Assembly (NCBI GenBank): GCA_022824405.1
Contig: JAJDZZ010000005.1
Location: 2,160-66,159 of the forward strand
Length of the DNA: 64,000 nt
Direction of reading: 5' to 3'
Source of the DNA: Opitutales bacterium
Lineage (GTDB): Bacteria; Verrucomicrobiota; Verrucomicrobiia; Opitutales; UBA2995
Notes under the pieces: generated by a model
The model's database searches: none
The model's input: the letters and a program-made list of their open reading frames with translations, nothing else
What the model was told of the DNA's origin: nothing
Made by a program: the position numbers and the translations under genes
Part shown: positions 1-64,000 of the stretch, piece after piece
Numbering within the stretch: position 1 is the stretch's first letter
Layout of the letters: each line of letters begins with the position of its first letter

Positions 1-2944
1 TTTCGTGAAAAGTTTTGAGGATATCGCGGGTGAGACCGACACTGGCTCCGGCATCTGCTCCGGCAGATTCGATCTTATTTCTCAAGGCTTCCAAATCGCC
101 GTCCTCAACGGCATCCAGCAGAAAAAGGGAATACCCGGGATGATAAGGAAACCGCTGCAAAAACAACCGTTCATCGACCAGGATGTATCCCTGAAAAATC
201 GAATCCCTGACCGTGCCCACGATCCGGACCTCAAAATCCCGGCCGTTTTCGTCCTGGTAAACCAACACATCGCCGACCTTTCGTTTAATGGCCCACATCA
301 TGGTCGTTTCATCGACCAGGGCGGGAATGTGGCCTTCCGGCGTAGGAGCCCCTAATATCGACCAACCGGACCCGGTCAAATTCGGGTCGAGTCGGTTTAG
401 TTGAAAAGCGTTCCTTTGGGCAAAGACATCCGGGTTTACACCCAGCAGTTGCGGAAGGGTTGTGGTGTTGAGGTTGAAACAATTGGCGTTGTCCCCCGCC
501 CCCTGGCGCATGGGCGCCGTCGACCCGAGTTGACTTTGCACCTCCGCGAAAATTTCAAAGTTTTCCGATTCCCCATCCCGTGGGGAGTGAAGCGGAACCG
601 TGGTTTCAACGAGGTAGGCAAACCCCCCCGTTCCGCTGCCCGGTTCGCGCCATTCGGAACCCACGTTTTTCCTGAATGAGGCCACCGACAACACCATAAA
701 CACGGCTGAGGCGATCAATCCCACCACCGTGAGGCTACGGGCCGGCCGGGCCGATAAATTGAGGCGGGCCAGGTAGTTTGGATCCATTTCAACGGTTTCG
801 TCCAGCCCGGGCTTCCGACCCAACCACATACGACAAACCGCCAACCCCGCCACCAACAAGGCAAATCCAGCCAGGTAAAAGGCGCCCTGAGCCGGCAAAA
901 TCGTTCCGGAGGAGAATACCGCGCCCAAACCGATTGCCCCGGCCATCCCAGCCAGCCACTTGACCCGCCCGGTTTCTTTGGAAGCCATCCCCTCCTCGGC
1001 TCTGGCCCCCAAGCGTTGCGATAACTCCGACCGGGCCTGTTTGCGGACAGCCAGCCACAGTGATAGCAAGGAGAGGACCAAAAAGGTCAGCCCTCCGCCC
1101 AGGATGGTGGCGGTTTTGGCATGAAACACGAAGGTGGAGTCGGTCGCTTCACCGGCCCAAATGGTCTCCAAAAATTTCAAGATGAGGGAAGAATAGAAGA
1201 TGGCAAGGGGCAATCCGATGAGGCACCCGGCCATCAGGATTACCAGGCCTTCCAAAAGCCTCCAACGCATAATTTTTTTCCCTGACAGCCCCACCGATCC
1301 CAACAAGGCGCTTTCCCGATTGCGTTGCAGCAAGCTGAACTGAAACAGCATCGCCACCAAGCCAAGGGATGCCAAAATGAGGAAAAAACTCATCCCCGCA
1401 AACAGGCCTCCGAAATCCACCGGCGATTGGGCGGCTTGCCTCCCCCCGGCCCCAAAATTCTGCCACATCATCTGGTTCATTTGCGGTTGCAGCACCTCCA
1501 GAATCTCCTCCGTGAGTTCCGCTACGTCCTGTCGGTCAGGGGGAAAGCGTATGGCGGTAAAATCCCCCCATCTGGTTGACCACAACCGTATGCCCGCCGC
1601 CAGGTTGAGATAGGCTTTGGGGGTTCCGGCATAGTTGTCCCAATAGTCCTCATCTTTGGGACGAATCCTGCCCAGATCGAGGGGCAATCCGGGATCCCAA
1701 TCGGCGGGGCTTTCCGACTCGCTGATTCCCGGAAAATCCGGCATCCAGGCCGGATCGGCCGCCAATCCCGACATCGGGACTATCGCACCCAGGGTAAAGC
1801 TATCACTTTCTTCAGTTATGGAACTTCCATCTCCGGATTGAAAATAGGTGATCGCAACCTCATCCCCAATCTCAGCTTGCAGGTCTTGGGCCAGCCATTG
1901 GTTGAAGGCGATTTCTCCGTCCCCCAAATCCTCGGGCAAAAACGACGCCAGGGTTGTCCCCACCGCGGTAGCCGTCGAATAAGGGGCGGTCCGGTCGCCC
2001 ACCTTGAATTCATTGACCAGATACGTCGTAACCGGTTGTGCCCCGGTAATTTCAGACTGAATCGCGGCTGCAATCTCCGGATCGATAAACACGCGGTCGG
2101 ACTTGAGTTCGAAGACACCCGCTCTTTCCAACCATTCCAGGCTCAACTCATAATCGGCCAAATTAACGGCCCGTTGCAAAGCGGCTTCGAGATCCTCCCC
2201 ATCAATGCTTATCTCCCTCTCTCCCTGGGATAGGGCCGGGGCGCGGGTGTGCGGCCACGCACATAAAATGAGGTTGGCCCGGTTCTCGTATCCGATCTCC
2301 TCCTGCAACCGTTCAATCGGTAAAAATACCGAGGGCCGTTGCACCTGGGTCGTCTCGAGGCTGAACCGGCCAAAAGAGCTATCCGCAACCACCGCTTTGA
2401 CCGTGCACCTCATGCTGACCAATCTGCTGGCAGCGCCGGCAACCGGGGCATTTCCAGCCAGAATGCCCGGTCTCCGCAAACGGACTATCAACGTGTCCCC
2501 TTCGCTGACGCCCAACCGGTCCGCTACCAGGGCATTGACCGCAACTTGCGATTTTTCGGCCGAGAGGGAAAGTTCGATCGGCTCCAAGGCCATCCCCCAG
2601 AAGGCCTCCGTCACACCCACCAGTTGAACCTGATTCACCCGCTGTTGGTTGGAAGGATTAACCGAACTTCCTTTCACTAACAACACCGGCGCGGTCCCGG
2701 CTCGGGTCGCTTGGGCAATGTCACCGGCCAGAGCCTGGCGAAAAAACCTATCCCCTGCCGTCATGAGGTGAGTGGCTTGCCCCGTTCGCATAGCGCTTAT
2801 GCGTTTAAGCGAAGCCGTCACCGAATCCCCGGCAAATAAGGCTCCGAGCAGAACCATGGCTCCCAGAATCGCGCCTAGAAATACCCCCAGGTAAGACCAG
2901 CGATAATACAGAACGCTCTGTAAAATGAAGCGTCGAATATGCAT
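1..2944 (-). CDS. ABC transporter permease, FtsX/MacB-like (N-terminus complete, C-terminal part runs off the left window edge)
   Basis: This minus-strand frame is absent from the ORF track because it has no stop inside the window. The ATG at 2944-2942 lies 2 nt after the stop of the upstream ATPase gene. Hand translation gives MHIRRFILQSVLYYRWSYLGVFLGAILGAMVLLGALFAGDS..., and the frame is still open at position 2 (...GADAGASVGLTRDILKTFHE). It has an N-terminal TM helix followed by a large soluble domain and sits downstream of a LolD/MacB-type ATPase. The family call rests on architecture and context, not on a diagnostic motif. Confidence 0.7.
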   Translation of the reverse strand, partial: MHIRRFILQSVLYYRWSYLGVFLGAILGAMVLLGALFAGDSVTASLKRISAMRTGQATHLMTAGDRFFRQALAGDIAQATRAGTAPVLLVKGSSVNPSNQQRVNQVQLVGVTEAFWGMALEPIELSLSAEKSQVAVNALVADRLGVSEGDTLIVRLRRPGILAGNAPVAGAASRLVSMRCTVKAVVADSSFGRFSLETTQVQRPSVFLPIERLQEEIGYENRANLILCAWPHTRAPALSQGEREISIDGEDLEAALQRAVNLADYELSLEWLERAGVFELKSDRVFIDPEIAAAIQSEITGAQPVTTYLVNEFKVGDRTAPYSTATAVGTTLASFLPEDLGDGEIAFNQWLAQDLQAEIGDEVAITYFQSGDGSSITEESDSFTLGAIVPMSGLAADPAWMPDFPGISESESPADWDPGLPLDLGRIRPKDEDYWDNYAGTPKAYLNLAAGIRLWSTRWGDFTAIRFPPDRQDVAELTEEILEVLQPQMNQMMWQNFGAGGRQAAQSPVDFGGLFAGMSFFLILASLGLVAMLFQFSLLQRNRESALLGSVGLSGKKIMRWRLLEGLVILMAGCLIGLPLAIFYSSLILKFLETIWAGEATDSTFVFHAKTATILGGGLTFLVLSLLSLWLAVRKQARSELSQRLGARAEEGMASKETGRVKWLAGMAGAIGLGAVFSSGTILPAQGAFYLAGFALLVAGLAVCRMWLGRKPGLDETVEMDPNYLARLNLSARPARSLTVVGLIASAVFMVLSVASFRKNVGSEWREPGSGTGGFAYLVETTVPLHSPRDGESENFEIFAEVQSQLGSTAPMRQGAGDNANCFNLNTTTLPQLLGVNPDVFAQRNAFQLNRLDPNLTGSGWSILGAPTPEGHIPALVDETTMMWAIKRKVGDVLVYQDENGRDFEVRIVGTVRDSIFQGYILVDERLFLQRFPYHPGYSLFLLDAVEDGDLEALRNKIESAGADAGASVGLTRDILKTFHE

Positions 2945-2946
2945 CG

Positions 2947-3660
2947 CTACGGCAGTTGTCCGGGAATCAGGCGTCCATCCTCCAATTGATAGCTCTTCTG
3001 CATGCGACCGGCCAATCCCAGATTATGAGTGACGACCACCAAGGCGACATTCCTCCCCCTGTTGCTATCGATGAGCAGGTCGGCGATACGTTCCCCCGTG
3101 GCAGGATCGAGCGACCCGGTCGGCTCGTCCGCCAAAATGATCTTTGGCCGATTGATCAGGGAGCGGGCAATGGCCACGCGCAGTTGTTCGCCTCCGGAGA
3201 GTTGATAAGGTCGGTATTCCATGCGATCCTGCAGGCCCACCTCCCCCAGGAGGGCCTCCGCCCGCTGCCGCGTCTCACTGGCAGGCTCCTCCCAATCCCC
3301 AGACAATCGAGGAACCAGCACGTTGTCCAATACCGAACATTGTGGAAGCAAGTAGTGGAGCTGAAAAATAAATCCGATGGACCGGTTTCGAAAATGGGCG
3401 GCGGCCTTTTCATCCAATTCACTAACGACTTTCCCATCCACTTCTACGGACCCGCTGGAAGGCCGGTCCAGAGCCCCCAACAAATTCAACAGGGTGGTCT
3501 TCCCACTCCCGGACGGTCCGACGATGGAGGCCGATTCCGACGCTCCCACCTCGAGATTCAGATCCCGCAATACCGTTAGCGGGCCAGCCGGGCTCTGGTA
3601 GGTTTTGCAGACTTTTCTTGCCCTTATCATTTTAGTTTGGTTTCTCGTTAATTTGTTCAC
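2947..3660 (-). CDS. ABC transporter ATP-binding protein (LolD/MacB-type)
   Basis: Walker [13 protein letters not shown] signature [15 protein letters not shown], Walker [13 protein letters not shown] and H-loop VVVTHN are all present. Confidence 0.95.
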
Positions 3661-3820
3661 ACAAATGGTGGACTTTTTCGAGGATGGAATTTTTTAGGGG
3701 TGGGATTAACCACAGAGAACTCAGAGAGCACAGAGCTAATCTGCGGTTAACCCAAAGAAAATTTTTTGTGTTTATTGTGCCTTTTGTGGTTTCCTCTGGG
3801 TGAGCTTGGAGAGAGGAATT

Positions 3821-5161
3821 CTAGGGGTGAAGCACTTTCCAGCGGCGGGCTTTCATTTCGAAAACCGGCAAGGCGCCTGGGGTCAAGGGATACAAATTAA
3901 ACCGCAACTGGAAAGCTTGGCGCAATTTTTCCCGGAGTTCCTCGGTGGGATCTAGGCCCTCACCCGCCGCTTCGCGCCACCCTCTCCCAGTAGGAGAGGG
4001 ACCTATTCCTTCTCCCTTTGGGGGAAGGTCAGGTTGGGGGTTGCTACGCAATTCGAACTTTATGGAAACCTCGGCCATGGTTTTCCGCCGATCGACCTCA
4101 ACCCGGTATTCGCCGATACCGGATACCGAGCGAACCACCGCCTCGACCGCGCTGGGGTAGAGGTTCACGCCCCTGACGCATACCATATCATCGGCGCGTC
4201 CGATTATCCCTCCATCCAGAGCAAAGGCTGCCGGATCTTCTCCGGGTAAGCTCATCTTTTTGACGATGTCCCCGGTGCGGTAGCGAAGCAAAGGGCACGC
4301 TTCCCGGCCCAAAGTGGTCAGGATCAATTCGCCCTCCTCCCCTGCCTGGACCGGTTCATTGGTGTGGGGCTTCATCACTTCGCAATAAAATGCCTCGTGC
4401 ACGATCCGCAATAGGTTGGGCCGTTCCGTATCCCCGTAAGTCACCGGACCGGTCTCGGTCATTCCATGGTGGTCGAGCACACGCGCCGGACACCATCCCT
4501 CTTCAATTCTCTGGCGAATTTCCGCTACACTGCCACCCGGTTCACCGCCCACGATTATCCATTCCACCCCGGATTTCGCCAAGTCCGCTCCTTCGGCATG
4601 GGCTATTTCCAGCAGCCTCAAGGCATAGGTTGGGGTGCAACAGAGGAATCGCGGTTTCTGGGCCATTAAAAACCGCAGGCGATCGACACTGCCCATGCCC
4701 CCGGCCGGAATGGCGCAAATGCCCAGTTGGGTCGCCGCGTCAAAAGCCGACCAAAATCCCAAAAAAGGCCCAAAGGAAAAAGTGAACAAAGCGGCGTCGC
4801 CCTCCCTGGCCCCGGCCGCCCGCCAAGTCGGTTTCCATCCGTTGACGACCCATTGCCAACTCTCCCGGGTATCGAGCCAGATCAAGGGGTTCCCACTGGT
4901 ACCGCTGGTTTGATGATACCGGGTGTATCGCTTCAGGGGGTAGGTCAGAACCGAACCGTAGGGTGGATGCCGGGCCTGATCCTCTACCAACTCCTCTTTG
5001 GTGGTAAACGGCATGCGGTCACCATAATCCTGCCAGGAGGAAAACCCCTCCGAACCTCCCGCTTCCGAAAACTTCCGATGATAAAACCGGTTCCCCGGAA
5101 CGATCTGCCCGATCACATCGTTCAAGGATTTCAATTGCCGCTTCCGGAGCTCCATTGCCAA
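3821..5161 (-). CDS. Phenylacetate-CoA ligase (PaaK) / coenzyme F390 synthetase-family adenylating enzyme
   Basis: 446 aa with the HQTSGTSGNPL adenylation motif, YPSAVEAVV and a PaaK-like length and layout. It carries an extra Pro/Gly-rich segment near the C-terminus (see finding). Confidence 0.8.
   Translation of the reverse strand: MAMELRKRQLKSLNDVIGQIVPGNRFYHRKFSEAGGSEGFSSWQDYGDRMPFTTKEELVEDQARHPPYGSVLTYPLKRYTRYHQTSGTSGNPLIWLDTRESWQWVVNGWKPTWRAAGAREGDAALFTFSFGPFLGFWSAFDAATQLGICAIPAGGMGSVDRLRFLMAQKPRFLCCTPTYALRLLEIAHAEGADLAKSGVEWIIVGGEPGGSVAEIRQRIEEGWCPARVLDHHGMTETGPVTYGDTERPNLLRIVHEAFYCEVMKPHTNEPVQAGEEGELILTTLGREACPLLRYRTGDIVKKMSLPGEDPAAFALDGGIIGRADDMVCVRGVNLYPSAVEAVVRSVSGIGEYRVEVDRRKTMAEVSIKFELRSNPQPDLPPKGEGIGPSPTGRGWREAAGEGLDPTEELREKLRQAFQLRFNLYPLTPGALPVFEMKARRWKVLHP
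3955..4040. repeat. GC-rich palindromic element (ccctcaccc...ccctctcccagNaggagaggg type) lying in-frame inside the PaaK-like CDS
   Basis: The string ggccctcacccgccgcttcgcgccaccctctcccagtaggagaggga... shares the blocks ccctcaccc / accctctcccag / agaggga with the reverse complement of 5221-5254. A second imperfect inverted repeat follows: ccttctccc-tttg-ggggaagg. Confidence 0.6.
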
Positions 5162-5210
5162 GATTACTTTAAACCCCTACCTCTCCAAGGATCGAAAGAA
5201 TTTCCTAGTT

Positions 5211-5765
5211 TTAATTATCTCCCTCTACCTCTGGGAGAGGGTCGGGGTGAGGGTTGCCATGCATTTCCTGGGAGGGAACCGGGGCGGTTTTTTCAGCAGG
5301 GGGCGGCTTGAAAAGCATGATCAGGCAACCCCCGGTGGCAGCCAGCAGAATTCCCAGAACAAACTGCCATGGAACTGCCGTAACCCCACCTCGGGGCGGG
5401 TGCAGGGAAATGGCCACGGTGGCATTCACCATGGGCGCCCCGGCAAATACGATGGACATCACTGCGGCGGGAGAACCCTTTGCGCCGAAAGCCAATAAGG
5501 TTCCCAACGCGCCCACCGCGCCCAGCGTCCCGGCGATCAAGGACAACCAAAACCCCCTGGGGGATAGGGCGAGATTGCCCCCCTGGACTTTGAGCAGGAT
5601 TAAGGGAGCCAAAACAGCCACGATAAAATAGGCAATTCCCACCACCAGAAAGGCTTTGTAACGCCCGAACACGGGATCTCCCATGGCGAGATTTCCACTG
5701 TGCAGAAAGACTCCGTAGAGTCCCCAGCAAACCACGGTGATTAATGCAAAATAAATCCAATTCAT
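5211..5765 (-). CDS. Integral membrane protein, about 5 TM, possibly DMT/EamA-like; function unknown
   Basis: Hydrophobic ORF with a preferred start at MNWIYFALITVVCWGL (ATG 5765); the track ORF extends to 5807. The last about 12 codons (GNPHPDPLPEVEGDN) are encoded by the palindromic element at 5221-5254. Confidence 0.5.
   Translation of the reverse strand: MNWIYFALITVVCWGLYGVFLHSGNLAMGDPVFGRYKAFLVVGIAYFIVAVLAPLILLKVQGGNLALSPRGFWLSLIAGTLGAVGALGTLLAFGAKGSPAAVMSIVFAGAPMVNATVAISLHPPRGGVTAVPWQFVLGILLAATGGCLIMLFKPPPAEKTAPVPSQEMHGNPHPDPLPEVEGDN
5221..5254. repeat. GC-rich palindromic element, opposite orientation to the copy at 3955-4040
   Basis: Sequence ccctctacctctgggagagggtcggggtgagggt, with the internal inverted repeat ccctct/agaggg. 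Confidence 0.6.
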
Positions 5766-5901
5766 GGAGACCCAACTTATAGCCAAAGGGCCCGGAATAA
5801 AGGACAAATGTGAGGCGCCTCTTAGCGATCTCTGCGTGCTCTGCGAGAGTCAATTCCGGAATCCAGCGCCCATTCTTCCTTCTGACTTCTTCATTCTTCC
5901 T

Positions 5902-6348
5902 TCATTCGAGGTAGGTGCCGGTAAAATAATTGAGCAGGTTTTGCGCTTCGTTTTCGAAGGTATTAGACAACCAACGGGTGACGTCCCCAATGGAAACCAT
6001 GCCCAAAATGCGATCGTCTTCCACCACCGGGATATGGCGGTGCCGCTTCGCAGTCATGTGGGCCATGGCTTCATCCACGGACAAGCCGGGAGGAAACGTA
6101 TCCACCTCCCGGGTCATCACTTCCGTAACCGGGGTGGTGGCCGGAGCAAGACCAGGTACTACCACTCTTCTGAGCACATCGCGTTCAGTAAATATTCCCA
6201 CGATTTTGCCCTCATCGAGAATCAGCATGCATCCGACCTGAAGCCGGTTCATTTCTTTGACCGCATCGAGCACGGAGGCTTCGGGATCAATGGAGAAGAC
6301 CTCGGAAAATTCTTTTTCGGCCAGAAGGGTGGAAATGGATACCTTCAT
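5902..6348 (-). CDS. CBS domain-containing protein
   Basis: 148 aa with tandem CBS-pair signatures (GCMLILDEGKIVGIFTERDVLRRV ... HIPVVEDDRILGMVSIGDV). Confidence 0.85.
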   Translation of the reverse strand: MKVSISTLLAEKEFSEVFSIDPEASVLDAVKEMNRLQVGCMLILDEGKIVGIFTERDVLRRVVVPGLAPATTPVTEVMTREVDTFPPGLSVDEAMAHMTAKRHRHIPVVEDDRILGMVSIGDVTRWLSNTFENEAQNLLNYFTGTYLE

Positions 6349-6457
6349 TTTAACGACTATATCAATATGGAACTTAACAACCCTTCGTCAAAAGGGTTTC
6401 AAAAGAAAGCTGTAAAGTCATTTCAATGCGACAAGAAAACGGTGAAGGGCTCGAAAT

Positions 6458-7330
6458 TCACTGGGAATATGGTAAAAAGCTGCCCGATTTGTAGCCATCC
6501 CTGAGTTCGCTCCCCCCTTCAGGATCGATAATGTAGGCGCCAAGGTTTGAATCGGTCGAACAAAGCCTATCCACTTCCGGTGGGCTCATCATCATGAAAC
6601 TCGTGGAAAGAGCATCGGAGTGGGCCCCGATCCCAGCTATTGCCCAGGCCCGACGCGAAGTCTCCAGAGCCGTCTGCGCGTCCAGGTTGAGGATGTGAGA
6701 ACCCTTTACAAACAAACCTGAGCCGCTCAAGGAGCGGTTTTCCAGCCGTATTTCCCATGGGTCCCTATCGGCGCCGATGGTCACCGGCCAACCCGGGCCG
6801 ACTCCATCGTCTCCCTTTGCCACCACAGTGCTGGTCCCCGAATGAATGAGGACCCCGGCGATTTCCCAATCCGCCAGCATATTTACCACCAAGTCCAGGG
6901 CATGCCCCTTTCCAATACCTCCCAGATCCACCTCGATATCGGGATACCGGAATCGGACGGTGCAATACTCCGGATCCATCTCCATCCAGGAACCGACGGG
7001 GAGCTTACCGCCAAAACGCTCCAAATCCATAAAAGAGGCAAAGGCGATCGAGAACACCCCTCGCGTCAGGATTTCCAAGTCCATGGCATGTAGGAGACAA
7101 TTCCAGCATTCAGCGCTGACCCGCACCGCTTCCCCCCCGGCCCGCTTGTTCAAGATATCGATGTCGCTGCCTTCGCGGAATTTGCTCAGGATGGTTTCAA
7201 GGCGGTCTATTTCCCTGAAGGCTTCAGCGGCCGCTTGCCGGGCGTATTGCTCATCGGCCTCCCGGATATGAATTTCGACCCAGGTGTTCATGGCCTCGTG
7301 CCGAAATGAATGCACCTCTCCCATTCCCAT
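6458..7330 (-). CDS. apbE: FAD:protein FMN transferase (ApbE family)
   Basis: Carries the ApbE-type motif DLGGIGKGHALD. It is 290 aa and is adjacent to the upstream gene (stop/start 7330/7331). Confidence 0.8.
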   Translation of the reverse strand: MGMGEVHSFRHEAMNTWVEIHIREADEQYARQAAAEAFREIDRLETILSKFREGSDIDILNKRAGGEAVRVSAECWNCLLHAMDLEILTRGVFSIAFASFMDLERFGGKLPVGSWMEMDPEYCTVRFRYPDIEVDLGGIGKGHALDLVVNMLADWEIAGVLIHSGTSTVVAKGDDGVGPGWPVTIGADRDPWEIRLENRSLSGSGLFVKGSHILNLDAQTALETSRRAWAIAGIGAHSDALSTSFMMMSPPEVDRLCSTDSNLGAYIIDPEGGSELRDGYKSGSFLPYSQ

Positions 7331-8911
7331 TCAGTCGGTTGAAAATTGCCGCTCCCAAAGATCTTTTTCAACCGCGACCAGGAGCAGGACTCCATCCCGC
7401 AGGCCGCGCAATTCGGTTGTATACAATGCTTCATCGATCCGGGCGATTCCCTCGGCATCGCTCAGGGAAAAAATCCGGACGGGGGCATCCGATTGCGGCG
7501 GCGGATTTTCCCAATAACCAACGGCGCTGAAGTGGCGCAGATACCAGGGAAGCGGCCAATACTCCTCGGCCATGATATCGATACGCATCCCCAAGCCATC
7601 GGGATGATAACCTGCCAACGTCTCGATTCGATCCACCAATTGCAGGATATCGGCGGAAGTATGACTGTAAGCGTAGGGATTGCGTGAATGGGTGGAATAA
7701 CGAAAAGCCAATAGATGGGATTGGTAAAGGGAATGACCCAGGCATAGAATCAATAGTGCGGTCCATCCAAAGCGCATCCATGAAGTCGAGAGTTTCTCAA
7801 AGGCGAAGGCCCATCCAATCCCGGCCAAAAGCATCCAACCGGCCAGAAAATTTAGCGCCAACCAAGGGGTTTTGTAGCCAATAAACGAATAAGCCGCGGT
7901 GGTCGTGAGAACATACACGGCCAGGAAGCTGTGAAAAGAATAACCGGATTCCCCCCTTCCCTGCCCTGGGTAGCCATCCGGAGCACGGTTCCGGTGTTTG
8001 AAGGAAACGCATATCCCGACCGATCCCAACAAAAGGACCCAGCCCTCACCCAAGTAACCCAGAGCGGTCCCCCGGCCCAGGATCAGGCCCAGATAATAAT
8101 AGAAGGGTTTCTCATGGCCCGGCTCAATCGTGTAGCTGAAATAGGTGAGGATGGAATCGATCGGACCGCGCGGATGGGTAAAAAATGCCGAGTAAAAAAT
8201 TACCGATACACCAAGGGCGCAAAGGACGGCTGCCCCCAGGATTCTTGAACCATTTCCGGAAATAATCCACCGCGCTTCCTTCTTTAAATTCTTACCCAAA
8301 ACGGCAATCAGGGCCAAACCGGCCGCAGCCAAAACGATAAGCGCCGTTTCGCGAGTGGCGTGCAGTAAACCCAGCAGACCGCCCGTCCACAAAGCCCACT
8401 TCAGATCCCGCTTCTCCAACAACCGCCACAGGAAATAAAGAAATATCAGGGTAAAAAGAACGAACAGCATCTCATGGATGAAGTACCGGCTGAAATAGAT
8501 GAAACCGGGAGAAACCGCCATCAGGGCCAGAGCCACCATACTGGCGCGGAATCCGATCCAGCGTCTGAACAGGCTCACCGAGAAAACTCCCAAAACCCCG
8601 GCAAGCGCCGTCAGCCACCGCAAACTCACCTCACTGAGACCGTCACCCGTGATCACATTGTAAAGTCCGGTGGAAAGCAGGGCCAGATAACCAAGGGACG
8701 GACCATGATAATGAGTCGGATCAAAGGGGATCGATTCTCCCTCCAGCATCCGGTGAACCATCACTCCGTTCACCGCTTCATCCGCATGCATGGGTTTCTC
8801 CTCCAGATGGAAGAAGCGCAGGAAGAGACCGGCCCAGATCAGCAGACCAAAAATGACAAAGGCGCTAACCCGCATCGGTCCTGAAATTTGTTTCGAGGGA
8901 CGGAAATCCAA
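7331..8911 (-). CDS. Polytopic membrane glycosyltransferase, ArnT/PMT (GT39/GT83-like) family
   Basis: 526 aa with more than 10 predicted TM segments. The N-terminal loop motif KPMHADEAVNG is typical of this family. Confidence 0.65.
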   Translation of the reverse strand: MDFRPSKQISGPMRVSAFVIFGLLIWAGLFLRFFHLEEKPMHADEAVNGVMVHRMLEGESIPFDPTHYHGPSLGYLALLSTGLYNVITGDGLSEVSLRWLTALAGVLGVFSVSLFRRWIGFRASMVALALMAVSPGFIYFSRYFIHEMLFVLFTLIFLYFLWRLLEKRDLKWALWTGGLLGLLHATRETALIVLAAAGLALIAVLGKNLKKEARWIISGNGSRILGAAVLCALGVSVIFYSAFFTHPRGPIDSILTYFSYTIEPGHEKPFYYYLGLILGRGTALGYLGEGWVLLLGSVGICVSFKHRNRAPDGYPGQGRGESGYSFHSFLAVYVLTTTAAYSFIGYKTPWLALNFLAGWMLLAGIGWAFAFEKLSTSWMRFGWTALLILCLGHSLYQSHLLAFRYSTHSRNPYAYSHTSADILQLVDRIETLAGYHPDGLGMRIDIMAEEYWPLPWYLRHFSAVGYWENPPPQSDAPVRIFSLSDAEGIARIDEALYTTELRGLRDGVLLLVAVEKDLWERQFSTD

Positions 8912-8916
8912 CGGTT

Positions 8917-10293
8917 TTATTTATCCCGGTTCCTGGCCAACCGCTGCGGAGCCATCATTTCGGTTTCCTGTCCCATATCCCCCTGATTCCTCATCCATGC
9001 CTTCAAGCGGGTGCGCAGGGCCGCCTGGATGCCGGAATACCGCTCTTTGCCGGCCAGGTTCACCAGGTTGTCCGGATCGTTCACCACGTCGTAAAGTTCC
9101 TCGGCCGGGCGAAAGGTGTGACGCTCCAGAAGATCTCGGGCATGCCGGTCCCCGGCCTCGGCTTTGGCCTTCCAGGATTTAAACCACTCGCTCTTCTCCA
9201 CAGCGCACTGGAACGGATCCCCGGGATGCAGGTTCAGGATATAACGGAAGTTGGGCGAACGAATGGTGCGAATCCCAAACGGGCCCCTGTTATTTTGGAT
9301 GCCGAGGGTCGTGTGCTGACCATAGACGTAGGTCTTGTGCAGGTTGGCCCGTCCCAGCAGAACCGGCAGGAAGGATCGTCCCTCCAGTTCGCCCGGCAAT
9401 GCCGCTCCGACGATATCCAACAGAGTGGGAACAACGTCGACGTATTCAACGATCGCATCGGTTACACTGCCCGGCTCGATCTTCCCCGGCCAACGAATGA
9501 TACAGGCGCTCTTCAATCCATCTTCATAACAGGTCCACTTGGCATGAAGAAATCCATTTCCCTGCTCGCTGAGGGCGATGAAGAGCGTTTCTTCTTTCAG
9601 GCCGGATTCCTCCAGCAATCGCATCGTTTGCCCCACCTGTTGGTCGAACACGGTGATCTCGGCCAGGTACTTGGAAAACTCCTCCCGCACTTCCGCAGTA
9701 TCGATGTGGAAGGGCCTCAATTTCAGGGATTCCGGTGGATATTCAGCCGGATTACCGCGGTTGTAGGGGGTGTGGGGTTCCTTCGAACCCACGATGAGGC
9801 AGAACGGGGTCCCATCCCGGCTACATTCCTGAAATAGCTTTTCCATGGCCTCAAAATCGATATCCCCTCTGGCATTTTTTCCATCCTCAGAAGGGGCTGA
9901 AGAATACTCGAAGGGAAAGGCCTCCCGGGGAGCGATGTGGGTCTTTCCGGATAACGCCACCCGGTAACCGAGCGGCTTCAAATAGTGCGGGAGCGATTTA
10001 ACCCCTTCCTTGACGTAGGTATGATTGGGGTAGGCGCCCGATTTCACCGGATAAATCCCCGTATAGAGGTTGTGCCGCGTCGGGGAACACATCGCGGCAG
10101 CTTGAAAACAGTGATTGAATTTCAATCCCTCACCGGCCAAGGCTTTAAGGTGAGGCGTTTTGGCCTGCCCGCCATATACCTCCAGGTCCCGGCAGGTGGC
10201 ATCGTCCGCCAATATGAGAACGATATTGGGTTTGGCCAAAAGAAAAACCGGGTGGCAAAGAACGGCCCATAAGATAATCTGCAACGTTTTCAT
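8917..10293 (-). CDS. Sulfatase (formylglycine-dependent, arylsulfatase A family), secreted
   Basis: Signal peptide, metal-site motif NIVLILADD and the C-x-P-x-R formylglycine motif MCSPTRHNLYTG. Confidence 0.9.
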   Translation of the reverse strand: MKTLQIILWAVLCHPVFLLAKPNIVLILADDATCRDLEVYGGQAKTPHLKALAGEGLKFNHCFQAAAMCSPTRHNLYTGIYPVKSGAYPNHTYVKEGVKSLPHYLKPLGYRVALSGKTHIAPREAFPFEYSSAPSEDGKNARGDIDFEAMEKLFQECSRDGTPFCLIVGSKEPHTPYNRGNPAEYPPESLKLRPFHIDTAEVREEFSKYLAEITVFDQQVGQTMRLLEESGLKEETLFIALSEQGNGFLHAKWTCYEDGLKSACIIRWPGKIEPGSVTDAIVEYVDVVPTLLDIVGAALPGELEGRSFLPVLLGRANLHKTYVYGQHTTLGIQNNRGPFGIRTIRSPNFRYILNLHPGDPFQCAVEKSEWFKSWKAKAEAGDRHARDLLERHTFRPAEELYDVVNDPDNLVNLAGKERYSGIQAALRTRLKAWMRNQGDMGQETEMMAPQRLARNRDK

Positions 10294-10476
10294 ACCATGC
10301 TACTTAAATGATCGGGTTAAAATTCTGCCCCAAGAAATGGTAGAGGCCAATAACTTTTCCGCCGCCGCCGCTATCCTCGATACTCGATGCTGGGTTCCTT
10401 TCAGGGATATGGAGATCCTGAGCAATCGCGGCGTAAAGCCGCTCTTACAATTAATTATGTTTTTTCTTCTCTTCTA

Positions 10477-10603
10477 TCGATCACGATTACGATGATTTTC
10501 CTTTCATCCCTATTCATTCATCCTTCATCCTTCATCCTTCATCCTTTCTTGGCCCCTCCGGCGCCCACTGAACACCGATCTCTGACTACTGACCACTGAT
10601 TCC
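10477..10603. repeat. Mosaic repeat cluster (modules G, H, E, J) ending 2 nt before the ATG of the GT4 gene
   Basis: Modules read directly: tcgatcacgattacgatga; (ttcatcc)n at 10503-10544; ttggcccctccggcgcc at 10549-10565; cactgaacaccgatctctgactactgaccactgattcc at 10566-10603. Confidence 0.85.
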
Positions 10604-10605
10604 TC

Positions 10606-11661
10606 ATGCGTGTCCTTTTTCTGCAGGATCACCTCAGATTGGGAGGGACTGAAAAAACTACCTTGGCCCTGGCCCGGTACGGAAAGGAGCATGGAAAGGA
10701 TACCGGTATACTGGTTTTCAGGCCCGGAGGAGTTCTCACCCCGGGTGAACCAACGCCATTTTACTTCAGGGAATTGCAGCCCTTCAATTCGCGCATCGAT
10801 GAATGGGCTCCGGGCCTTGGGAAGGCTGTATCGGCATTTGCCCCCGACGCCATCATCTTCATGGGAAAAGTAGCCCATCTTTACCTTCCGTTCCTCAAAA
10901 AAAAGTTCCCCAGCGTCCGCCACATTGCCACTTTTCGTTCCAGCCGGTCTCTCTTCACCTACAACTTCAAAGCCTTCCAACGGGCCGACGCCATTTTCTG
11001 TAACAGCCATTACGCCCGAAAATGGCTGTTGCAGGTCCAGAATCATTCTCCGGAAAAAATCGAGGTCATCCACAATGGATGCCTGCTCACACCGCCCCAA
11101 ACCCCAACCGGGCAGCAAAGAAGAACCCATCTCCGGTTACTCTGCGTGGCCATGTTTCGGCCCTCCAAAAACCAAAGGGAGTTGCTCTCCATACTCTCCT
11201 CCCTCCCCCAACGCATTCCCTGGCAATGCACCTTCCTGGGCGCCGGAAAAACGCTGAGAGGGTGCCGCCGATTTGCCCGGACAAACAACCTGGAAGACCG
11301 AGTGCGTTTCCGGAAAAACGTCCCTCCGGAATTGCTCTATCCGGAACACGACCTGGCCCTGCTCACTTCCTCCGGCAAGGAATCGCTGCCCAATTTCCTG
11401 GTGGAAGCACAATGTTTCGGATTACCCGCCATTGCCTATCTGGTCAACGGAGTGGGTGAATGCTTTGCCGAAGGGAAATCCGGATTCGGAATTCCCCCGG
11501 GGAATCGATCAGCATTTCAGTCCGCCCTCATCGGCTTGGCGAATGATCCCGATTTGCGAACCGAAATGGGAGAAAACGCCCGCTCCTTCGGCAAGAGCCA
11601 TTTCGATTTCGAAGAAAAATCGGCCGAGTTTTTCAACAAGATTCAGATGGTTGCCAGGTGA
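10606..11661 (+). CDS. Glycosyltransferase family 4 (GT-B fold)
   Basis: N-terminus MRVLFLQDHLRLGGTEK and the C-terminal E-x7-E region SGKESLPNFLVEAQCFGLPAIA. Confidence 0.8.
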   Translation: MRVLFLQDHLRLGGTEKTTLALARYGKEHGKDTGILVFRPGGVLTPGEPTPFYFRELQPFNSRIDEWAPGLGKAVSAFAPDAIIFMGKVAHLYLPFLKKKFPSVRHIATFRSSRSLFTYNFKAFQRADAIFCNSHYARKWLLQVQNHSPEKIEVIHNGCLLTPPQTPTGQQRRTHLRLLCVAMFRPSKNQRELLSILSSLPQRIPWQCTFLGAGKTLRGCRRFARTNNLEDRVRFRKNVPPELLYPEHDLALLTSSGKESLPNFLVEAQCFGLPAIAYLVNGVGECFAEGKSGFGIPPGNRSAFQSALIGLANDPDLRTEMGENARSFGKSHFDFEEKSAEFFNKIQMVAR

Positions 11662-11794
11662 ACCCGGATTGCAGGGACGGCTCTTAGCGCTTTCGAATCT
11701 GTCAAAACAATGTAACTGCGGATCGAGGGGCGACGTTATCGGCTAAGATAATCAACACCTTCGGGAATATCCCCCAAGTGAATCGCCCCACCCC

Positions 11795-13132
11795 ATGTCA
11801 TCCCTGAAGCGCAGAAACACTATTCTCCTCCTTCTCTGGCCCGCAAGCCTCCTGCTGGCGTTCTTCATAGGCCGGCTCTCCCTCCAGTTAGGATCCTCCG
11901 ATCCATCCGGCCTCTCGTCCTCGGAATCGGTCGAAAAAGCTTCCCGGGCGATCGGGACCGATCCGGTCGACAGGGGCGCAGCGGACGCTCCTATCGAGGA
12001 TTCCCCCCTACCTGGGGAGAGTGAAATCCACCCCCTCGATCAGATGCGCCAAGCCATTGCCGAAACCGATGCTCTGAAGCGCCTGGCCCTTTTGGCCGAC
12101 GCCCTCTCCCGGATGGAGGCGGGCGACATCGAACAAGCGCTGGCAATTCATGATATGCTGCCGGAAAGTAACGCCAAACGGCAAATGTACAACATGTTGC
12201 TGAACACATGGGGCAAGCTGGATGGACCCGCCGCCATGGAATACGTCCTCGCCAATAGCGATCAGGATGAAGGACGAGGCCGCGGGGGCCGATTTGGAGG
12301 TGGTGGGGGCTCTCGGGACGCCATGTCGGTCATGTCGGGCTGGGCAGAAACCGATCCACAGAGCGCCGTCCTCTGGGCTGAGGAGAATGGCGTGGAAGAA
12401 CGCGGACGCAACGCGATGATGATGGCGGCGGTGCAGGGATGGGCCAATACGGACATTCGCGGCGCTCTCGATTTTGCCATAGGCCGAGATGGTGCCGAGG
12501 GGAATGGACGCGGTCCCGGCGGGGGAATTGAGGGACTTCTCATCAATCGATTTGTCAATGATGACAAACAGGCCGCCGCCCAGTGGGCTCTATCCCAATA
12601 CGACCCCGAGGTGAGAAGTGAAGCCGTCTCATCCGTGGCCCGCTCATTGGCCGGAGACAATCCGCAGGAGGCGGTTCTCTGGGCCCAAAGCCTCACCGAT
12701 CCGGCCTCTCAGGCCGAAGCATTAAAGGGCACTGTGGCAGGTTGGGTAAGGGAAAGCCCGGTCGAAGCGGTGGAGTGGGCCATGAACCTCGACAACCCGG
12801 AGACCTCCGGTGAAGTAGTTCAATCTGCACTGAATTCCTGGGTCCGCATGGATCCCTATGCGGCGGGTGAGTACGTCATCGGAATGGAAACCGGCGAAAC
12901 GAGGAACACGGCCGCGGCAACGCTATCCAGGGGCTTGTCCAGACAGGATCCGGAAATGGCCGCGCTTTGGGCCGAATCCATAACCGATCCCAAACTTCAA
13001 GCGGAAGCCGCTCAATCCGTCTACAATACCTGGACCCAACGCCGTCCGGAAGCGGCCGCCGAATGGGTTCAATCCTCCAACCTCCCGGAGGAGACCAAGC
13101 AAGACATCCTGACACCCAAAAAAAAGGAGTAA
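11795..13132 (+). CDS. Membrane-anchored repeat protein of unknown function
   Basis: N-terminal TM (ILLLLWPASLLLAFFIG) followed by at least 6 recurrences of a roughly 35-40 aa unit marked by W-x(2,4)-(D/N)P-x(2)-A-x(2)-W (AVLWAEEN, AAQWALSQ, AVLWAQSL, AVEWAMNL, AALWAESI, AAEWVQSS). Gly/Arg-rich linkers separate the units. Confidence 0.6.
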   Translation: MSSLKRRNTILLLLWPASLLLAFFIGRLSLQLGSSDPSGLSSSESVEKASRAIGTDPVDRGAADAPIEDSPLPGESEIHPLDQMRQAIAETDALKRLALLADALSRMEAGDIEQALAIHDMLPESNAKRQMYNMLLNTWGKLDGPAAMEYVLANSDQDEGRGRGGRFGGGGGSRDAMSVMSGWAETDPQSAVLWAEENGVEERGRNAMMMAAVQGWANTDIRGALDFAIGRDGAEGNGRGPGGGIEGLLINRFVNDDKQAAAQWALSQYDPEVRSEAVSSVARSLAGDNPQEAVLWAQSLTDPASQAEALKGTVAGWVRESPVEAVEWAMNLDNPETSGEVVQSALNSWVRMDPYAAGEYVIGMETGETRNTAAATLSRGLSRQDPEMAALWAESITDPKLQAEAAQSVYNTWTQRRPEAAAEWVQSSNLPEETKQDILTPKKKE

Positions 13133-13195
13133 GCGGTCCTGCTTTTTTCAGGAATCGATTGCCTGAGGCGGGTCTGCCGGTAGTTTCCTCAAACT

Positions 13196-16100
13196 ATGGG
13201 TAGGCCAGTGGAAAATGAGTGCATCCACCTGCGCGGGCTCCGCCAAAACAATCTGAAGGGATTCGACCTCGATTTACCCTTGGGAAAACTGATTGTGGTG
13301 ACCGGCCTGAGCGGGGCCGGGAAATCCTCCCTGGTATTCGAAACCCTGCACGCGGAAGGTCAACGGCGCTACGTGGAAACCTTCAGTCCTTACACCCGGC
13401 AGTTTCTCGAATTGCTCGACCGCCCCAAGCTGGACGCGGTCTCCAATATTCGCCCCTCCATCGCCATCCAACAGACCAACTCGGTCAAAACCTCCCGCTC
13501 CACCGTGGGCACCATGACGGAGTTGACCGACTTTTTCAAAGTCTGGTTCTGCCACGTGGCCCAACTCTTCGATCCCGCCACGGGCGAACGGGTGGAAGAT
13601 GACAATGCCCGCAGCATTTGGAAAAAAACGCAAAGGGCTCACCGAAACCAAACCCTTCTCATCACTTTCCCGGTGGAAAGGCCCAAGTCACTCAGTTGGG
13701 AAGAGATTCTCCAACCCATCAAGGCCCAGGGTTATACCCGCGTCCTGATTCAAGGCAATACCAGGCGGATCGAATCCATCGACCCCTCCCGACTCGATCT
13801 GGGTCAAATTTTCGTTATCCAGGACCGCCTGAAAATTGCATCGTCCAACCGTCACCGGTTTATCGACTCCGTACAAACGGCCTTTCACTACGGACAAGGA
13901 AAGGTCCGGTTATTCGAACCCTCGGGGAAAGAAGCGGGGCGCTATGCCACTGGCCTGCGTTCACCGGTCAGCGGCAAGACTTTCCGGCCGGCCACTCCTC
14001 CCCTGTTTTCCTTCAATTCACCGGTTGGGGCATGCCCGCGATGCCGGGGCTTCGGGCGCATTATCCAGGTGGATTACGGGAAAGCCATTCCCAATGGAAA
14101 ACTCAGCATCGACCAAGGCGCCATCAAGGCATGGCAAGGGGCGGTATACGGGGAAAGTAAAAAAGACCTGCTCGTCTTCTGCAGAAAGGAGAATATCCCC
14201 ACTGACATACCCTTTGAAGACCTGACCCGGGAACAACGTGATTTCGTCATAAACGGAGATCCGAACTACGGGAAAAAGGGCCACAAATGGCCCCGGGCAT
14301 GGTATGGTTTGAAAGGATTCTTCCGGTGGTTGGAAACCAAGGCCTATCGCATGCACGTCCGGGTATTCCTGTCGCGATTCAGGTCCTACACCCAATGCCC
14401 CGCGTGCGGGGGAGCCCGCCTCCAGCCCGAGGCTCTCAATTGGCGTTGGCGCGGCCACACCCTTCCAGGCCTTTACGCTCTTCCCATTCAGGAGTTGCGG
14501 CCTCTGCTTCGGGAAAATTTCAAGAAAACCGACGACCCGCGGGTAGATCTGGCCTATGAATCCATCGTTGCCCGACTGTCTTACCTCGACCGGGTCGGCC
14601 TGGGATATCTGACCCTCGACCGCACCTCCCGAACCCTTTCCGGCGGCGAAGTCGAACGGGTCAACCTCACTTCGTGTCTCGGCGCCTCCCTGGTCGATAC
14701 GCTCTTTGTCCTGGATGAACCTTCCATTGGGCTCCACTCCCGCGACATCGACCGGTTGATTGCCATCCTGCGCCGTCTGACCGACCTTGGCAACACGGTG
14801 GTGGTGGTAGAACACGATGAATCCATTATCCGGGCCGCCGATCACGTTTTGGAAATTGGTCCCAAACCCGGGACCGGGGGCGGTCGACTCGTTTTCCAAG
14901 GCCCCCTCCGGGAACTTCTGCACGATCCGGCATCCATTACCGGACAGTACCTGTCGGACAGGCGCTCCATTCCCCTGCCGGAATCCCGGCGAACCCTTTC
15001 GACATCCCCGGCCGAATCCCCCGCCACCCTTCCGCAGCTCAGCTTCCGGAACGTATCCAAGCATAATATAGACCGCCAGGATTTTCAAATTCCCCTGAAG
15101 TGTCTGGTATGCTTCACCGGGGTCAGCGGTTCGGGTAAATCCACTTTGTTGGATAACGTCATCTATCAAAACCTGCGGCAGCAAGGCGGTGTCATGGTTG
15201 ATGACCCGGCCGCGATAGCCTCTCTCGATTGTCCGGAGAAATTTGCCGGTATCGTCCTGGTGGACCAGGGCCCGGTCAGTAAAACGCCACGCTCCAACCC
15301 CCTGCTCTTCGTCAACGGCTGGAATGATGTTCGTCAATTGTTTGCCAGGACCGATGAGGCCTTAACCCAGGGATTTACCGCGGCCCACTTTTCCTTCAAC
15401 AGCGGAGACGGTCGGTGCGATCATTGTTCCGGGCTCGGCTATGAACGAGTGGAAATGCAATTCTTGTCCGATGTATTCGTTACCTGTCCCATCTGCGACG
15501 GGCAGCGGTTCAAACCGGAAATCCTCCGGATTAAATGGCAGGGACGATCCATCTCGGAAATTCTTAAATTAACCGTAGCGGAGGGATTGGAATTCTTTGC
15601 CGGACAACCGCGCCTGAGAACCCGTCTGGAAGCTCTGGATGCGGTGGGATTGGGTTACCTCAACTTGGGGCAGCCCCTCAACACGCTGTCCGGCGGTGAA
15701 TCGCAACGCCTCAAACTGGTCAAATATTTTTCCAAGGTCGAAGCCACCAGCGGTTCAACGCTTCTGCTTTTGGATGAACCGACCACCGGATTGCACAAGC
15801 ATGACGTGAAGCGGTTGATCGAGGTTCTCCACCAACTGGTGGACCAGGGGCACAGCGTCATGGTGATCGAGCACAACCTGGACGTGATCAAAAGCGCCGA
15901 CTGGATTATCGAACTGGGCCCTGAAGCCGGCGCCCTGGGGGGAAAAGTCATCGCCCAGGGGACCCCTGAACAGGTCATCCGGAAAAACATCCCTTCCCAA
16001 CCTTTTTTGATTCGGGAATTGAATCGAAACGGCAACGGTCGACCCGGAATCAATCCGGAGGGGCTACTCGCTGCGGAAGCGGCGGCCAACTACCACTCCT

Positions 16101-18826
16101 CCCCCAGACCTTCCTCCCCCTCCGTTGAACCCTCCGCCAAGGCACTGCGCATTTTCGGAGCCCGGCAGCACAATTTGAAGAACCTTTCCCTGACCATTCC
16201 CCACAACGAAATTTCCGTGGTTACGGGCGTTTCAGGGTCCGGCAAATCCAGCTTGGCCTTCGATATCGTGTTTGCGGAAGGACAGCGCCGTTTTCTGGAA
16301 TCGACCTCGGCCTATGCCCGGCAGTTCGTCGAAAAGTTGCCGCGGCCGGACGTAGATGACCTGCGGGGAATAGCGCCAACGGTAGCGATCGAACAACGGG
16401 TCACCCGCGGCAGCCGAAAATCAACCGTTGCGACCATCACCGAAGTGGCCCAATACCTGCGGCTGCTTTATGCGCGTTTGGGTGTCCAGCATTCCCCTGT
16501 TTCGGGACTTCCCGTCGTTTCGATGAGCCATTCGGCGCTGTCAAGGCATCTGGGGAAGCTGTTGGAACAACCTAAACTGAAAAGAGCCAGACACCTATAC
16601 TTGGCCGCCCCGCTGGTGCGCGGGCGCAAGGGCCATCATGAACCCATTGCCAAATGGATTGCCAAACAGGGCTTTGACCTCATGCGGGTGGATGGACGGT
16701 TAATCGAAGTAAGCGCATTCAAGAAACTGTCGCGCTACCTGGAGCACGACATCGAGGTAATTTTAAAAGACTTGGGAAAAGAGAGCCCGTCCGGCCCTCG
16801 CCGCTCCCCTCACCCGGAAGGGCCGAGTCCCGAAGCGGATTTACCGCAACTCCTGAAACGGGCCCTTCAACTCGGAAAAGGATCGGCCATGCTGTTGGAT
16901 TCCCGAGCCCGGATAATCACTTGGCTTTCGACCGAACGAGTGGACCCCATTTCCGGGCAAGCCTATCCGGAATTGGATCCCAAGCACTTCTCCTGGAACA
17001 GCTCCAAGGGATGGTGTCCGGAGTGCAATGGAAACGGCCATATCCGCCGCCAGGAAGAAGATCGGTCGGCCCATCGGAAATGGTTTTCGGAACCTTGCCA
17101 AGCCTGCGGAGGGGACCGATTGAACGAATTGTCCCGCAATGTGTATTTGAATTTTGCTAGCGGTCCTTCCCTCACTCTCCCCCAACTGCTCAAACTTCCC
17201 CCGGGGAACCTGCTGGATAAACTAAGCGATCTGAAACTGGACGAAAGGGGAAAGGCAGTGGTGGTGGATATCCTCCCGCAGATTCGGGAAAGGTTAAATT
17301 TCATGGGGCAAGTCGGCCTCGATTATCTAACCATGGATCGTCCTACCGCCACCCTGTCCAGCGGTGAGTCGCAGCGCATACGCTTGGCCGCCCAACTCGG
17401 TTCCAATTTATCGGGCGTTCTCTACGTTCTGGACGAGCCCTCCATCGGCTTGCACGCCCACGATAACTCCCGCCTGATCGAGTCCCTGAAAGACCTCAAA
17501 TCGCGCGGCAACACCTTGCTGGTGGTCGAACATGACGACGAAACCATGGAACAGGCGGACCGTATCGTCGACCTGGGTCCGGGCGCGGGAATCCATGGCG
17601 GAGAGGTTCTGGCCAACGGTTCATTGTCGGAAATCCTCAATACGCCCGAATCGTTAACCGGTCGGTATCTCAAGCGCGGCATCCCCCACCCCATCCGGGG
17701 GCATTACCGCAAATTGCCCAAGCCCTACCGCCCCCGGAGCCGCAAACAACAGGATTGGCTGGTCCTGAAGAAAGCCCGACTGAGAAACCTCAAAGGGGAC
17801 GACCTGATCCTGCCGCTCAATAAACTGATCATGGTCGGCGGTATTTCCGGCGCGGGAAAATCGACCCTGATTCGCGACCTGCTGCGTCCGGTGGTGGACT
17901 GCGCCCGCCGGAGAAACACCGGCAAATTGAATGAATCGGATTTTTCCAAAACGGAGGCATTGCCCAACACCCACGGCGGAAAGCCGTTCCAGCAATTGAT
18001 AAACGGCTCGGTTTTCCGCTCCGTCATCGAAGTCGACCAGAATCCCATCGGCAAGACACCGCGATCGACTCCCGCCACCTATATGGGAGCCATGGATAAC
18101 ATAAGGCAATTTTTTGCCGCTATTCCCGCCGCCAAAGCCCGCGGCTTGGATGCCGGCGCATTTTCCTTCAACACCCCCAAAGGCCGCTGTGAAACCTGCA
18201 AAGGGCTGGGAAAAATAAAACTGGAGATGAATTTCATGCCCAACGCCTATATGACATGTGAGGATTGTGGCGGTTCGCGCTACGGGCCGGAGCTGGACGA
18301 CATCCGTTGGAAAGGCAAAACCATCGCCGATATTTTACAAATGACCTTCGAGGAAGCGGCGGATTTCTTCAAAACTCACAGCCAACTGGGCGACGTGCTC
18401 TCCCTCATGGTGCAAACCGGTCTGGGCTACCTCACTTTGGGTCAAAGCAGCCCCACCCTATCCGGAGGAGAAGCGCAGCGCCTGAAACTGGTCCGGGAAC
18501 TGGCCAAAGGTTTGCCCAGTTTCCGGGATAAAAACCGCGCCATTAATTTTCACAACCTATATATCCTGGAAGAACCCACCATCGGCCTGCACCTGAGCGA
18601 TTGTGAAAGGCTCATTCACCTCCTGCACCAATTAGTGGATCAGGGCCATACCGTAATCGTCATCGAACACCACCTGGACCTTCTGGCGGAAGGCGATTAC
18701 CTGGTGGAAATCGGGCCCAAAGGCGGAGAAAAAGGCGGCTACATCCTCTACCAGGGACCTGTCGAAGGCCTCCTGAAATGCGAAAACAGCCCGACCAGAC
18801 CCTATCTGGAAAAGAAACTCGGTTAG
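13196..18826 (+). CDS. Tandem-duplicated UvrA-like ABC ATPase (two complete UvrA units fused, 1876 aa)
   Basis: Four Walker A sites (GLSGAGKSS, GVSGSGKST, GVSGSGKSS, GISGAGKST) and four ABC signatures (LSGGEVERV, LSGGESQRL, LSSGESQRI, LSGGEAQRL). Each half has the UvrA-type zinc modules (CPRCRGFG...CPACGG; CDHCSGLG...CPICDG; CPECNGNG...CQACGG; CETCKGLG...CEDCGG). The second unit starts near 16138 (LRIFGARQHNLKNLSL). Confidence 0.9.
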   Translation: MGRPVENECIHLRGLRQNNLKGFDLDLPLGKLIVVTGLSGAGKSSLVFETLHAEGQRRYVETFSPYTRQFLELLDRPKLDAVSNIRPSIAIQQTNSVKTSRSTVGTMTELTDFFKVWFCHVAQLFDPATGERVEDDNARSIWKKTQRAHRNQTLLITFPVERPKSLSWEEILQPIKAQGYTRVLIQGNTRRIESIDPSRLDLGQIFVIQDRLKIASSNRHRFIDSVQTAFHYGQGKVRLFEPSGKEAGRYATGLRSPVSGKTFRPATPPLFSFNSPVGACPRCRGFGRIIQVDYGKAIPNGKLSIDQGAIKAWQGAVYGESKKDLLVFCRKENIPTDIPFEDLTREQRDFVINGDPNYGKKGHKWPRAWYGLKGFFRWLETKAYRMHVRVFLSRFRSYTQCPACGGARLQPEALNWRWRGHTLPGLYALPIQELRPLLRENFKKTDDPRVDLAYESIVARLSYLDRVGLGYLTLDRTSRTLSGGEVERVNLTSCLGASLVDTLFVLDEPSIGLHSRDIDRLIAILRRLTDLGNTVVVVEHDESIIRAADHVLEIGPKPGTGGGRLVFQGPLRELLHDPASITGQYLSDRRSIPLPESRRTLSTSPAESPATLPQLSFRNVSKHNIDRQDFQIPLKCLVCFTGVSGSGKSTLLDNVIYQNLRQQGGVMVDDPAAIASLDCPEKFAGIVLVDQGPVSKTPRSNPLLFVNGWNDVRQLFARTDEALTQGFTAAHFSFNSGDGRCDHCSGLGYERVEMQFLSDVFVTCPICDGQRFKPEILRIKWQGRSISEILKLTVAEGLEFFAGQPRLRTRLEALDAVGLGYLNLGQPLNTLSGGESQRLKLVKYFSKVEATSGSTLLLLDEPTTGLHKHDVKRLIEVLHQLVDQGHSVMVIEHNLDVIKSADWIIELGPEAGALGGKVIAQGTPEQVIRKNIPSQPFLIRELNRNGNGRPGINPEGLLAAEAAANYHSSPRPSSPSVEPSAKALRIFGARQHNLKNLSLTIPHNEISVVTGVSGSGKSSLAFDIVFAEGQRRFLESTSAYARQFVEKLPRPDVDDLRGIAPTVAIEQRVTRGSRKSTVATITEVAQYLRLLYARLGVQHSPVSGLPVVSMSHSALSRHLGKLLEQPKLKRARHLYLAAPLVRGRKGHHEPIAKWIAKQGFDLMRVDGRLIEVSAFKKLSRYLEHDIEVILKDLGKESPSGPRRSPHPEGPSPEADLPQLLKRALQLGKGSAMLLDSRARIITWLSTERVDPISGQAYPELDPKHFSWNSSKGWCPECNGNGHIRRQEEDRSAHRKWFSEPCQACGGDRLNELSRNVYLNFASGPSLTLPQLLKLPPGNLLDKLSDLKLDERGKAVVVDILPQIRERLNFMGQVGLDYLTMDRPTATLSSGESQRIRLAAQLGSNLSGVLYVLDEPSIGLHAHDNSRLIESLKDLKSRGNTLLVVEHDDETMEQADRIVDLGPGAGIHGGEVLANGSLSEILNTPESLTGRYLKRGIPHPIRGHYRKLPKPYRPRSRKQQDWLVLKKARLRNLKGDDLILPLNKLIMVGGISGAGKSTLIRDLLRPVVDCARRRNTGKLNESDFSKTEALPNTHGGKPFQQLINGSVFRSVIEVDQNPIGKTPRSTPATYMGAMDNIRQFFAAIPAAKARGLDAGAFSFNTPKGRCETCKGLGKIKLEMNFMPNAYMTCEDCGGSRYGPELDDIRWKGKTIADILQMTFEEAADFFKTHSQLGDVLSLMVQTGLGYLTLGQSSPTLSGGEAQRLKLVRELAKGLPSFRDKNRAINFHNLYILEEPTIGLHLSDCERLIHLLHQLVDQGHTVIVIEHHLDLLAEGDYLVEIGPKGGEKGGYILYQGPVEGLLKCENSPTRPYLEKKLG

Positions 18827-18832
18827 TCGGTC

Positions 18833-18871
18833 AAATGTATCAAACCATAGCCGACATGCACCTTGGCAAAT
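18833..18871 (+). repeat. Left copy of the 39-bp direct repeat flanking the PIN/RHH cassette
   Basis: aaatgtatcaaaccatagccgacatgcaccttggcaaat matches aaaggtatcaaaccaaagccgaaatgcaccttggcaaat at 19634-19672 in 36 of 39 positions, at an offset of exactly 801 bp. Confidence 0.9.
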
Positions 18872-18925
18872 TGACACCCGCTTTAACTACGATCCATCGG
18901 TCTTTCCCTTTGGCTGAAAAGCCTG

Positions 18926-18962
18926 TTGACATTGACATGATACCAAATGCGGTATCATATTA
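18926..18962 (+). promoter_or_regulatory. Candidate promoter with operator palindrome for the PIN/RHH operon
   Basis: Overlapping ttgaca hexamers (18926-18931 and 18932-18937), a 7-6-7 palindrome tgatacc-aaatgc-ggtatca (18938-18957), and tatcat / tattaa -10-like hexamers immediately before the ATG at 18963. Confidence 0.4.
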
Positions 18963-19379
18963 ATGATTGTTATTGATACTAATGTGATGGTGTCTGCGCT
19001 TCGGTCGAGCCTTGGCGCGTCACATTTGCTTGTTCAAAGTATAGCGGAAAGGAAATTTGAATACGCCATTTCGGCAGCTCTGATTTTTGAGTATGAGGAC
19101 GCGATTAAAAGAGCAATGGATTGTATTTTATTAACGGACAAGGAATTGGACCTATTTCTGGATTCAATAGTAGCTCTGGGAACCACCTTCTCACCCTTTT
19201 TTCTATGGCGACCCTTCCTTTCTGACCCTAAAGACGATTATGTGCTTGAACTGGCAGCGGTGTCCCGATCCAAGGCAATTATCACTTACAACCAAAAGGA
19301 TTTCAAAGGCATAGAAAAATTTGGAATTCAGACTTTGCCTCCAAAAGTTTATTTGCAAAAGAAAGGATTAATTCAATGA
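18963..19379 (+). CDS. PIN-domain toxin (PIN_3 / TIGR00305-like)
   Basis: N-terminus MIVIDTNVMVSAL, with acidic residues in DPKDDYVLELA and ITYNQKDF. It is 138 aa, and its stop overlaps the next start in an ATGA. Confidence 0.8.
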   Translation: MIVIDTNVMVSALRSSLGASHLLVQSIAERKFEYAISAALIFEYEDAIKRAMDCILLTDKELDLFLDSIVALGTTFSPFFLWRPFLSDPKDDYVLELAAVSRSKAIITYNQKDFKGIEKFGIQTLPPKVYLQKKGLIQ

Positions 19380-19612
19380 GCACACTTAGCCTTAGACTCC
19401 CAGACTCCCTTCACCGGCATATCAAGGAATATTCAGAACGGGAGGGGGTTTCCATTAACCAATTCATCTCAACGGCAGTGGCCGAAAAAATGTCCGCGCT
19501 TTCAACCGAGGATTACCTTAAGGCGAGGGCTTCCAGGGGAAGCGCGGAAAAGCTAAAACAGGTACTTTCCAAAGTTCCAAGCGTTGATCCTTTCGAAGAT
19601 GATGTTCTGTAA
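19376..19612 (+). CDS. Ribbon-helix-helix / HicB-like antitoxin
   Basis: 78 aa. LSLRLPDSLHRHIKEYSEREGVSINQFISTAVAEKMS fits an RHH DNA-binding fold. It is translationally coupled to the PIN gene, in toxin-first order. Confidence 0.7.
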   Translation: MSTLSLRLPDSLHRHIKEYSEREGVSINQFISTAVAEKMSALSTEDYLKARASRGSAEKLKQVLSKVPSVDPFEDDVL

Positions 19613-19633
19613 TTGTTTGCGAGACCGCTTAAG

Positions 19634-19672
19634 AAAGGTATCAAACCAAAGCCGAAATGCACCTTGGCAAAT
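19634..19672 (+). repeat. Right copy of the 39-bp direct repeat
   Basis: See 18833-18871. This copy ends 1 nt before the stop codon (19673) of the convergent Ig-like gene. Confidence 0.9.
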
Positions 19673-20845
19673 CTATGGATCAATTATTCGCACTCGAAGG
19701 CGGCTGAACTGGCGGGCGGAAAGCGGCAACTTCAAAACGAAATTTTCCATGGTCTGCTCAATGACCACTCCATTTTCCCCGTCGACCAATGGAGTCCACT
19801 GGGACGAATTCAGGTCATTAGTGGCTTCCGCCGAAACCTCGATTTCGGCACACGGTCTGAGAGCCGGGAACGTTAACAGGCGATAGGGAGTTGCTTGAAT
19901 AACCTCAGTCGAAATTACTGGAAATTTTCCCGCATCCGGCATCTGAGGCTCCAAGTCAAAAACAAACTCCAGAAGATTGGGAAGCGAATCACCATCCGGA
20001 TCACTCAAGGCTCCAGCCGTTTCGGAAGTTGGATCGTCAAAATGGCTTTCGGTCCAGACTTGCAGGGCGGGACCCGATTGCACCGTGACGAAGACAGGAG
20101 CGTCGGCCGGAGCGGGGACGACTTCAACGAGGTTATTCTGTCTCACCACTACCCGGTAACTACCTTCAACTTCCGCCGTCACGTTGGGCACAATGTAAAC
20201 CCGGGAAGTTGCCCCGGCGATGTCGGCAAACCCCACGTTGTCACTCCTTCGCGATTGCCACTGAAAAGTTGCGCCGGTTTCATCTGCCAATTCTACCTCC
20301 AACCTCAGCCTACAACCATCCACTACCCTTTGACTGACCGGTGCCCGGGTAATTTGAGGACCTGACAAGGTAATGTTGAAATCCAAATCCAATTCCCGAA
20401 CAGGCGCCGTTGGCACTCCCCAGGTCAGCACTCTGAGCTTGACCGGATAGTTGCCCGTCTGGTTGGGAATTCCGAAGATTAGCACCGTCCCGTTAGGCAC
20501 TTCTCCATCGCTGTCCTGATTGGTCTCCATTCCGGGCGGAAGATCGCCGATAATTTCCACTTTTCTGGGGGTAGCGCGTTCCGCCTGAACGGCCACCGTC
20601 ATGCGTTCGCCGACCACTCCCCGGACACTTCCCGTTACCTGGAAATCCCCGGTTGCCCCCGTTACGGTATTATAAGCGCCCACCGAGACGGCCGAGGCGA
20701 CAAACACTTTGGCCGCGTGCAACACCCGGGGCGCCAGGGCAAATTCCACCTCGACCAGGGATTTAATTAAAGGCGTCCTTTGCAAGAACAGACATAGGGC
20801 TATCCCAGGCCAGGTCAGAGTGAGCTTTGCGAGAAGTTTTTTCAT
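19673..20845 (-). CDS. Secreted Ig-like domain protein with C-terminal DPDGDSLPNLLEF motif
   Basis: Preferred start is MKKLLAKLTLTWPGIALCLF (signal-like, ATG 20845); the track ORF starts upstream at a TTG (21034). It contains an Ig-like repeat (QWQSRRSDNVGFADIAGATSRVYIVPNVTAEVEGSYRVVV) and a calcium-binding-like DPDGD motif. Confidence 0.6.
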   Translation of the reverse strand: MKKLLAKLTLTWPGIALCLFLQRTPLIKSLVEVEFALAPRVLHAAKVFVASAVSVGAYNTVTGATGDFQVTGSVRGVVGERMTVAVQAERATPRKVEIIGDLPPGMETNQDSDGEVPNGTVLIFGIPNQTGNYPVKLRVLTWGVPTAPVRELDLDFNITLSGPQITRAPVSQRVVDGCRLRLEVELADETGATFQWQSRRSDNVGFADIAGATSRVYIVPNVTAEVEGSYRVVVRQNNLVEVVPAPADAPVFVTVQSGPALQVWTESHFDDPTSETAGALSDPDGDSLPNLLEFVFDLEPQMPDAGKFPVISTEVIQATPYRLLTFPALRPCAEIEVSAEATNDLNSSQWTPLVDGENGVVIEQTMENFVLKLPLSARQFSRLRVRIIDP

Positions 20846-21185
20846 TCGACTGGGAACCGGGTCAGACCACCGCCAGTAACCCTGATTCAATGGCCGACCG
20901 GTGAAAAGGGTCAAACGTGAATGGCGCTTAATTAACCCGCATATCTCACAAAATTCGTGGCGAGCGAACGGAGGTCGAGCGCTGGCGGGGGTTTCGAGCA
21001 GATTCGGGAGTGAAACCGGGTCGACTCCCTGCAAAGTCCCGAATCCAGGGAAATCCCCGCCAGCGCCGACATACCGGAGCGCAGTATAATGAGAGCATGA
21101 GGTATGGCGCCCATCGGGGTCTTTTCCTGAAACCGTGCAGGATTATGCGGGATTTAAGAATTGACCCCCTTCTCCGAAGACGTGA

Positions 21186-22556
<1,371 letters not shown>

Positions 22557-22583
22557 AGCGAGGCTTCCTAGCGAAAAAGACTT

Positions 22584-23018
22584 ATGCATCCACAACTATA
22601 CCTCTGGTTAACGGTTATCCATCTCGTTTCCGTCATGGCCTACGCGGTCAGTCTCTTTTATTTGCCAAGGATTCTCGTCCATGTGGCCGAGGGCAAGGCG
22701 GAGGCCCAATCGGTGGACCGACTCTTCATCATGGCCCGCAAATTGTTCAAATTTGGCAATATCATGTTGGTCGTATCCCTTATTAGCGGCCTATGGGTAG
22801 CCATAGAATTGGGATTCCTTTCGGGACAGGGCTGGCTGCACGCAAAGCTGACCCTGGTCTTGCTGTTCATCGGTTACAACCACGTGACATTCGGGATGGT
22901 CAAAAAAGCCGAACGGGGGAAGCTGACCTGGTCTTCCAAGGCCCTGCGGTGGTTCAACGAGATTCCCCTCATCGCCCTCATCGCCATTGTCTACCTCGTC
23001 ATAGCCAAACCGTTTTAG
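22584..23018 (+). CDS. hemJ: Protoporphyrinogen IX oxidase HemJ (UPF0093 membrane protein)
   Basis: 144 aa with 4 TM segments and a HemJ-like N-terminus LYLWLTVIHLVSVMAYAVSLFYLPRILVHVAEG. Confidence 0.7.
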   Translation: MHPQLYLWLTVIHLVSVMAYAVSLFYLPRILVHVAEGKAEAQSVDRLFIMARKLFKFGNIMLVVSLISGLWVAIELGFLSGQGWLHAKLTLVLLFIGYNHVTFGMVKKAERGKLTWSSKALRWFNEIPLIALIAIVYLVIAKPF

Positions 23019-23035
23019 TCCGGATTTACCACAGA

Positions 23036-23088
23036 GAACTCAGAGAACACAGAGATTATTTGTGATCGTGATCGATTGAAGGGGAGGA
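23036..23088. repeat. Mosaic repeat modules A and G
   Basis: ttaccacagagaactcagagaacacagag followed by tgtgatcgtgatcgattg. Degenerate A-, F- and B-like copies continue up to 23190. Confidence 0.8.
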
Positions 23089-23198
23089 ACTAACATCTGA
23101 GGACGCAGAGGGCCCAGAGTTTCCGCTTAAATCTGTGAATACCATCTATTTGAGTCCTTTGTGCATTTTGTGGCCAAACTTCCCTCAATTGTATAATC

Positions 23199-23278
23199 TT
23201 TGTGCCTTTGTGCCTTTGTGCCTTTGTGCCTTTGTGCCTTTGTGCCTTTGTGCCTTTGTGCCTTTGTGCCTTTGTGCC
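23199..23278. repeat. Perfect 10-copy tandem array of the 8-bp unit tttgtgcc (module B)
   Basis: Read directly from the sequence: 80 bp without a mismatch, located between the convergent hemJ and TonB-receptor genes. Confidence 0.97.
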
Positions 23279-23295
23279 TAGGCGAGATCCCATTC

Positions 23296-25152
23296 CTAAA
23301 ACCGATAGACTGAGCTGACAGAAACCTGCCGGGGACTGGCCGGCACGGAAGGGATTTCTTCAAAGCGACTGTCCCAAAAGTTTTCCACGGCCAGGCTGAA
23401 TTCGAGTCCTTCTACCGACTCGGGAAAATAAAAAAGGCCCAAAGACGATATCACCGCCTCGTCCACTCCGTTGGACCGAAGGGAGTTTTTCTCCTGCATG
23501 CGCAGCTCGTTGTCGGAACGAATTTCCAATCCGGGCAAGAATTGGTAGATTAATGCCAAGGTCAGGCGATGCCGGGCAAAATTGAGCGCGTAAAAACTGG
23601 CGTCGACCAGCGCGTCACCGTAATCCTCGGACTTGGAAAGAAGGGTGTAACCGGCCACCACTCGGCCCCGATCAAAGGAGAATTGGCCCAGCAGTTCCAC
23701 CCCGGTGGTTTCAATGTCCACGTGGTTTGCCGTGCGCCCGAATACCCCTTCGGTATAGGTCCAGTCGACCAAATCCCCGTCATCCCGCACAAATGCCGCG
23801 CCTTGAAATACATAGCGCTCCCCTTGGGTCCGGTAACCCACTTCCATATTCCGGGATGTCTCCCGTCCAAGGTTCTGATTGCCCCTGAAGAGTCCGCCAC
23901 TGGGATTGGAGGCGATGGCGGTGTACCCCGGCACCTGAGTCGCTTCAGAAATGTCCAGGTAAACCTGCCAGGATCGGTCCCTGGAAACCGGAGCCTGGTA
24001 GGTCAGATTAAAGACGGGGGAGGTATTACCGGATCCGCGGTTGTTGTCATCGCGAATCACCCCACCCGAAACCGTCCACTCCCCGTCACCCGAGCCATCG
24101 AATGAGGTCTCTGCCATAGCTCCAAATTTCAAATAGGAACGATTCATGAAGTCTCCAAACGTGAGCGAGGTCGATTCAATGGTGTCATCCACCCACTCCA
24201 CTTTCCCCGTCAGGAACCAATCATGGAGCAGCCAGAATCCTTCCGCCGCCAAATCCGCTACCCTGCTCTCATGCTCGAAGGGATTGAACGCGCCCGGATT
24301 GCGGCGATCGAACTCGTAATCGTCCTTATGCCGCCGGTAATAACCGCTCAACTGCAACCCGAAGTCTTCGCCTTCAATGGAATGATTGAGGAATAGCAGG
24401 TTTGTCTCCAGGTCCTCGGTCTCCGGTACCCCGAAAGGGGTGTACATATTGGGCCATCCAAAAAATTTTGTCTGATAACCATAGAAGAAATCGGTCTGAG
24501 ACCGGTCATTGGATACCTGGAACCTTCCGCTGATACGGTCGAAGAGATGATCTCCATTGGCAATGGTGCCATCCGATTCGGAGTGGGCTACCTCCACGTC
24601 AAACCCGTAGTTGCGATCTTCGGCTCCAACCGTATGGGCGCCGTAGGCCCGCCCGAAAAACAGACCATCCTCACCCAAACCAAGAGCCAGTTCCTGCAAC
24701 GGCCGAACCGGTTGCCAACCGAATTGTACCGAACCGACCCCGGAATTGAAACCGGCAAAGGCGTTCTCCGACCCGGTGAGGATGCTGGGTGGAGAAATCA
24801 TGTTGGGCGCCACGGGAATCTCGGCGAAGTAATGCCCGGTCTGCGGATCGAACAGGGTAGCGGCGCCCAGCATAAAACCGGTATTTTCAAAGATACCGCC
24901 TCGAATGGTCACATCACCCTGACTCTCTACGGAATTCCGCGACTGCACGTCAACCAACGGCTCAAATTTCAGGGAGGATACCGGCATGCTGAAAGTGGAA
25001 AGGGACTCCTCCAATGCAATGCGATGGCCCAAAGTTTCATGCGGAGCCAAATGGATCAATGGCAAATCGGAATCTTCCTCCTGAGAGAAGAGTCCCCATT
25101 CGATACCGGGGCTCGCCATTGCGATCAGGGTTATAAGGGGCCTGAGTTCCAT
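23296..25152 (-). CDS. TonB-dependent receptor-like outer-membrane beta-barrel
   Basis: Signal peptide, plug-like segment (VESQGDVTIRGGIFENTGFMLGAATLFDPQTGH), long alternating beta-strand pattern and a C-terminal aromatic residue (...VSSVYRF). Confidence 0.7.
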   Translation of the reverse strand: MELRPLITLIAMASPGIEWGLFSQEEDSDLPLIHLAPHETLGHRIALEESLSTFSMPVSSLKFEPLVDVQSRNSVESQGDVTIRGGIFENTGFMLGAATLFDPQTGHYFAEIPVAPNMISPPSILTGSENAFAGFNSGVGSVQFGWQPVRPLQELALGLGEDGLFFGRAYGAHTVGAEDRNYGFDVEVAHSESDGTIANGDHLFDRISGRFQVSNDRSQTDFFYGYQTKFFGWPNMYTPFGVPETEDLETNLLFLNHSIEGEDFGLQLSGYYRRHKDDYEFDRRNPGAFNPFEHESRVADLAAEGFWLLHDWFLTGKVEWVDDTIESTSLTFGDFMNRSYLKFGAMAETSFDGSGDGEWTVSGGVIRDDNNRGSGNTSPVFNLTYQAPVSRDRSWQVYLDISEATQVPGYTAIASNPSGGLFRGNQNLGRETSRNMEVGYRTQGERYVFQGAAFVRDDGDLVDWTYTEGVFGRTANHVDIETTGVELLGQFSFDRGRVVAGYTLLSKSEDYGDALVDASFYALNFARHRLTLALIYQFLPGLEIRSDNELRMQEKNSLRSNGVDEAVISSLGLFYFPESVEGLEFSLAVENFWDSRFEEIPSVPASPRQVSVSSVYRF

Positions 25153-25262
25153 GCAAACTCGATGACTTGATGAGGAATTTTCCGGTTAAGGCAATTCTAT
25201 TGTTGGCTCAGAGTTGGCCTGCCAATATTTCCTGCAAAACCTTAAATTGGTGTTAATCCTCC

Positions 25263-25916
25263 ATGCCATCCTTCAAATCCATCGAACACGTCATCTGGGA
25301 TTGGAACGGAACACTGTTAGACGACGTCCAATTGTGCGTCGACGTAATCAACCGCATTCTGCACCAGCGGAGCCTCCCCAGAATTTCGGTCCGGCAGTAC
25401 AGGGAAACCTTCGATTTCCCCGTCATCGATTATTACCTCAAATTGGGTTTCAACCTGAAAAAGGACAGCTTCGAAGACCTGACCGATGAGTTTATCGGCG
25501 CTTACGAAAGCAAGCGCCGGTCTTTGCAACTCCATCCCGGAGCCAAAGAGGCCCTTAGGATTTTTCAGCGCAACCGGATTCCTCAATGTATGCTGTCAGC
25601 TGCGAAAAAAGAGTCGCTTCTCTCCTACCTCCACCAATACGGCATAACTTCCTTTTTCAAATCCGTCCTCGGTTTGGACCACCATTACGCCGATGGAAAA
25701 ATCCACCTGGGGAACAAGTGGATAAGGAACCATCACCTGGAAAAAGAAAGAATTCTCTTTATCGGAGATACCCTTCACGACCTGAAGGTGGCACGGGCGA
25801 TGGGGGTAAGATGCATCCTTGTGGTCACGGGGCACAACTCCGAAAGCCGACTGAAAGCCCACCACAACGAAGTCGTGGGCAATCTCCACGAGGTTTTGCA
25901 AAGGTTTAATTTTTAG
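25263..25916 (+). CDS. HAD-superfamily hydrolase (phosphoglycolate phosphatase-like)
   Basis: Motif I variant VIWDWNGTLLDD, motif IV LFIGDTLHDLKVARAMG, 217 aa. Confidence 0.8.
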   Translation: MPSFKSIEHVIWDWNGTLLDDVQLCVDVINRILHQRSLPRISVRQYRETFDFPVIDYYLKLGFNLKKDSFEDLTDEFIGAYESKRRSLQLHPGAKEALRIFQRNRIPQCMLSAAKKESLLSYLHQYGITSFFKSVLGLDHHYADGKIHLGNKWIRNHHLEKERILFIGDTLHDLKVARAMGVRCILVVTGHNSESRLKAHHNEVVGNLHEVLQRFNF

Positions 25917-26203
25917 TGGACAAATCCCCTGAAACGGTTCCCCTTTTTGCCATGGGAAAATCCACCAAACAACCATTCCACTTTGGCAACCCATTGGTAA
26001 ACCTTGTCTTTACCGCATTGGCCTTCCTGTTTTTTCTCTGGATCCTTCGACCCCATGTTCCGGCCCAAAGCGAGCTCTACCGCTGGATTTTCGCAACCTT
26101 GCCGGCCACCGCATTGACCCTCACCTTCTACCTCTGCCTGGCCATGTACCGGGTGACGGTCAACGACCATAGGAAGAGGCACAAAGGCACAAAGAAAGGC
26201 TGA
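25916..26203 (+). CDS. Possible small 2-TM membrane protein (uncertain)
   Basis: The GTG start overlaps the HAD stop by 1 nt and there are two hydrophobic helices. The last about 10 codons (HRKRHKGTKKG) are encoded by reversed module B, so the 3' end may be fortuitous. Confidence 0.3.
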   Translation: MDKSPETVPLFAMGKSTKQPFHFGNPLVNLVFTALAFLFFLWILRPHVPAQSELYRWIFATLPATALTLTFYLCLAMYRVTVNDHRKRHKGTKKG

Positions 26204-26358
26204 AGGAAGAAGGCTAAAGGCTGAATAGGTAGCCCGGATGTCTCACGAAATCCTGTGCGTCCTGTTCATCCATGTTTCATTTTCGATCACGATCACGATA
26301 AATTACTTCGTGCCCCTTCGTGGATCAAATTCCTCATTCCTAATTGGCGCCGGAGGCG
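26178..26358. repeat. Mosaic repeat cluster (B-rev, H-rev, F-like, G, B-like, D, E)
   Basis: Modules read directly: ggcacaaaggcacaaag; ggctgaaggaagaaggctaaagg; tcgatcacgatcacgata; aaattcctcattcctaatt; ttggcgccggaggcg. The D/E part contains the tatC stop codon. Confidence 0.85.
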
Positions 26359-27278
26359 TCATTATCCTCCTCTTCAGGACCACCATCCGCTTCATCGGCG
26401 GATTCATTCTCGGCCGATTCGTCCAAACCGGCGTCCAAGTCCTTATGGTCGGCCTCGAAATCATAATAATCGTCCTCTTCCCAGTTGCCGAATTCGGCTT
26501 CGTATTCCCGCTTTCTTTTACGCTCTATGAAGCCGGCCACGATAACGGATCCCTCGTAGAGCAACCACATGGGTCCCGCCATTAGCAGTTGAGTAAAAGG
26601 ATCGCCCGTTGGGGTGATTATCGCGGCCAGGACAAAAAATCCAACTATGGCGTAGCGCCTTGCCTTCTTGAGCTGTTGCTGACGGAGAATTCCCACGTAA
26701 ACCAGGAGGGTAATGGCCAGGGGAAACTCGAAACTCAGACCGATACCCAGAACCATCCACAACAATAAACTGATATAACGGTCGGCCCGCCAGATGAGTT
26801 CCAGGCCCAGCAGTTTATTGAGGTAAATGGAGACGTTGAGGGCGGCGGGAATGAGGACGAAAAAGCTGAATAGGCATCCCAAACAAAATAAAAGCAGTCC
26901 CACGAAGCAACCCGGCAAAAGCACGCGCTTCTCTTTCACATTGAGGCCGGGGGCCACAAAGGTGGAGACAAAATAAAGGATGAAGGGGGATGCCAAGGAA
27001 ATCCCGCCCATGAACCCAATCTGAAGAAGGAAGGAAAACACCCCAAAGGGACCCGTTGTGACCAGGGCTTCGGTAACCCCATGGTTGGCCATGGCCTTTT
27101 CCAGAGGCGCGCGCAGGAATTGGTTGAATTTTATGAAGAACACGGCCACCACGAGGACAGCCAGAATAAAGGACACCACCGATTTGAACAAAACATGCCG
27201 AAGCTCCTCCAGGTGCTCCAGAAACGTCATTTGAAGCTCACCCGACTTCTCCAGATCCTCGCTTTCTCCCGCTACCAT
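26340..27278 (-). CDS. tatC: Twin-arginine translocase subunit TatC with acidic C-terminal tail
   Basis: TatC N-terminal signature MTFLEHLEELRHVLFKS and 6 TM segments. There is an acidic extension of about 55 aa (EYEAEFGNWEEDDYYDFEADHKDLD...EEEDNDASGAN). The start is either 27278 or the internal M at MTFLEHL. Confidence 0.9.
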   Translation of the reverse strand: MVAGESEDLEKSGELQMTFLEHLEELRHVLFKSVVSFILAVLVVAVFFIKFNQFLRAPLEKAMANHGVTEALVTTGPFGVFSFLLQIGFMGGISLASPFILYFVSTFVAPGLNVKEKRVLLPGCFVGLLLFCLGCLFSFFVLIPAALNVSIYLNKLLGLELIWRADRYISLLLWMVLGIGLSFEFPLAITLLVYVGILRQQQLKKARRYAIVGFFVLAAIITPTGDPFTQLLMAGPMWLLYEGSVIVAGFIERKRKREYEAEFGNWEEDDYYDFEADHKDLDAGLDESAENESADEADGGPEEEDNDASGAN

Positions 27279-27478
27279 TTCCGCAACTTTTTCGATTCGT
27301 ATCCTGATTCACAAACATGTTGCGGCCCTGACGGCAACCCCGGAGTTTCTCCTGACATGGAGGAAGGTTCCAACAGTTTCTTAACCATTGACAGAAAAAA
27401 TTCATTTTGTTCAATTGCGGCCTTTCTCAATCGGGCTACCCCCGAATTAACGCTTACAAACCCCAAATCCAACATATC

Positions 27479-30247
27479 ATGGCAAAAAGCGTCAGCAATG
27501 AAACGGCCAGCCCGACGGAACCTATTGCAGAGGGAACGGGCCTGTCCAAACCGGTTAAATACATTTACGACTTCGGGACAAAAACCGATGGCAAGGGAAG
27601 CCAAAAAAACCTTCTCGGAGGGAAAGGAGCCAACTTGGCCGAAATGAGCCGCATCGGATTGCCCGTGCCGCCCGGCTTCACCATCTCCACCGAAGTTTGC
27701 ACCTACTTCTATCAAAACGACTTGCAGTATCCGCCTAACCTGGAAAGCGATGTGCGGGCTTCGGTGCGCCTGATTGAAAAGCAGCAGGGCAAAGAGTTCG
27801 GCAACGCCGACGATCCCCTTCTTTTTTCCGTGCGTTCGGGCGCGCGCGAATCCATGCCCGGGATGATGGATACCATCCTCAACCTGGGGTTGAACGACGA
27901 GACCGTAGAGGGTTTAGCCGCCAAATCGAACAATCCGCGTTTCGCTTACGACTGCTACCGGCGGTTTATTCAAATGTATGGTGACGTCGTCATGGGGGTA
28001 CAACCCATATCCGAGCACGTGCACGAACCATTCGACGAGGTCATGGACAGACTTAAAAAAAGAGTCGGGGTGGAACGGGACAACGACCTCACCGAGGAAC
28101 ACCTTCTCGAGCTTATCCAAAGTTTCAAAGACCTCATCAAAGAACGCACCAACTCGGAATTCCCCCAGGACGTTTGGCAGCAGCTCTGGGGAGCGGTGGG
28201 AGCCGTATTCAGCTCTTGGAATAACGACCGCGCCCTGGTCTATCGCCAGCAATACCATATTCCGGCCGAATGGGGAACGGCGGTCAATGTGCAGACCATG
28301 GTTTTCGGCAATCTGGGGGACACCTCGGGCACAGGGGTGGCCTTCACCCGCGATCCGGCCAACGGTGAAAAAGTGTTCTACGGAGAATACCTGATCAATG
28401 CTCAGGGAGAGGACGTTGTCGCCGGGGTGCGCACCCCCAAACCCATCGCGCAACTGGCCCGGGAAATGCCCAAATCCCACGCCGAACTGGAGGAAGTCCG
28501 GACCAAACTGGAAGTACATTTCCGGGACATGCAGGATTTCGAATTTACCATCGAGGAAGGCAAACTCTATATGCTGCAAACCCGCAACGGCAAACGCACC
28601 GGTCTGGCTGCGGTGCGCATAGCGGTCGAAATGGAGAAGGAAGGCCTGATGACCATCGAATCGGCCGTTACCAAAATCCCGGCCGATTCCATATCCAGCC
28701 TGCTGGTGCCCATTTTCGATGAAAAGAGCCGCCGGTCCGCCAGAAAGATCGCCTCCGGTCTGCCGGCGGGGCCGGGAGCGGCCTCCGGCAAGGTGGTATT
28801 CTCCTCCAGCACGGCCGAACGGTTGACCAAGCACGGAACCAAGGTGGTGCTGTGCCGCGTGGAAACTACCCCGGACGATCTTCGCGGAATGATCGCCTCC
28901 GAGGGAATCCTCACCTCGCGCGGCGGGGTTTCCTCCCACGCTGCCCTTGTGGCACGCCAGATGGGCAAGGTTTGCGTATGCGGAGCCCAGGAGGTGCAAA
29001 TCAACTACGAAAACCGCAGCTTCAGGGCCGGCCAAACCGTTCTGCACGAAGGTGACTTCGTCTCTATCGACGGCACCACCGGGGAAATATTCGCCGGTCA
29101 CCTGGATACGGCTCCCTCGGAGGTTTCCCAGGTCCTATCGGGCGATTTGAGCGCTGAAAAAAGCTATACCTACAACTTGTTCGAAACCGTCATGAATTGG
29201 GCGGACCGCTATCGAAAGCTCCGGGTGCGCACCAACGCCGATACACCCGAACAAGCCAATATGGCAGTTTCATTGGGAGCGGAAGGCATCGGCCTCTGCA
29301 GAACCGAGCACATGTTCTTTGAAGGGGACCGCATCAATTCCATGCGTCAAATGATTTTGGCGGGGGATGGCGATGAACGCAAAGCGGCCCTGAAAAAACT
29401 CCTCCCCTTCCAACGAGAAGACTTCGTCGGCCTGTTCAAAGCCATGAACGGCTATGCCGTCACCATTCGCCTGTTGGACCCGCCTTTGCACGAATTCCTT
29501 CCCCAGGACGACGCAAGCCGTCGCGCCTTGGCCGACACCCTGAATGTTTCCCCCGAGGTCATTATCGACCGCGTCAAGAACCTGCACGAACAAAACCCCA
29601 TGCTGGGTCACCGGGGGTGCCGGCTCGGCATCTCCTATCCGGAGATCACCGAAATGCAGGCCCGGGCCATCTTTGAAGCAATCGCTCAGGTAACCAATCT
29701 GAAGCCTGCCGTAAAGGTTCTTCCCGAGGTAATGGTGCCCCTCGTGGGATTCGCCGACGAATTGAAAAATCAGGTTAAAATCATTCACGAGGTTGCCGCC
29801 GATGTCATGGCCAGGAAGAACGTGACCTTCAAATACCTGGTCGGAACCATGATTGAAGTGCCTCGGGCCGCTTTACAAGCCGATGAAATAGCTGAAACTG
29901 CCGAATTTTTCAGTTTCGGTACCAACGACCTGACCCAAACCACCCTTGGAATGAGCCGGGATGACTCCGGTTCCTTCCTGCCCGATTACAAAGACCTGGA
30001 AATTATCAACCAGAATCCATTTGCCAGTATCGATCAGGCCGGAGTGGGCAAACTGGTGGAATTGGCTTCGGAAAAAGGCCGAGCCAAAAGCAAGGATTTC
30101 AAACTTGGCATTTGTGGAGAACATGGAGGGGATCCAACCTCCATCGCCTTTTTCCACAAAACCGGGTTGGATTACGTCAGTTGCTCTCCTCCGCGAGTGC
30201 CCGTGGCCCGTCTGGCTGCCGCCCAGGCCGCCCTGGCTCAAGGGTAA
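27479..30247 (+). CDS. ppdK: Pyruvate, phosphate dikinase
   Basis: [26 protein letters not shown] (phosphohistidine region), [10 protein letters not shown] and [10 protein letters not shown] are all present. The preferred start is ATG 27479 (MAKSVSNE); the track ORF starts at 27407. Confidence 0.95.
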
Positions 30248-30258
30248 TAGTGTTTAAT

Positions 30259-30336
30259 TGTAGGAGCAGCTTTACGCTGCGATTGCTTCCGGACGGTTTC
30301 CCTGGACTGCTGCAGGAGAGGCTTTATGCCGCGATT
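30259..30336. repeat. Two direct copies of a REP-like 26-nt element
   Basis: tgtaggagcagctttacgctgcgatt (30259-30284) and tgcaggagaggctttatgccgcgatt (30311-30336) agree at 21 of 26 positions. The first copy contains the hairpin gcagc-tttac-gctgc. Confidence 0.7.
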
Positions 30337-30388
30337 CCTACGGGAAATTACCCGATTGCTTTGACCTGGACGGAAAAATCATCCATGA

Positions 30389-31717
30389 TTGGCAAGAACG
30401 ATGTTTGAGGTTAGGGATAGGCCGAAGATGGTCCAACGGGCCCTTTTGGTCGGTGTCCGCCAACCCTCCCAAAACGGGTCCGACCTGTCCGACATGCTCC
30501 TGGAACTCGCCGCCCTGGTCGAGACCTTGGACATCAAGGTGATGGAATCCATGGCCGTAACCATCCGTAAGCCGCATCCACGCTTTTTCATCGGTCGGGG
30601 AAAAGCCCACTCCATCATCAACCACGCCAGGGCGGAAAACTACGACTGCATCGTTTTCGACGATGCCCTGACCCCGGCCCAACAGCGAAACTGGGAAAGG
30701 GAATCCCGAATCTGTGTCATCGACCGCCAGGAGGTCATTCTCGACATTTTTGCCCGCCGCGCCCAAACCCGCGAAGCAGTCGTGCAAGTGGGACTGGCCC
30801 GCATGGTCTACAGCCTGCCCCGCCTGACCCGGGCCTGGACACATTTGAGCCGGCAAAGAGGCGGAGGAAGCAAAATGCGCGGTCAGGGAGAAACCCAATT
30901 GGAGGCCGACCAACGCATCGTGCGGGATCGCATCGCCTCCCTCAAAAAGCGCCTCCGGGTTATCCGCAACCAACGCAAGACCCAGCGGAAACGACGGATG
31001 AAGAAACCGTTACCCTCCGCCACCATCGTCGGTTATACCAACGCTGGGAAATCTTCTCTCCTCAACAGCCTCACCGGAGCCAGCATTCTGGCCGAGAATA
31101 AGCTATTCGCCACCCTCGATCCGACCACCCGCCAATTTCTCCTGCCTTCGGGACAGAAACTACTCCTCACCGACACGGTCGGTTTCGTGCGCAAACTCCC
31201 CCATAACCTGATCGAAGCTTTCAAGGCCACCTTGGAAGAGGCCGTAGTAGCTGACTTCCTCATTCACGTCCTCGATGTTTCCAACCCGGAGGTGGAGAGA
31301 CACATTCAGACAACCATGAGGGTCCTCAAGGAATTGGGAGCCGATGAAAAACCCATCCTCACCGTCTTCAACAAGGTGGATATCTGCCGGGATGCCTTTG
31401 CCTTGCAACGACTACAGCTCCAATACCCCGAGGCCGAGTTTATCAGCCTTCGGGAAAACCGGGGAATGGAAAAGCTGATACAACACATGGACGACCTGCT
31501 CGAAACCGATACGGTCTACGCTGAATACATGATTCCATTCGATCGCTACGATCTGGTCGCTCAACTCCACCAGGCCGGTTGCGTAAAAAGAGAAAAAACC
31601 AGAAAGGAAGGGGTTTTCATCGCCGGGCACATTCCTCCCGACCTGCGCGACCACGTGCAAGGTTTCCGCCTCAACGGCTCGGAAAAACCCACCTCATCGG
31701 TCCTGAAAAAGTCATAA
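30389..31717 (+). CDS. hflX: GTPase HflX
   Basis: HflX N-terminal domain, G1 motif VGYTNAGKSSLLN and G3 motif DTVGF, 442 aa. Confidence 0.95.
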   Translation: MARTMFEVRDRPKMVQRALLVGVRQPSQNGSDLSDMLLELAALVETLDIKVMESMAVTIRKPHPRFFIGRGKAHSIINHARAENYDCIVFDDALTPAQQRNWERESRICVIDRQEVILDIFARRAQTREAVVQVGLARMVYSLPRLTRAWTHLSRQRGGGSKMRGQGETQLEADQRIVRDRIASLKKRLRVIRNQRKTQRKRRMKKPLPSATIVGYTNAGKSSLLNSLTGASILAENKLFATLDPTTRQFLLPSGQKLLLTDTVGFVRKLPHNLIEAFKATLEEAVVADFLIHVLDVSNPEVERHIQTTMRVLKELGADEKPILTVFNKVDICRDAFALQRLQLQYPEAEFISLRENRGMEKLIQHMDDLLETDTVYAEYMIPFDRYDLVAQLHQAGCVKREKTRKEGVFIAGHIPPDLRDHVQGFRLNGSEKPTSSVLKKS

Positions 31718-31769
31718 TCCCAGTCGGGGTCAGCTCCTTGATTTTTCACATGTCCCCATGGCGCATGTT

Positions 31770-31862
31770 TTCTTAATTGGCGCCCCTCGGCGCCTCCCCC
31801 TCCCCCTTTGTGCCTCTGTGCCTTTGTGCCATCTCGCCTTGGCGAGATCCCATTCCTAAAAC
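31770..31862. repeat. Mosaic repeat cluster (D/E, B, C, D)
   Basis: Modules read directly: ttcttaattggcgcccctcggcgcc; ctttgtgcctctgtgcctttgtgcc; atctcgccttggcgagatcc; cattcctaaaac. The last module contains the sulfatase stop codon at 31856. Confidence 0.9.
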
Positions 31863-33367
31863 ACGGGCTTCCAGTCGGGAATGCCGGCTTCCTTCAGTTG
31901 CTTTTCATACCGCACCGCTTGGGGTTGTACCGGGGAATAAGGAACATCTTCATTGACCAATAGCGGCAGGGTATCTTCCCACCAGCGGTCGAAGGCCTCG
32001 CGCAATTCGGCCACTACCTCGGGGTGTTCTTCGGCTACGTCCGTAGTTTCGTAAGGATCCGCGGAAATATCGTATAGTTCCTCATTGTTCACGAATCGCC
32101 AGCGCTGGGTCCTCACCGCGCAAGATTTGAATTTACTGAGATTCGGATCTTCGCCTTTACTCCACCGCCCCTGGTGCACAAACAGGTATCGATCCTCCCA
32201 AGGCGCTTGGGCATCCTTGAGCAACGGAACCAGGGACCTTCCGTCAATAGGTTGAATGTTACCGGGAAGAGGGATCCTCGCCAGTTCCAAAAAGGTTTTA
32301 AAAATATCGATGTGGGCCGAAAGGGCCGCAATGTCCCTTCCTTCTCCCAACACTCCCTTCCAGCGCCAAAAGGCCGGAACATGGGTGCCACCCTCATAAG
32401 GCGAGCCTTTTCCCGTCTTGAAACCCGCGGTGAAAAACCTGGTGGGTTTCCCATTCAATTTCCCGCTCCTGCCGGCCTGCCCATTGTCGGTCATAAAAAT
32501 AACCAGCGTATTTTCCCAGGCCTTCCACTCATCGAGTTTATCCATGAGCAGGCCAAAGTTGTCATCGATGTTTTCAATCATTCCATATCGTCCGGCCGTA
32601 TTATCGTCATAGCCGAGTTCAGCGAAACGAGCCTTATACTTCTCCGGAGCGATCATGGGACCATGAGGAGCATTGGGAGTAATAAAGGCAAAAAACGGAG
32701 TGTTCGATTGATGCTGCTTCCTGATCCAACCCAGTGCGGCTTGAAAAAAGACGTCGGTACAAAACCCCTTGGTCTGCACAATGGTATCGTTGTGCAAAAT
32801 CACATTATCGAAGTAGCGTCCTTCGCGAACCCGGTTAGGCGGAAAATCGGCACAACTTCCTTCATAGGATTGACCGATGCCACCCGCCCCATGGATGAAC
32901 GTTTCGGTAAAACCACGGTTATAGGGTTGGTACGCGTCCTCATCGCCCAAGTGCCACTTCCCGAAGATCCCCGTTTCGTAACCGGACCGACGTAAGAGCT
33001 CCACAAAGGTGGTAGTCGAAAGCGCCATGCGTTCCCGTTCCCGTATGGTATGGGTAACCCCATTCCGGAACTCGTGGCGGCCGCTCATCAACGCCGCCCG
33101 GGTCGGCGCGCAGGTTGGGCTAACGTGAAACTCGGTAAAGCGCGTCGATAACTCGTAAAATCGGTCCAGATGGGGCGTCCGCAAAATCGGATTTCCCATG
33201 CAGGAAAGGTCCCCCATGCCCTGATCATCCGTCATGACCAGTACAATGTTCGGGCGGCTGCCAGCCAACGAATCGGATGCGGTGGCCATCCCACCCCATC
33301 CAGCGAGAAGCATTGAGAATATACCAACGCCAATTAACCATGTTGTCAGGTTTTTCATAAACTGCAT
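31856..33367 (-). CDS. Sulfatase (formylglycine-dependent), secreted
   Basis: Signal peptide, NIVLVMTDDQGMGD, and the C-x-P-x-R motif TCAPTRAALMSGR. Confidence 0.9.
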   Translation of the reverse strand: MQFMKNLTTWLIGVGIFSMLLAGWGGMATASDSLAGSRPNIVLVMTDDQGMGDLSCMGNPILRTPHLDRFYELSTRFTEFHVSPTCAPTRAALMSGRHEFRNGVTHTIRERERMALSTTTFVELLRRSGYETGIFGKWHLGDEDAYQPYNRGFTETFIHGAGGIGQSYEGSCADFPPNRVREGRYFDNVILHNDTIVQTKGFCTDVFFQAALGWIRKQHQSNTPFFAFITPNAPHGPMIAPEKYKARFAELGYDDNTAGRYGMIENIDDNFGLLMDKLDEWKAWENTLVIFMTDNGQAGRSGKLNGKPTRFFTAGFKTGKGSPYEGGTHVPAFWRWKGVLGEGRDIAALSAHIDIFKTFLELARIPLPGNIQPIDGRSLVPLLKDAQAPWEDRYLFVHQGRWSKGEDPNLSKFKSCAVRTQRWRFVNNEELYDISADPYETTDVAEEHPEVVAELREAFDRWWEDTLPLLVNEDVPYSPVQPQAVRYEKQLKEAGIPDWKPVF

Positions 33368-33511
33368 TCCATTCCAAAATTCGCTGGTTTTCCATTAAAA
33401 CATCTGGTGGGCCCTGAAAAAGTCACTATTTCAGCCTGAACGGAACCTGAATTCTCCCCGGATAACACATTTTTCCTTTTTGGGGTGGACAAATAGGAAA
33501 CTCGTCTGTTA

Positions 33512-33528
33512 TTGAGAGCCATTCTCAA
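33512..33528 (+). promoter_or_regulatory. 6-5-6 inverted repeat just upstream of feoA (candidate metalloregulator operator)
   Basis: ttgaga-gccat-tctcaa ends 8 nt before the GTG start of feoA. It does not match the E. coli Fur box consensus. Confidence 0.25.
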
Positions 33529-33536
33529 ATAGAAAC

Positions 33537-33764
33537 GTGCCAAATCTATTGACCATAAAAAAGGGCCAGTCCGTCCGTGTGACGGACATACGCGCGGAAA
33601 ATCCTATCGACCAGCGCATCCTTTCCCTCGGCATCGCGGTCGACGCGGTTTTGAAGATTTGTAAGGTAGCGCCCTTGGGCGATCCGATTGCGGTGGAGGT
33701 GGATGGCGCCCAGATCGTGCTGCGAAAATCGGAAGCGAAGGGAATCAAGGTCGAGCCGCTCTAA
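33537..33764 (+). CDS. feoA: Ferrous iron transport protein A
   Basis: 75 aa FeoA/SH3-like protein (KKGQSVRVTDI...LGIAVDAVLKICKVAPLGDPIAVEVDGAQIVLRKSEA), immediately upstream of feoB. Confidence 0.85.
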   Translation: MPNLLTIKKGQSVRVTDIRAENPIDQRILSLGIAVDAVLKICKVAPLGDPIAVEVDGAQIVLRKSEAKGIKVEPL

Positions 33765-33773
33765 TTGTCCGAT

Positions 33774-36002
33774 ATGCAATCGTCTCCGGCACTCATAGCC
33801 CAAGGCAACCTCCACGTCGCCCTGATTGGTAATCCCAATACGGGGAAAACCACCATATTCAATAACCTGACCGGGATGCGGCAACGCACCGGCAACTATC
33901 CAGGAGTCACCGTTTCCAGCAAGATCGGCCAGCTCAGGTTGAAGCACGCAACCGCCGAACTGATCGACCTTCCCGGAACTTACAGCCTGTCCGCCCACTC
34001 TCCCGACGAGCGCGTAGTCATCGACGTGCTCAATGGACGGTTCCAGGGAATGGGAAAACCCGACGTCGTCCTCTTCATTGCCGACGCCACCAACCTGCGG
34101 AGGAATCTTTTTCTGGCTTCACAGGTTGCCACCTTGAAAATTCCCATGGTGCTCATCCTCAATCAATGGGACGCGGTGGAACCTTCGGGACAGAGGATCG
34201 ATTTGAACCTGCTTAAGGGACGATTGAACATACCGGTCATTCCCACCGTGGGGACCAAAAATCAAGGCACCGAGGAAATAATAGAAGCCATCGAGAGCCA
34301 GATGGAGCAACCTCGTTTTCTGCCCGAAATCCAATGGCCCGCATCCATGGACAAAGCCATGGAGCGCCTCAGGTCTTCCCTTCCCTGCATCGACGAGGAG
34401 AGGTTGAGCGAGAGTGAAACTCACCGGCTGCTCTTCGATACTCATTCTGCCGAAATTCAGCGCTTGAAGGTTTCACCGGAGGAAGCGCAAAGAGAAGTTG
34501 TCCAAGCCCGGGAATTCTTGCGACAGGACGGAATGAATCCCCTGGTGGCGGAGGCCATGCTTCACTACCGCCATATCGATGGGCTCATCGGCGGGATCAT
34601 TCTGAAAGACGCGGATTTGGCCCAGGGAAAAACCGAATCCATCGACCGCTTGCTTCTGCACCGGGGATGGGGGTTGGCCGCCTTCGTGGCCATGATGTAC
34701 GTGGTCTTCCAAGCCGTCTACAGTTGGGCCGGGCCCATGATGGACGCCATCGAGGCCGGAAAAGTCTGGGTTCAGGATCTGATAGGGCCGGGGTTGGATG
34801 CCACGCCCATGCTGCAGAGTCTGTTCTTGGACGGAGTCATTGAAGGAGTGGGAGCCTTTCTGGTGTTTCTTCCCCAAATCCTTATCCTCTTTGCCTTTAT
34901 CTCCCTGCTCGAGGATAGCGGTTACATGGCCCGCGCCGCTTTTATCATGGACAAGTTGTTCAGTTGGTGCGGCCTGAACGGCAAAAGCTTCGTCCCGCTG
35001 CTTTCCAGCTATGCCTGCGCCATCCCGGGTATCATGGCAACCCGCACCATCGAGGACCCGAAATCGCGCTTGGCCACCATATTCGTAGCTCCCTTCATGA
35101 GCTGCTCGGCCCGGCTGCCCGTTTACGTCCTTTGCATCGGGGCCTTCATCGAACCTGTCTACGGTCCCTGGTGGGCCGGATTCACCCTTTTCCTCATGCA
35201 CTTCGTCGGTTTGGCCGTGGCTGTGCCCACAGCCTGGGTGGTAACGCGATTTGTGCTCAAGACAAAATCCCAACCCTTCGTCATGGAACTGCCCAAGTAT
35301 CGCGCCCCGCGCTTGCGCGACGTGAGTTACCGCATGTGGCAAGCGGGCTGGGATTTCGTTCAGAAGGCGGGAACCATCATTTTCTTCATTACCATCGTTA
35401 TCTGGGCTTTACTGTATTTTCCCAACCCCGAGGGACTGGAAGAGGAAGTGCGGCAACGGTTTATCGCCGAAAAAGTCGAGGCCGGCCACGGCCCCCCCGC
35501 CCAAATCGAATCCCTCCTGGCCAATCCCGATTCGGAATTCGCGCACGAATTCAACCTCGCCCTGGGCGGGGCCCAAATCAACCAAAGTTACATGGGCCGA
35601 TTCGGCCAGGTCGTGCAACCCATCTTTGAACCGGCCGGGTTCGATTGGCGCATATCCATCGGTGTGCTGGCCAGCTACCCGGCCAGGGAAGTCATCATTT
35701 CCACCCTGGGAATCATCTACAGTCTGGGGGGCGACGTGGATGAGGAGGACGGCAATCTGCGCGCCGCCTTGAAGAACAGCAAATGGCAGGAGGGCCACCG
35801 GGCCGGCGCCCCCATCTACACCATTCCCGTGGTAATCGGGCTCATGGTATTCTTCGCCCTGTGCTCCCAATGTGGCGCTACCACCTCCATCATCATCAAG
35901 GAGACGAGCGTAAAATGGGCCGTCTGGTCCTTCCTCTACATGACCGCTTTAGCTTGGCTCGGCGCCGTATTATGTTATCAAGTTGGCACCCATTGGTTTT
36001 AA
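33774..36002 (+). CDS. feoB: Ferrous iron transport protein B
   Basis: G-domain motif GNPNTGKTTIFNNLTG, DLPGTYSL, and a polytopic C-terminal permease domain. The track ORF starts at TTG 33765; the first ATG is at 33774. Confidence 0.95.
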   Translation: MQSSPALIAQGNLHVALIGNPNTGKTTIFNNLTGMRQRTGNYPGVTVSSKIGQLRLKHATAELIDLPGTYSLSAHSPDERVVIDVLNGRFQGMGKPDVVLFIADATNLRRNLFLASQVATLKIPMVLILNQWDAVEPSGQRIDLNLLKGRLNIPVIPTVGTKNQGTEEIIEAIESQMEQPRFLPEIQWPASMDKAMERLRSSLPCIDEERLSESETHRLLFDTHSAEIQRLKVSPEEAQREVVQAREFLRQDGMNPLVAEAMLHYRHIDGLIGGIILKDADLAQGKTESIDRLLLHRGWGLAAFVAMMYVVFQAVYSWAGPMMDAIEAGKVWVQDLIGPGLDATPMLQSLFLDGVIEGVGAFLVFLPQILILFAFISLLEDSGYMARAAFIMDKLFSWCGLNGKSFVPLLSSYACAIPGIMATRTIEDPKSRLATIFVAPFMSCSARLPVYVLCIGAFIEPVYGPWWAGFTLFLMHFVGLAVAVPTAWVVTRFVLKTKSQPFVMELPKYRAPRLRDVSYRMWQAGWDFVQKAGTIIFFITIVIWALLYFPNPEGLEEEVRQRFIAEKVEAGHGPPAQIESLLANPDSEFAHEFNLALGGAQINQSYMGRFGQVVQPIFEPAGFDWRISIGVLASYPAREVIISTLGIIYSLGGDVDEEDGNLRAALKNSKWQEGHRAGAPIYTIPVVIGLMVFFALCSQCGATTSIIIKETSVKWAVWSFLYMTALAWLGAVLCYQVGTHWF

Positions 36003-36003
36003 C

Positions 36004-36177
36004 ATGACCGCTCTGGATTCCATCATAGTCATCCTCATCGTCCTCGGCGCATTGGCCTACTTGGGGAGACACTATTTCAAGAAATGGAAGTCCCCCAAAG
36101 CCTGCGGGACGGACAGTTGTGGCTGCGCCAAAACCGATTCAAAACTCCTTGCCAAAGAAAAATCCCCCAGGCCATAA
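36004..36177 (+). CDS. FeoB-associated Cys-rich small membrane protein
   Basis: The ATG lies 1 nt after the feoB stop. It has one TM helix (IIVILIVLGALAYLG) followed by a Cys cluster (CGTDSCGCAK), the usual layout of the small ORF that follows feoB. Confidence 0.6.
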   Translation: MTALDSIIVILIVLGALAYLGRHYFKKWKSPKACGTDSCGCAKTDSKLLAKEKSPRP

Positions 36178-36238
36178 CAAATTACCCGGCAGGATCGCCT
36201 CCCCCCATTACCTCTCGCCAAGATCGCCGCTGGTTCTA

Positions 36239-36499
36239 TTATTGTTTATAAACATTTTTTCGGTGACCTACTTTCACAACCAGAACGATCAGCCTCTCAT
36301 CATTAATTTCGTAGAGTAGGCGATAGTTTCCAATTCTGATGCGATAAAGTTCTTCGTTCGTTAACTTTTTGCTGGAAGCTGGACGAGGATTGTCGGCCAG
36401 GCTCTGAATCGCTTTCAGGATTTTAGAAACCTCTTTCCTGGCAATTCTCCTGAGATCTTTTCTAATCGATCTGACCAACTCGATGCTATATCGTCCCAT
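36239..36499 (-). CDS. relE: RelE/ParE-family type II toxin
   Basis: 86 aa. The pattern ...LADNPRPASSKKLTNEELYRIRIGNYRLLYEINDERLIVLVVKVGHRKNVY is the RelE/ParE core. It overlaps the upstream antitoxin ORF by 14 nt. Confidence 0.85.
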   Translation of the reverse strand: MGRYSIELVRSIRKDLRRIARKEVSKILKAIQSLADNPRPASSKKLTNEELYRIRIGNYRLLYEINDERLIVLVVKVGHRKNVYKQ

Positions 36500-36707
36500 C
36501 TTCCTTTAGTTGAGACAACAATTCGTCATAGCTGATGGTCTTTTCTTTCCTTCTTTTTTTCCAGTCCTCAATGTCTTCAAGGTCTTCGAGGAGCACTGCC
36601 TTAAGCGCATCATTTGCCAACTCTGACATGGATTGCCTGGTTTCAGCGGACTTGAGCCGCAATGCTTTATGGACCGAATCGTCCAGGTATAGGGTTGCCT
36701 TACTCAT
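36486..36707 (-). CDS. Antitoxin (RHH-like) of the RelE/ParE pair
   Basis: 73 aa. N-terminus ATLYLDDSVHKALRLKSAETRQSMSELANDAL fits an RHH fold and the C-terminal half is acidic. A palindrome lies upstream at 36724-36737. Confidence 0.7.
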   Translation of the reverse strand: MSKATLYLDDSVHKALRLKSAETRQSMSELANDALKAVLLEDLEDIEDWKKRRKEKTISYDELLSQLKEDGTI

Positions 36708-36723
36708 AAAAAATACGGTGACT

Positions 36724-36737
36724 CTTTGACATCAAAG
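36724..36737 (-). promoter_or_regulatory. 6-2-6 palindrome (ctttga-ca-tcaaag) upstream of the antitoxin gene; candidate operator
   Basis: Read directly from the sequence. A ttgacg hexamer on the minus strand abuts it (36738-36743). Confidence 0.35.
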
Positions 36738-36796
36738 CGTCAAGCGGCTCTAGGAAATACCTTTCCTGATCGAATGATTGACCCCTGAATCGGAGG

Positions 36797-37063
36797 GTGA
36801 ATCAACCGGCCCTTTTGAGTCTTTTGGGCCATCTCGCCTTGGCGAGTTCCCATTCCTCATTGGCACCCCTAGGCGCACCTTCCTCCTATGTGCCAGACCT
36901 GCTTGGCTGCGTGGCTACGGCCAACACCCGCGAGGAACTGCTGGAGGAGATCCGGGAAGCCATCGAGTTTCATATTGAAGGTATGCTCCAAGACGGCGAA
37001 TCTATCCCCGATCCTCAGGCTACCTCCGAGGTTGTGGAAGTTTCCGCAGTAGCTGGGACCTGA
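36797..37063 (+). pseudogene. hicB: hicB-like antitoxin remnant whose 5' part is replaced by mosaic repeat modules
   Basis: From about 36884 the ORF reads YVPDLLGCVATANTREELLEEIREAIEFHIEGMLQDGESIPDP, which is the HicB N-domain core. The residues before that (LGHLALASSHSSLAPLGAPSS) are encoded by modules C-D-E at 36831-36878. There is no hicA partner and no C-terminal DNA-binding domain. Confidence 0.55.
36812..36878. repeat. Mosaic repeat cluster (B-like, C, D, E)
   Basis: Modules read directly: cttttgagtcttttgggcc; atctcgccttggcgagttcc; cattcctcatt; ttggcacccctaggcgc. Confidence 0.8.
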
Positions 37064-37065
37064 AC

Positions 37066-37153
37066 CACTCCATTTCTTATCCGTGGTCCATTCCCATTCC
37101 CAATTCTTCATTCCTCATTCCTAATTGGCGCCGTCAGGCGCCTCTGTGGTTTC
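37066..37153. repeat. Mosaic repeat cluster (I/F fragments, D, E)
   Basis: Modules read directly: ccactccatttcttatccgtggtcc; cattcccattcccaattcttcattcctcattcctaatt; ttggcgccgtcaggcgcc. Confidence 0.85.
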
Positions 37154-37165
37154 TTTCAAAGGCGA

Positions 37166-38536
37166 CTACCTGAGTCCGTAGTAGACCAGGAACAGGACCG
37201 CGACCAGGTAACTGAACAAGGGGACTTCCCGAAATCTTCCCTGCAGCAGCATGATGGCAACAAAGGCGACCAGTCCGATTCCGATCCCCTCGGTAATGCT
37301 GAAGGTCAGGGGAATCATGAGCATGGTTAGAAAGGCGGGTGTGACTTCCGACAGGTCAGTGAAATTCAGTTCCTTCAGTCCCTGGGCCATGAATACCCCC
37401 ACCATGACCAGGGCGGGAGCAGTGGCCACATTGGGAATGGCGGTAAGGATGGGGGTAAAGACAAGGGCGAGGAGAAAGCATACCCCGGTTATTACGGAGG
37501 TTAATCCCGTTTTACCGCCCGATTCGATCCCGGCCGAAGACTCGATATAGGACGTGGTAGTCGAAGTTCCCAGAAGGGCGCCCCCTATGGTGGCGATGGA
37601 ATCCGCCGTGAGGGCCTGGCCCATTTTGGGCATTCTCCCCTTTTTATCCATGAGCCTGGCCCGGCGGGCCAAACCCACCAGGGTTCCTATACTATCGAAC
37701 ATGTCCAACACCAACAGGGTCAGAATTACCGGCAGGGCGGAGCCCAGGTTTTTAAATGGATAAAGCACGTCCAGGGCCAGAAATGTTTCTCCTATTCCGG
37801 TCGGCGCCGAGACGATTCCGGAGGGCATGGCAGTTATTTTCTCCCCTCCGGATGGTATGAAAAGTCCCAGGGTCGCGATGAATAGAATGGACAGGAGGAT
37901 GGCGCCCGGGACCTTGCGGATGGAGAGTATTGTCATGGCAACCACCCCCAATATGACCAGAACGGCGGCGGGACTCCTGAGGGATCCCATGGTCACGAGA
38001 GTCGCGTCGTTACCGACAACTATTCCCACATTCTTCAGTCCGATGAAGGCAATGAAGAATCCAATCCCGACTTGAATGCCGACTTTCAGCCCATTGGGCA
38101 AGGATTCGGCAATCCTCCGGCGAAGTCCGGTAACGGAAAGGAGAAAAAAAACAACCCCGTTCCAGAAGGTCAGGCTCAAGGCGGCCTGCCAGGGCAGGCC
38201 CATCCCGAGACAGATTACGAAGGCGAAATAACTGTTGGTTCCCATGCCCGGGGCCAGGGCGATAGGGAAATTGGTCAACCAGGCCATGAGGAAGCAACCC
38301 AGCGCCGCGGCCAGGGCGGTAACGGTGATCAGGGCCTCCCGAGGCATGCCGGCTTCGGCCAGGATGGAGGGATTGACCGCCAGAATGTAGGCCATGGCGG
38401 CAAACGTGGTTATCCCGGCAAGGACTTCTTTTCGTATGGTGCTGCCCCGAGGGCTGACCTCAAAGCGTTGATCTAGCCATTTCACAACGCCATTAGAGCA
38501 AAGAAAATGCCGGGGTGGCCAATAAGGGTCAGGCAA
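37166..38536 (-). CDS. NCS2-family purine permease (AzgA/PurP-like adenine/guanine/hypoxanthine transporter)
   Basis: STIRKEVLAGITTFAAMAYILAVNPSILAEAGMP plus a polytopic body of about 430 aa. The true start may lie a little downstream of 38536. Confidence 0.85.
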   Translation of the reverse strand: MPDPYWPPRHFLCSNGVVKWLDQRFEVSPRGSTIRKEVLAGITTFAAMAYILAVNPSILAEAGMPREALITVTALAAALGCFLMAWLTNFPIALAPGMGTNSYFAFVICLGMGLPWQAALSLTFWNGVVFFLLSVTGLRRRIAESLPNGLKVGIQVGIGFFIAFIGLKNVGIVVGNDATLVTMGSLRSPAAVLVILGVVAMTILSIRKVPGAILLSILFIATLGLFIPSGGEKITAMPSGIVSAPTGIGETFLALDVLYPFKNLGSALPVILTLLVLDMFDSIGTLVGLARRARLMDKKGRMPKMGQALTADSIATIGGALLGTSTTTSYIESSAGIESGGKTGLTSVITGVCFLLALVFTPILTAIPNVATAPALVMVGVFMAQGLKELNFTDLSEVTPAFLTMLMIPLTFSITEGIGIGLVAFVAIMLLQGRFREVPLFSYLVAVLFLVYYGLR

Positions 38537-39974
38537 GCAGAGGTTTTACCACTTTTCCATGGACATCGGTTAGGCGATAGTCCCTGCCTTGAAAGCGGTA
38601 GGTCAGGCGTTTGTGGTCGATCCCCAGCAAATGGAGGAGGGTGGCATGCAAGTCGTGAATATGCACCGGGTCCTGGTCGATGTTGTAGCTGAAATCATCC
38701 GTTTTCCCATGGCTATAGCCAGCCTTGGAACCCCCTCCAGCCAGCCAGATGGTAAAACAACGGGGATGATGATCCCGTCCGAAATCATCCTTGGTCATCT
38801 TTCCCTGGCAGTAATTGGTTCGCCCGAATTCACTGCCCCAGATGACCAGGGTATCCTCCAGCATGCCCCTGGACTTCAAATCCTTAACCAGGGCGGCTGA
38901 GGCTTGATCGGTCTCCTTGCACTTTTGATGAATGCGCCCTGGAAGATTTGCATGAAAATCCCAGCCCTTTTGAAACACTTGGATAAACCGGACCCCACGT
39001 TCGGCTAATCGGCGGGCCAAAAGACAATTCGCGGCAAAGGTGCCCGGTTGGCCCACGTCGTCGCCGTATAGCTTCAGAGTGGCTTCCGACTCACCGCTCA
39101 AATCGGTCACTTCCGGTACGGATGTTTGCATGCGAAAAGCCATTTCGTATTGGAGGATCTGATTTTCCAGTTGGGGATCCTCCGAGTGGGCCAGTTGACG
39201 CTCATGAAGCTCACGCAAATATTTTATGGCGGAACGGCGACTCTCCCGGCTGACACCGGGTGGATTATTCAGGTAGAGCACGGCATCTTTTTCCGGGCGA
39301 AAGCGAACGCCATCATGACGACCGGGCAGGAATCCGCTATCCCAGTAGCGGGAGGTCAGGGGTTGGCCTGAGCTTTCTTTCGGGGTCAGAACCACGTAGA
39401 CGGGAAGGTTCTCATTCATGGACCCAAGTCCGTAGGACATCCAGGACCCGAAGGTGGGGCGACCCGGAAACTGGGAGCCCGTCTGCATGAAGGTAACTCC
39501 CGGTCCGTGGTTGATGGCCTCGGTGTACATGGATTTTACAAAACAAAGCTCATCCGCGATGGTTGCGGTATGGGGAAGAAGTTCGCTCAAAGTAGCCCCG
39601 CTCTCCCCGTGCTGCTGGAAGGCGTAAGGCGAACCAGCCAGAGGGAAACTGGCCTGATGGGTGGACATTCCAGTGAGCCGCTGTCCTCTTCGAACCGAGT
39701 CGGGAAGTTCCTCGCCGTGCATGGCATTGAGAACCGGTTTGTGGTCGAACAGGTCCATTTGGGGCGGCGCGCCGGACTGGTAGAGGAAGATCACTCGCTT
39801 GGCCTTGGGCGCAAAATGCGTATTCTCCAAAACCCCGCCGGAAGCGGAGGCATCGACCGGATTGAAGAGATCGCTCAGAGCAATCGCGCCAAAGCCCATG
39901 GCGCATTTGTTGAGGAAGTCGCGGCGGCTCAAGCCAACCCCGTTTTCATGTCCGGTGCAAAGTGGTGTATTCAT
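38529..39974 (-). CDS. DUF1501 domain protein (sulfatase-fold, Tat signal)
   Basis: Tat-like signal SRRDFLNKCAMGFGAIAL, DUF1501-typical length and C-terminal motifs (WGSEFGRT, DHHP). It overlaps the upstream PSCyt gene by 4 nt. Confidence 0.9.
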   Translation of the reverse strand: MNTPLCTGHENGVGLSRRDFLNKCAMGFGAIALSDLFNPVDASASGGVLENTHFAPKAKRVIFLYQSGAPPQMDLFDHKPVLNAMHGEELPDSVRRGQRLTGMSTHQASFPLAGSPYAFQQHGESGATLSELLPHTATIADELCFVKSMYTEAINHGPGVTFMQTGSQFPGRPTFGSWMSYGLGSMNENLPVYVVLTPKESSGQPLTSRYWDSGFLPGRHDGVRFRPEKDAVLYLNNPPGVSRESRRSAIKYLRELHERQLAHSEDPQLENQILQYEMAFRMQTSVPEVTDLSGESEATLKLYGDDVGQPGTFAANCLLARRLAERGVRFIQVFQKGWDFHANLPGRIHQKCKETDQASAALVKDLKSRGMLEDTLVIWGSEFGRTNYCQGKMTKDDFGRDHHPRCFTIWLAGGGSKAGYSHGKTDDFSYNIDQDPVHIHDLHATLLHLLGIDHKRLTYRFQGRDYRLTDVHGKVVKPLLA

Positions 39975-42900
39975 CGTTGAACAATACTTTCGTTAAAATT
40001 CATCAAGGTGTTGATAACCACCGTCTTGGCGGCGAGATCAATTGGATCGACCTCTTCTGAAGACGGCGCTTGCCCAACCTCCAGCAATTGTTCTGCCCCA
40101 GCCGGATCGGATCGGAATACGCTTAACTGTCGGTCCAGGAAATTTCCCAGGAGGGAGACTTCCTCTTTCTCCGGACGACGACTGGTGAGGAGACGGAAGG
40201 CTTTTTCAATTTGCGCTTTCTCGTCCCCGGGATGCTCTCTCATGAGTTTTTCTGCCAGCACCCGGGAGGCTTCGACAAACTGGGGACCATTTAAAATAAT
40301 GAGCGGTTGAAGGGGCGAGGCGGTGGTTTCCCGCTTTACCGTGCAAACATCCCGCTTGGGCGCATCGAATGTCACCATGGTAGGGGCCGGAGAATTCCGC
40401 TTCCAGAGGGTGTACAAACTCCGGCGGTATAAACCCTCCCCCTCATCGGGATCAACCGGCTTGAAGCCCACCGCCAGTTCGTAGGGCTTAACGGGAGGAC
40501 CGCCCAATTTGTCCACCAACAGGCCGCTGACGGCCAGCGCATTGTCCCGAATCATTTCTCCACTCAGCCTGTCCGGATTGCTCCGGGAATAGGTCTCGTT
40601 TTTGGGATCTATCCTCCGGGTCCTTTCGTCCGCCTGGGCGCTCTGCCGGTAGGTTGCGGAACACACCATCTGTTTAAATAAGCGGTGAAGATTCCAGCCA
40701 TTATCCACAAAGTCCCGGGCCAGCCAATCAAGGAGCTCGGGATGAGTCGGAGGATCCCCTTGAAGACCGAAATCCTCCGGGGTTCGAACCAAGCCCTGGC
40801 CGAAAATCATCTGCCAATACCGATTGACCGCGACGCGGGCGGTCAGAGGGTGATCGGGGGTAGTCAGCCACTGAGCCAAGCCGAGACGGTTGCGCGGTTT
40901 GTCCTGGGGAAAGGAAGGAAGAACATTCGGAGTGTCCGCCGTTATTTGTTCGCCGCGCGCATCGTAGGCGCCTCGTTCCAAAACAAAGGCCGGCCTGGGC
41001 TCGGGGAGCTCTCGCATGATGGTCAAATCGGGCAGTTCGTCTATTTGCCGGTTCCATTTTGCGCGGGCCGCCTGCAGTTCCCGGCGAAGTTCCGCCACCG
41101 GACCATGGCCGGTGGCTACAAAATATTCCAGCAACTCGGTCCGTTCCCGCTCCACGAGCAAATCGACCTCCTTCATCAAGAGCTTTTGCAGATGCGATCC
41201 GTCGTGGAGTTCTTTCACTTCTGCCGCAGCAAGTTCCCGATCGAACATGCGAAATTCATCCATCCGCCCCCCGACAAATCCACGGTCGCGATAGCGTTGG
41301 CCGAGAACCAGATTCTGGCGGCCCCCGGACCACTCCGTTATCTGCCGGGTCAAATTATCTCGAACAACGGTCGTCTCGACCGACCGCCCATCGACGAAAA
41401 TGCGAAGTCCATCGGCCCGGCTCGAACCATCGTAAGTAACGGCGAGGTGATACCACCGACCGGGCTCGATCGGCTCATTGGCTTGAGCCCGAATTGCATT
41501 CCCCGGCCAATAGTGAATGACGGATACGGTCGGTTTTCCATCCATCAACAGGAACTCGTAACCGAGGCTGGCCGCGTCGTCGGCGCCTCCCCCCCGGCTG
41601 AACAGGTTTTCCCGGCCCGACAGTTGTCTGGCCCGTATCCAAAGGGCGGCGGAAAAGGGCTGCTCACGCCTGAAGTGCCCCACTTCCGGGACCTCAAATG
41701 GATCGTCTCCCGTAAACTCAACGGCCATATTGAAAATTCCCGGAACCAGGACATTCAAATCGGAAGTGGTGGCCGGATGGTCCGGAGCGGCTGAATTGAC
41801 CAAGGTTTCTCCCTCCCTGTCGTCGAAGGAAATACTGGCCACCAAACCGGGCCAGGTCAGCTCGGGCCTCTGTGCCAGCCAGGATTCGAATTCCTTTGAT
41901 TCCCCGACTCCCATCTCAGCCTTCTCCAGTTGGCTTTCGAGTTCGGTTATCTCGTCTTGTGCAACGGCCAGGACTTCATCGGCTTCCGCATGAGAAATCG
42001 GCATGGCCGGTGTGGGAGCGCCCTTGGTAAAATAGGAGATGAGACCGGCTTCATCGATATTGGCAAAGAAGGAACTCAGGGAATAGTAATCCTTTATGGA
42101 AACGGGGTCGTATTTGTGGTCGTGACAGCGAGCGCACTCCATGGTGAGACCGAGAAAAGCGGCGCTGAAAGTCTGCGTCCGATCGGCCACGTATTCGACC
42201 CGGTATTCCTCGAGGACAATGCCGCCTTCCATTTTATGGGCGTGCAGCCGATTAAAGGCAGTGGGTATAATGTCCTGCGGCTCGGGGTCGGGGAGCAAAT
42301 CGCCCGCCAATTGAAGTTTAATGAACTCGTCGTAGGGCATGTTGGCCCGAAAAGCGTCGATGACCCAGTCGCGCCAGGGCCAGACGTAGCGATCATGGTC
42401 CCGCTGGTAACCGAAGGAATCGGAATAGCGGGCCACGTCGAGCCATTCACTGGTCATTCGTTCCGCGTAGGCCGACGATGACAGTAAGCGATCGACCACT
42501 TTTTCATAAGCCTCATCAGTTTTGTCGGAAAGGAATTGGTCGATTTCATCGAGGGTGGGCGGCAATCCCGTCAGATCAAAGGATACCCGGCGAAGCCACT
42601 TTTCGCGGGATGATTCCGGAGCGGGTTGCAAATTTTTTTCAGCCATTCCCACTGCGATAAAGCGGTCGATTTTATTTCTGGCCCAATGGCCCGAAGTTGC
42701 AGGAGCTTCCACTTCCCGGGGCAGGGGGATGAAGGACCAGTGCCGGTCGTATCGGGCTCCCTCCTTGATCCACTGGTAGAGCAAATCCTTCTCAGCTTTG
42801 CTCAGGCTCCTGGCATGTTTCGAAGGAGGCATCCGGTCCTCAACATCTTCCGCATTGATCATCCAGATCATCAAACTGTTGTCCGGATCGCCCGGTACGA

Positions 42901-43144
42901 TGGCATGGGCTCCATCCCGATCGGCGTAAGCATCCTCCGGTCTGTCCAATCGCAAATCGGCCTCACGGTTTCCCGCATCGTTACCATGACAAAGAAAGCA
43001 GGAATCGGACAGGATGGGCCGGATATCCCGATTGAAGGATACCTCGCCGGAAAGGCTGATGACGGCCCCCAAACCTGCCCAATGGCAAGCGATTAACGTT
43101 ACTATGAAGCTCCTCACTGAATCTCGATTCAACAGTCTAAGCAT
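39971..43144 (-). CDS. PSCyt1 / DUF1549 / LamG-like / DUF1553 protein (planctomycete-type cytochrome c fusion)
   Basis: N-terminal heme motif CFLCHGND, DUF1549-like region (WSFIPL...), a central concanavalin/LamG-like insert and a DUF1553-like C-terminus. It forms the canonical pairing with the downstream DUF1501 gene. Confidence 0.9.
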   Translation of the reverse strand: MLRLLNRDSVRSFIVTLIACHWAGLGAVISLSGEVSFNRDIRPILSDSCFLCHGNDAGNREADLRLDRPEDAYADRDGAHAIVPGDPDNSLMIWMINAEDVEDRMPPSKHARSLSKAEKDLLYQWIKEGARYDRHWSFIPLPREVEAPATSGHWARNKIDRFIAVGMAEKNLQPAPESSREKWLRRVSFDLTGLPPTLDEIDQFLSDKTDEAYEKVVDRLLSSSAYAERMTSEWLDVARYSDSFGYQRDHDRYVWPWRDWVIDAFRANMPYDEFIKLQLAGDLLPDPEPQDIIPTAFNRLHAHKMEGGIVLEEYRVEYVADRTQTFSAAFLGLTMECARCHDHKYDPVSIKDYYSLSSFFANIDEAGLISYFTKGAPTPAMPISHAEADEVLAVAQDEITELESQLEKAEMGVGESKEFESWLAQRPELTWPGLVASISFDDREGETLVNSAAPDHPATTSDLNVLVPGIFNMAVEFTGDDPFEVPEVGHFRREQPFSAALWIRARQLSGRENLFSRGGGADDAASLGYEFLLMDGKPTVSVIHYWPGNAIRAQANEPIEPGRWYHLAVTYDGSSRADGLRIFVDGRSVETTVVRDNLTRQITEWSGGRQNLVLGQRYRDRGFVGGRMDEFRMFDRELAAAEVKELHDGSHLQKLLMKEVDLLVERERTELLEYFVATGHGPVAELRRELQAARAKWNRQIDELPDLTIMRELPEPRPAFVLERGAYDARGEQITADTPNVLPSFPQDKPRNRLGLAQWLTTPDHPLTARVAVNRYWQMIFGQGLVRTPEDFGLQGDPPTHPELLDWLARDFVDNGWNLHRLFKQMVCSATYRQSAQADERTRRIDPKNETYSRSNPDRLSGEMIRDNALAVSGLLVDKLGGPPVKPYELAVGFKPVDPDEGEGLYRRSLYTLWKRNSPAPTMVTFDAPKRDVCTVKRETTASPLQPLIILNGPQFVEASRVLAEKLMREHPGDEKAQIEKAFRLLTSRRPEKEEVSLLGNFLDRQLSVFRSDPAGAEQLLEVGQAPSSEEVDPIDLAAKTVVINTLMNFNESIVQR

Positions 43145-43464
43145 TTTTTTTTCAGAGTCTAGCCCGGATATCTGTTAATCAACCGCCGATAGGATTTTTG
43201 AAGCGGAATTGAGCCCCAGTGCAGCGTGGAGCCCGTTCGCCATTTGTCGCAATGGTAGCCAAACGGCGGAGAGAAAGACAAATGGCAGAAGGGTTAACAG
43301 TTGACCATCGCTAAATTGGGCTTTTGCGGAACACCTAACCCACATGCCTTTTCTGGGACGACGACTTCAGCGGTTCTCCCTGAAATAGCCGCGCTGGCGC
43401 ATGAGGACACGATGTAGATTCGGGTTTTTTGCAAAGGCTTAGCGGCCATGCAGCCAAAAACAAA

Positions 43465-43947
43465 TCAATTTGCCGGTTTTGGCGCATCCGGTGGCGGAGG
43501 CTCGTCCGGCCCTGGAACACCGTGCCTGTTCGGACCCCGGCGTTCCCCATTCCGACCTCCATGGCGGCCCCGCCTTTCTCCCAACCATTCGTCGAAGGCC
43601 TCGATTTGTTCGGGAGTCATGATCTCTCTGATGGCCTCCCGTTGTCCCCGGCGAATCCGGTCAAAGGTGGGACGCGTCTCTTGGAAAAAAGCATTGTACT
43701 TGAGCTGAGTATCCTCCAGGATTTCCCGCAACTGGACGGCCTGTTCCGATGTAAGATTGTACCGTTTGGTTACGCGTTGTTCGATGTGTTCCACCACACC
43801 CTTCTCCATGCGGAATGGATCGAGACCCGCCCGTTGAAAGCGAAGAGGGGACTGATTCAAGAGAAGGCGTTCCGCCAAGAAACCAACGAGAATTCCGAGA
43901 GCAAATACCACGGAAAGAATCAGGCCCGCCTTTAATTTCGAATTCAT
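43465..43947 (-). CDS. Spy/CpxP-like periplasmic LTxxQ-motif protein (membrane anchored)
   Basis: The start ATG at 43947 forms an ATGA overlap with the stop of the upstream gene. It has a TM anchor, the motif NLTSEQAVQL (LTxxQ) and an Arg/Gly/Pro-rich tail. Confidence 0.6.
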   Translation of the reverse strand: MNSKLKAGLILSVVFALGILVGFLAERLLLNQSPLRFQRAGLDPFRMEKGVVEHIEQRVTKRYNLTSEQAVQLREILEDTQLKYNAFFQETRPTFDRIRRGQREAIREIMTPEQIEAFDEWLGERRGRHGGRNGERRGPNRHGVPGPDEPPPPDAPKPAN

Positions 43948-44276
43948 AACCAGTCGGACCACTCTCCTTCACCGGAAAAAAGGGTGATCAATGGGTCTTC
44001 AGACTCCAACGCCCCTTCATTATCCACGGGAGTGACAGCCGTAACCAGCAGCAGGGAGACCAATGCCGCGGCCACCCCGGCCTTGACCGGGTTGGGGCTG
44101 AACAGGGTGATCAGCGCCTCCACCCAGTCCACTTCATCCTTCCGTGGAATGCGTAAAATTTTCTCCAATTCCACCCGAACCCGGTAACGAACGTCGACCG
44201 GGGCAGGCGATTCCTTCCTGCTGGCCAAAACCAATCGGGACCAGGATGGACCGGGATTTTTATCCGGAGATTTCAT
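43944..44276 (-). CDS. Putative anti-sigma factor (single-pass membrane protein)
   Basis: 110 aa. It overlaps the 3' end of the ECF sigma gene by 17 nt and has one TM segment (AGVAAALVSLLLVTAV). The call rests on position only. Confidence 0.45.
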   Translation of the reverse strand: MKSPDKNPGPSWSRLVLASRKESPAPVDVRYRVRVELEKILRIPRKDEVDWVEALITLFSPNPVKAGVAAALVSLLLVTAVTPVDNEGALESEDPLITLFSGEGEWSDWL

Positions 44277-44835
44277 AACGGGTTAAGTATTTACGTAGTT
44301 TTTTCTTGGCTCGAAAGCTTTTTACTTTGGTTTTGGAGAGGCTCCATCCAGTGATCTCAGCCACTTCGGCCAAAGACCGTTCTTCCAAATATTGGAGGGT
44401 CAACAAATGCCTGTCGTCTGCCGGCAAATGGGACAGGAGAAACTGGACCTGCTCGGTAATCTGGTATTGGTAACGGTGGTCATGTTGTTTTTCCTCCGGC
44501 AACTCCCGCTCGTAGGGGAAACCCTTACCGGCGCGTGAGGCCAGGGTCACGGGAGTGCGTTTGCAACGCCTGAAGTAATCGTGCCCCGTATTGTAGGCGA
44601 TGCGGCGCAGCCAGTTTTCAAAGGGTGCGGTCGGCTTCCACAAGTGCAGTTTCCGGTAGGCCTTGATAAAGGTGTCCTGCACCAAGTCTTCCAAATCTGC
44701 CTGGTGGGGACAAAAGCGGAAAAGACACCGGGAAATCATGCCTTGATGGCGGGTCACTATCTGATCGAAGGCCCGAAGGTCTCCCTCCCGAGCCCGATCG
44801 ACCAGTTTGCGATCCTTGTCGGTTTCCGTTTCCAT
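44260..44835 (-). CDS. ECF-type RNA polymerase sigma factor
   Basis: Sigma-70 region 2 (DLEDLVQDTFIKAYRKL...WLRRIAYN) and region 4 (LTLQYLEERSLAEVAEITGWSLSKTKVKSFRAKKKL). The preferred start is METETDKD (ATG 44835). Confidence 0.9.
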   Translation of the reverse strand: METETDKDRKLVDRAREGDLRAFDQIVTRHQGMISRCLFRFCPHQADLEDLVQDTFIKAYRKLHLWKPTAPFENWLRRIAYNTGHDYFRRCKRTPVTLASRAGKGFPYERELPEEKQHDHRYQYQITEQVQFLLSHLPADDRHLLTLQYLEERSLAEVAEITGWSLSKTKVKSFRAKKKLRKYLTRYEISG

Positions 44836-44962
44836 CTTCCAGTCAAAAACTGCTAGGGAAATCGGACTGGAATAACAATTCAACACTTTGGTTTTTTCGA
44901 GATTACCCCCTCGCTCCAAAAGATTTCAGGGCTTTACCGTTTAAATTTTATGGAAAAAAGGG

Positions 44963-45535
44963 TTAGGGGTTCGCTTTCTCGGAGGTTCGGCCTTCATCCC
45001 GCTTGCGCATGATTTCCACGCGCCGAATGAGGTTTTCCTCCTGTTCGAGAGAAAGAACGTTGAGGACGGAGGTTATGACTTCCGCCTGAAGGGCGCCAAC
45101 TTTTTTCATGAGCGAATCGACGGCATCCTTGGCCGCTTTTACGGCTGTTGGGTCCTTTGGGTCCGCTTTCTGGGCCGCTTTCAACGATTCACGGGCGTCT
45201 GACAGGTTGTCACGGACGACCTTCCCATCCTTGGCGTATCGGGTGAAAATCGACCTTATTTCTTTGTGCTGTTCATCGGTCAGGTCCAAGTGTTGCAAGG
45301 CTCGTCTCATGTTGGGCACTTGGAGCCCACTCCCCCTGCGTTGGTCCATGGACCGGTCCCGCCGATCGACGGCTGCCGGAGGAAGTCCCCCGCCCCTCAA
45401 ACCGCCTTTTTCAATGCCGTCCGGTCCCGAGGGGCCGAAATCGGGTATGGGTTCTTCCTGGGCCGAACTCGTCACGGCAAAAGAGGCGACAAGTGCGAAA
45501 GCGGTGAAACACCGTGTCCACTTAATAGATTTCAT
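44963..45535 (-). CDS. Spy/CpxP-like periplasmic LTxxQ-motif protein
   Basis: Signal peptide ending SSAQEEP, the motif LDLTDEQHKEI (LTxxQ), and a helical Lys/Asp-rich body. Confidence 0.6.
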   Translation of the reverse strand: MKSIKWTRCFTAFALVASFAVTSSAQEEPIPDFGPSGPDGIEKGGLRGGGLPPAAVDRRDRSMDQRRGSGLQVPNMRRALQHLDLTDEQHKEIRSIFTRYAKDGKVVRDNLSDARESLKAAQKADPKDPTAVKAAKDAVDSLMKKVGALQAEVITSVLNVLSLEQEENLIRRVEIMRKRDEGRTSEKANP

Positions 45536-45600
45536 TTTCTTATGTTTTTGATGATTAACAACTTAAAATTAAATTACCCAATTGTAGGTTCTGTCTTGAT

Positions 45601-45627
45601 AACGTATTGGGAACCCGCCCGGTTACA
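45601..45627 (-). promoter_or_regulatory. Candidate ECF-type promoter (TGTAACC-N16-CGTT) for the Spy-like/sigma/anti-sigma/Spy-like operon
   Basis: The minus strand reads tgtaacc gggcgggttcccaata cgtt, about 66 nt upstream of the ATG at 45535. It resembles the AAC / CGT-type ECF promoter architecture. Confidence 0.3.
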
Positions 45628-45716
45628 GATTTAATTTCGATTCGCGAGCGGGTATGCGGACAGGAGAATTGACGCTCACGAAGAGTGCCAAAAACGTAGA
45701 AAGGGGAAAAAGAAAA

Positions 45717-46076
45717 AACCACAGAGGACTCAGAGGGCACAGAGTTTCTTAGGTAAAAACATGGATGAACAGGATGGACGGGATAAATAGCGATAAAAGG
45801 CACAAAAACCACCAAATTCCTAATTCCTCATTGGCGCCTCCGGCGCCTTCTCCTTTACGTTCCTCAGCGCTCTTTGCGAGAATCCCTCCCTCATCCGTGC
45901 TCATCCGTATAATCTGTGGTTTTTCTCTCCACTCCCTCACTCCATCACTTCATTACTCCTTTCCTTTCGATCACGATTAATCTCGGTCCCTTTGTGCCTC
46001 TGTGCCTTTGTGCCTTTGTGCCATCTCGCCTTGGCGAGATCCCATTCCTAATTCCTAATTGGCGCCCTCGGGCGCC
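45717..46076. repeat. Largest mosaic repeat cluster (order A, F-rev, B-rev, D, E, K, F, I, G, B, C, D, E)
   Basis: All modules were read directly. Examples: aaccacagaggactcagagggcacagag (45717-45744), ttggcgcctccggcgcc (45831-45847), tcgatcacgattaatc (45967-45982), ctttgtgcctctgtgcctttgtgcctttgtgcc (45990-46022), atctcgccttggcgagatcc (46023-46042), ttggcgccctcgggcgcc (46059-46076). Confidence 0.9.
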
Positions 46077-46085
46077 TTTTCGCCC

Positions 46086-47141
46086 CTAAAGCGCGCGAAA
46101 TTTACCGTCGTTTCTCCGGATAATGGATTGAAGCGGCTTGGTGTGCTGAGGTTTTACCTGAAAGCCGATAAAATGGATGCGGACGTTTTTTTCGGACTGT
46201 TCCTGATAGCTCCGTATATCCCCGGCCAACGCCTCAAAGGGTACATTTTGACTTCCCCCATTCGGCGTGGTGCGCTGAAAATCGCCGTCCGAAATGATAA
46301 AGAGCACATCGGGCTGCAAATGAAAGGCGGCTTTGATGACCGATTGAATGCCATTGACGGGATCCCTCACCCAATTGTGTCCCGACTTTCCATCGGTGCG
46401 GAATTCCCGCTTCAACCATTCTCCCGCCGCCGCTTTGTTGCCCCGGGTCCCCGAAACCAGGTAATTTTCAAAAAGATCGTAACTGCGGCTGAACTGGATC
46501 AACCCAAACAAGGTATTGGCATTGAGACCCTCGATCAATTTCAGGGTTTCGCTCTGCAAACGCCCTATGGAAATACCGCTTTTCCTGGCTTTGGTCACCA
46601 CACTTTGGGATATGTCGAAGGCTATGACAACTCGTTGGGCCTGGTCCTCAATGCCAAAAAAACTAAAGGCGGAAGATTCCGAGACCAATCCTTGCAGGGA
46701 GCCCATCAGGCCGGCCTCACGGAACAAAGCGGCCGCGTCATTCAGAGGATTAAAGGGGGATTGGGATGGATCGAAAGCAGTGGTAGGAAGCTCCGGCAGT
46801 CGGGGCAGATCGCTGCTGAGCATGGACTCGGTGGTGAGCCGCTCCATGAGCGCCGGTTTGCTGCTCATCCGTTGATACTCGGAAAGGGCCATGGAATGAT
46901 CCAACTCTCTCTGAGGTAGATAAATCGTCTTTTTCGCCACGAATTCGGGATCCTTCCGCAAGTTGGGAACAACTACCACGACGAAAACGGCAGCCACCAG
47001 AAGGATAATCTGTAGACCTACCGCCCAAAATAACGCGCTCACCCTGAAGGACCGCCTTGCCTCGTAGCGGTATCCGCCCAGATTTCCTTCCCCAGGTGAT
47101 TCCATTCCCCAGAGGTTTGACCCGAAGCCGATCATATTCAA
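46086..47141 (-). CDS. von Willebrand factor A (vWA) domain membrane protein
   Basis: N-terminal TM segment and a MIDAS motif VVIAFDISQSV (DxSxS). 351 aa. Confidence 0.75.
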   Translation of the reverse strand: MNMIGFGSNLWGMESPGEGNLGGYRYEARRSFRVSALFWAVGLQIILLVAAVFVVVVVPNLRKDPEFVAKKTIYLPQRELDHSMALSEYQRMSSKPALMERLTTESMLSSDLPRLPELPTTAFDPSQSPFNPLNDAAALFREAGLMGSLQGLVSESSAFSFFGIEDQAQRVVIAFDISQSVVTKARKSGISIGRLQSETLKLIEGLNANTLFGLIQFSRSYDLFENYLVSGTRGNKAAAGEWLKREFRTDGKSGHNWVRDPVNGIQSVIKAAFHLQPDVLFIISDGDFQRTTPNGGSQNVPFEALAGDIRSYQEQSEKNVRIHFIGFQVKPQHTKPLQSIIRRNDGKFRAL

Positions 47142-47240
47142 TTGAAGAATGGCAACTTTGAGAAATTCCCTCCTTCAGGTGAGAATCCCCCTTGACTAGA
47201 AATTATTTCCAGATCATACGTTTCAATTTCCTGAATTTCC

Positions 47241-47318
<78 letters not shown>

Positions 47319-47344
47319 TTCTTCAAGGAACTTTCCTAAGGATT

Positions 47345-47495
47345 TTCTCTCGCAATGCTCGCAAAGAACCACAAAGGCTTCCCCTGTGAGGAAGTATTTA
47401 GGAATTTACCACGGATTACACGGATGGCCACGGATATTGGATACAGACCACTGAACACTGGTCTCTGATCACTGAACACTGGCGCCGGAGGCGCC
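47345..47495. repeat. Mosaic repeat cluster (K-rev, B-rev, D-rev, F-rev, J, E)
   Basis: Modules read directly: ttctctcgcaatgctcgcaaagaacc; accacaaaggc; tttaggaatttaccacggattacacggatggccacggat; gaccactgaacactggtctctgatcactgaacactgg; ggcgccggaggcgcc (47481-47495). Confidence 0.85.
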
Positions 47496-47643
47496 TATCA
47501 GTGTGACAGCACAATTTGCCATAACAAATGGTTGGGACAGGCTGTCCCGAGATACGGTAATTCGCGGATTTTCTTTTTTTTATAAGTGTATGCCATGCAG
47601 GAATTAGCGAAGGTGGTATCAATCCTGCAAGAAGGAGGCCGAC

Positions 47644-49587
47644 ATGAGTAAAATTCTAGGGATAGATTTAGGCACAACCAATTCCTGCATGGCCGTTTTG
47701 GAAGGTGGAGAACCTTCGGTAATCGCCAATTCCGAAGGAGCCCGCACCACCCCTTCCGTGGTGGCATTTTCCAAGAATGGCGAACGCCTGGTCGGCCAAG
47801 CCGCCAAGCGCCAGGCCGTGACCAATCCGAGAAACACCATTTTTTCGGCCAAACGGCTAATCGGACGGAAATTCTTCGAGGTCAATGAAGAGGCGGCCGG
47901 TCTGCCCTACGAGGTGGTGGAAGGAAAAAATGGAGATGCCTACATAAAGGCCACCGTGAATGGGAAGGAAGAACTCTTTGCCCCCGAACAAATCCAGGCT
48001 TACGTGTTGCAAAAATTGAAGGCCGATGCGGAATCCTACCTGGGCCAACCGGTGACTCAGGCCGTCATTACCGTTCCCGCTTACTTCAACAACTCCCAGA
48101 AGCAGGCTACCAAAGATGCCGGAACCATCGCGGGTCTCGAGGTCCTTCGCATTATCAATGAGCCCACCGCCGCTTCATTGGCTTACGGACTGGACAAGAA
48201 GAACGAGTCCAAAATCGCCGTTTACGACCTGGGGGGTGGAACGTTCGACGTGTCCATCCTGGAAATCGGCGACGGGGTCTTCGAAGTCAAGGCAACTAAT
48301 GGAGACACCCATCTCGGAGGAGATAATTGGGATTCGACCCTCATGGACTGGTTGATCGATGTATTCAAAAGGGATAATGGCATTAATCTACGCAACGATC
48401 CCATGGCGCTGCAACGCCTGAAGGAAGAGGCGGAAAAGGCAAAAATTGCCCTCTCCTCCGCCCAATCTACCGATATAAATTTGCCCTTTATCACGGCGGA
48501 CGCCTCTGGGCCCAAGCACCTCAATATTCAACTCAGTCGAGCAAAATTCGAACAATTGACCGATGGTCTCTTCGAGCGTACGGTGGGCCCTTTCCAAAAG
48601 TGCCTGCAGGATTCGGGACTGAGCGCATCCGAAATCGACGACCTGGTATTGGTGGGTGGCATGACCCGGGCCCCCAAGGTTTGGGAGGTGGCCTTGCGCC
48701 TCGCCGGTAAGGACCCTCACAAAGGAGTAAATCCGGACGAGGTCGTAGCAATCGGAGCGGCTATCCAAGGCGCCGTCCTGGCTGGAGACATGAAGGACGT
48801 CCTGCTGCTCGACGTGACCCCATTGACCCTGGGAATAGAAACTGCAGGCGCCATCAGCACCGCCATGATCGAACGCAACACCACCATTCCGGCCAAGAAA
48901 ATGGAGGTGTTTTCAACTTATTCGGATAACCAGACCGCCGTGGATATCAAAATCCTGCAAGGTGAACGGCCCATGGCCAATGACAATAAGCTCCTGGGCA
49001 ACTTCCGCCTGGACGGTATCCCGCCGGCTCCGCGGGGAATGCCCCAGATCGAAGTGACGTTCGATATCGACGCCAACGGCATTCTCCACGTCTCAGCCAA
49101 GGATAAAGGCACCGGAAAGGACCAGAAAATCACCATCACCAATTCATCCGGTTTGTCCAATGACGAAATCGCAAAGATGAAAAAGGAGGCCGAATTAAAC
49201 GCCGAGGCCGATAAAAAACAACGCGAGGCGGTTGAAATAAAAAACAGCCTCGACAACCTGATTTACCAAACGGAAAAGCAAATCGGGGAATTGGGAGATA
49301 AGTTGCCCGCCGACAAGAAATCTGAATTGGAAGCCGCCCTGGCCGCAGGAAAGTCTGCCCTGGAAAGCAACCAAACCGATCGAATGAAGGAGGCCATGAC
49401 AAAAATACAGAGTCTCTTCGCCAACCTCGCTCAGGACCTCTATGGTCAGACGGGGACAACCGAAGGGCCTCCCCCGGAGGCAACCGGCGACACCGGTGAC
49501 GAAACTTCCGACTCCGTTTCCGGCACCGATTCGGATTCCGACGTGGTCGATGCCGATTTTGAGGTGGTCGACGAAGACCGGAAGTGA
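47644..49587 (+). CDS. dnaK: Molecular chaperone DnaK (Hsp70)
   Basis: [37 protein letters not shown], and a Shine-Dalgarno ggagg 7 nt upstream of the ATG. Confidence 0.98.
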
Positions 49588-49603
49588 AATAATTGCTCAT
49601 TTC

Positions 49604-50212
49604 ATGGAGGAGGAAATATCCAGGCTGGAAAATTCGACTATTACTAAGGATGAAATCAACCGACTTCCCCTCCTTAAATTCAAAGGCCCCATACACCTGA
49701 TCAAGTCGAAGCAAAGCGCCTTCAGGGCGGTTAGGCGATTAAAACAGGAAGCCGTTGTGGGCTTCGATACGGAAACGAGACCATCCTTCAAAAGGGGAGT
49801 GATGCACCCGCCCGCCTTGGCTCAATTTGCCACTCAAACGGAGGCGTGGTTGTTCCGACTGAAGAGCATTGGCATCCATAACGGATTGCTCGACCTGTAT
49901 CAGGACCCCAATACCGTGAAGGTTGGCTTGGCCCTTCACGACGATATCAAACACCTGCAAAAGTTGAAACCGTTCCAACCCCGCGGGTTCCTCGATCTCG
50001 CCAACATCGCCGAAAAAGCCAAAATCCACAAAAGGGGACTGAGAAACATGACGGGATTGATTTTAGGGGGCCGTCTTTCCAAAAGAGCTCAATTGAGCAA
50101 CTGGTCGAAACCGGTCCTTTCCTCCAAGCAAATGACCTACGCCGCTACGGACGCCTGGGTGAGCCTCCTCCTGTTCCAGGAATTCCAAAAGATCGGCCTG
50201 CTCGATTCCTAG
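49604..50212 (+). CDS. 3'-5' exonuclease domain protein (DEDD/RNase D-WRN-like)
   Basis: The ATG at 49604 is the first start after the dnaK stop. Exo I motif VVGFDTETRP and a YAATDAWV-type Exo III motif are present. The longer track ORF (49442) overlaps dnaK and is rejected. Confidence 0.7.
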   Translation: MEEEISRLENSTITKDEINRLPLLKFKGPIHLIKSKQSAFRAVRRLKQEAVVGFDTETRPSFKRGVMHPPALAQFATQTEAWLFRLKSIGIHNGLLDLYQDPNTVKVGLALHDDIKHLQKLKPFQPRGFLDLANIAEKAKIHKRGLRNMTGLILGGRLSKRAQLSNWSKPVLSSKQMTYAATDAWVSLLLFQEFQKIGLLDS

Positions 50213-50229
50213 ATGCTGTAATTCGGCCC

Positions 50230-50357
50230 CCCACTGATTTCCTCTCGCCAAGTCCGCTAAGAAGAAATGAGGAATTGAAAATCCTCTTGGCGTTTTTGGC
50301 GAGCTTTGCGAGAGTCTCTTTCCTATCCGTGCTAATCTGTGAAATCCGTGGTTAAAT
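50230..50357. repeat. Mosaic repeat cluster (J fragment, K, D-rev, K-rev, F)
   Basis: Modules read directly: cctctcgccaagtccgctaag; gaaatgaggaattg; ttggcgtttttggcgagctttgcgagagtctc; ctatccgtgctaatctgtgaaatccgtggttaaa. Confidence 0.85.
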
Positions 50358-50809
50358 TCTGGTTTCCGGTTTCCAGTTCCTTGATTCTGGTTTCAGCCTT
50401 CATCCTTCTGGCCGGTTGCGAAAGCGTCGAGCACCGCATTCAAAAGAATCCGCAATTGTGGAAATCGCTTTCCCAAAATGAGAAACTCGCCGTAGAAAAC
50501 CGAACCATCGATATCGGCCACTCCACCGATGTTGTTTTTTTCATTTTGGGCAATCCCGATCAAATGAGGACCGAAACTGAGGGAGAACAACGGAGGGAAG
50601 TTTGGATCTATACGCGCATCTTCACGCGTTATGAGGGAACAGACTTGGCCGGATATCGGAGCCGCATCTACTACGACAGCCTTAACCGGGTCTATCGCGT
50701 TTTTTACATCCCCAAATATGTGAACCTTTATTCCGAGCATTCGGAAGTGGAGGCCGAAATCGAATTTGAGGATGGTCGGGTAGCGGCCATTACCGAGGTC
50801 AAGCGCTGA
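50339..50809 (+). CDS. Lipoprotein of unknown function
   Basis: Lipobox LILVSAFILLAGC. The GTG start at 50339 (or 50348) lies inside repeat module F, so the exact start is uncertain. Confidence 0.55.
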   Translation: MKSVVKFWFPVSSSLILVSAFILLAGCESVEHRIQKNPQLWKSLSQNEKLAVENRTIDIGHSTDVVFFILGNPDQMRTETEGEQRREVWIYTRIFTRYEGTDLAGYRSRIYYDSLNRVYRVFYIPKYVNLYSEHSEVEAEIEFEDGRVAAITEVKR

Positions 50810-50918
50810 AGAGACTTGGCTTCCGGCCCCCTGGGGCCTTCCAAAAACCGGGGACGGTTCCCCCAAAAAGTCAATTGACTTTGTCTCCCCTCCGCTAAAA
50901 GGTCCCTACCCTTTCCAC

Positions 50919-50993
50919 GCTCCTGTAGTTCAATGGATAGAATGCTGGCCTCCGGAGCCTGAGATCTGGGTTCGACTCCCGGCGGGAGCACCA
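50919..50993 (+). tRNA. tRNA-Arg (CCG)
   Basis: Folded by hand. Acceptor gctcctg/cgggagc with one G-U pair, D arm gttc/gaat, anticodon stem ctggc/gcctg with one T-T mismatch, loop ctCCGga, T arm ctggg-ttcgact-cccgg, discriminator a, encoded CCA. Confidence 0.85.
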
Positions 50994-51115
50994 GAAAGAA
51001 TTCGAGTAACGCTTGCCTGGGCGCTTACCGGGGTAAATACTGGTAAAATACCTTGACCGATTCTACTTCTCATTAACCCCGTTGTTCTTATAACCATCGG
51101 TATAACCTTTTTCCT

Positions 51116-52396
51116 ATGAGCACAAAAACCACTCGAAGAAATTTTCTTAAAGTAACCGCCGCGGCCATCGGGATGCCCACCATTATTCCGGCCAGTGTCC
51201 TGGGTAGGGATGGCGCGGTGGCTCCGAGCAACCGCATCGTTATGGGAGGCATCGGAATCGGCCCGCGTGGCCGCAAGGTGCTGGACTGCTTCCTCAAGCA
51301 ACCCGAGGTGCAGTTTGTCGCCATCGCCGACGTCCAGGAGGAGCGACGCGAAATCGTCCGCCGCCTGGTCAATCGGGAATACGGCAACGAGGACTGTTAC
51401 AAATGCCGCGACATGTTCGAAATCCTCCAGTGGGACGACATCGACGTGGTCCAGATCACCACGGGCGACCGCTGGCACGCCCTTGGCACCATTCTGGCCG
51501 CTCAGGCGGGCAAGGACATTTACTGCGAAAAGCCCTGCAGCATGACCGTTAAGGAGAGCCAGGAATTGGCCGACGCGGTCAATCGTTACGGACGCGTATT
51601 CCAGGCCGGCACCCAGCGGCGCAACGTGGAAAATTTTCAATATGCAGCCCACTTGGCCCATAGCGGCAAATTGGGCAAGATCCACACCGTTCATGCGGGG
51701 ATTCTCAAACTGGTGCCCGACTTGGCCTGGTTGCCGGGACAACCCGAGCCGGATCCGGAGATCTGCGACTGGGACCGTTGGTTGGGACCGGCTCCCTGGC
51801 GCCCCTATAACAAGGATTACGTGCGGGGACGGTGGCGCGGTCATTACGATTTCCATGGAGGAGCGGGACTTCCCGAATGGGGATCCCACACAATCGACCT
51901 CTGCCAATGGGCAGCCTACGCCGATGACACCATGCCCATCGAATACGAATACGTCGGCGACAACATTATCGGGCGCTATCAGAACGGCGTCAAACTGGTC
52001 ATGCGCCTATCCGGATTCAAAGGGGAAGGCGATTGGAAAGTTCCCGGAACCTGCCCGGTTCGCTTTGAAGGCGACGAGGGCTGGGTGGAATCAGCCGACC
52101 ATGGCACCGTCGTGACCAGTTCCAAATCGCTCGACCAGGAACAGCCCGCCAACTCCCTCTACGGGACCGATCCGATAAAACACGTCCGCGATTTCCTCGA
52201 CTGCGTGAAAACACGGGAGAAACCAGCCGCGAACGCCGACGTCACCCGCCGCGGGCACATCGCCTGTCACGTCGCCGCCATCGGTTGGCAACTCGGACGG
52301 AAGGTGCAGTTTGATCCCGTGACCGAGACCTTTATCGGCGACGAGGAAGCTAACCGCATGTGCAGCCGGTCGCGCCGCGATCCGTGGTATGCCTGA
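51116..52396 (+). CDS. Gfo/Idh/MocA-family oxidoreductase with Tat signal
   Basis: Tat signal TRRNFLKVTAAAIGMPTI, a Rossmann N-terminal domain (IVMGGIGIGPRG...FVAIADV) and the CEKP motif. Confidence 0.9.
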   Translation: MSTKTTRRNFLKVTAAAIGMPTIIPASVLGRDGAVAPSNRIVMGGIGIGPRGRKVLDCFLKQPEVQFVAIADVQEERREIVRRLVNREYGNEDCYKCRDMFEILQWDDIDVVQITTGDRWHALGTILAAQAGKDIYCEKPCSMTVKESQELADAVNRYGRVFQAGTQRRNVENFQYAAHLAHSGKLGKIHTVHAGILKLVPDLAWLPGQPEPDPEICDWDRWLGPAPWRPYNKDYVRGRWRGHYDFHGGAGLPEWGSHTIDLCQWAAYADDTMPIEYEYVGDNIIGRYQNGVKLVMRLSGFKGEGDWKVPGTCPVRFEGDEGWVESADHGTVVTSSKSLDQEQPANSLYGTDPIKHVRDFLDCVKTREKPAANADVTRRGHIACHVAAIGWQLGRKVQFDPVTETFIGDEEANRMCSRSRRDPWYA

Positions 52397-52415
52397 AACT
52401 CAGCTTCTTTGATCC

Positions 52416-53048
52416 ATGAATCCGATTCGATTTTCATTCATCCCATTATTGGCTTTCCTCACGAGCATTACCCAGGCCTCTCCCGCATGGGATGAAGCGA
52501 CGGCCTTGGCGGTTCTCGCCTCCGATACCGAACAGAAAGCACGCGCATGCCAAATCCTGGCAGTTGTGGGTGGACCCGAAGCAGTGCCAGCCTTGGCCGA
52601 ACTCCTGGACGATAATCATCTCGCATCCTACGCCCGGACCGCCCTTGAGGTGATAGAGGATCCCTCCGCCGGCGAAGCGCTCCGGGCAGCTCTAACGACA
52701 CTTGAAGGCCGCTTGTTGGCCGGTGTGGTGACCTCGATTGGGGTGCGGGGGGATGAAACCGCAGTTCCCGCCCTTCAGGAACTCGCTTCCCATCCGGAAA
52801 GAGAAGTGGCCGAATCCACTCTGGTAGCTCTGGCTGGCATTGGGAGCGAGGAAGCTTTAGCCACTGTCGTCCAGGCTCTCAACCAGGGACCCGCCGACCT
52901 GCGCGTTTCAGCCGCCCACGCCGCCCTGGCCGCGGCGGAAAAGATGGCCAAAGACGGAAACAAACCAGCAGCGCAGAAGTTGTTGGAGTCCGTCCAGGCG
53001 GCCGTCCTACCCGAGCATATCCGGCAAGCGGCAGGTGCCGCAAATTAA
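52416..53048 (+). CDS. HEAT-repeat (PBS-lyase-like) protein, secreted
   Basis: Signal peptide plus repeated GGPEAVPALAELLDD / DETAVPALQELASHP motifs. Confidence 0.7.
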   Translation: MNPIRFSFIPLLAFLTSITQASPAWDEATALAVLASDTEQKARACQILAVVGGPEAVPALAELLDDNHLASYARTALEVIEDPSAGEALRAALTTLEGRLLAGVVTSIGVRGDETAVPALQELASHPEREVAESTLVALAGIGSEEALATVVQALNQGPADLRVSAAHAALAAAEKMAKDGNKPAAQKLLESVQAAVLPEHIRQAAGAAN

Positions 53049-53049
53049 A

Positions 53050-53202
53050 CCTCTCGCAAAGCAGAAGAGGGAACCACAAAAGGCACAAAAAACGCAAAAT
53101 AGGGGCCTATAGCGCCTCTAAAGGAGGGGGGACATTCCTGTCCCCCACCGGCGAAGCCGGAACCATCCGTGTTTCCGTGGTTAATTCTCGATCGCGATTA
53201 GG
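53050..53202. repeat. Mosaic repeat cluster (K, B-rev, E-like, L hairpin, F, G)
   Basis: Modules read directly: cctctcgcaaagc; accacaaaaggcacaaaaaacgcaaaa; ggaggggggacattcctgtccccca (53123-53147); ccggcgaagccgg; aaccatccgtgtttccgtggttaattc; tcgatcgcgatta. Confidence 0.85.
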
Positions 53203-53251
53203 GAATTCAACCTTCAGCCTTTATTGGGCTAGGTGAGGTGTGGAAAACCCA

Positions 53252-54343
53252 TCACAACCGCAAATCGTAACGTGCACTTCGGCCGGCTCCGATGGGCCGA
53301 AGCACCTCTTTCGTAGCCAAATCCTGGAGATCACGGGTCGCCGTTGCTTTTGAAACCCTAGTCAGGGCCCGGTACTTGCGAGCGTTTATTCCGCCTTCGA
53401 ATCCATCGGGGCCTTCCTCTAGCATGCGGCGAATGACCCGAAGCTGACGTTCGCTGAGCATGCTGGTAAAACGGTCGAAAAACCGCGCTTTGCGCAGGAC
53501 AAAATCTATCTGCTTCTCAGTGTGGTCTTGGGCGAGCAGAAGCATGCTAACGAAATAGCTTATCCAGTCCGAAATCTCATTCGAACCCTGCCCTCTTTGC
53601 AAAGCATCGTAATAATGCTTTTTGTTCCTCTCAAGGGAGTGCGACATGCTTAGAATGGCTGGACGACCCAATCCTTGGAAAATTGCCTTTTCCGATAACG
53701 CTCTACCGATTCTTCCGTTTCCATCTTCAAATGGATGGACCGATTCGAAATATAAATGGGCAATAGCCGAGCGAACGGGAGCATGTTTTATTTCCGATTC
53801 GCTTCGATTAAACCAATTCACAAAATGCTTCATTTCTCCGGGGACTCGATCCGAGGGTGGCGCTTCGAAATGCACCCTGGTTCTACCATAAGGGTTTGAA
53901 ACGACTTGCATGGGTTCTTTGTGGGTCCTCCATCTTCCCAGTGCAATTCCATGCGAACCCTTTAATAACTTCTTATGCCATGAAAACAACATGGCTTCGG
54001 TGAGAGGCTCCTTCCAAGTATCCCGCACTGCAACCATGAGTTCCGCCGCTCCTTCCGAGGCACGATCCCGCACCCGTTGGAGCGGATCGTTCAGGCCTAG
54101 CTGGTTTCTTATCGATGACATTACGTCCTGTCGTCTGAGGTATTCCCCCTCAATCTGGGAAGTCTTCATCGCCTCTGCCAACATGCTTTGAACCATCGCT
54201 TCGCTCTGGTCGGTTTCCGATAAACCTTTAAGCAATCCGGTAATTTGCCCCGCTTTGTCGGCAAATGCGATGAGTTCTCCTTCGAGACCCGCCAAGTCGT
54301 AAGTAAAATTGGGCCAATCCGATAGTTGCCAATTGTAGAGCAT
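53252..54343 (-). CDS. fic: Fic-family protein (DUF4172 N-terminus, class II auto-inhibited, C-terminal wHTH)
   Basis: Fic active-site motif HPFEDGNGRIGR, N-terminal inhibitory-helix-type motif TSQIEG ((S/T)xxxE(G/N)), and the DUF4172-like start MLYNWQLSDWPNFTYD. Confidence 0.9.
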   Translation of the reverse strand: MLYNWQLSDWPNFTYDLAGLEGELIAFADKAGQITGLLKGLSETDQSEAMVQSMLAEAMKTSQIEGEYLRRQDVMSSIRNQLGLNDPLQRVRDRASEGAAELMVAVRDTWKEPLTEAMLFSWHKKLLKGSHGIALGRWRTHKEPMQVVSNPYGRTRVHFEAPPSDRVPGEMKHFVNWFNRSESEIKHAPVRSAIAHLYFESVHPFEDGNGRIGRALSEKAIFQGLGRPAILSMSHSLERNKKHYYDALQRGQGSNEISDWISYFVSMLLLAQDHTEKQIDFVLRKARFFDRFTSMLSERQLRVIRRMLEEGPDGFEGGINARKYRALTRVSKATATRDLQDLATKEVLRPIGAGRSARYDLRL

Positions 54344-54416
54344 GAGCCGATTAAATGCAATAAACGGCTCAATTTAAAGATTATTATGAGCCGATTAAAG
54401 GAATTAATCGGCTCAT
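54342..54416 (-). promoter_or_regulatory. Four-segment alternating-pairing repeat structure plus a 10-codon mini-ORF upstream of fic
   Basis: On the + strand: atgagccgattaaa (54342-54355, includes the fic start codon), taaacggctcaat (54361-54373), atgagccgattaaa (54386-54399), ttaatcggctcat (54404-54416). The last two form a perfect 13-bp inverted repeat with a 5-nt loop. Confidence 0.5.
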
Positions 54417-54455
54417 TGCCTTGAAGTAGCAATAAGACCTTGGGGATTACTTCGA

Positions 54456-55364
54456 TCAGGCGAGGTGTTTCCTGAAAAACTCCAGGGTGCGTTGCCACGC
54501 CAATTCCGCCTTTTCCTCGTCGTATCTGCCGGTCGAGTCGTTGTGGAACCCGTGATTGGCGCCAGCATACATATGCATGGTGTATTCATTTCCATTGGCT
54601 TTCAAATCGGCTTCGTATTCAGGCCAAGCGCTATTGACCCGCCTATCCAATTCCGCCAACTGAATCAGCAGGGGCGCCTTGATGTTTTTGCGCAACTCTT
54701 TGGCCGCCGGCGTCCCGTAGAAGGGCACTCCGGCATTCAGGGTATCGGGAATGACCGCTGCCAGCATATTGACCACGTAACCGCCGAAACAAAACCCAAC
54801 CGCCCCTAATTTCCCATTGCTCGAATCATGGGACTTCAGAAATTTCGCCGCCGCGATGAAGTCCTGTTCGATTTTAACCCGGTCCAGGGATCGTTGCAGG
54901 CTGCGTCCTTCATCGTCGTTGCCGGGGTAACCGCCGACCGGGTGAAGCGCATCCGGCGCCAACGCGACAAAGCCCGCTTTGGCCAGTCGCCGGGCCACGT
55001 CCTTGATGTAGGGATTGAGCCCCCGGTTTTCGTGAACCACCAAAACGACGGGAGCTTTACCGGATAGACCGGAGGGCACCACCAGGTAACCCCGGCCTTC
55101 GCCGTGCCCCTGGGGCGAGGCAAACGTTACGTAACTGGCCTTGATATCGGGGTCGTTGAAAGAAACCTGCTCCGCTGCCACGTAATCGGGCGTCAAAACC
55201 GACAGGAGGACGCCCATGGTCAAAGTCGCAGTCGTGATGGTGGACAAGCGCCCCAGAAATGTGCGCCGGTCAATAAAGCCGTGGGCGTATTCGTCATACC
55301 AATCGAAGGCCTCCTGAGGTATGGGATGGGTGGTGACAGGTTCTGATGTTACTTCAACTGACAT
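54456..55364 (-). CDS. Dienelactone hydrolase family protein (Tat-type signal)
   Basis: IDRRTFLGRLSTITTATL, a nucleophile-elbow region GAVGFCFGG, and C-terminal HGFHND. Confidence 0.9.
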   Translation of the reverse strand: MSVEVTSEPVTTHPIPQEAFDWYDEYAHGFIDRRTFLGRLSTITTATLTMGVLLSVLTPDYVAAEQVSFNDPDIKASYVTFASPQGHGEGRGYLVVPSGLSGKAPVVLVVHENRGLNPYIKDVARRLAKAGFVALAPDALHPVGGYPGNDDEGRSLQRSLDRVKIEQDFIAAAKFLKSHDSSNGKLGAVGFCFGGYVVNMLAAVIPDTLNAGVPFYGTPAAKELRKNIKAPLLIQLAELDRRVNSAWPEYEADLKANGNEYTMHMYAGANHGFHNDSTGRYDEEKAELAWQRTLEFFRKHLA

Positions 55365-55533
55365 GGGAAATCGGGGTTAATGTGGGTGAAAAGGTGATCA
55401 AACCGTTTTCCGGGACGATCGCATATGCAAATGAGTCTGGTGCAATTCGGTAAGGGCCAAAAAAATTTTGGTCAATGCCAATGCGCCTCAGAATCATCCC
55501 CTCTTGCCCTGCATGCTTGAATTCTTGGAAGAA

Positions 55534-55854
55534 TTAACCACAGAGGACTCAGAGGGCACAGAGAGAGAAGACAAAAATCGTGATCGTGATCGTGATCGTG
55601 ATTAATCTCAGTATGTCAGAATCTCTCTCCCTTCTCCCCAATTCCTAATTCCTAATTCCTAATTTCTCATTCCTCATTGGCGCCCCCGGCGCCTTCCCCC
55701 ACTCCATCACTCCCCCACTCCATCACTCCAACATTCCATCACTCCAACACTCCCTTCCCCACTTTGTGCCTTTGTGCCTCTGTGCCTTTGTGCCTTCTCG
55801 CCTTGGCGAGATCCAATTCCTCATTCCTCATTCCTAATTGGCGCCATCGGCGCC
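55534..55854. repeat. Mosaic repeat cluster (A, G, D, E, I, B, C, D, E) ending exactly at the lpdA stop codon
   Basis: Modules read directly: ttaaccacagaggactcagagggcacagag (55534-55563); aatcgtgatcgtgatcgtgatcgtgattaatc; (attcctMa)n; ttggcgcccccggcgcc (55677-55693); cactccatcactcc repeats (55694-55754); ctttgtgcctttgtgcctctgtgcctttgtgcc (55762-55794); ttctcgccttggcgagatcc; ttggcgccatcggcgcc (55838-55854). Confidence 0.9.
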
Positions 55855-57252
55855 TCAAATATGTATGGCCTCGCCCTCGATGGCGGCTGCCGCCTCCATA
55901 AGGGCCTCACTCAGGGTCGGGTGAGCGTGAATGGTTTCCTGTACCTCCCGAGGGGTTGCCTCCAAGTTCATGGCCAGGGTGTATTCCCCGATCAACTCGG
56001 TGGCCTCGGCGCCGATGATGTGGACCCCTAAAATTTCTCCATCGTCCTCTGCGGAAATGATTTTTACGAAGCCCTCCGAGGCATTGGATGCCACGGCTTT
56101 CCCCGAGGCGGTAAAGGGAAACTTTCCCACCTTATAGGGCAGGCCGGATTCCTTGAGCGCTTGCTCCGTCCGGCCAATGGAAGCCACCTGGGGCAGACAA
56201 TACGTGCAGGCCGGAAATAAAGTGACGCGTTTGGGAATCCCCGCCCCGAACATTCCGTCCACCGCCTGGATCGCTTCATAGGTGGCCACGTGGGCCAACC
56301 AGGGAGGACCGATGATATCCCCCGCCGCGTAAATCCCCGGAACATTGGTCTGATAACGTTCGTCTACTTTCAGGTAGCCGCCGGATTTCTCCAACTCCAC
56401 TTCTTGCGAAAGGGCACCGTCCAGGTTGGGATCGACCCCAATGGCCGACAACACGGCATCGACCTCCACCGATTTGACCTTGGCTCCTTTGACCAGATCG
56501 GCCCGGACCACGTCTCCCACCACCGCCAGGTTTTCCACCTTGGTTCGGAGGAGAATCCCGATCCCCTGGCGTTTAAAGGAACGGCCCAGATACCGGGATA
56601 CCTCTACGTCTTCCATGGGTAGTAGTTGCGGTAGTATCTCAACAAGAATCACCTTCGAACCGAGGGCATTGAAAAAGTAGGCAAACTCCACCCCGATAGC
56701 GCCGGCGCCAACCACCAGCAATCGATTTGGCCGGTCCTTCCGGGCCAGGACCTCACGGGAAGTCATCACTTTCCTTCCATCCGGTTCCAATCCCGGCAGA
56801 GGGCGCATTTTACACCCGGTGGCCAAAAGTATGTTACGGGCATTGAGCAAAGATCCTTTGTCCTCACCCTCCCTGACCATCACCTTCCCGGACCCGACGG
56901 CTTCCCCCCGGCCGCGCAGGTGGTCGACCTTGTTCTTGCGGAACAAATATTCTATCCCCAGGGCCATTCGATCCGCAACGGCGCGGGACCTGCCCATGAC
57001 CTTTTCGAAATCATAACCGACCTTTTCCGCACTGAGTCCGAAATCGGCGGCATGCAGCATCTTCTGATAAAGCTCGGCGCTCTGCAGCAAGGCCTTGGAT
57101 GGAATGCAGCCCCAATTCAGACAGGTGCCTCCGGGGCGCTCCATCTCCACGCAAGCCACTTTCTTTCCCAATTGCCCCGCGCGAATGGCCCCGGCGTAGC
57201 CGGCGGGACCCCCACCGATGACGACCAAATCGTATTCAATTCTTTCTGCCAT
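55855..57252 (-). CDS. lpdA: Dihydrolipoyl dehydrogenase
   Basis: FAD-binding motif VVIGGGPAGY, redox-active disulfide GGTCLNWGCIPSK, and the C-terminal HAHPTLSE. Confidence 0.95.
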   Translation of the reverse strand: MAERIEYDLVVIGGGPAGYAGAIRAGQLGKKVACVEMERPGGTCLNWGCIPSKALLQSAELYQKMLHAADFGLSAEKVGYDFEKVMGRSRAVADRMALGIEYLFRKNKVDHLRGRGEAVGSGKVMVREGEDKGSLLNARNILLATGCKMRPLPGLEPDGRKVMTSREVLARKDRPNRLLVVGAGAIGVEFAYFFNALGSKVILVEILPQLLPMEDVEVSRYLGRSFKRQGIGILLRTKVENLAVVGDVVRADLVKGAKVKSVEVDAVLSAIGVDPNLDGALSQEVELEKSGGYLKVDERYQTNVPGIYAAGDIIGPPWLAHVATYEAIQAVDGMFGAGIPKRVTLFPACTYCLPQVASIGRTEQALKESGLPYKVGKFPFTASGKAVASNASEGFVKIISAEDDGEILGVHIIGAEATELIGEYTLAMNLEATPREVQETIHAHPTLSEALMEAAAAIEGEAIHI

Positions 57253-57455
57253 GAACTCCTGAATTAAAACGACATTTTAGGCCAAATCCCCATAATACAA
57301 GGGAGAAGTATCCTCTGTTAGTTGATTTGACATCCTCTTGGTTGATTCGGAATGTCCCTCAATGTGACACTTGCCAAGCTCTCTCCGCCACAATTGATTT
57401 CGCCCAAACAAATCCTTAACCCTAGACCAGTATTGGAGGTACCCTGGAAAATATC

Positions 57456-58121
57456 ATGAGCCTGAAAATATACGAATTGGAACACAGTCCTTATTGCATA
57501 CCCATCACCCAGGCGCTAATTGCCTTGGGAGTTGACTTTGAGAGTGTGGTCGTTCCGAGCGGGGACCGCAGCGCTGTCATTCAGGCGACCAAGGGGGCTT
57601 ACTATCAAGTGCCCGTCCTCGAACACGGGGATCGAGTGATCTACGAGAGCAGCGACAGGAGCCTCGATATCGCCCATTATATCGATAATGAATTTGCCGA
57701 CGGACGATTGTTTCCAGCGGATTCTGGCGGCCTGCAGGAAATCCTGGTGGAACACATCGAAAACGAAGTAGAGGGTTATACTTTTCGACTCTGCGACATC
57801 CATTACCTTCCTGCCATCGATGATCTGGTCGGCCGGACCATGTCCGTACGGCATAAGGAACGTCGATTCGGTCGCGATTGTATAGATCGCTGGCGGGCCA
57901 ATAAAATGAACCTCAAGGCGGAACTCGACCGGCTCCTGGCCCGCTTCGACCAAACCCTCCGACACCGGGAATTTTTGTTGGGCACGGTTCCACAGTACGT
58001 AGATTTTGCGCTCTTGGGTGTAATCGGGAACTATACCTACCGAGGCTACAATAAACTGTCGGAGGATCAGAAGGCCCTTGCCACCTGGGTGGAGCGGATC
58101 CGGGATTTTCGTTATTACTAG
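57456..58121 (+). CDS. Glutathione S-transferase / glutaredoxin-2-like protein
   Basis: Thioredoxin-fold N-terminus with SPYC and the cis-Pro motif QVPVLEHGD, followed by a helical C-terminal domain. The overlapping minus-strand ORF is rejected. Confidence 0.65.
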   Translation: MSLKIYELEHSPYCIPITQALIALGVDFESVVVPSGDRSAVIQATKGAYYQVPVLEHGDRVIYESSDRSLDIAHYIDNEFADGRLFPADSGGLQEILVEHIENEVEGYTFRLCDIHYLPAIDDLVGRTMSVRHKERRFGRDCIDRWRANKMNLKAELDRLLARFDQTLRHREFLLGTVPQYVDFALLGVIGNYTYRGYNKLSEDQKALATWVERIRDFRYY

Positions 58122-58130
58122 AGCTGGCTT

Positions 58131-58480
58131 ACTCTCGCCAAGATCGCAAAGCTCGCCAAGGGATCCGGCTTCGCCGGAACAAAAGTTAACGGAGGGGGGA
58201 CATTCCTGTCCCCCAACAATTACGGTAAACGGGTGGGGAAGCCCAAAAGGCGCCCACGGCGCTCCCCTCCCCCATTCCACATTCTTCATTCCTAATTCCT
58301 AATTGGCGCCGCAGGCGCCTACCCATCCGTGTCCATCCGTGTAATCCGTGGTTAATCATCTTTCCTCATCTGCGCTAATCTGCGTCATCTGCGGTTCATC
58401 TTCTCCCCAATTCCTCATTCCTAATTCCTCATTCCTCATTGGCGCCCCCGGCGCCTTTCGTGCCTCTGTGCCTTTGCGCC
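58131..58480. repeat. Mosaic repeat cluster (K, L hairpin, E-like, D, E, F, F', D, E, B)
   Basis: Modules read directly: actctcgccaagatcgcaaagctcgccaagg; ccggcttcgccgg; ggaggggggacattcctgtccccca (58191-58215); ttggcgccgcaggcgcc (58303-58319); catccgtgtccatccgtgtaatccgtggttaatc; catctgcgctaatctgcgtcatctgcggttcatc; ttggcgcccccggcgcc (58439-58455); tttcgtgcctctgtgcctttgcgcc. Confidence 0.9.
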
Positions 58481-59809
58481 TTTTTTAGTCAACCGTTCCT
58501 TCAGCTCCTTCCAATAAGCGAGCCGTTCCGCAATAAATTTTTCCCGCCCGGAACTGCCCGGAGTATAGAATTGCTTGTTCTCCAGCAGATAATCCTGTCC
58601 CGAAATGGCTTCGGGAAACTTGTGGCTGTAGAGGTAACCCTTGCCCAGTTCCAAGGCCTTGGCCGCCTTGCCGTGCCCATCTTTCAACCAGGTGGGCACC
58701 TCCTGGACGGGCCGGTTGGCGATTTCCCGTTTCACCTTCCCCAGGGCGACTGTGGCGGTATTGCTCTTCGGGGCTGTGGCCAGGTAAATGACCGCATGGG
58801 CCAAATTCAGTTCGCATTCCGGTTGGCCGATGAATTCGCAGGCTTCTTTGGCTGCCACCGCCAGTGGAAGAGCCATCGGGTCGGCCAGTCCCACGTCCTC
58901 GCTGGCCAGGATTATCAACCTCCTGGCGATAAACCTCGGGTCTTCCCCCCCTGCCAGCATTTTGGCCATCCAGTACAAGGCCGCGTCCGGATCGCCTCCA
59001 CGCATGCTCTTTATCAGTGCGGAAGCCGTATTGTAATGTTCATCTTCATCCGAATCGTAGCGGATCTGACGTTCCTGGGCAAAAGCTTGCAGATCGGCCG
59101 AGGTCAGTTCATGCCCCGGTTCCACACTCAGGACCAGGACTTCCAAGGCGTTCAAGGCGCGCCGCAAATCGCCATCGCACAGGCGGGCCAGGAACATCAG
59201 CGCCCCCTTACCCGCTTTTACTCCCGTGCCGCCCAAACCCCGCGATTTGTCCTCCATGGCCCGCTTCAAGGCCAGAATCACCTCCCCTTCGCTCAGCGGT
59301 TCGAGGTGGAATAGATGACTTCGGCTCAAAAGGGGAGCGATGATGTAAAACCCGGGATTGTGAGTGGTGGCGCCGATCAATCGGATATTTCCCTCTTCCA
59401 CATCGGGAAGCAGGAGATCCTGTTGCGCTTTGTTGAAGCGGTGGAGTTCGTCGATAAACAATACGGTGCGATTGGATGGATGCCGGCGAGCATTGTTCAA
59501 CTGCTGCCGAAGCTCCGCTACATTGGACATTACCGCGTTTATCCGCACGAATCGACTCCGGGTCGTTGCGGCGATGACATGGGCCAAAGAGGTCTTGCCG
59601 GAACCGGGTGGTCCCCAAAAAAGCAGACTTCCGAACCGATCCGTTTCGATCAGCTTGCGCAGCAATGAATGGGGCCTGAGCAAGTGCTCCTGGCCGATTA
59701 TTTCCTCCAATGCAAGCGGACGCATGCGTGCGGCCAAGGGTTTGACAGCCGGATTATTCCCCTCCGGTAATTGCGAATCAAAGAGAAAGGACTGAAACGA
59801 ATCGGCCAT
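58436..59809 (-). CDS. rarA: Replication-associated recombination protein A (RarA/MgsA AAA+ ATPase)
   Basis: Walker A LLFWGPPGSGKTSLA, Walker B VLFIDELHRFNK, and the MgsA C-terminal domain. The preferred start is MADSFQS (ATG 59809). The last about 16 codons (KKGAKAQRHERRRGRQ) are encoded by modules B and E. Confidence 0.95.
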   Translation of the reverse strand: MADSFQSFLFDSQLPEGNNPAVKPLAARMRPLALEEIIGQEHLLRPHSLLRKLIETDRFGSLLFWGPPGSGKTSLAHVIAATTRSRFVRINAVMSNVAELRQQLNNARRHPSNRTVLFIDELHRFNKAQQDLLLPDVEEGNIRLIGATTHNPGFYIIAPLLSRSHLFHLEPLSEGEVILALKRAMEDKSRGLGGTGVKAGKGALMFLARLCDGDLRRALNALEVLVLSVEPGHELTSADLQAFAQERQIRYDSDEDEHYNTASALIKSMRGGDPDAALYWMAKMLAGGEDPRFIARRLIILASEDVGLADPMALPLAVAAKEACEFIGQPECELNLAHAVIYLATAPKSNTATVALGKVKREIANRPVQEVPTWLKDGHGKAAKALELGKGYLYSHKFPEAISGQDYLLENKQFYTPGSSGREKFIAERLAYWKELKERLTKKGAKAQRHERRRGRQ

Positions 59810-59923
59810 TCTAAACTTTATTATCGGGGCAAAAACGCCGCTGCAAACCAAACTTGAACCGTCCCCGAAACAGAAAGTGTTTTACACTCGGAGCCTTATT
59901 CGACCATCTCTTACCGGAGATCC

Positions 59924-61564
59924 ATGGCCGCCCCCTCCTATAGGACCCCCTTGTTGTGGATCCTCCTCCCCCTGATTGCCGGGTACACCCTGGGACATCA
60001 TCTGCCCGAAATCGCGCCCCTGATTCCCCTTTCTTTCGGAATTGCCGCCTTGGGGGGAGCCGCATGCTCCCTGCGTCTTCGACGGAAAAGCGCTCTCCTC
60101 CTGATTTGGCCGATGGCCTTCACCCTGGGGATGCTCTCGGTTTCCCTGGCCTACTTCCAGAAAATCCACCACACCCCGGAGGCCTGGTCCCAAATGCCTC
60201 CACGGGAAGCTGTTCTCACCCTGAAAGTAAAACGCCTCTATGACGGGTCCGACCCCGAAATGGCCAGGGGGATCGCTGAAATAACCGGGACCCACTCTCA
60301 CTTGACCGACCTGGTCGGGCGCAAGCTCTATTTCTCCATCTATCACGATAGACAATTCATCTATCGCGGTTCCCGGCTAATGGCCCGTGGCGTATTGCGC
60401 TACCTTCCTTCGGGCGAAATCACCTCCTCTTTCGAAAAAGGCCTTCTCAATCGGAATATTCCCCTGATTTTCCGACGGGCCTTCCTCCTCCACCCCCCCG
60501 AAAAAGGAACGGTTAAGGAAATCCTTACGGCCCGTCTCAGGGCGAGGTGCACCGATCTTTTGGGCAAGGGCATCGAAAATTATCCGGATTCAATAGCTGT
60601 ATTTCGCGCCATGATGCTGGGGATAAAAGGCGATTTGAACACCGAGGATAAACGACTCTTTCTCAAGACGGGCACCCTGCATCTGTTCGCCATCAGCGGT
60701 CTTCACGTGGGAATCGTCGCCCTTTGCCTGGCCGGGATGCTTGGCCTCCTGAGAGTCCCCGCCAAGGTGTCCGTGGTAATTGGTTTGGCCCTGGTCTACG
60801 TATACGTGGAAATCACCGGGGCCAATCCATCTGCGGTGAGAGCCTTCGCCATGACCGCCTTCTTTTGGGCGGGCAACTCAATGGCCCGTCAAATGCCCCC
60901 CTTCCAGGCCCTGGCCGCATCGGCCGTAATCGTATTGCTGCTACAACCCTCCCAATTGTTCTCCCCGGGGTTTCAACTCTCCTATTCCGTGGTCACGGGA
61001 ATCCTCCTTTGGGGCATGCCTCTGCATGGAATGGTGCGGGACCGCCTTTACGCCGCTCAACCCCTGAAAAGTCGCTTCCAAGGCAAGGGCCAAAGCCAGA
61101 TCTTCAAGGTCCTGGAAATAACCCTGAGCGCCCTCGCTATCAGCCTTGCCGCCTTTTTGGCCAGCGCTCCCTTGAGCATCCTCTATTTTGGCATTTTCCC
61201 TCCCCCGGCTATTTTGTTGAACCTGCTCCTGGTTCCGGTTGCCACCCTGGTGATCGTTTCGGGAATGTTGTCGCTCATCTTCGGTCTGGTTGGGATGGAG
61301 TTGCTGAGCGTCTTCTTCAACCACGGTCCCCTAACCCTCATCATCCTGACCGAAAAGATGTTGGAAAGCCTGGTCGAGATACCGGGTTTCTTTTTCGACA
61401 TGGGCTGGACCCACGAACCTTTGGGATTCCTGACCCTCTTAATTTACCTGGGCTCGATCCTTTGCGGCCATGCCTTGCGCCTGTCGAAACCAAAACTGTT
61501 GGCCATCCCCGTCGCCTCCTTGGCAATTATGCTTTGCATCAACGCCCTCAGCCTTCAACTATGA
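59924..61564 (+). CDS. comEC: ComEC/Rec2-family competence membrane protein (no metallo-beta-lactamase domain)
   Basis: Polytopic membrane protein with the Competence-domain motif LFLKTGTLHLFAISGLHVGIVA. 546 aa. Confidence 0.85.
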   Translation: MAAPSYRTPLLWILLPLIAGYTLGHHLPEIAPLIPLSFGIAALGGAACSLRLRRKSALLLIWPMAFTLGMLSVSLAYFQKIHHTPEAWSQMPPREAVLTLKVKRLYDGSDPEMARGIAEITGTHSHLTDLVGRKLYFSIYHDRQFIYRGSRLMARGVLRYLPSGEITSSFEKGLLNRNIPLIFRRAFLLHPPEKGTVKEILTARLRARCTDLLGKGIENYPDSIAVFRAMMLGIKGDLNTEDKRLFLKTGTLHLFAISGLHVGIVALCLAGMLGLLRVPAKVSVVIGLALVYVYVEITGANPSAVRAFAMTAFFWAGNSMARQMPPFQALAASAVIVLLLQPSQLFSPGFQLSYSVVTGILLWGMPLHGMVRDRLYAAQPLKSRFQGKGQSQIFKVLEITLSALAISLAAFLASAPLSILYFGIFPPPAILLNLLLVPVATLVIVSGMLSLIFGLVGMELLSVFFNHGPLTLIILTEKMLESLVEIPGFFFDMGWTHEPLGFLTLLIYLGSILCGHALRLSKPKLLAIPVASLAIMLCINALSLQL

Positions 61565-61872
61565 TCGCACCTATCATGAAATCCGCTTACGAACTGGCCA
61601 TGGAGCGACTCAAAAACTCCGACCCATCCGAAACGATCCAACTCACCGATGATCAAAAGGAAGAGTTGGCCGATATCGACAACAAGTACAAGGCAAAGAT
61701 TGCCGCACAACGGATCTCCTTCGATCAAAAGATAAACCAAGCCCAATCGGATGGAGATTTTTCCAAGGCGGCCACTTTGCGGGAAGAATTGAGATCGACC
61801 CTGAAAAAATTGGAGAAAGACCGCGATTCGGCTAAAAACCTTGTCCGCGAAGGGAAACAGTTCAGGGGTTAA
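61561..61872 (+). CDS. Small coiled-coil protein of unknown function
   Basis: The ATG at 61561 forms an ATGA overlap with the comEC stop. The 103-aa product is charged and helical (MIAPIMKSAYELAMERLKNSD...). This is the only plausible part of the out-of-frame track ORF 60724-61872. Confidence 0.45.
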   Translation: MIAPIMKSAYELAMERLKNSDPSETIQLTDDQKEELADIDNKYKAKIAAQRISFDQKINQAQSDGDFSKAATLREELRSTLKKLEKDRDSAKNLVREGKQFRG

Positions 61873-61891
61873 CCTGGCACAGTGGTGCCGG

Positions 61892-62020
61892 GTAGTGTTC
61901 AGAGTTAAATTATCAGTGTTCAGTTGGCGCCAATCGCGAAATTGGTCCGCAGGCGCCTTTTGTATCTTCTATGGTTCCTCCTTCTTCTTAGCGTTCTTGG
62001 CGAGCTTTGCGAGAGTCTCC
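61892..62020. repeat. Mosaic repeat cluster (J-rev, expanded E, K-rev)
   Basis: Modules read directly: gtagtgttcagagttaaattatcagtgttcagt; ttggcgccaatcgcgaaattggtccgcaggcgcc; cgttcttggcgagctttgcgagagtctcc. Confidence 0.8.
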
Positions 62021-62440
62021 ATGTGGCATGTTCCGGTTGCGCTTGTAAACCATTCGTTGGAAGTCCTTCATGGACAATGGTTCGAGGACCCTTGCATAAC
62101 CTTTTTTTACTTCAGGCGAACGAATGGGTTTACCCGATTTCCACTTTTTTTTGTCCCAGGCCGACAATTCCCCCTGGGGTAGTTTAAGCGTTAGCTGAAT
62201 TTGGGCGACGGACAACAATTTGTCCCCGGGTCGTTTGGTCTGAGGAACCGGATTGCGCCAAGCCCGGTAGAGTTGGGGGATCGGCCTTTTCGGAGACGCA
62301 TCAGGAATTAGTTCTTTTGCCTTGAAAGCCATGCTCTGAAGCTCACTTCTTTGCGGATTCTCCGGCTTCAACTTTTCGACATCCCCGCTGACCTGACTCC
62401 CGGTCAGGAACAGGACCCCTATGCAAAAATACAACTTCAT
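61988..62440 (-). CDS. Possible secreted basic protein of unknown function
   Basis: The internal start MKLYFCIGVLFLTGSQVSG (ATG 62440) gives a signal-like N-terminus. The C-terminal codons run into module K. Coding status is uncertain. Confidence 0.4.
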   Translation of the reverse strand: MKLYFCIGVLFLTGSQVSGDVEKLKPENPQRSELQSMAFKAKELIPDASPKRPIPQLYRAWRNPVPQTKRPGDKLLSVAQIQLTLKLPQGELSAWDKKKWKSGKPIRSPEVKKGYARVLEPLSMKDFQRMVYKRNRNMPHGDSRKARQER

Positions 62441-62528
62441 TAGCCCGCTGGCGTCGGGGTTGGGGTCAGCCCTTGATTTTTGATATGTCCCCATATTGAA
62501 AATCCAGGCCTGACCCCCTGGCGGATAC

Positions 62529-62604
62529 CATTCCATCACTCCATCACTCCTCTCCATTCCTAATTCCTAATTCCTCATTGGCGCCACCGGCGCCCCCTGG
62601 CGCC
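62529..62604. repeat. Mosaic repeat cluster (I, D, E, extra ggcgcc arm) ending 1 nt before the stop of the ThyX-like gene
   Basis: Modules read directly: ccattccatcactccatcactcctctcc; attcctaattcctaattcctcatt; ttggcgccaccggcgcc; ccctggcgcc. Confidence 0.9.
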
Positions 62605-62605
62605 T

Positions 62606-63952
62606 TTACTCCGGTTCGGCCATTCCCTCGGTCACCCATTGGCGCGCCTCCGGAACGTACTCATAAAATTTGTGCAGGACTTTACTCAGATGCTCGGCAT
62701 AACGGAAGTGTGCTCCCATTCCAGTACGCAATTCGGCCTCATAGACAAATTTGTCCGCCTGGGTAGTGTGCTCGAAGGGTGTCTGCGAACCCAGCAGTAA
62801 CCCGTAGAGATAGGCGGGGGACTTGCGCTCCATCAGGGCGTGGAGGAGTTCCTTTTGCCGGCGCAGCAAGTTGGAGTGGTCGCTGGGGTCAATCTCCGGC
62901 GGCAGGTAAAATCCATTTTGAATGAGCGGTGTGAACCTGTGCCCGGTACGGTGACGGTTCAGGTCGCGAAGCTCGGCAATGGCCATGTTATTCCAGGCAA
63001 ATCCTACCCGCATGCGGCGAATGGCCGTCCCACAACGGCCATAGCGGTTGGCCCGGTGCTTCAAAGCTTCCTCGATACTTTGCCCCTCCGGCAAAAATTC
63101 CGGGGTCTCCGCATCTGCTTTCACCCAAACCCGGTCCGGACGATTTTCCATGGAAAGGGTCTCCCGGCCCAATTCCAGACTGTATTCCAATTCCTGCCGC
63201 GCCTGCTCCCGGTAAGAAAATTCGGAATGACTGTGCTTTACCAAGCGGGGAGAAAACTTGGTCAATTCACCTCGCAGAGCCTCGGCGCAACGGTGAGCCT
63301 CCCCCTGGGGAAGCGATTCGATGTGCTTTATGGTCTCCGTCCACATCCGCGAACTCATGACCAAGGCCAGATTGGTCTTTGTGGCGAAGGGAATAAAATA
63401 CCGCGCCCGATCCAGAGCGTAATTTTTTCGAATCCGCTTTTTCACCAGAGGCTTGGCCTTATCCGGATAACGAACCTTTTCCGGATGGGCTTCAGCTAAG
63501 GCTTCGAGCCGGTTGTATTCCCGGAAGTAAGCGCCAAAACAATCCAACATCAGGGAGCGCCAGTCGGCCGCGAGGGCGGGCGGAATTCCCAAGGTCTCGG
63601 GTTCGGGCAGACCGCTTTCCTTCAGGCTGATATAACGGGTGCTGGACTCCTGCCCATCCGCCATCTGCGCTATCTCGAACAACTTGTAGGCCAACCACAT
63701 CGATACGTCGTCAATGGCCATCGCAATACCGCCGGTCAGTCCCGCGATAGAGGCGTGGCCGTAATCGACAAACTTCAAAATGCGGTCGATCGAGGCCCCC
63801 GGTTTATCTAAATCAACTTTCTTGAGAATATTCTCCAGCCCGATATTGCTTCGCGAATAGCGGGCCAGAACGGAGGCCAGCAATTCGGGTGTCAACTTCG
63901 GGTTTTCTTGGGCAGCTCGAGGTGAAACCAGGGCGATTCCAGTAACTTTCAT
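62606..63952 (-). CDS. ThyX-like (Thy1/FAD-dependent thymidylate synthase family) protein, apparently two fused Thy1-like halves
   Basis: The N-terminal half has LARYSRSN, YGHASIAGL, QESSTRYISL and ARYFIPFATKTNL (Thy1-like, but without RHR). The C-terminal half has LRDLNRHRTGHRF and YEAELRTGMGAHFRYAE. Assignment is by motif resemblance only. Confidence 0.5.
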   Translation of the reverse strand: MKVTGIALVSPRAAQENPKLTPELLASVLARYSRSNIGLENILKKVDLDKPGASIDRILKFVDYGHASIAGLTGGIAMAIDDVSMWLAYKLFEIAQMADGQESSTRYISLKESGLPEPETLGIPPALAADWRSLMLDCFGAYFREYNRLEALAEAHPEKVRYPDKAKPLVKKRIRKNYALDRARYFIPFATKTNLALVMSSRMWTETIKHIESLPQGEAHRCAEALRGELTKFSPRLVKHSHSEFSYREQARQELEYSLELGRETLSMENRPDRVWVKADAETPEFLPEGQSIEEALKHRANRYGRCGTAIRRMRVGFAWNNMAIAELRDLNRHRTGHRFTPLIQNGFYLPPEIDPSDHSNLLRRQKELLHALMERKSPAYLYGLLLGSQTPFEHTTQADKFVYEAELRTGMGAHFRYAEHLSKVLHKFYEYVPEARQWVTEGMAEPE

Positions 63953-64000
63953 GAAACGCCCTTCAGCCTAGAAGCTCGGCTCCCCAGGGCGAGCACATTT

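Follow-up and report, generated by a model that had tools for sequence, protein, structure and literature searches.

In an uncultured bacterium of the Opitutales (Verrucomicrobiota) and in its close relatives, the long intergenic spacers are full of a common set of repeats, and the question is what these repeats are and what places them where they lie. In the 64-kb stretch analysed here (64,000 nt, the window), the set comprises tandem arrays with a period of 6-10 bp and small GC hairpins, joined into composite blocks. Of the 14 spacers that reach 200 nt or more, 10 carried arrays. An initial annotation had described 16 spacers as built from about a dozen modules, lettered A to L. Direct reading recovered the described units in 16 of 16, and Tandem Repeats Finder (TRF), used as an independent array caller, also called arrays in them. 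Module words occurred at 22.0 per kb in spacers versus 1.46 per kb in genes, with gene calls being approximate and based on codon usage, and the commonest 8-mers of the whole window were B and D words. Copies of CTTTGTGC numbered 20 (19 outside ORFs) and those of its reverse complement 2; for ATTCCTAA the counts were 16 and 1. D dimers with at most one mismatch were found 18 times, always on the + strand, versus 0.15 expected from shuffles, and GGCGCC-N4-GGCGCC was found 4 times versus 0.59 expected. ORFs make up ~76% of the DNA but contained only 6 of the 299 arrays defined by pattern and 90 of the 716 called by TRF, indicating that the modules are essentially confined to non-coding DNA. The AT-rich toxin-antitoxin islets were free of modules, as had been noted.

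Modules E, C, and L are GC hairpins or palindromes and the others are tandem arrays. The idea of a dozen building blocks did not survive, as the vocabulary is open, with 272 canonical 6-10-mers over the clade. Module A is an inverted module of the F kind, TTAACC-(CACAGAG..)n being the reverse complement of (..CTCTGTG)n-GGTTAA, K is a tandem 9-mer (CTCGCMAAG), and hairpin C consists of two head-to-head K units. The chained trains are real: the B-C-D composite (39-71 nt) has five copies in the window (23238, 31798, 36823, 45990, and 55762), D-E has 8-9, A has 5, and K has 3. The 71-nt B-C-D blocks at 45990 and 55762 are 92% identical, and their unit variants follow one another in the same order. 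All repeat families of the window are direct repeats.

The spacers, all read on the + strand, show how these modules are combined. At 3703..3753, A (TTAACC plus three CACAGAG-type 9-mers) faces an f unit with GGTTAA (family D6), forming an imperfect inverted pair bounded by TTAA. A K-like block, GCGATCTCTGCGTGCTCTGCGAGAG, precedes a (TTCTTCC)n array at 5812..5907 (TRF; family D7, 73%), and the divergent spacer block at 10477..10603 contains G, (TTCATCC)5, and J (CACTGAW) arrays (TRF, direct reading). The 23022..23303 block holds A, G, (CTTTGTGC)10, one half of hairpin C, and a D unit that supplies, with its CTA, the stop codon of gene 23296-25152(-) (TRF, direct reading). At 26177..26358, two inverted B units and purine-rich arrays adjoin the + gene and are followed by H/F-like, G, and two D units and a hairpin E that abuts the stop codon of gene 26340-27278(-). 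The E - B x3 - C - D composite at 31770..31862 (direct reading, repeat families) provides, through its D unit, the stop codon of sulfatase 31856-33367(-). A degenerate B-C-D-E composite (36812..36878, family D5) lies in frame at the 5′ end of the HicB-like ORF 36797-37063, and I, F, four to five D units, and hairpin E occupy 37066..37153 (TRF; families D3/D4). The 45712..46076 spacer contains A; inverted F/H/B arrays; D x2-E; K-like, F, I, and G units; and a B x4-C-D x2-E composite. Located 3′ of tRNA-Asp, 47345..47495 holds K, inverted B/D/F units, a J array, and hairpin E. The 50230..50357 block (family D7) has forward and inverted K units and an F/f array with terminal GGTTAA, and the 53050..53202 block (family I1) has K, an inverted B-type array, hairpin L, F with terminal GGTTAA, and G. 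The 55531..55854 spacer reads A - G x4 - D x5 - E - I x6 - B x4 - C - D x3 - E, its last E abutting the stop codon of lpd (55855-57252, -), and 58131..58483 reads K x3 - L - D - E - F x3 + GGTTAA - f x3 - D x4 - E - B-like. The 61892..62020 block (family D7) contains J units in inverted orientation, palindromes resembling E, and a K block that shares 92% identity with the copy at 50282. At 62529..62604 (TRF, repeat families), I x2 - D x3 - E, with a triple GGCGCC, ends 1 nt from the stop codon of the thyX-like gene 62606-63952(-). The placement at gene 3′ ends noted initially is nevertheless not exclusive, since divergent spacers also have arrays (10294-10605 in the window, Aldose_epim/Thy1 in loci L113-L115, and FeoA/sulfatase in L118 and L119).

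The same modules recur across the clade. A D-E junction search, by which clade loci were ascertained, returned more than 107 stretches in genome contigs, ~70 of them from 5-6 Opitutales MAG species. Modules outside this ascertainment (B, F, G, I, K, and L) recurred in the clade loci and were at about zero in 262 kb of unrelated loci, and period-7 and period-8 arrays were ~13-fold enriched relative to controls. The top units were common to 5-8 of the 8 clade sequence sets analysed, and the vocabulary of the window was found in at least five other Opitutales species. No arrays occurred at syntenic loci in Opitutus terrae or in a relative whose Lpd is 76% identical. The modules match no Rfam family, and a literature search found no published description of a comparable repeat system.

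Blocks are copied between spacers only in direct orientation. In L119, a multi-module unit of ~300 nt is tandemly duplicated, with a further copy 1955 nt away across a gene and no inverted copies. Alignment of orthologous spacers, a check the initial annotation had suggested, revealed differences in unit number, in whole blocks, and in presence or absence of arrays. At the sulfatase stop codon the window has three B units versus two in the L118 orthologue, and the L119 spacer is a different mosaic of 525 nt. In the window the FeoA/sulfatase spacer measures 169 nt and has no modules; its length is 422 nt in L118 and 791 nt in L119. Species differ in whole blocks at spacers S3 and S5, and the L113 orthologue of the 58131..58483 spacer is without a ~135-nt E-D-f-F block. 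Dispensable genes have been invaded as well: the Pfam profile match of the HicB-like ORF starts at residue 31, its first ~30 residues being the composite, and in L021 a Y1 transposase gene is truncated and continues into K/F arrays. S3 arrays were retained in all four species compared, and two species have E-like hairpins at the stop codon of lpd, so the arrays may be under some selection.

Orientation of the arrays follows replication. With replichores assigned approximately, from GC skew only in 8-kb blocks, 70% of arrays had their purine-rich strand on the leading, G-rich strand (32 loci versus 5, p=7e-6), the pyrimidine-rich strand lying on the lagging side. Orientation correlated with GC skew taken from ORF interiors only (Spearman -0.47, p=4e-5) and switched together with it along long contigs, making a replication-oriented signal the best fit to the polarity among the candidates first listed. 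Concordance with replichore was 17/25 for head-on and 48/64 for co-directional tandem spacers, so orientation tracks replichore and not the flanking gene. This independence, together with the arrays in divergent spacers and unconserved orthologous presence, undercuts the 3′-UTR or termination reading, and terminator-like sites were at chance level (24 versus 26.5 expected). The polarity persisted without D, the ascertainment unit (p=4e-5). Without D, array GC skew did not differ between replichores (-0.074 versus -0.021, p=0.38), and the strand asymmetry is chiefly A versus T. A and K units are among those running counter to the polarity, which is ~70% per array. We looked for oriC and dnaA, and neither was located. 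The claim of non-random modules, recurring genome-wide and across species, nearly confined to non-coding DNA, and with recurring syntax and strand bias, stands.

CRISPR, MITEs, GTAG-tagged REPs, and intrinsic terminators were all rejected as the identity of the modules, and the earlier exclusion of CRISPR, classical REP, and U-tract terminators holds. The modules do resemble the BIMEs/REPs of E. coli and Pseudomonas in being high-copy and extragenic, with small GC palindromes and short motifs in a recurring mosaic order, mostly 3′ of or between genes, lineage-specific, varying between relatives, and sometimes overlapping gene ends, in genomes that carry Y1/HUH transposases. In a strict REP/BIME reading, hairpins E, C, and L would be sites for a RAYT-type Y1 transposase that excises and reinserts elements as single-stranded DNA on the lagging-strand template, with the arrays as variable tails. 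The mosaic architecture with its fixed syntax and replication-biased orientation are consistent with this, as is the E stem, which keeps its inverted symmetry over variants (GGCGCC/GGCGCC 80 times, GGCGCGC/GCGCGCC 14 times) with free loops. O. terrae is also reported to be rich in GTAG REPs (PMC3733652). The initial annotation saw no transposase, which is correct for the window but not for the clade, where Y1/HUH (Y1_Tnp) genes and their MITEs occur, with no established link to the modules. One Y1_Tnp scored 70.7 bits on NCBIfam REP_Tyr_transpos, below the 80-bit cut-off; this gene is flanked by a 20-nt terminal repeat unrelated to the modules and has its own MITE family, and a second Y1 family has no flanking repeats. 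The MITEs (81-96 nt, with 20-30-nt terminal repeats) form a family separate from the modules. The suggested search for a RAYT-like enzyme yielded Y1_Tnp genes, but no transposase gene was flanked by E, C, or L in the ~3% of each genome examined, and no REPtron was found. Hairpin E has no adjoining GTAG or CGTC tag, GTAG being the tag cleaved by RAYTs, and BIMEs lack the 6-10-bp tandem arrays that dominate here. Module copies are all direct and polarised by replichore, whereas REPs alternate inverted, and we consider the strict reading unlikely. The ssDNA transposons IS200/IS605 and IS91 have an orientation bias tied to replication (PMC3971601), and IS200/IS605 and their short derivatives share hairpins and related clade Y1 enzymes with the modules, for which no element boundary, internal gene, target-site signature, or cognate enzyme was defined.

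A polar transcription barrier, with arrays as Rho-loading (rut-like) or weak intrinsic stops ending head-on or antisense transcription, is similarly doubtful. Transcripts running against replication would be unstructured C/U-rich repeats plus a GC hairpin, and co-directional ones would be purine-rich and pass through. Rho loads on unstructured RNA that is rich in C and poor in G, the arrays are predicted to lack structure between isolated hairpins, and both the pyrimidine-rich lagging side and polarity regardless of gene direction fit. Read this way, hairpin E frequently has a T/C-rich tail after it (TTTT 13 times; TCTT, TTTG, and TTTC common), and an open vocabulary would suit a constraint on composition and not exact sequence. 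However, the lack of a GC skew difference between replichores without D, the mainly A versus T asymmetry, units such as B and F that are not G-poor, chance-level consensus terminators, and unconserved orthologous presence all argue against it. Oriented sites for an FtsK/KOPS-like translocase, a Chi-like signal, or a nucleoid-associated protein array are less probable still. KOPS, SRS, and Chi words are purine- and G-rich on the leading strand, as is the leading-strand version of the arrays, polarity reverses between replichores with GC skew, and units are common to several species. Known polar oligomers, though, are single 5-8-mers spread mainly through genes, whereas these gene-excluded tandem arrays comprise hundreds of units, are only ~70% polar, and turn over fast at orthologous sites. 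Independent slippage in each spacer, with common words due to chance or composition, is very improbable: unit numbers do change between close relatives, and heptamer over-representation in some bacteria was attributed to polymerase slippage (PMC4692102), but it is contradicted by identical multi-module junctions and unit-variant order at distant spacers and by the L119 composite copies. The same units in at least five species and not in controls, and the D dimer excess over shuffles, also disagree with it.

The units themselves are most like cyanobacterial STRRs and the Xanthomonas/Nostoc GGGAATC and GGGGA(C/T)T repeats, which are genome-wide tandem 7-nt units that lie ~90% in intergenic DNA and whose length and sequence change among close relatives (PMC4692102); on its purine strand the D unit, (T/G)AGGAAT, resembles the heptamer GGGAATC. 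Those systems have 1-3 unit types versus hundreds here with periods of 6-10, the modules here are chained with hairpins in fixed syntax and copied as composites, and the Xanthomonas repeats show no leading/lagging preference (PMC4692102), unlike the modules. With moderate confidence, we regard the modules as a clade-specific, self-propagating population of non-coding repeats that resembles BIMEs in architecture and STRRs in its units and was shaped by a process coupled to replication. The data establish the distribution, common vocabulary, block copying, turnover, and replichore polarity, and the mode of propagation is inferred from them. Most probably, blocks are copied from one spacer to another in direct orientation, arrays lengthen and shorten by unit slippage, and whole blocks are rapidly gained, lost, or replaced. 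Elements would persist only at sites harmless to genes, hence their accumulation next to stop codons and midway through long spacers. The polarity may arise from a replication-coupled step on single-stranded DNA at the fork, candidates being template switching or slippage, with array stability that depends on orientation, and a Y1/HUH enzyme of the type these genomes encode may contribute. The initial annotation preferred a functional system over simple sequence, which the data do not show; rapid turnover points instead to a repeat population that is selfish or neutral and polarised by mechanism, probably without a primary function, in which any cellular role, such as hairpin protection of mRNA 3′ ends, would be secondary.

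Short tandem units and GC hairpins are concentrated in the non-coding DNA of the window. On direct reading, the 16 spacers listed by the initial annotation hold the units that it described, and TRF reported arrays in them. Words of tandem units B and D are the commonest 8-mers of the window (55% GC), nearly all lying outside ORFs and on one strand. Dimers of D were observed 18 times against 0.15 expected, on the + strand in 18 of 18 cases, and GGCGCC-N4-GGCGCC, the type of sequence that makes up hairpin E, was observed 4 times where 0.59 would be expected. Counted on a curated gene map, the density of module words was 22.0 per kb in spacers and 1.46 per kb in genes, 15 times lower, and the matches within genes were isolated 6-7-mers, in agreement with the earlier description of the modules as essentially non-coding. 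Of the 14 spacers with a length of 200 nt or more, 10 contained arrays. The gene content of the window includes a PSCyt1/PSCyt2/PSD1 protein adjoining a DUF1501 protein.

The modules are chained into trains (B-C-D(-E), D-E and I-(G)-B-C-D-E) with conserved junctions, as had been proposed. The B-C-D train is present in five copies, all direct, which reach up to 92% identity over 71 nt and have the same internal order of unit variants. The D-E family has 8-9 copies in the window, as direct repeats only, and the A family (five copies) and K family (three copies) are likewise all direct. Hairpin copies per 64 kb were 10-11 for E, 4 for C and 2 for L, and variants of E keep their inverted symmetry with free loops. 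Across the clade of Opitutales MAG species that share this vocabulary, 141 of 193 D-array ends are followed by a hairpin, and RNA folding gave two isolated GC hairpins with unstructured repeats between them. The inventory of blocks itself had to be redrawn. Module A is not a block of its own, because TTAACC-(CACAGAG..)n is the reverse complement of (..CTCTGTG)n-GGTTAA, that is, an inverted F-type array. K and hairpin C are not separate blocks either, K being a tandem 9-mer and C two K units head to head, and in place of about a dozen blocks the vocabulary is open, with 272 canonical 6-10-mers across the clade.

The D-E junction ATTCCTMATTGGCGCC was scanned against one genome per species. It matched more than 107 stretches. 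Five or six Opitutales (Verrucomicrobiota) MAGs (OZ2198xx, CBDBFA01, CBDCNU01, CBDCML01 and JAABVD01) accounted for about 70 of them, and the others were single matches in unrelated phyla. Among viral contigs, the scan gave 4 single chance matches, and the other modules were absent from them. Modules B, F, G, I, K and L, which are not part of the search word, recur in ~530 kb from five species, with few or no occurrences in 262 kb of unrelated control loci that share only the 16-mer search word. Modules are also present in loci obtained through proteins, where no module was used for selection (L113-L115, L118 and L119). In an unbiased TRF census, the clade had 132 arrays per 100 kb and the controls 51. 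Arrays of period 7 (257), period 8 (128) and period 9 (233) were counted in 660 kb of clade DNA, with periods 7 and 8 enriched ~13 times over controls, and 626 of 716 TRF arrays were outside ORFs. The top units, including AATTAGG, AAAGGCAC, ACGATC, AATGAGG, ACACAGAGG and ACAGGATGG, are common to 5-8 of 8 clade sequence sets. Genes of the window have 83-97% DNA identity to syntenic clade loci, and for lpd (55855-57252) identity is 88-93% within the clade, 76% to the next relative found and 67% to Opitutus terrae. In both the 76% relative (GC 47%) and O. terrae (GC 65%), the syntenic loci contain scattered single words only which, together with the recurrence in the clade, indicates that the system is specific to one close clade.

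Orientation of the arrays follows replication rather than gene direction. Nearly all copies in the window point one way, in line with the strong bias noted initially, and GC skew is negative along the entire window. Replichores were inferred from GC skew in 8-kb blocks, using our own gene calls. In 69 sequences (68 clade loci and the window), net orientation correlated with ORF-only GC skew (Spearman -0.47, p=4e-5); with gene-strand bias it showed no correlation (rho -0.09). Arrays agreed with GC skew in 70% of cases and, with one vote per locus, by 32 to 5 (p=7e-6). Concordance with the replichore was no different in head-on tandem spacers (17 of 25) and in co-directional ones (48 of 64). The strand bias is therefore a replichore effect. 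In CBDCML010000004.1, the ratio of forward to reverse copies was 20:9 at 1.25 Mb and 0:17 at 1.28 Mb, with ORF skew moving from -0.011 to +0.097; orientation flips at ~1.26 Mb of this sequence, and CBDBFA010000003.1 has such a flip at ~0.9 Mb. Whatever their unit, TRF arrays have a strong purine/pyrimidine asymmetry, mostly of A over T and opposite in sign to the bulk AT skew of the window, and their purine-rich strand favours the G-rich strand (p=8e-8, or p=4e-5 with the D unit left out). The bias is partial overall, and the A and K modules tend against the prevailing orientation. A circular skew test was ruled out as the source of the result, given that ORF-only skew still correlates and that the result stands without the ascertainment unit D. 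Orientation set by the flanking gene was hinted at by the window alone (inverted B, D and F modules at 47345 and in the left halves of convergent spacers), and failed in the multi-species data. A search of the sampled loci for dnaA as an origin anchor, using an approximate query, gave no match, an outcome that carries no weight.

Comparison of orthologous spacers revealed rapid turnover. At the sulfatase stop codon (31856), the window and locus L118 (94% protein identity) have the same D-C-B-E composite with 3 and 2 B units, respectively, whereas in locus L119 (91%) a 1-nt indel in the D unit shifts the stop codon and changes the protein end from KPVF* to KPAVLE*, and the spacer holds a different mosaic of 525 nt. 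The divergent FeoA/sulfatase spacer has conserved ends in all three species and a middle that differs in length, from 169 nt without modules in the window to 422 nt in L118 and 791 nt in L119. Next to feoA, this spacer (33368-33536 in the window) keeps a conserved palindromic box in all three, GAGAATGGCTCTCAAT, which is possibly a metal-regulator site; the module insertions of L118 and L119 lie between the box and the conserved end proximal to the sulfatase gene. In L119, a ~300-nt multi-module unit is duplicated in tandem, with a further copy 1955 nt away across a gene, all copies being direct. The spacer after lpd contains 490 nt of modules in the window and 206 nt of other modules in L114, and is module-free in L115. 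The MgsA/GST spacer of the window has an extra ~135-nt E-D-f-F block (f being inverted F) relative to L113, and the neighbouring modules are kept, among them an E hairpin whose loop is unchanged. At an orthologous spacer, hairpin L has opposite orientations in the two species, with loop GGAA on the lpd-sense strand at 58215-58235 of the window and TTCC at ~8823-8840 of L113.

Modules also reach into gene ends. The stop codons of the genes at 23296-25152 and 31856-33367 come from D units, and at lpd and a thyX-like gene 0-1 nt separates the end of hairpin E from the stop codon. A HicB-like ORF (36797-37063), which adjoins genes for a ParE toxin (36239-36499) and an RHH-like antitoxin (36486-36707), has a Pfam match from residue 31 only, its first ~30 residues being a degenerate B-C-D-E composite in frame. 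At L021 5446-5637, a truncated 63-residue copy of the transposase type found at L028 (60% identity over 58 residues) has the rest of its sequence replaced by K- and F-type arrays. These two cases indicate that modules can overwrite dispensable genes. An AT-rich cassette at 18833-19672, encoding a PIN_3 toxin (18963-19379) and a HicB-family antitoxin (19376-19612), has no modules; it is flanked by 39-nt direct repeats (18833-18871 and 19634-19672, 92% identical) and looks like a recent insertion. An independent short-read contig (L001, Logan SRR16351689) matches the window with 100% identity along 8673 nt, which makes it uninformative on copy number. It breaks at 37103 and 45775, both within module-rich spacers, as expected of a dispersed repeat.

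Several known classes do not account for the modules, as the initial annotation had recognized for CRISPR (units run head to tail without spacers) and for MITEs (the sole inverted pair in the whole window bounds no block, and blocks have no terminal inverted repeats). Its exclusion of U-tract terminators also held, with 24 terminator-like sites compared with 26.5 expected and one E hairpin qualifying; intrinsic terminators were rejected on this chance-level count and on the independence of orientation from gene direction. Known RNA families were rejected as well, given that Rfam 15 covariance models found two tRNAs only, even at E<=1, and no family matching the modules. In the searchable literature on Opitutaceae and Verrucomicrobia intergenic repeats, only the GTAG REPs of O. 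terrae came up, and no account of this module system was found.

Two families of Y1/HUH (IS200-like, RAYT-like) transposase genes were found in clade genomes by tblastn with IS200 and RAYT queries. One is represented at L028 6271-7185 (CBDBFA010000003.1; Pfam Y1_Tnp, 50.8 bits), which scores 70.7 bits against the NCBIfam REP-associated tyrosine transposase, below the 80-bit cut-off, and the other at L100 3894-4880 and L021 5846-6814. The L028 gene is bracketed (6207-7213) by perfect 20-nt inverted repeats, AAAGGGGTCAAACGCAAAAT. In ~680 kb of clade DNA this repeat has 44 copies, and the controls and the window contain none. Most copies are paired in MITE-like units of 81-96 nt, some of which directly adjoin B or K arrays. 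This MITE-like family, present at 18 loci (for example L014 1930-2012, L051 5432-5527 and L086 3058-3153), also has variants of 130-146 nt and 267 nt, with ~20-30-nt terminal repeats the same as those of the L028 transposase, and is distinct from the modules. In the ~680 kb, the Y1_Tnp genes of L028, L100 and L021 are flanked by an unrelated 20-nt terminal repeat or by no repeat, and not by modules. These genes show that enzymes for single-strand DNA transposition occur in the clade.

We favour, at about even confidence, a clade-specific, self-propagating population of non-coding repeats. In this reading, blocks composed of short tandem arrays and palindromes would be copied in direct orientation, arrays would be resized through slippage, and blocks would be turned over rapidly and tolerated only outside essential sequence, with a single-strand step coupled to replication setting their polarity. 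Replication-strand orientation bias is a known signature of ssDNA transposition elements (PMC3971601), and the modules share this bias with IS200/IS605-derived elements. In those elements, a Y1 transposase recognises subterminal hairpins and particular cleavage tetranucleotides. Independent slippage alone is very improbable, being contradicted by the composite blocks copied with the same order of unit variants in the window and by the ~300-nt direct copies of L119. The modules resemble STRR and heptamer SSRs in having dispersed, overwhelmingly intergenic tandem units of ~7 nt. Those repeats comprise one to a few units per genome in plain arrays, whereas the modules comprise 272 units across the clade, joined to hairpins and duplicated as composites. 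Among tandem repeats, the intergenic heptamers of Xanthomonas and Nostoc come closest, with a single unit type and explicitly no leading or lagging preference (PMC4692102). Strict REPs mobilised by a RAYT are an unlikely explanation. Like REPs and BIMEs, the modules include many-copy, short extragenic imperfect palindromes (E, C and L) and are combined as a mosaic in recurring order, and GTAG REPs have been reported from O. terrae (Di Nocera et al., PMC3733652). Unlike in REPs, the GTAG or CGTC tag is absent from hairpin E, which thus lacks the hallmark of the REP superfamilies set out in that study, and GTAG-tagged REPs were rejected on this basis. The 4 nt 3' of hairpin E are T/C-rich (TCCC, TCTC, TTTT and others), with TAC-type tails in 4 of 141, and the D side has AATT.

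The modules might instead form a polar barrier to head-on transcription, to which we give the same low likelihood as mobilisation by a RAYT. Sites for chromosome polarity or nucleoid proteins are less probable still. The modules resemble KOPS- and Chi-like motifs in a strand polarity that switches between replichores, but those are single oligomers spread through coding and non-coding DNA, whereas the modules are 15 times rarer in genes. It is also conceivable, though doubtful, that the arrays are a replication-polarised non-coding element of unrecognised kind, either a strand-specific signal or the product of a replication-coupled process of writing short repeats into intergenic DNA and copying them. 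As a signal, C/U-rich tracts with a hairpin may halt transcription running against the fork, or the arrays may be oriented sites for a DNA-handling machine. If true, either version would amount to more than one further REP- or SSR-type family.

The catalogue of bacterial intergenic repeats now reaches an uncultured lineage of Verrucomicrobiota, with a system that joins features so far described separately, namely BIME-like mosaic syntax, STRR-like short units and IS200-like replication polarity. This polarity provides a concrete handle on the origin and spread of such repeats, a question also raised by STRRs and heptamer repeats. The modules break short-read assemblies, as in L001, and alter the ends of genes, where they provide stop codons and overwrite termini, and they could serve as high-resolution strain markers for the clade.

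Follow-up and report, generated by a model that had tools for sequence, protein, structure and literature searches.

A double-length UvrA of Verrucomicrobiota, in which two diverged units joined in one chain appear to have lost different working parts

It has long been debated whether excision repair works through UvrA2–UvrB1 or UvrA2–UvrB2 and how the four ATPase sites and two insertion domains individually contribute, and as UvrA is a homodimer any mutation hits both protomers. Class II UvrA proteins are defined by the absence of the UvrB-binding domain, and the DrrC and Ecm16 types are located in, or linked to, intercalator biosynthetic or resistance clusters. Residues R216 and E222 represent the experimentally defined UvrB interaction surface, and deletion of the domain abolishes repair (PMC3025350). 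Double-length UvrAs are already annotated and reported; the chlamydial form has its own profile (NF001885/PRK00635, 1809 positions), while a fused UvrA is known from Planctomycetes, where the protein was detected in the proteome by Mahajan et al. (2021, PMC8567305). In the literature searched we found no description of a verrucomicrobial double UvrA or of a ‘class III’ UvrA, and the sole new point made here is that the losses differ between the two halves of the family.

The window analysed here, a stretch of 64,000 nucleotides from an Opitutales bacterium, contains a double UvrA gene that is real and conserved, with two diverged UvrA copies joined in one chain (Table 1). All four ATPase sites are intact, with Walker A motifs at aa 37–45, 642–650, 1011–1019 and 1549–1557, ABC signatures at 481 (LSGGE), 831 (LSGGE), 1387 (LSSGE) and 1755 (LSGGE), four Walker B motifs and four H-loop histidines. 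The sequence-only reading of this DNA had described two UvrA units in series, with four ATPase modules, four Walker A sites, four LSGGE-type signatures and paired Cys4 modules, and all of these were located, the Cys4 modules being zinc modules 2 and 3 of each half; the unit boundary that it placed near 16138 lies within the linker. Its description of both units as complete holds for the N unit but not for the C unit, which has lost its insertion domain (about 110 aa). An assembly or frameshift error is ruled out as the source of the fusion by hundreds of full-length homologues (1830–2000 aa, 59–90% identity) and by the same open frame in about 36 of 41 genomes sampled from this order and class. 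Across the family the catalytic Lys, Asp/Glu, Glu and His and the signature Ser are retained at all four sites in 65/65 members, and the Glu-type Walker B of site 4 is a signature of the verrucomicrobial subclade.

Table 1. Features of the double UvrA gene, with positions in the window
Feature	Position	Strand	Basis or remark
Tandem double UvrA, whole ORF (1876 aa + stop)	13196..18826	+	Uninterrupted open frame
N unit, aa 1–932: full class-I-type UvrA with ATPase sites 1 and 2, UvrB-binding domain, insertion domain, Zn2 and Zn3	13196..15991	+	End-to-end alignment with 2r6f
N unit, lost Zn module 1, first half (LFDPATGE)	13565..13588	+	Sequence comparison
N-unit UvrB-binding domain, Pfam UvrA_inter, aa 140–238	13613..13909	+	Pfam match and contact residues
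N unit, lost Zn module 1, second half (RSPVSGKT)	13958..13981		Sequence comparison
N-unit Zn module 2 (C280/C283...C401/C404) around full-size insertion (DNA-binding) domain	14033..14407	+	Pfam UvrA_DNA-bind, aa 293–357
N-unit Zn module 3 (C741/C744...C764/C767), adjoining signature-II basic residues replaced	15416..15496	+	
Inter-unit linker, aa 933–984 (~52 aa), low-complexity, unconserved	15992..16147	+	
C unit, aa 985–1876: UvrA unit with ATPase sites 3 and 4, without insertion domain	16148..18823	+	Two-piece alignment, AlphaFold2 model
C-unit UvrB-binding-like domain, Pfam UvrA_inter, aa 1128–1194	16577..16777	+	Only profile positions 13–79 of 109 matched
Pro/Ser-rich hypervariable loop, aa 1197–1217, inside C-unit UvrB-binding-like domain	16784..16846	+	pLDDT <50
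C-unit Zn module 2 (C1274/C1277...C1301/C1304), 23-aa loop replacing ~110-aa insertion domain	17015..17107	+	
C-unit Zn module 3 (C1665/C1668...C1688/C1691)	18188..18268	+	
Site-4 Walker B LYILEEPT, Glu for Asp	18557..18580	+	20/21 sampled orthologues; 25/65 of family

Zinc module 1 requires separate treatment. The two stretches quoted earlier as lacking its cysteines, FKVWFCHVAQLFDPATGE (aa 114–131) and LLYARLGVQHSPVSGLPV (aa 1089–1106), are present as described, and none of the four ligand positions carries a Cys in either half (FDPATG/RSPVSG in the N unit and HSPVSG/VDPISG in the C unit). The hint then drawn, that this loss marks a degenerate UvrB region, did not survive comparison, as the same replacement of the cysteines by ‘DPxTG’ occurs in genuine canonical UvrAs of the verrucomicrobial class, from Akkermansia-type and other genomes. 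The module is also missing from all chlamydial halves, and is retained in other orders of the present double-UvrA family. Its loss was rejected as a functional marker, given these canonical UvrAs and chlamydial halves, and since canonical UvrAs of related genera have lost it too, it is a weak criterion for class I. The spacing between the module 1 sites is approximately 131 aa in both units, compared to approximately 7 in tandem class-II-like proteins.

Over its whole length the N unit aligns with the Geobacillus stearothermophilus UvrA structure 2r6f (chain positions 24–942, E 2e-215), and its insertion domain measures 117 aa, with a partial Pfam match. Its UvrB-contact residues are R182, D210, R211, R221 (equivalent to Escherichia coli R216), D224, S225 and Q227; the last is a Gln at the position of E222, which is itself kept in just 63% of the family. 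Several basic, putatively DNA-contacting positions of signature II are substituted in this unit (L723, Q725, H731 and Q782), and the C unit retains most of them. The C unit aligns with UvrA 9gxk in two pieces (28–313 and 425–960), and its AlphaFold2 model (pLDDT 83.1, pTM 0.76) finds its best fold matches in the class I UvrAs 3uwx and 3zqj, with a TM-score of up to 0.81 (3ZQJ). The UvrA_inter profile matches both units (48.5 and 49 bits), and in the C unit the UvrB-binding-like region is confidently folded in the model (pLDDT 84–91). Its contact positions are substituted (L1162, K1191, D1192, D1215, Q1218, L1219 and K1221), D1215 and K1221 being charge-swapped, in an alignment of about 29% identity to the references that is anchored by the A–L–x–L–G–x–G helix after the domain and by the partial Pfam match.

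The Pro/Ser-rich loop within this region ranges from 5 to 50 aa among orthologues. It was considered as a repeat-derived insert, which was rejected, as the window has only this one copy and a hypervariable loop is present in all orthologues. The linker between the units is about 35–90 aa long in orthologues and has a semi-conserved LLAAE...Y motif; neither it nor the loop contains strong palindromes.

The differences between the two units recur across the family. Among 65 proteins, the UvrB-contact set R176/D205/R206/R216 is kept in 89–97% of N units versus 2–15% of C units, and an insertion domain occurs in 65/65 N units versus 11/65 C units. The reverse is seen for the signature-II basic residues K718/R720/R726, kept in 46/45/0% of N units versus 91/78/65% of C units. 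The halves therefore appear to have lost different working parts, in a pattern that is consistent across the 65 members, with the insertion domain and the UvrB-contact residues seemingly lost in the C unit only.

Full-length orthologues are found in nearly all sampled genomes of the verrucomicrobial class, including Opitutus and Akkermansia, and every sampled genome that carries the double UvrA also has a separate canonical uvrA; in reduced genomes the double UvrA is lost and the canonical copy kept. Double-length UvrAs as a whole form at least 140 clusters at 50% identity, so that the ‘few genomes’ of the sequence-only reading was an underestimate. A phylogeny of the halves points to an ancient duplication: identity between the two halves of this protein is 36%, and N halves, C halves and canonical UvrAs each fall into a well-supported group of their own, the topologies of which mirror one another (SH-aLRT 100/100/97). 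Between the same pairs of genomes the N halves, C halves and canonical UvrAs are equally diverged (e.g. 59/64/63% and 46/47/40%), so that both halves are under strong constraint. We take the double UvrA to be a paralogue of ancient origin that has been inherited vertically and is kept next to the canonical homodimeric UvrA.

In the genome studied here the canonical uvrA was found on another contig (975 aa, NF001503 score 1171.7 bits against a cut-off of 1147), which makes the fusion a paralogue. The same genome has one uvrB and mfd, and uvrC was not found in this 96%-complete assembly, although most sampled relatives, including 5/6 congeners, carry it. The double UvrA gene is surrounded by genes for a sulfatase, a GT4 glycosyltransferase, a repeat membrane protein, a PIN toxin and an enolase. 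Across 15 loci there was no conserved neighbour and no repair-gene neighbour, the double UvrA gene alone being common to them, and genome context was rejected as a clue to function. A role in drug or intercalator resistance, as suggested by the sequence-only reading, gains nothing from this neighbourhood, in which no biosynthetic cluster and no conserved neighbour pointing that way was found. SOS regulation was also considered and set aside, as there is no TGTTC–N4–GAACA-like (LexA-type) site near the start, although this is a weak negative.

Our preferred interpretation, to which we assign a probability of roughly 0.55, is that the double UvrA is an asymmetric pseudo-heterodimer of UvrA contained in one chain, with a single docking site for UvrB, operating alongside the canonical UvrA. 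The flexible linker would most likely let the two units fold onto one another and so re-form the head-to-head dimer of UvrA, with all four ATPase sites functional and the accessory functions divided. The N unit would give the only insertion domain, responsible for DNA clamping and damage discrimination, and the only intact UvrB-docking surface, while the C unit would supply most of the putative DNA-contact residues of signature II; the UvrB-binding domain of the one and signature II of the other might then form one composite site. Each such complex could search the DNA and place a single UvrB on one flank of the lesion, a 1:1 stoichiometry that we infer, and the loaded UvrB would presumably feed the ordinary UvrB/UvrC excision pathway. 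A stronger form of this proposal, which we put forward only tentatively, is that the protein is an obligate, natural single-chain asymmetric UvrA whose single insertion domain and single composite site place exactly one UvrB at a fixed polarity to the lesion, and which would serve a specialised excision sub-pathway (e.g. for particular lesions, or for stalled-polymerase handoff) in parallel to the symmetric UvrA2.

The double UvrA might instead be a UvrB-independent, class II-like DNA-scanning ATPase, clearing intercalators or other DNA-bound ligands or having another non-excision role, with the UvrB-binding domain of its N unit either vestigial or binding another partner such as Mfd. Standard repair is already covered by the canonical uvrA, the paralogue was lost from reduced genomes where the canonical copy stayed, and one unit has neither insertion domain nor UvrB contacts, all of which would fit such a role. 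Against it, class II proteins lack the UvrB-binding domain, the fold of which both units here keep, and the retention of the N-unit contacts in 89–97% of the 65 proteins is difficult to account for unless the protein has a partner of the UvrB or Mfd type. Class II UvrA folds are known to act without the excision pathway (PMC9328131, PMC8837605), but sequence and fold matches favour class I over both UvrA2 and Ecm16, and the gene has neither a biosynthetic cluster nor a conserved neighbour, so that we consider this explanation unlikely. We find it less probable still that the protein is a plain covalent dimer that does the same job as the UvrA2 homodimer, with the differences between the halves reflecting neutral decay of parts made redundant by tethering. 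It is true that incision of short substrates in vitro does not require the insertion domain (PMC3025350), that canonical UvrA2–UvrB1 complexes exist (PDB 9ga3), that 11/65 members still have the insertion domain in the C unit, and that chlamydial doubles retain UvrB contacts in both halves. The losses are, however, reciprocal and consistent over 65 diverged proteins rather than random, the C-unit contacts are charge-swapped and not merely variable, and the retention of canonical UvrA in every sampled genome with the double speaks against simple redundancy.

What might be taken for a defence function comes from PADLOC, whose mad3 and mad8 models match the double UvrA with 441 and 158 bits. Because the canonical UvrA (285.7 bits) outscores either half (219 and 230) on mad3, this match is ascribed to generic UvrA homology, and no defence genes are found among the neighbours. 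As for two genes merged by a sequencing or assembly error, or a decaying pseudogene, the frame is uninterrupted in hundreds of independent assemblies and the catalytic motifs are all intact. The conservation data effectively refute a reading as an artefact, a pseudogene or a component of the anti-phage MADS system.

If the single-chain asymmetric pseudo-heterodimer is correct, a natural single-chain UvrA with complementary units would be a ready-made tool in which ATPase sites, insertion domain and UvrB surface could be mutated singly. Akkermansia and Opitutus are culturable, and the single-chain idea should therefore be testable. If the halves are merely redundant, what is left is an annotated, lineage-specific gene fusion of modest interest.

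Considering how the double UvrA relates to known systems, each of its units shares the fold and domain order of class I UvrA (E. coli; G. stearothermophilus 2R6F/3UWX; Thermotoga maritima 3PIH; Mycobacterium tuberculosis 3ZQJ; Clostridium thermocellum 9GX entries), with two ABC modules bearing intact motifs and zinc modules 2 and 3. It differs from the class I homodimer in having two units in a single chain, in the loss of the zinc module 1 ligands from both, in a C unit without insertion domain and UvrB-contact residues, and in an N unit without several of the signature-II basic residues. On the class I reference profile (NF001503/TIGR00630) each unit scores below the cut-off of 1147 (911.7 bits for the N unit, 628.7+255.6 for the C unit), and the whole chain passes only as a sum, at 1791.6 bits. 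With class II UvrA (Deinococcus radiodurans UvrA2 2VF7, DrrC, Ecm16 7SH1) it has in common that it is a UvrA paralogue coexisting with a canonical UvrA, but unlike these both its units keep the UvrB-binding-domain fold. Structure–sequence scores for the N/C halves are 720/667 bits for class I versus 531/498 for UvrA2 and 444/403 for Ecm16, and Foldseek with the C-unit model gives E 1e-81 for class I versus 6e-60 and 6e-49, respectively; the earlier hint at a UvrA2/DrrC-like class is contradicted by these matches and by the UvrA_inter domain in both halves. Tandem ‘short–short’ class-II-like proteins do exist as a family (about 1570–1680 aa, 25 clusters), in separate clades.

The double UvrAs of other phyla also stand apart. 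The one Planctomycetota cluster traced (P0288) has a short first unit and a full second, and lies outside the present family in the tree. In Chlamydiae, 7/8 sampled genomes have UvrA frames of 1786–1971 aa, similar to the protein described here in total length and in their tandem of two UvrA units. Shared origin with this chlamydial PRK00635 double in a PVC-wide fusion was rejected by both HMM score and tree: the verrucomicrobial protein reaches 1121.9 bits on NF001885, below the cut-off of 3054, and among 91 units the chlamydial N units join the canonical UvrAs (SH-aLRT 95) and the chlamydial C units form their own clade, separate from the N clade (100) and C clade (100) of the present family. 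The chlamydial double appears to be the sole UvrA of its genome, which suggests that a fused UvrA is able to carry out standard repair, whereas the verrucomicrobial double coexists with a canonical copy; and both halves of chlamydial doubles retain insertion domain and UvrB contacts, unlike those of the present family.

The double UvrA is a single open frame of 1876 codons on the plus strand (13196..18826), matched twice over by each of the NCBIfam UvrA equivalogs NF001503 (1791.6 bits) and TIGR00630 (1767.1 bits). Besides four Walker A and four signature motifs (see the table), it contains four Walker B motifs, four H-loop histidines and, in both halves, zinc modules 2 and 3 (Zn2 and Zn3). 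The strings quoted in the sequence-only reading were located in the protein, and its description of two tandem UvrA units with four ATPase modules holds; the second unit, however, is not complete as had been stated, since a loop replaces its insertion domain. Hundreds of full-length homologues occur in the protein database (1830-2000 aa, 59-90% identity), named 'excinuclease ABC subunit UvrA' and coming from Opitutus terrae, Rubellicoccus, Ruficoccus and many Opitutaceae and Opitutales MAGs. Together with the same uninterrupted frame in the genomes of most relatives (about 19 of 22 from the same order and 17 of 19 from the same class), these rule out a frameshift or assembly artefact as the origin of the fusion.

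That survey covered 121 genomes of the phylum, with the double found in three of about 80 outside the class; within the order and class sample, the genomes lacking it are all reduced (1.7-1.8 Mb and 0.9 Mb). Akkermansia is among the class-level groups that have it, where one 90%-identity cluster holds 3277 member sequences. In a maximum-likelihood tree of 21 N units, 21 C units, the canonical UvrAs of those genomes and Geobacillus stearothermophilus UvrA (2r6f), a single branch separates each of the N, C and canonical groups from the rest (SH-aLRT 100, 100 and 97), and the internal topologies of the three groups mirror each other, which points to one ancient fusion, vertically inherited, rather than to the recent duplication that the sequence-only reading had left as the other option. 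All three are equally diverged between the same genome pairs (e.g. 59/64/63%, 48/50/49% and 46/47/40% for N/C/canonical), and so both halves are constrained as strongly as the housekeeping uvrA.

A canonical UvrA (about 950-990 aa) accompanies the double in every sampled genome that bears one. In the source assembly (3.39 Mb, 96% complete, 92 contigs), where its presence had been proposed as a check, it is encoded on contig 65 (975 aa; 1171.7 bits, with the cut-off at 1147). The assembly also has mfd and a single uvrB. uvrC did not turn up in it, likely owing to an assembly gap, because 13 of 16 genomes have uvrC over the family cut-off, including five of six congeners (~500 aa). The neighbours of the double uvrA are genes for a sulfatase, a GT4 glycosyltransferase, a repeat membrane protein, a PIN toxin cassette and enolase; among 15 genomes, none is shared within 6 kb either side besides the double uvrA itself, which stands alone, outside any biosynthetic or repair operon. 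The PIN_3 frame directly downstream (18963-19379) does not keep this position in relatives.

Features of the double UvrA (protein positions in aa, window positions in nt)
Feature	Protein	Window	Remark
Walker A motifs (four)	37-45, 642-650, 1011-1019, 1549-1557		
Signature motifs (four)	481, 831, 1387, 1755		LSGGE, LSGGE, LSSGE, LSGGE
Site-4 Walker B		18557-18580	LYILEEPT, Glu replacing universal Asp
N-unit UvrB-binding domain	140-238		Pfam UvrA_inter
N-unit insertion domain	between C280/C283 and C401/C404		full-size
N-unit UvrB-contact positions	R182, D210, R211, R221, D224, S225, Q227		
C-unit UvrB-contact positions	L1162, K1191, D1192, D1215, Q1218, L1219, K1221		partly charge-reversed
C-unit Pro/Ser-rich loop		16784-16846	hypervariable, 5-50 aa across all orthologues
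Inter-unit linker	933-984	15992-16147	low-complexity, ~52 aa

The alignment of the N unit (aa 1-932) to 2r6f runs from end to end (E 2e-215). The C unit (aa 985-1876) matches the class I UvrA 9gxk in two segments (9gxk positions 28-313 and 425-960); its Zn2 is intact, but a 23-aa loop stands in place of an insertion domain of some 110 aa. Modelled with AlphaFold2 (pLDDT 83.1, pTM 0.76; pLDDT 84-91 in the UvrB-binding-like region), the C unit is of low confidence only in the Pro/Ser-rich loop (aa 1197-1213), in the loop replacing the insertion, at the tip of the Zn3 hairpin and in a short N-terminal loop. Class I UvrAs are the top fold matches of the model (3uwx, E 1e-81; 3zqj, TM 0.81), with weaker matches to the class II proteins UvrA2 (6e-60) and Ecm16 (6e-49). 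The Pro/Ser-rich stretch was also considered as a repeat-derived insert and rejected, having no second copy in the window and being hypervariable in all orthologues. Between the units, the linker varies from 35 to 90 aa in orthologues; within this otherwise unconserved segment lies the short motif LLAAEAAANYH (aa 959-969, 16070-16102), of the semi-conserved pattern L-x-A-A-E-x(3-4)-Y, which most Opitutales orthologues share and the Akkermansia type lacks. This motif could serve in docking or in packing.

All four ligand positions of zinc module 1 (Zn1) are non-cysteine in both halves, which had been taken to hint at a degenerate, UvrA2/DrrC-like UvrB interaction. This loss says nothing on UvrB interaction, because within the family Zn1 is kept in other orders and lost from both halves only in the window's order, and because bona fide canonical UvrAs from Akkermansia-type and related genomes, like all chlamydial halves, show the same change from Cys to 'DPxTG'; the source genome's own canonical UvrA retains C-D-C-C. 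In the single-unit canonical UvrAs of those genomes, all four ligands have given way to DPxTG/NPxTG turns (loci L036-L041 and L046; genomes G005, G063, G015, G039, G093, G081 and G120), and Zn1 therefore seems dispensable in the class. Nor is the protein class-II-like, since both units keep the fold of the UvrB-binding domain. The observation of a fusion is confirmed and its earlier interpretation partly supported.

The units differ in their accessory parts. R216 and E222 have been identified as the surface that interacts with UvrB, and removal of the domain abolishes repair (PMC3025350). Four residues that do not vary in canonical UvrB-binding domains (R176, D205, R206 and R216, native numbering) have their equivalents in 89-97% of N units versus only 2-15% of C units of the 65-member family, and the Pfam match of the C unit covers only profile positions 13-79 of 109. 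The insertion domain occurs in all 65 N units and in 11 of the 65 C units. Of the DNA contacts, the signature-II basic residues K718, R720 and R726 are found in 46, 45 and 0% of N units versus 91, 78 and 65% of C units. Judged from these alignments, the accessory parts are divided between the units, unlike the ATPase sites, whose catalytic residues are intact at all four in every one of the 65 members. The Glu of the site-4 Walker B, found in 20 of the 21 verrucomicrobial orthologues sampled, in 25 of the 65 family members and never in canonical UvrAs, is by its distribution a subclade signature and could slow hydrolysis at that site.

We consider it somewhat probable (about 0.55) that the double is a single-chain, asymmetric UvrA. 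It would fold back on itself across the unconserved linker, whose fully extended length of ~150 Å or more (our estimate, at ~3.5 Å per residue) should suffice to span a UvrA dimer, use its four active ATPase sites to scan DNA, and load one UvrB alongside the canonical UvrA2. We infer that one complete site would be formed by the conserved pair of N-unit UvrB-binding domain and C-unit signature II, with degradation on both sides of the reciprocal pair. A UvrB-independent, class-II-like role is rather unlikely, the main objection being how strongly the contact residues of the N unit are conserved. Less likely still is a functionally symmetric fused dimer in which the unit differences are neutral decay, given that the loss pattern is reciprocal and consistent and that the canonical copy is retained. 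An artefact or a defence-system component is barely credible: the protein does match PADLOC mad3, but this match is generic, since canonical UvrA scores higher. Such an asymmetric single chain would offer a natural system in which to dissect the asymmetry of UvrA and its stoichiometry with UvrB.

Double UvrAs are already annotated, widespread and reported for other phyla; a fused UvrA of Planctomycetes has been published and was seen in a proteome (PMC8567305). The best 150 matches to the C unit among 1.84 billion cluster representatives are almost only double-length proteins (1550-2343 aa), and Walker A spacing and a tree of 276 units distinguish at least three tandem families. [quoted passage not shown] Tandem proteins of 2334-2343 aa (in the P0242-P0391 set) bear extra C-terminal parts.

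In Chlamydiae, whose genomes were sampled through a 16S signature pattern, doubles of 1786-1971 aa appear to be the sole UvrA, a Chlamydiaceae MAG scoring 2687 bits on the chlamydial double-UvrA profile NF001885. In the Chlamydiaceae double (L171, 1808 aa) the Walker A and Walker B motifs of the second unit are degenerate, and one Parachlamydiales genome (G125) combines a canonical UvrA of 943 aa with a double riddled with stops. In a 91-unit tree, chlamydial N units group with canonical UvrAs (support 95) and chlamydial C units form their own clade; as neither joins the window's family, the verrucomicrobial and chlamydial fusions are independent. Both halves of the chlamydial doubles keep the insertion domain as well as the UvrB contacts, and the lopsidedness is therefore specific to the window's family.

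Follow-up and report, generated by a model that had tools for sequence, protein, structure and literature searches.

The window analysed in this study is a stretch of 64,000 nt from the genome of an Opitutales bacterium (GCA_022824405.1, contig JAJDZZ010000005.1). Two of its genes converge on a small insert. The left one is a double UvrA-like ORF of 1876 aa (13196-18826, plus strand, stop codon TAG at 18824-18826), and the right one encodes an Ig-like protein of 390 aa (19673-20845, minus strand, ATG at 20845). Between them, two 39-nt direct repeats, AAATGTATCAAACCATAGCCGACATGCACCTTGGCAAAT at 18833-18871 and AAAGGTATCAAACCAAAGCCGAAATGCACCTTGGCAAAT at 19634-19672 (both plus strand), bracket a pair of genes for a PIN toxin and an RHH antitoxin. 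An earlier note on this DNA had described these repeats as matching at 36 of 39 positions and lying 801 nt apart. Both values were verified, and none of 100 shuffled sequences yielded two matches. The left copy begins 6 nt past the UvrA-like stop codon, after the spacer TCGGTC (18827-18832), and the right copy abuts the stop codon of the Ig-like gene (19673-19675, minus strand).

The DNA between the repeats (18872-19633) has a GC content of 43.4%, compared with 54.6% for the genome, and ranks in the bottom 0.3% of genome windows of that length (762 nt); the AT-richness that had been judged by eye was thus borne out by computation. The PIN gene has 40.5% GC and the RHH gene 48.1%. The core of the cassette, which comprises promoter, operator, PIN and RHH genes (18896-19612, plus strand), is present at two different sites in the genus, the junction described here (site A) and a second one (site B). 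Its right limit is the RHH stop codon, and its left limit is approximate, being placed within a CTTTC microhomology. The core is flanked on the plus strand by a non-coding stretch on the left (18872-18895), found in all site-A alleles and absent from the site-B copy L046, and by 21 nt on the right (TTGTTTGCGAGACCGCTTAAG, 19613-19633), found in site-A alleles only and 76% identical to the corresponding stretch of the related allele L045.

A promoter-like region (18926-18961, plus strand) opens with tandem TTGACA hexamers (TTGACATTGACA, 18926-18937). The best sigma-70-like promoter combines the second of them (18932-18937) with CATATT (18956-18961) at a spacing of 18 nt and matches at 10 of 12 positions. 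Since this -10 element ends 2 nt before the ATG of the toxin gene, the transcript probably has little or no leader. Between the -35 and -10 elements lies an 8-6-8 palindrome, ATGATACC-AAATGC-GGTATCAT (18937-18958), whose arms consist of TGATACC and GGTATCA extended by an outer A and T (folding z = -3.6), and which is presumed to be the operator for RHH autoregulation. It is unchanged in alleles of the window's own type, in L045 and in L054, and in the site-B copy L046 the spacer shows one substitution, AAATGC to GAATGC, with the arms intact.

The toxin gene (18963-19379, plus strand) encodes a predicted RNase-type toxin of 138 aa in the PIN_3 family, scoring 55.9 bits (9e-15; cut-off 27) against PF13470 and 33 bits (cut-off 29.15) against TIGR00305. 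A comparison of 20 homologues showed conservation of residues D5, E43, E45, D88, D91, D92, N110 and D113, all present here. The antitoxin gene (19376-19612, plus strand) encodes 78 aa that carry the NCBI family name 'HicB family antitoxin'; the protein scores 28.9 bits against HicB (cut-off 21) and also matches DUF6290 and CopG. The toxin comes first, and the antitoxin start overlaps the toxin stop through a 4-nt ATGA. The hexamer pair, the palindrome, both genes and their overlap in this order had all been noticed earlier, and all were verified. The PIN-RHH adjacency is kept in every homologous locus inspected, and hundreds of metagenomic contigs contain the pair again. Outside the genus, PIN homologues reach no more than 65% identity, and the closest of them are scattered over several phyla. 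No solved structure was detectable by sequence, and a PADLOC search for defence systems gave no match.

Judged from its sequence, the insert is a toxin-antitoxin (TA) module of type II that stands on its own, with a predicted promoter and palindromic operator inside it. It resembles known pairs of a PIN_3/TIGR00305 toxin with an RHH antitoxin in that curated cut-offs are passed, the acidic residues are kept, the antitoxin is coupled and a palindrome lies in the promoter. The module itself appears routine: most likely, the RHH protein would act as a dimer that occupies the operator and keeps the PIN toxin inactive. With VapBC it shares a PIN-fold toxin, a small DNA-binding antitoxin and an autoregulated operon, here as predicted features. 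However, the toxin comes first, whereas in VapBC the antitoxin is upstream; the antitoxin is an RHH protein of the HicB/CopG type; and the score against PF01850, 14.1 bits, lies below the cut-off of 23.6 that would assign the toxin to VapBC. Long flanking repeats (56-63 nt) also occur at 2 of 14 distant loci of the PIN-RHH family. They were rejected as a family property, since both cases are explained by a TA array with a repeated promoter or by an IS110-like fragment nearby.

The uvrA-like/Ig-like junction is an insertion hot spot

The C-terminus of the UvrA-like protein, ..EKKLG*, is the native end, common to G001, G003 and L045. The end of the Ig-like protein, ..IIDP* with its stop codon (CTATGGATC on the plus strand), is common only to TA-bearing alleles, and TA-free relatives end in ..LLVD* or ..LVDG*. 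In G001, which belongs to the same genus, the stop codons of the two flanking genes overlap; there is no spacer and nothing is inserted. This empty junction, the low GC content and the distance to PIN homologues outside the genus uphold the earlier view that a self-contained cassette of foreign origin was inserted here. The insert is AT-rich foreign DNA placed between abutting convergent 3' ends. The 6-nt spacer TCGGTC is similar to TCGACC, the last codons of the Ig-like gene after the uvrA-like stop in the empty site of G001. The spacer reads CCGGAT in L045, L054 and L062.

Across congeners the spacer at this junction measures 0, ~130, ~232, ~291, ~520 or ~2185 bp; the value of ~520 bp belongs to G002 and crosses a masked run of N, and the relative L049 has 422 nt. 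The other occupants of the junction, in G002-G006, L049-L053 and L073, are repeat modules or a 516-aa transposase ORF of an insertion sequence (IS). The uvrA-like/Ig-like junction is thus an insertion hot spot in the genus. One of its inserts carries information on how flanks behave here. Locus L073 contains a REP-like insert of ~77 nt bounded by a 27-nt repeat (24 of 27 positions match), and this repeat copies the sequence of the native junction, from the final uvrA codons through their stop codon and the spacer to the start of the Ig-like stop codon. Removal of the insert reconstructs a junction with a 12-nt spacer. The junction of G004 has a structure of the same kind. The 27-nt duplication in L073 indicates that long flank duplications do arise at this junction. 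The ancestral convergent spacer of about 46 bp proposed earlier was seen nowhere, the values obtained being zero in G001 and 12 nt for L073. The arrangement of repeat, TA module and repeat occurs identically or nearly so on ~13 independent metagenome contigs and is therefore not an assembly artefact.

Origin of the direct repeats

The earlier proposal was that the 39-mer acts as an att-like or cassette-boundary sequence that might flank other cassettes or mark empty sites. The searches turned out against it. The genome of 3.39 Mb contains exactly two copies (3 mismatches allowed, plus blastn-short). The 39-mer was not found beyond this locus and its direct relatives in 400 genomes of the order, in 15 genomes of the family (BLAST with both repeat-plus-flank queries) or in two scans of JGI metagenome contigs, and it was not found in viral contigs or in plasmid and phage collections. 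A fuzzy search of the collected loci (up to 9 substitutions) returned matches from site-A alleles only. Every site-A allele keeps the 39-mer, including those that have lost the toxin, and none of the TA-free alleles (G001-G006, L049-L053, L073) carries a copy. A context look-up for a junction allele with a single 39- or 49-mer gave L073, which lacks the 39-mer.

The second site argues in the same direction. At site B the same core lies upstream of the Ig-like gene (L046, 88% PIN identity), and the flanks present on this 1,053-nt contig (~210 nt on the left, ~120 nt on the right) do not contain the 39-mer. The limits of the segment common to sites A and B are the RHH stop codon and a point ~65 nt before the PIN start rather than the repeats.

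These observations bear on a model in which the repeats are attL/attR-like sites of a recombinase-less cassette of ~0.8 kb, moved like a CIME or an integron cassette by a recombinase from elsewhere. Direct repeats of att-like length do bracket the cassette, both copies evolve in concert, the cassette is younger than its flanks, and the same site is occupied in lineages that, by their flanks, are not most closely related. However, the 39-mer is unique to this locus, with no secondary site, empty attB or other cassette, and the repeat length is unequal between alleles (39 versus at least 49 nt). The second location of the cassette lacks the repeat, and the boundaries common to both locations fall elsewhere. 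That different lineages have the cassette at one and the same site is more simply explained by homologous recombination in the flanks, since these are visibly mosaic. No recombinase or transposase gene lies between or beside the repeats, as had been noted before, and the only two tyrosine recombinases of the genome are on other contigs.

Comparison with known mobile elements points the same way. The attC site of an integron cassette is an imperfect inverted repeat with the order R''/L''-L'/R' and a GTTRRRY core at the 3' end of the cassette. The insert is like such cassettes, among them the TA cassettes of chromosomal integrons, in its size of ~0.8 kb, its TA genes with their own promoter and its repeated boundary sequence, but it has no attC-like imperfect palindrome, R'/R'' core sites, integrase, array or second cassette with the same boundary. 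The 39-mer has no dyad symmetry, its fold is no better than that of shuffled sequence (z = +0.3 to +0.4), and no GTTRRRY core was read in the 60 nt from the RHH stop to the Ig-like stop. It differs from an integrative element with att sites, or a cis-mobilisable one without its integrase, in that the repeat length varies and no empty site bears the core. IS elements, transposons and MITEs have terminal inverted repeats and target-site duplications shorter than 15 bp; here no pair of inverted repeats was found in 18000-20500, and the duplication is 39 nt. Taken together, we consider an att-type origin improbable.

It has also to be asked whether the 39-mer is a selected cis element kept in two copies, either a secondary RHH binding site or a terminator or insulator against read-through from the flanking genes. 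One operator arm, GGTATCA, is present in the right copy and, in L045, in the left copy too; just past the Ig-like stop, the minus strand can fold into a hairpin of 6-8 bp with UUUGAU after it; and the repeat is retained even where the toxin is deleted. Against such a role, the half-site varies between copies (TGTATCA, GGAATCA), folding does not exceed that of shuffles, terminator prediction called none, an Rfam search gave no match, and the site-B cassettes manage without the 39-mer. Read by eye in six frames, the two copies share no consistent coding frame. A role as a selected element seems to us quite improbable. Two further candidates for kinship of the repeat were rejected. The 39/49-mer shares with the REP-like module of the genome only an exact match of 8 nt (GACACCCG), which 165 of 1000 shuffles equalled, and an alignment of the right repeat with the DNA 3' of an orphan RHH gene in G006 fails directly after the stop codon.

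The explanation that we favour, with about an even chance of being right, is that the 39-nt repeats are a flank duplication left by the insertion itself, an insertion with long flanking (target) duplication, rather than an att site. A fragment or circle of DNA would have joined the junction by recombination that is independent of a recombinase, either homology-assisted or illegitimate, and would have left a duplication of 39 nt, or of at least 49 nt in some relatives. The defining sign of a target duplication, an empty site that holds the repeated sequence just once, was seen at this junction for the insert of L073, in the form of its 27-nt duplication, and not for the TA insert. Since no TA-free allele has a single copy of the 39-mer, the original target may be unsampled, or the repeat may have come with the insert.

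The latter possibility belongs to a second explanation, in which the repeat was not made at integration. Either it arrived as part of the DNA, taken from a donor array with the 39/49-mer between successive modules or from a small circle of more than unit length (terminal redundancy), or it arose after insertion, when a tandem duplication of ~800 bp lost most of its second copy and left the first 39-49 nt. The absence of the 39-mer from every TA-free allele would be expected in this case. The right ends of L054 and L060 also speak for it. The left repeat of the window is followed on its inner side by the 10 nt TGACACCCGC (18872-18881, plus strand); in L054 and L060 this stretch, as GGACACCCGC, is also present after the right copy, which then continues like the start of a second unit. 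In addition, the gammaproteobacterial MAG L034 has a distant homologous PIN-RHH pair in a TA array, where a 56-nt promoter-like repeat precedes two different modules. On the other hand, none of the collections searched yielded a donor or another occurrence of the 39-mer, the cassettes at site B are without it, and two cassette copies were seen on no contig. Tandem duplications usually collapse cleanly, and a clean collapse, not a 39-nt stub ending exactly at a stop codon, would be expected from the version with tandem duplication. An origin before or after integration is therefore a rather unlikely explanation in our judgement, although one to be kept in mind.

History of the allele and known insertions of this kind

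The right 39-mer followed by GGACACCCGC in L054 and L060 makes the duplication there at least 49 nt long. In these loci the 10 extra bases of the insert are followed by a REP array, and a partial second cassette fits this right end equally as well as a longer original duplication does; both contigs, from short-read metagenome assemblies, stop within ~50 nt of that point.

If the repeats arose as a flank duplication, they have not remained static since. Positions 22 and 28 are A22/A28 in both copies of the window's own genome and G22/T28 in both copies of L045, in the own population position 23 of the left copy toggles between C and A, L057 has in the right position a copy that matches the left copy of L045 exactly, and six site pairs fail the four-gamete test. 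It is plausible that the two 39-mers exchange sequence by gene conversion, across only 39 bp, and part of this pattern could come from recurrent mutation or recombination between strains. The earlier note had asked whether relatives would show the same arrangement with diverged repeats and native-like composition. The arrangement does recur in relatives, but its repeats evolve in concert rather than diverging, and its composition is AT-rich, not native.

The allele may also have moved. Between the window and L045, third codon positions differ by 6.9% in the cassette, compared with 17.8% in uvrA (p = 2e-4) and 27.7% in the Ig-like gene, and the flanks of L045 are closest to those of TA-free L052, G005 and L073. 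The allele of repeat, TA module and repeat is thus younger than its flanks, which suggests lateral spread; the whole allele would pass between lineages by homologous recombination in the flanks. A cross-over between the repeats would remove the cassette, an outcome against which the addictive toxin would select. The toxin is missing and the antitoxin kept at site A in L056, L057, L059 and L060 (L061, in which the same RHH gene is present, is left out of this list), and the toxin is missing at site B in G006 and L055. Several lineages appear to have deleted the toxin independently while retaining the antitoxin. This pattern and the palindrome between the -35 and -10 elements lend indirect support to the predicted toxicity, neutralisation and operator binding.

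A bolder view is that the 0.8-kb unit of repeat, TA module and repeat is a minimal mobile cassette without a recombinase of its own, whose repeats release a circle that re-enters at the same or a related sequence. Recombination would then depend on host RecA or on a recombinase acting in trans, and cells that had lost the cassette would be counter-selected through the toxin. Such a cassette would explain at once the concerted repeats, the tandem-like right end of L054 and L060 and the flanks that are not each other's closest relatives. We hold this view with little confidence.

The flank duplication that we favour has its closest parallel in restriction-modification (RM) gene complexes, for which 'insertion with long target duplication' has been described (Nobusato et al. 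2000, Gene 259:99; Furuta, Abe & Kobayashi 2010, NAR 38:2428, PMC2853133). In that class the repeats exceed 30 bp, with 46-47 bp in several of the published examples, and are not multicopy, the insert is shorter than 20 kb and has no mobility gene, and the empty site has exactly one copy (PMC2853133). [quoted passage not shown] It is unlike the RM cases in that the cargo is a TA module, some alleles have repeats of 39 nt and others of at least 49 nt, and the sampled empty sites lack a single repeat copy, which is seen only for the REP-like insert of L073. A ParE/ParD-like TA module between two 152-bp direct repeats has been reported in Microcystis aeruginosa PCC 7806 (Klemencic et al. 2021, PMC7935541). 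It too is a chromosomal type II module just 3' of a stop codon with direct repeats around it, but its toxin belongs to another family and its repeats are longer and identical and contain inverted repeats.

No new cassette or att system comes to light at this locus. Rather, the long-target-duplication route, which is poorly understood, would be extended to a TA module in Verrucomicrobia-type (Opitutae) genomes. A single junction between convergent genes has repeatedly taken in foreign DNA, including repeat modules, an IS and a TA module, and each surviving insertion bears a duplicated flank. The results also provide a natural history of such a locus, in which gene conversion between the repeats, lateral spread of the allele and the loss, more than once, of the toxin but not of the antitoxin would have followed the insertion.

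Repeats and cassette between the convergent genes

The earlier note described a PIN/RHH toxin-antitoxin (TA) cassette between two 39-nt direct repeats, and these were found as proposed. The left copy of this 39-mer (18833-18871) begins 6 nt past the stop of a 1876-aa double-UvrA-like ORF (uvrA), the right copy (19634-19672) abuts the stop of a minus-strand Ig-like gene, and the two, spaced by 801 nt, are identical at 36 of 39 positions. Two such matches were obtained in none of the shuffles of the window sequence. The AT-richness of the interior, previously judged by eye, was confirmed by genome-window statistics: its GC content is 43.4% versus 54.6% for the genome, within the lowest 0.3% of equal-sized windows. 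Assembly artefact is excluded, since the same repeat-TA-repeat layout is present in about 13 independent metagenome contigs. Judging by the protein names of close relatives, the organism belongs to the Opitutae/Opitutales.

The 3.39-Mb genome contains exactly two copies of the 39-mer, both at the TA locus. No copy was found in 400 order-level genomes, in 15 family genomes searched by BLAST, in two scans of metagenomes and one of viral sequences, or in the plasmid and phage collections. Thus, the 39-mer is not a common intergenic repeat, being unique to the locus across the genome and the collections searched. Nor does it bound several cassettes: these searches found no copy at any other cassette.

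The features reported between the repeats are all present: the promoter-like ttgaca pair, the palindrome, the PIN and RHH genes and the ATGA overlap. The tandem TTGACA hexamers lie inside the cassette, and the -10 of a sigma-70-like promoter ends 2 nt before the PIN ATG. A Shine-Dalgarno sequence is absent in the region of the best -10 hexamer (18956-18965), and the toxin-antitoxin mRNA is probably leaderless. An 8-6-8 palindrome (fold z = -3.6) is located between the -35 and -10. The predicted toxin belongs to PIN_3 (PF13470, 9e-15; TIGR00305 above cut-off) and has the conserved acidic residues; the gene of the predicted RHH antitoxin overlaps it by ATGA. Positions 19637-19643 of the right 39-mer read GGTATCA, the same as one arm of the operator palindrome (18951-18957); the left 39-mer reads TGTATCA there, and the positions are variable among relatives. 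The match is probably a coincidence; it could also mark a candidate secondary RHH site. The 39-mer showed no sign of an RNA element or terminator (insignificant fold, no Rfam match, no inverted symmetry), and it is very improbable that it is a functional cis element.

Distant homologous PIN-RHH modules were seen in two MAGs. The one in a gammaproteobacterial MAG (L034, 3521-4817) lies within an array of TA modules, with a repeated 56-nt promoter-like sequence ahead of them. The one in an Anaerolineales MAG (L032, 3818-5102) shares the space between 63-nt direct repeats with an IS110-like fragment.

Exchange, movement and decay of the module

The repeat-TA-repeat layout was also found in the loci L045, L054 and L062; apart from the GTDB species representatives, all relatives are short contigs from metagenomes. 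The 39-mer copies are more alike within a genome than to their positional counterparts in other genomes: positions 22 and 28 are A and A in both copies here, and G and T in both copies of L045. In the population of this genome's allele, the base at position 23 of the left copy is either C or, as in the right copy, A, and six site pairs fail the four-gamete test. L056 and L057 keep the right-position copy only, and its sequence is that of the left copy in L045. These patterns indicate sequence exchange between the two copies. What comes after the right copy in L054 and L060 is not directly the Ig stop but GGACACCCGC, the same 10 nt as behind the left copy, with a REP array beyond it; the duplication there is therefore at least 49 nt. 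This end, about 50 nt short of where the contigs stop, may represent a longer original duplication or the start of a second cassette copy.

At third codon positions, this allele and L045 differ by 6.9% over the cassette, by 17.8% over the adjoining uvrA segment (p = 2e-4) and by 27.7% over the Ig gene. The flanks are visibly mosaic, and those of L045 are nearest to the TA-free L052, G005 and L073. Because the cassette is less diverged than its flanks and the L045 flanks are nearest to TA-free alleles, the data suggest that the entire allele spread laterally via homologous recombination in the mosaic flanks.

A second location of the cassette core lies immediately upstream of the Ig-like gene, beside eno. 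The core is intact there in L046 (210-940; PIN identity 88%), whereas in the congener G006 (L026, 4236-4530) and in L055 (1-320) decay has left only the RHH gene and the final 57 nt of PIN (93% identity). About 1.1 kb of DNA without an Rfam match precedes the G006 remnant. No 39-mer was found at this second site within the short flanks recovered. The two sites have in common a stretch that begins about 65 nt before the PIN start and closes with the RHH stop codon; its ends do not coincide with the repeats, so the module moves as a fragment with variable ends rather than by precise recombination at the 39-mer. An active att-like mini-cassette could account for a module framed by repeats, and is quite improbable; recombination machinery is not obvious, and the two tyrosine recombinases of the genome are both on other contigs.

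In L056, L057, L059 and L060, a deletion with 5-nt microhomology (TCCGA) has removed the left repeat together with the promoter and the initial 315 nt of PIN, leaving the RHH gene intact. In all four, as at L057 2385-2500, this orphan antitoxin stands directly behind the uvrA-like stop. L061 shares the RHH protein and right-copy haplotype of these alleles, its 5' end being outside the comparison. The site-A (uvrA/Ig junction) deletion and the second-site remnant are thus two independent events in which the toxin was lost and the antitoxin kept.

The uvrA/Ig junction as an insertion hot spot

The TA block is an insertion at a hot spot. The uvrA and Ig-like genes are still convergent in six other species of the genus, with a different spacer in each. 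In G001 the stop codons overlap (..GGTTAGTCGAC..), leaving no spacer and no 39-mer. G002 (L025), G004 (L024) and L049 hold an insert of 291-520 bp made up of the genome's mosaic repeat modules, around which the junction is partly duplicated (GCTAGCCGACC / GCTAGTCGACC). G003 has a 2.2 kb insert with a 516-aa DDE-transposase-like ORF at the convergent junction (L028, 1979-3529). In L073, which matches the TA-bearing L045 at 98.5% identity over the Ig-eno flank, a REP-like module of about 77 nt lies between 27-nt direct repeats (24/27; 3484-3614). This 27-nt repeat copies the native junction from the final uvrA codons through their stop and a 12-nt spacer to the beginning of the Ig stop. DNA entry at this junction thus demonstrably produces, or selects for, long flank duplications. 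Both flanking genes stay intact only if an insertion duplicates the junction or brings new ends.

For the TA locus, insertion with long target duplication is the best fit, held at about even confidence because the defining empty site, one with a single copy of the repeat, was not among the alleles compared. Neither other cassettes nor empty sites were found with the 39-mer in this and related genomes; no TA-free allele has a single copy, and the predicted ancestral spacer of about 46 bp was not recovered. That the repeat came with the fragment, or arose via partial tandem duplication, is less probable. Insertion with long target duplication has been described for restriction-modification modules, where unique repeats of >30 bp located beside stop codons enclose a low-GC insert and mobility genes are lacking (PMC2853133), and the TA insert resembles this class in each respect. 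A Microcystis TA module is likewise flanked by long repeats, 152 bp there (PMC7935541) versus 39 nt here.

Mosaic modules and gene termini

A REP-like unit (GGCGCGGCAAGGATGCCGTCGCCCTACC...) has about 47 copies in the genome, sometimes arranged in tandem with a unit of 37 nt. Outside the window, where the REP-like/Y1 loci are C76:8493-9152, C22:25935-27158 and C34:~2378-2490, there are two ORFs for IS200-like Y1 transposases (PF01797; 133 and 312 aa), each flanked by long direct repeats of REP-like sequence, one pair being perfect over 77 nt and the other 90% identical over 132 nt. The arrangement suggests that a REP/RAYT-type system underlies the mosaic modules. A low-GC (44%) block outside the window (C19:42465-43640), bracketed by 143-nt direct repeats (91%) built of mosaic modules, may be another small cassette; the two short ORFs on its minus strand (85 and 132 aa) have no Pfam match.

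In G005, G006 and L051-L053, other modules stand in place of the last uvrA codons. The last 7 or so codons are swapped for module-encoded sequence in G005 (L027, 1675-1760) and G006 (L026, 1720-1752), and the UvrA-like C-termini encoded by mosaic modules read ..YLNKRMKEG.. and ..YLSKRMKAKG*. Gene termini are rewritten by repeat modules in this genus.
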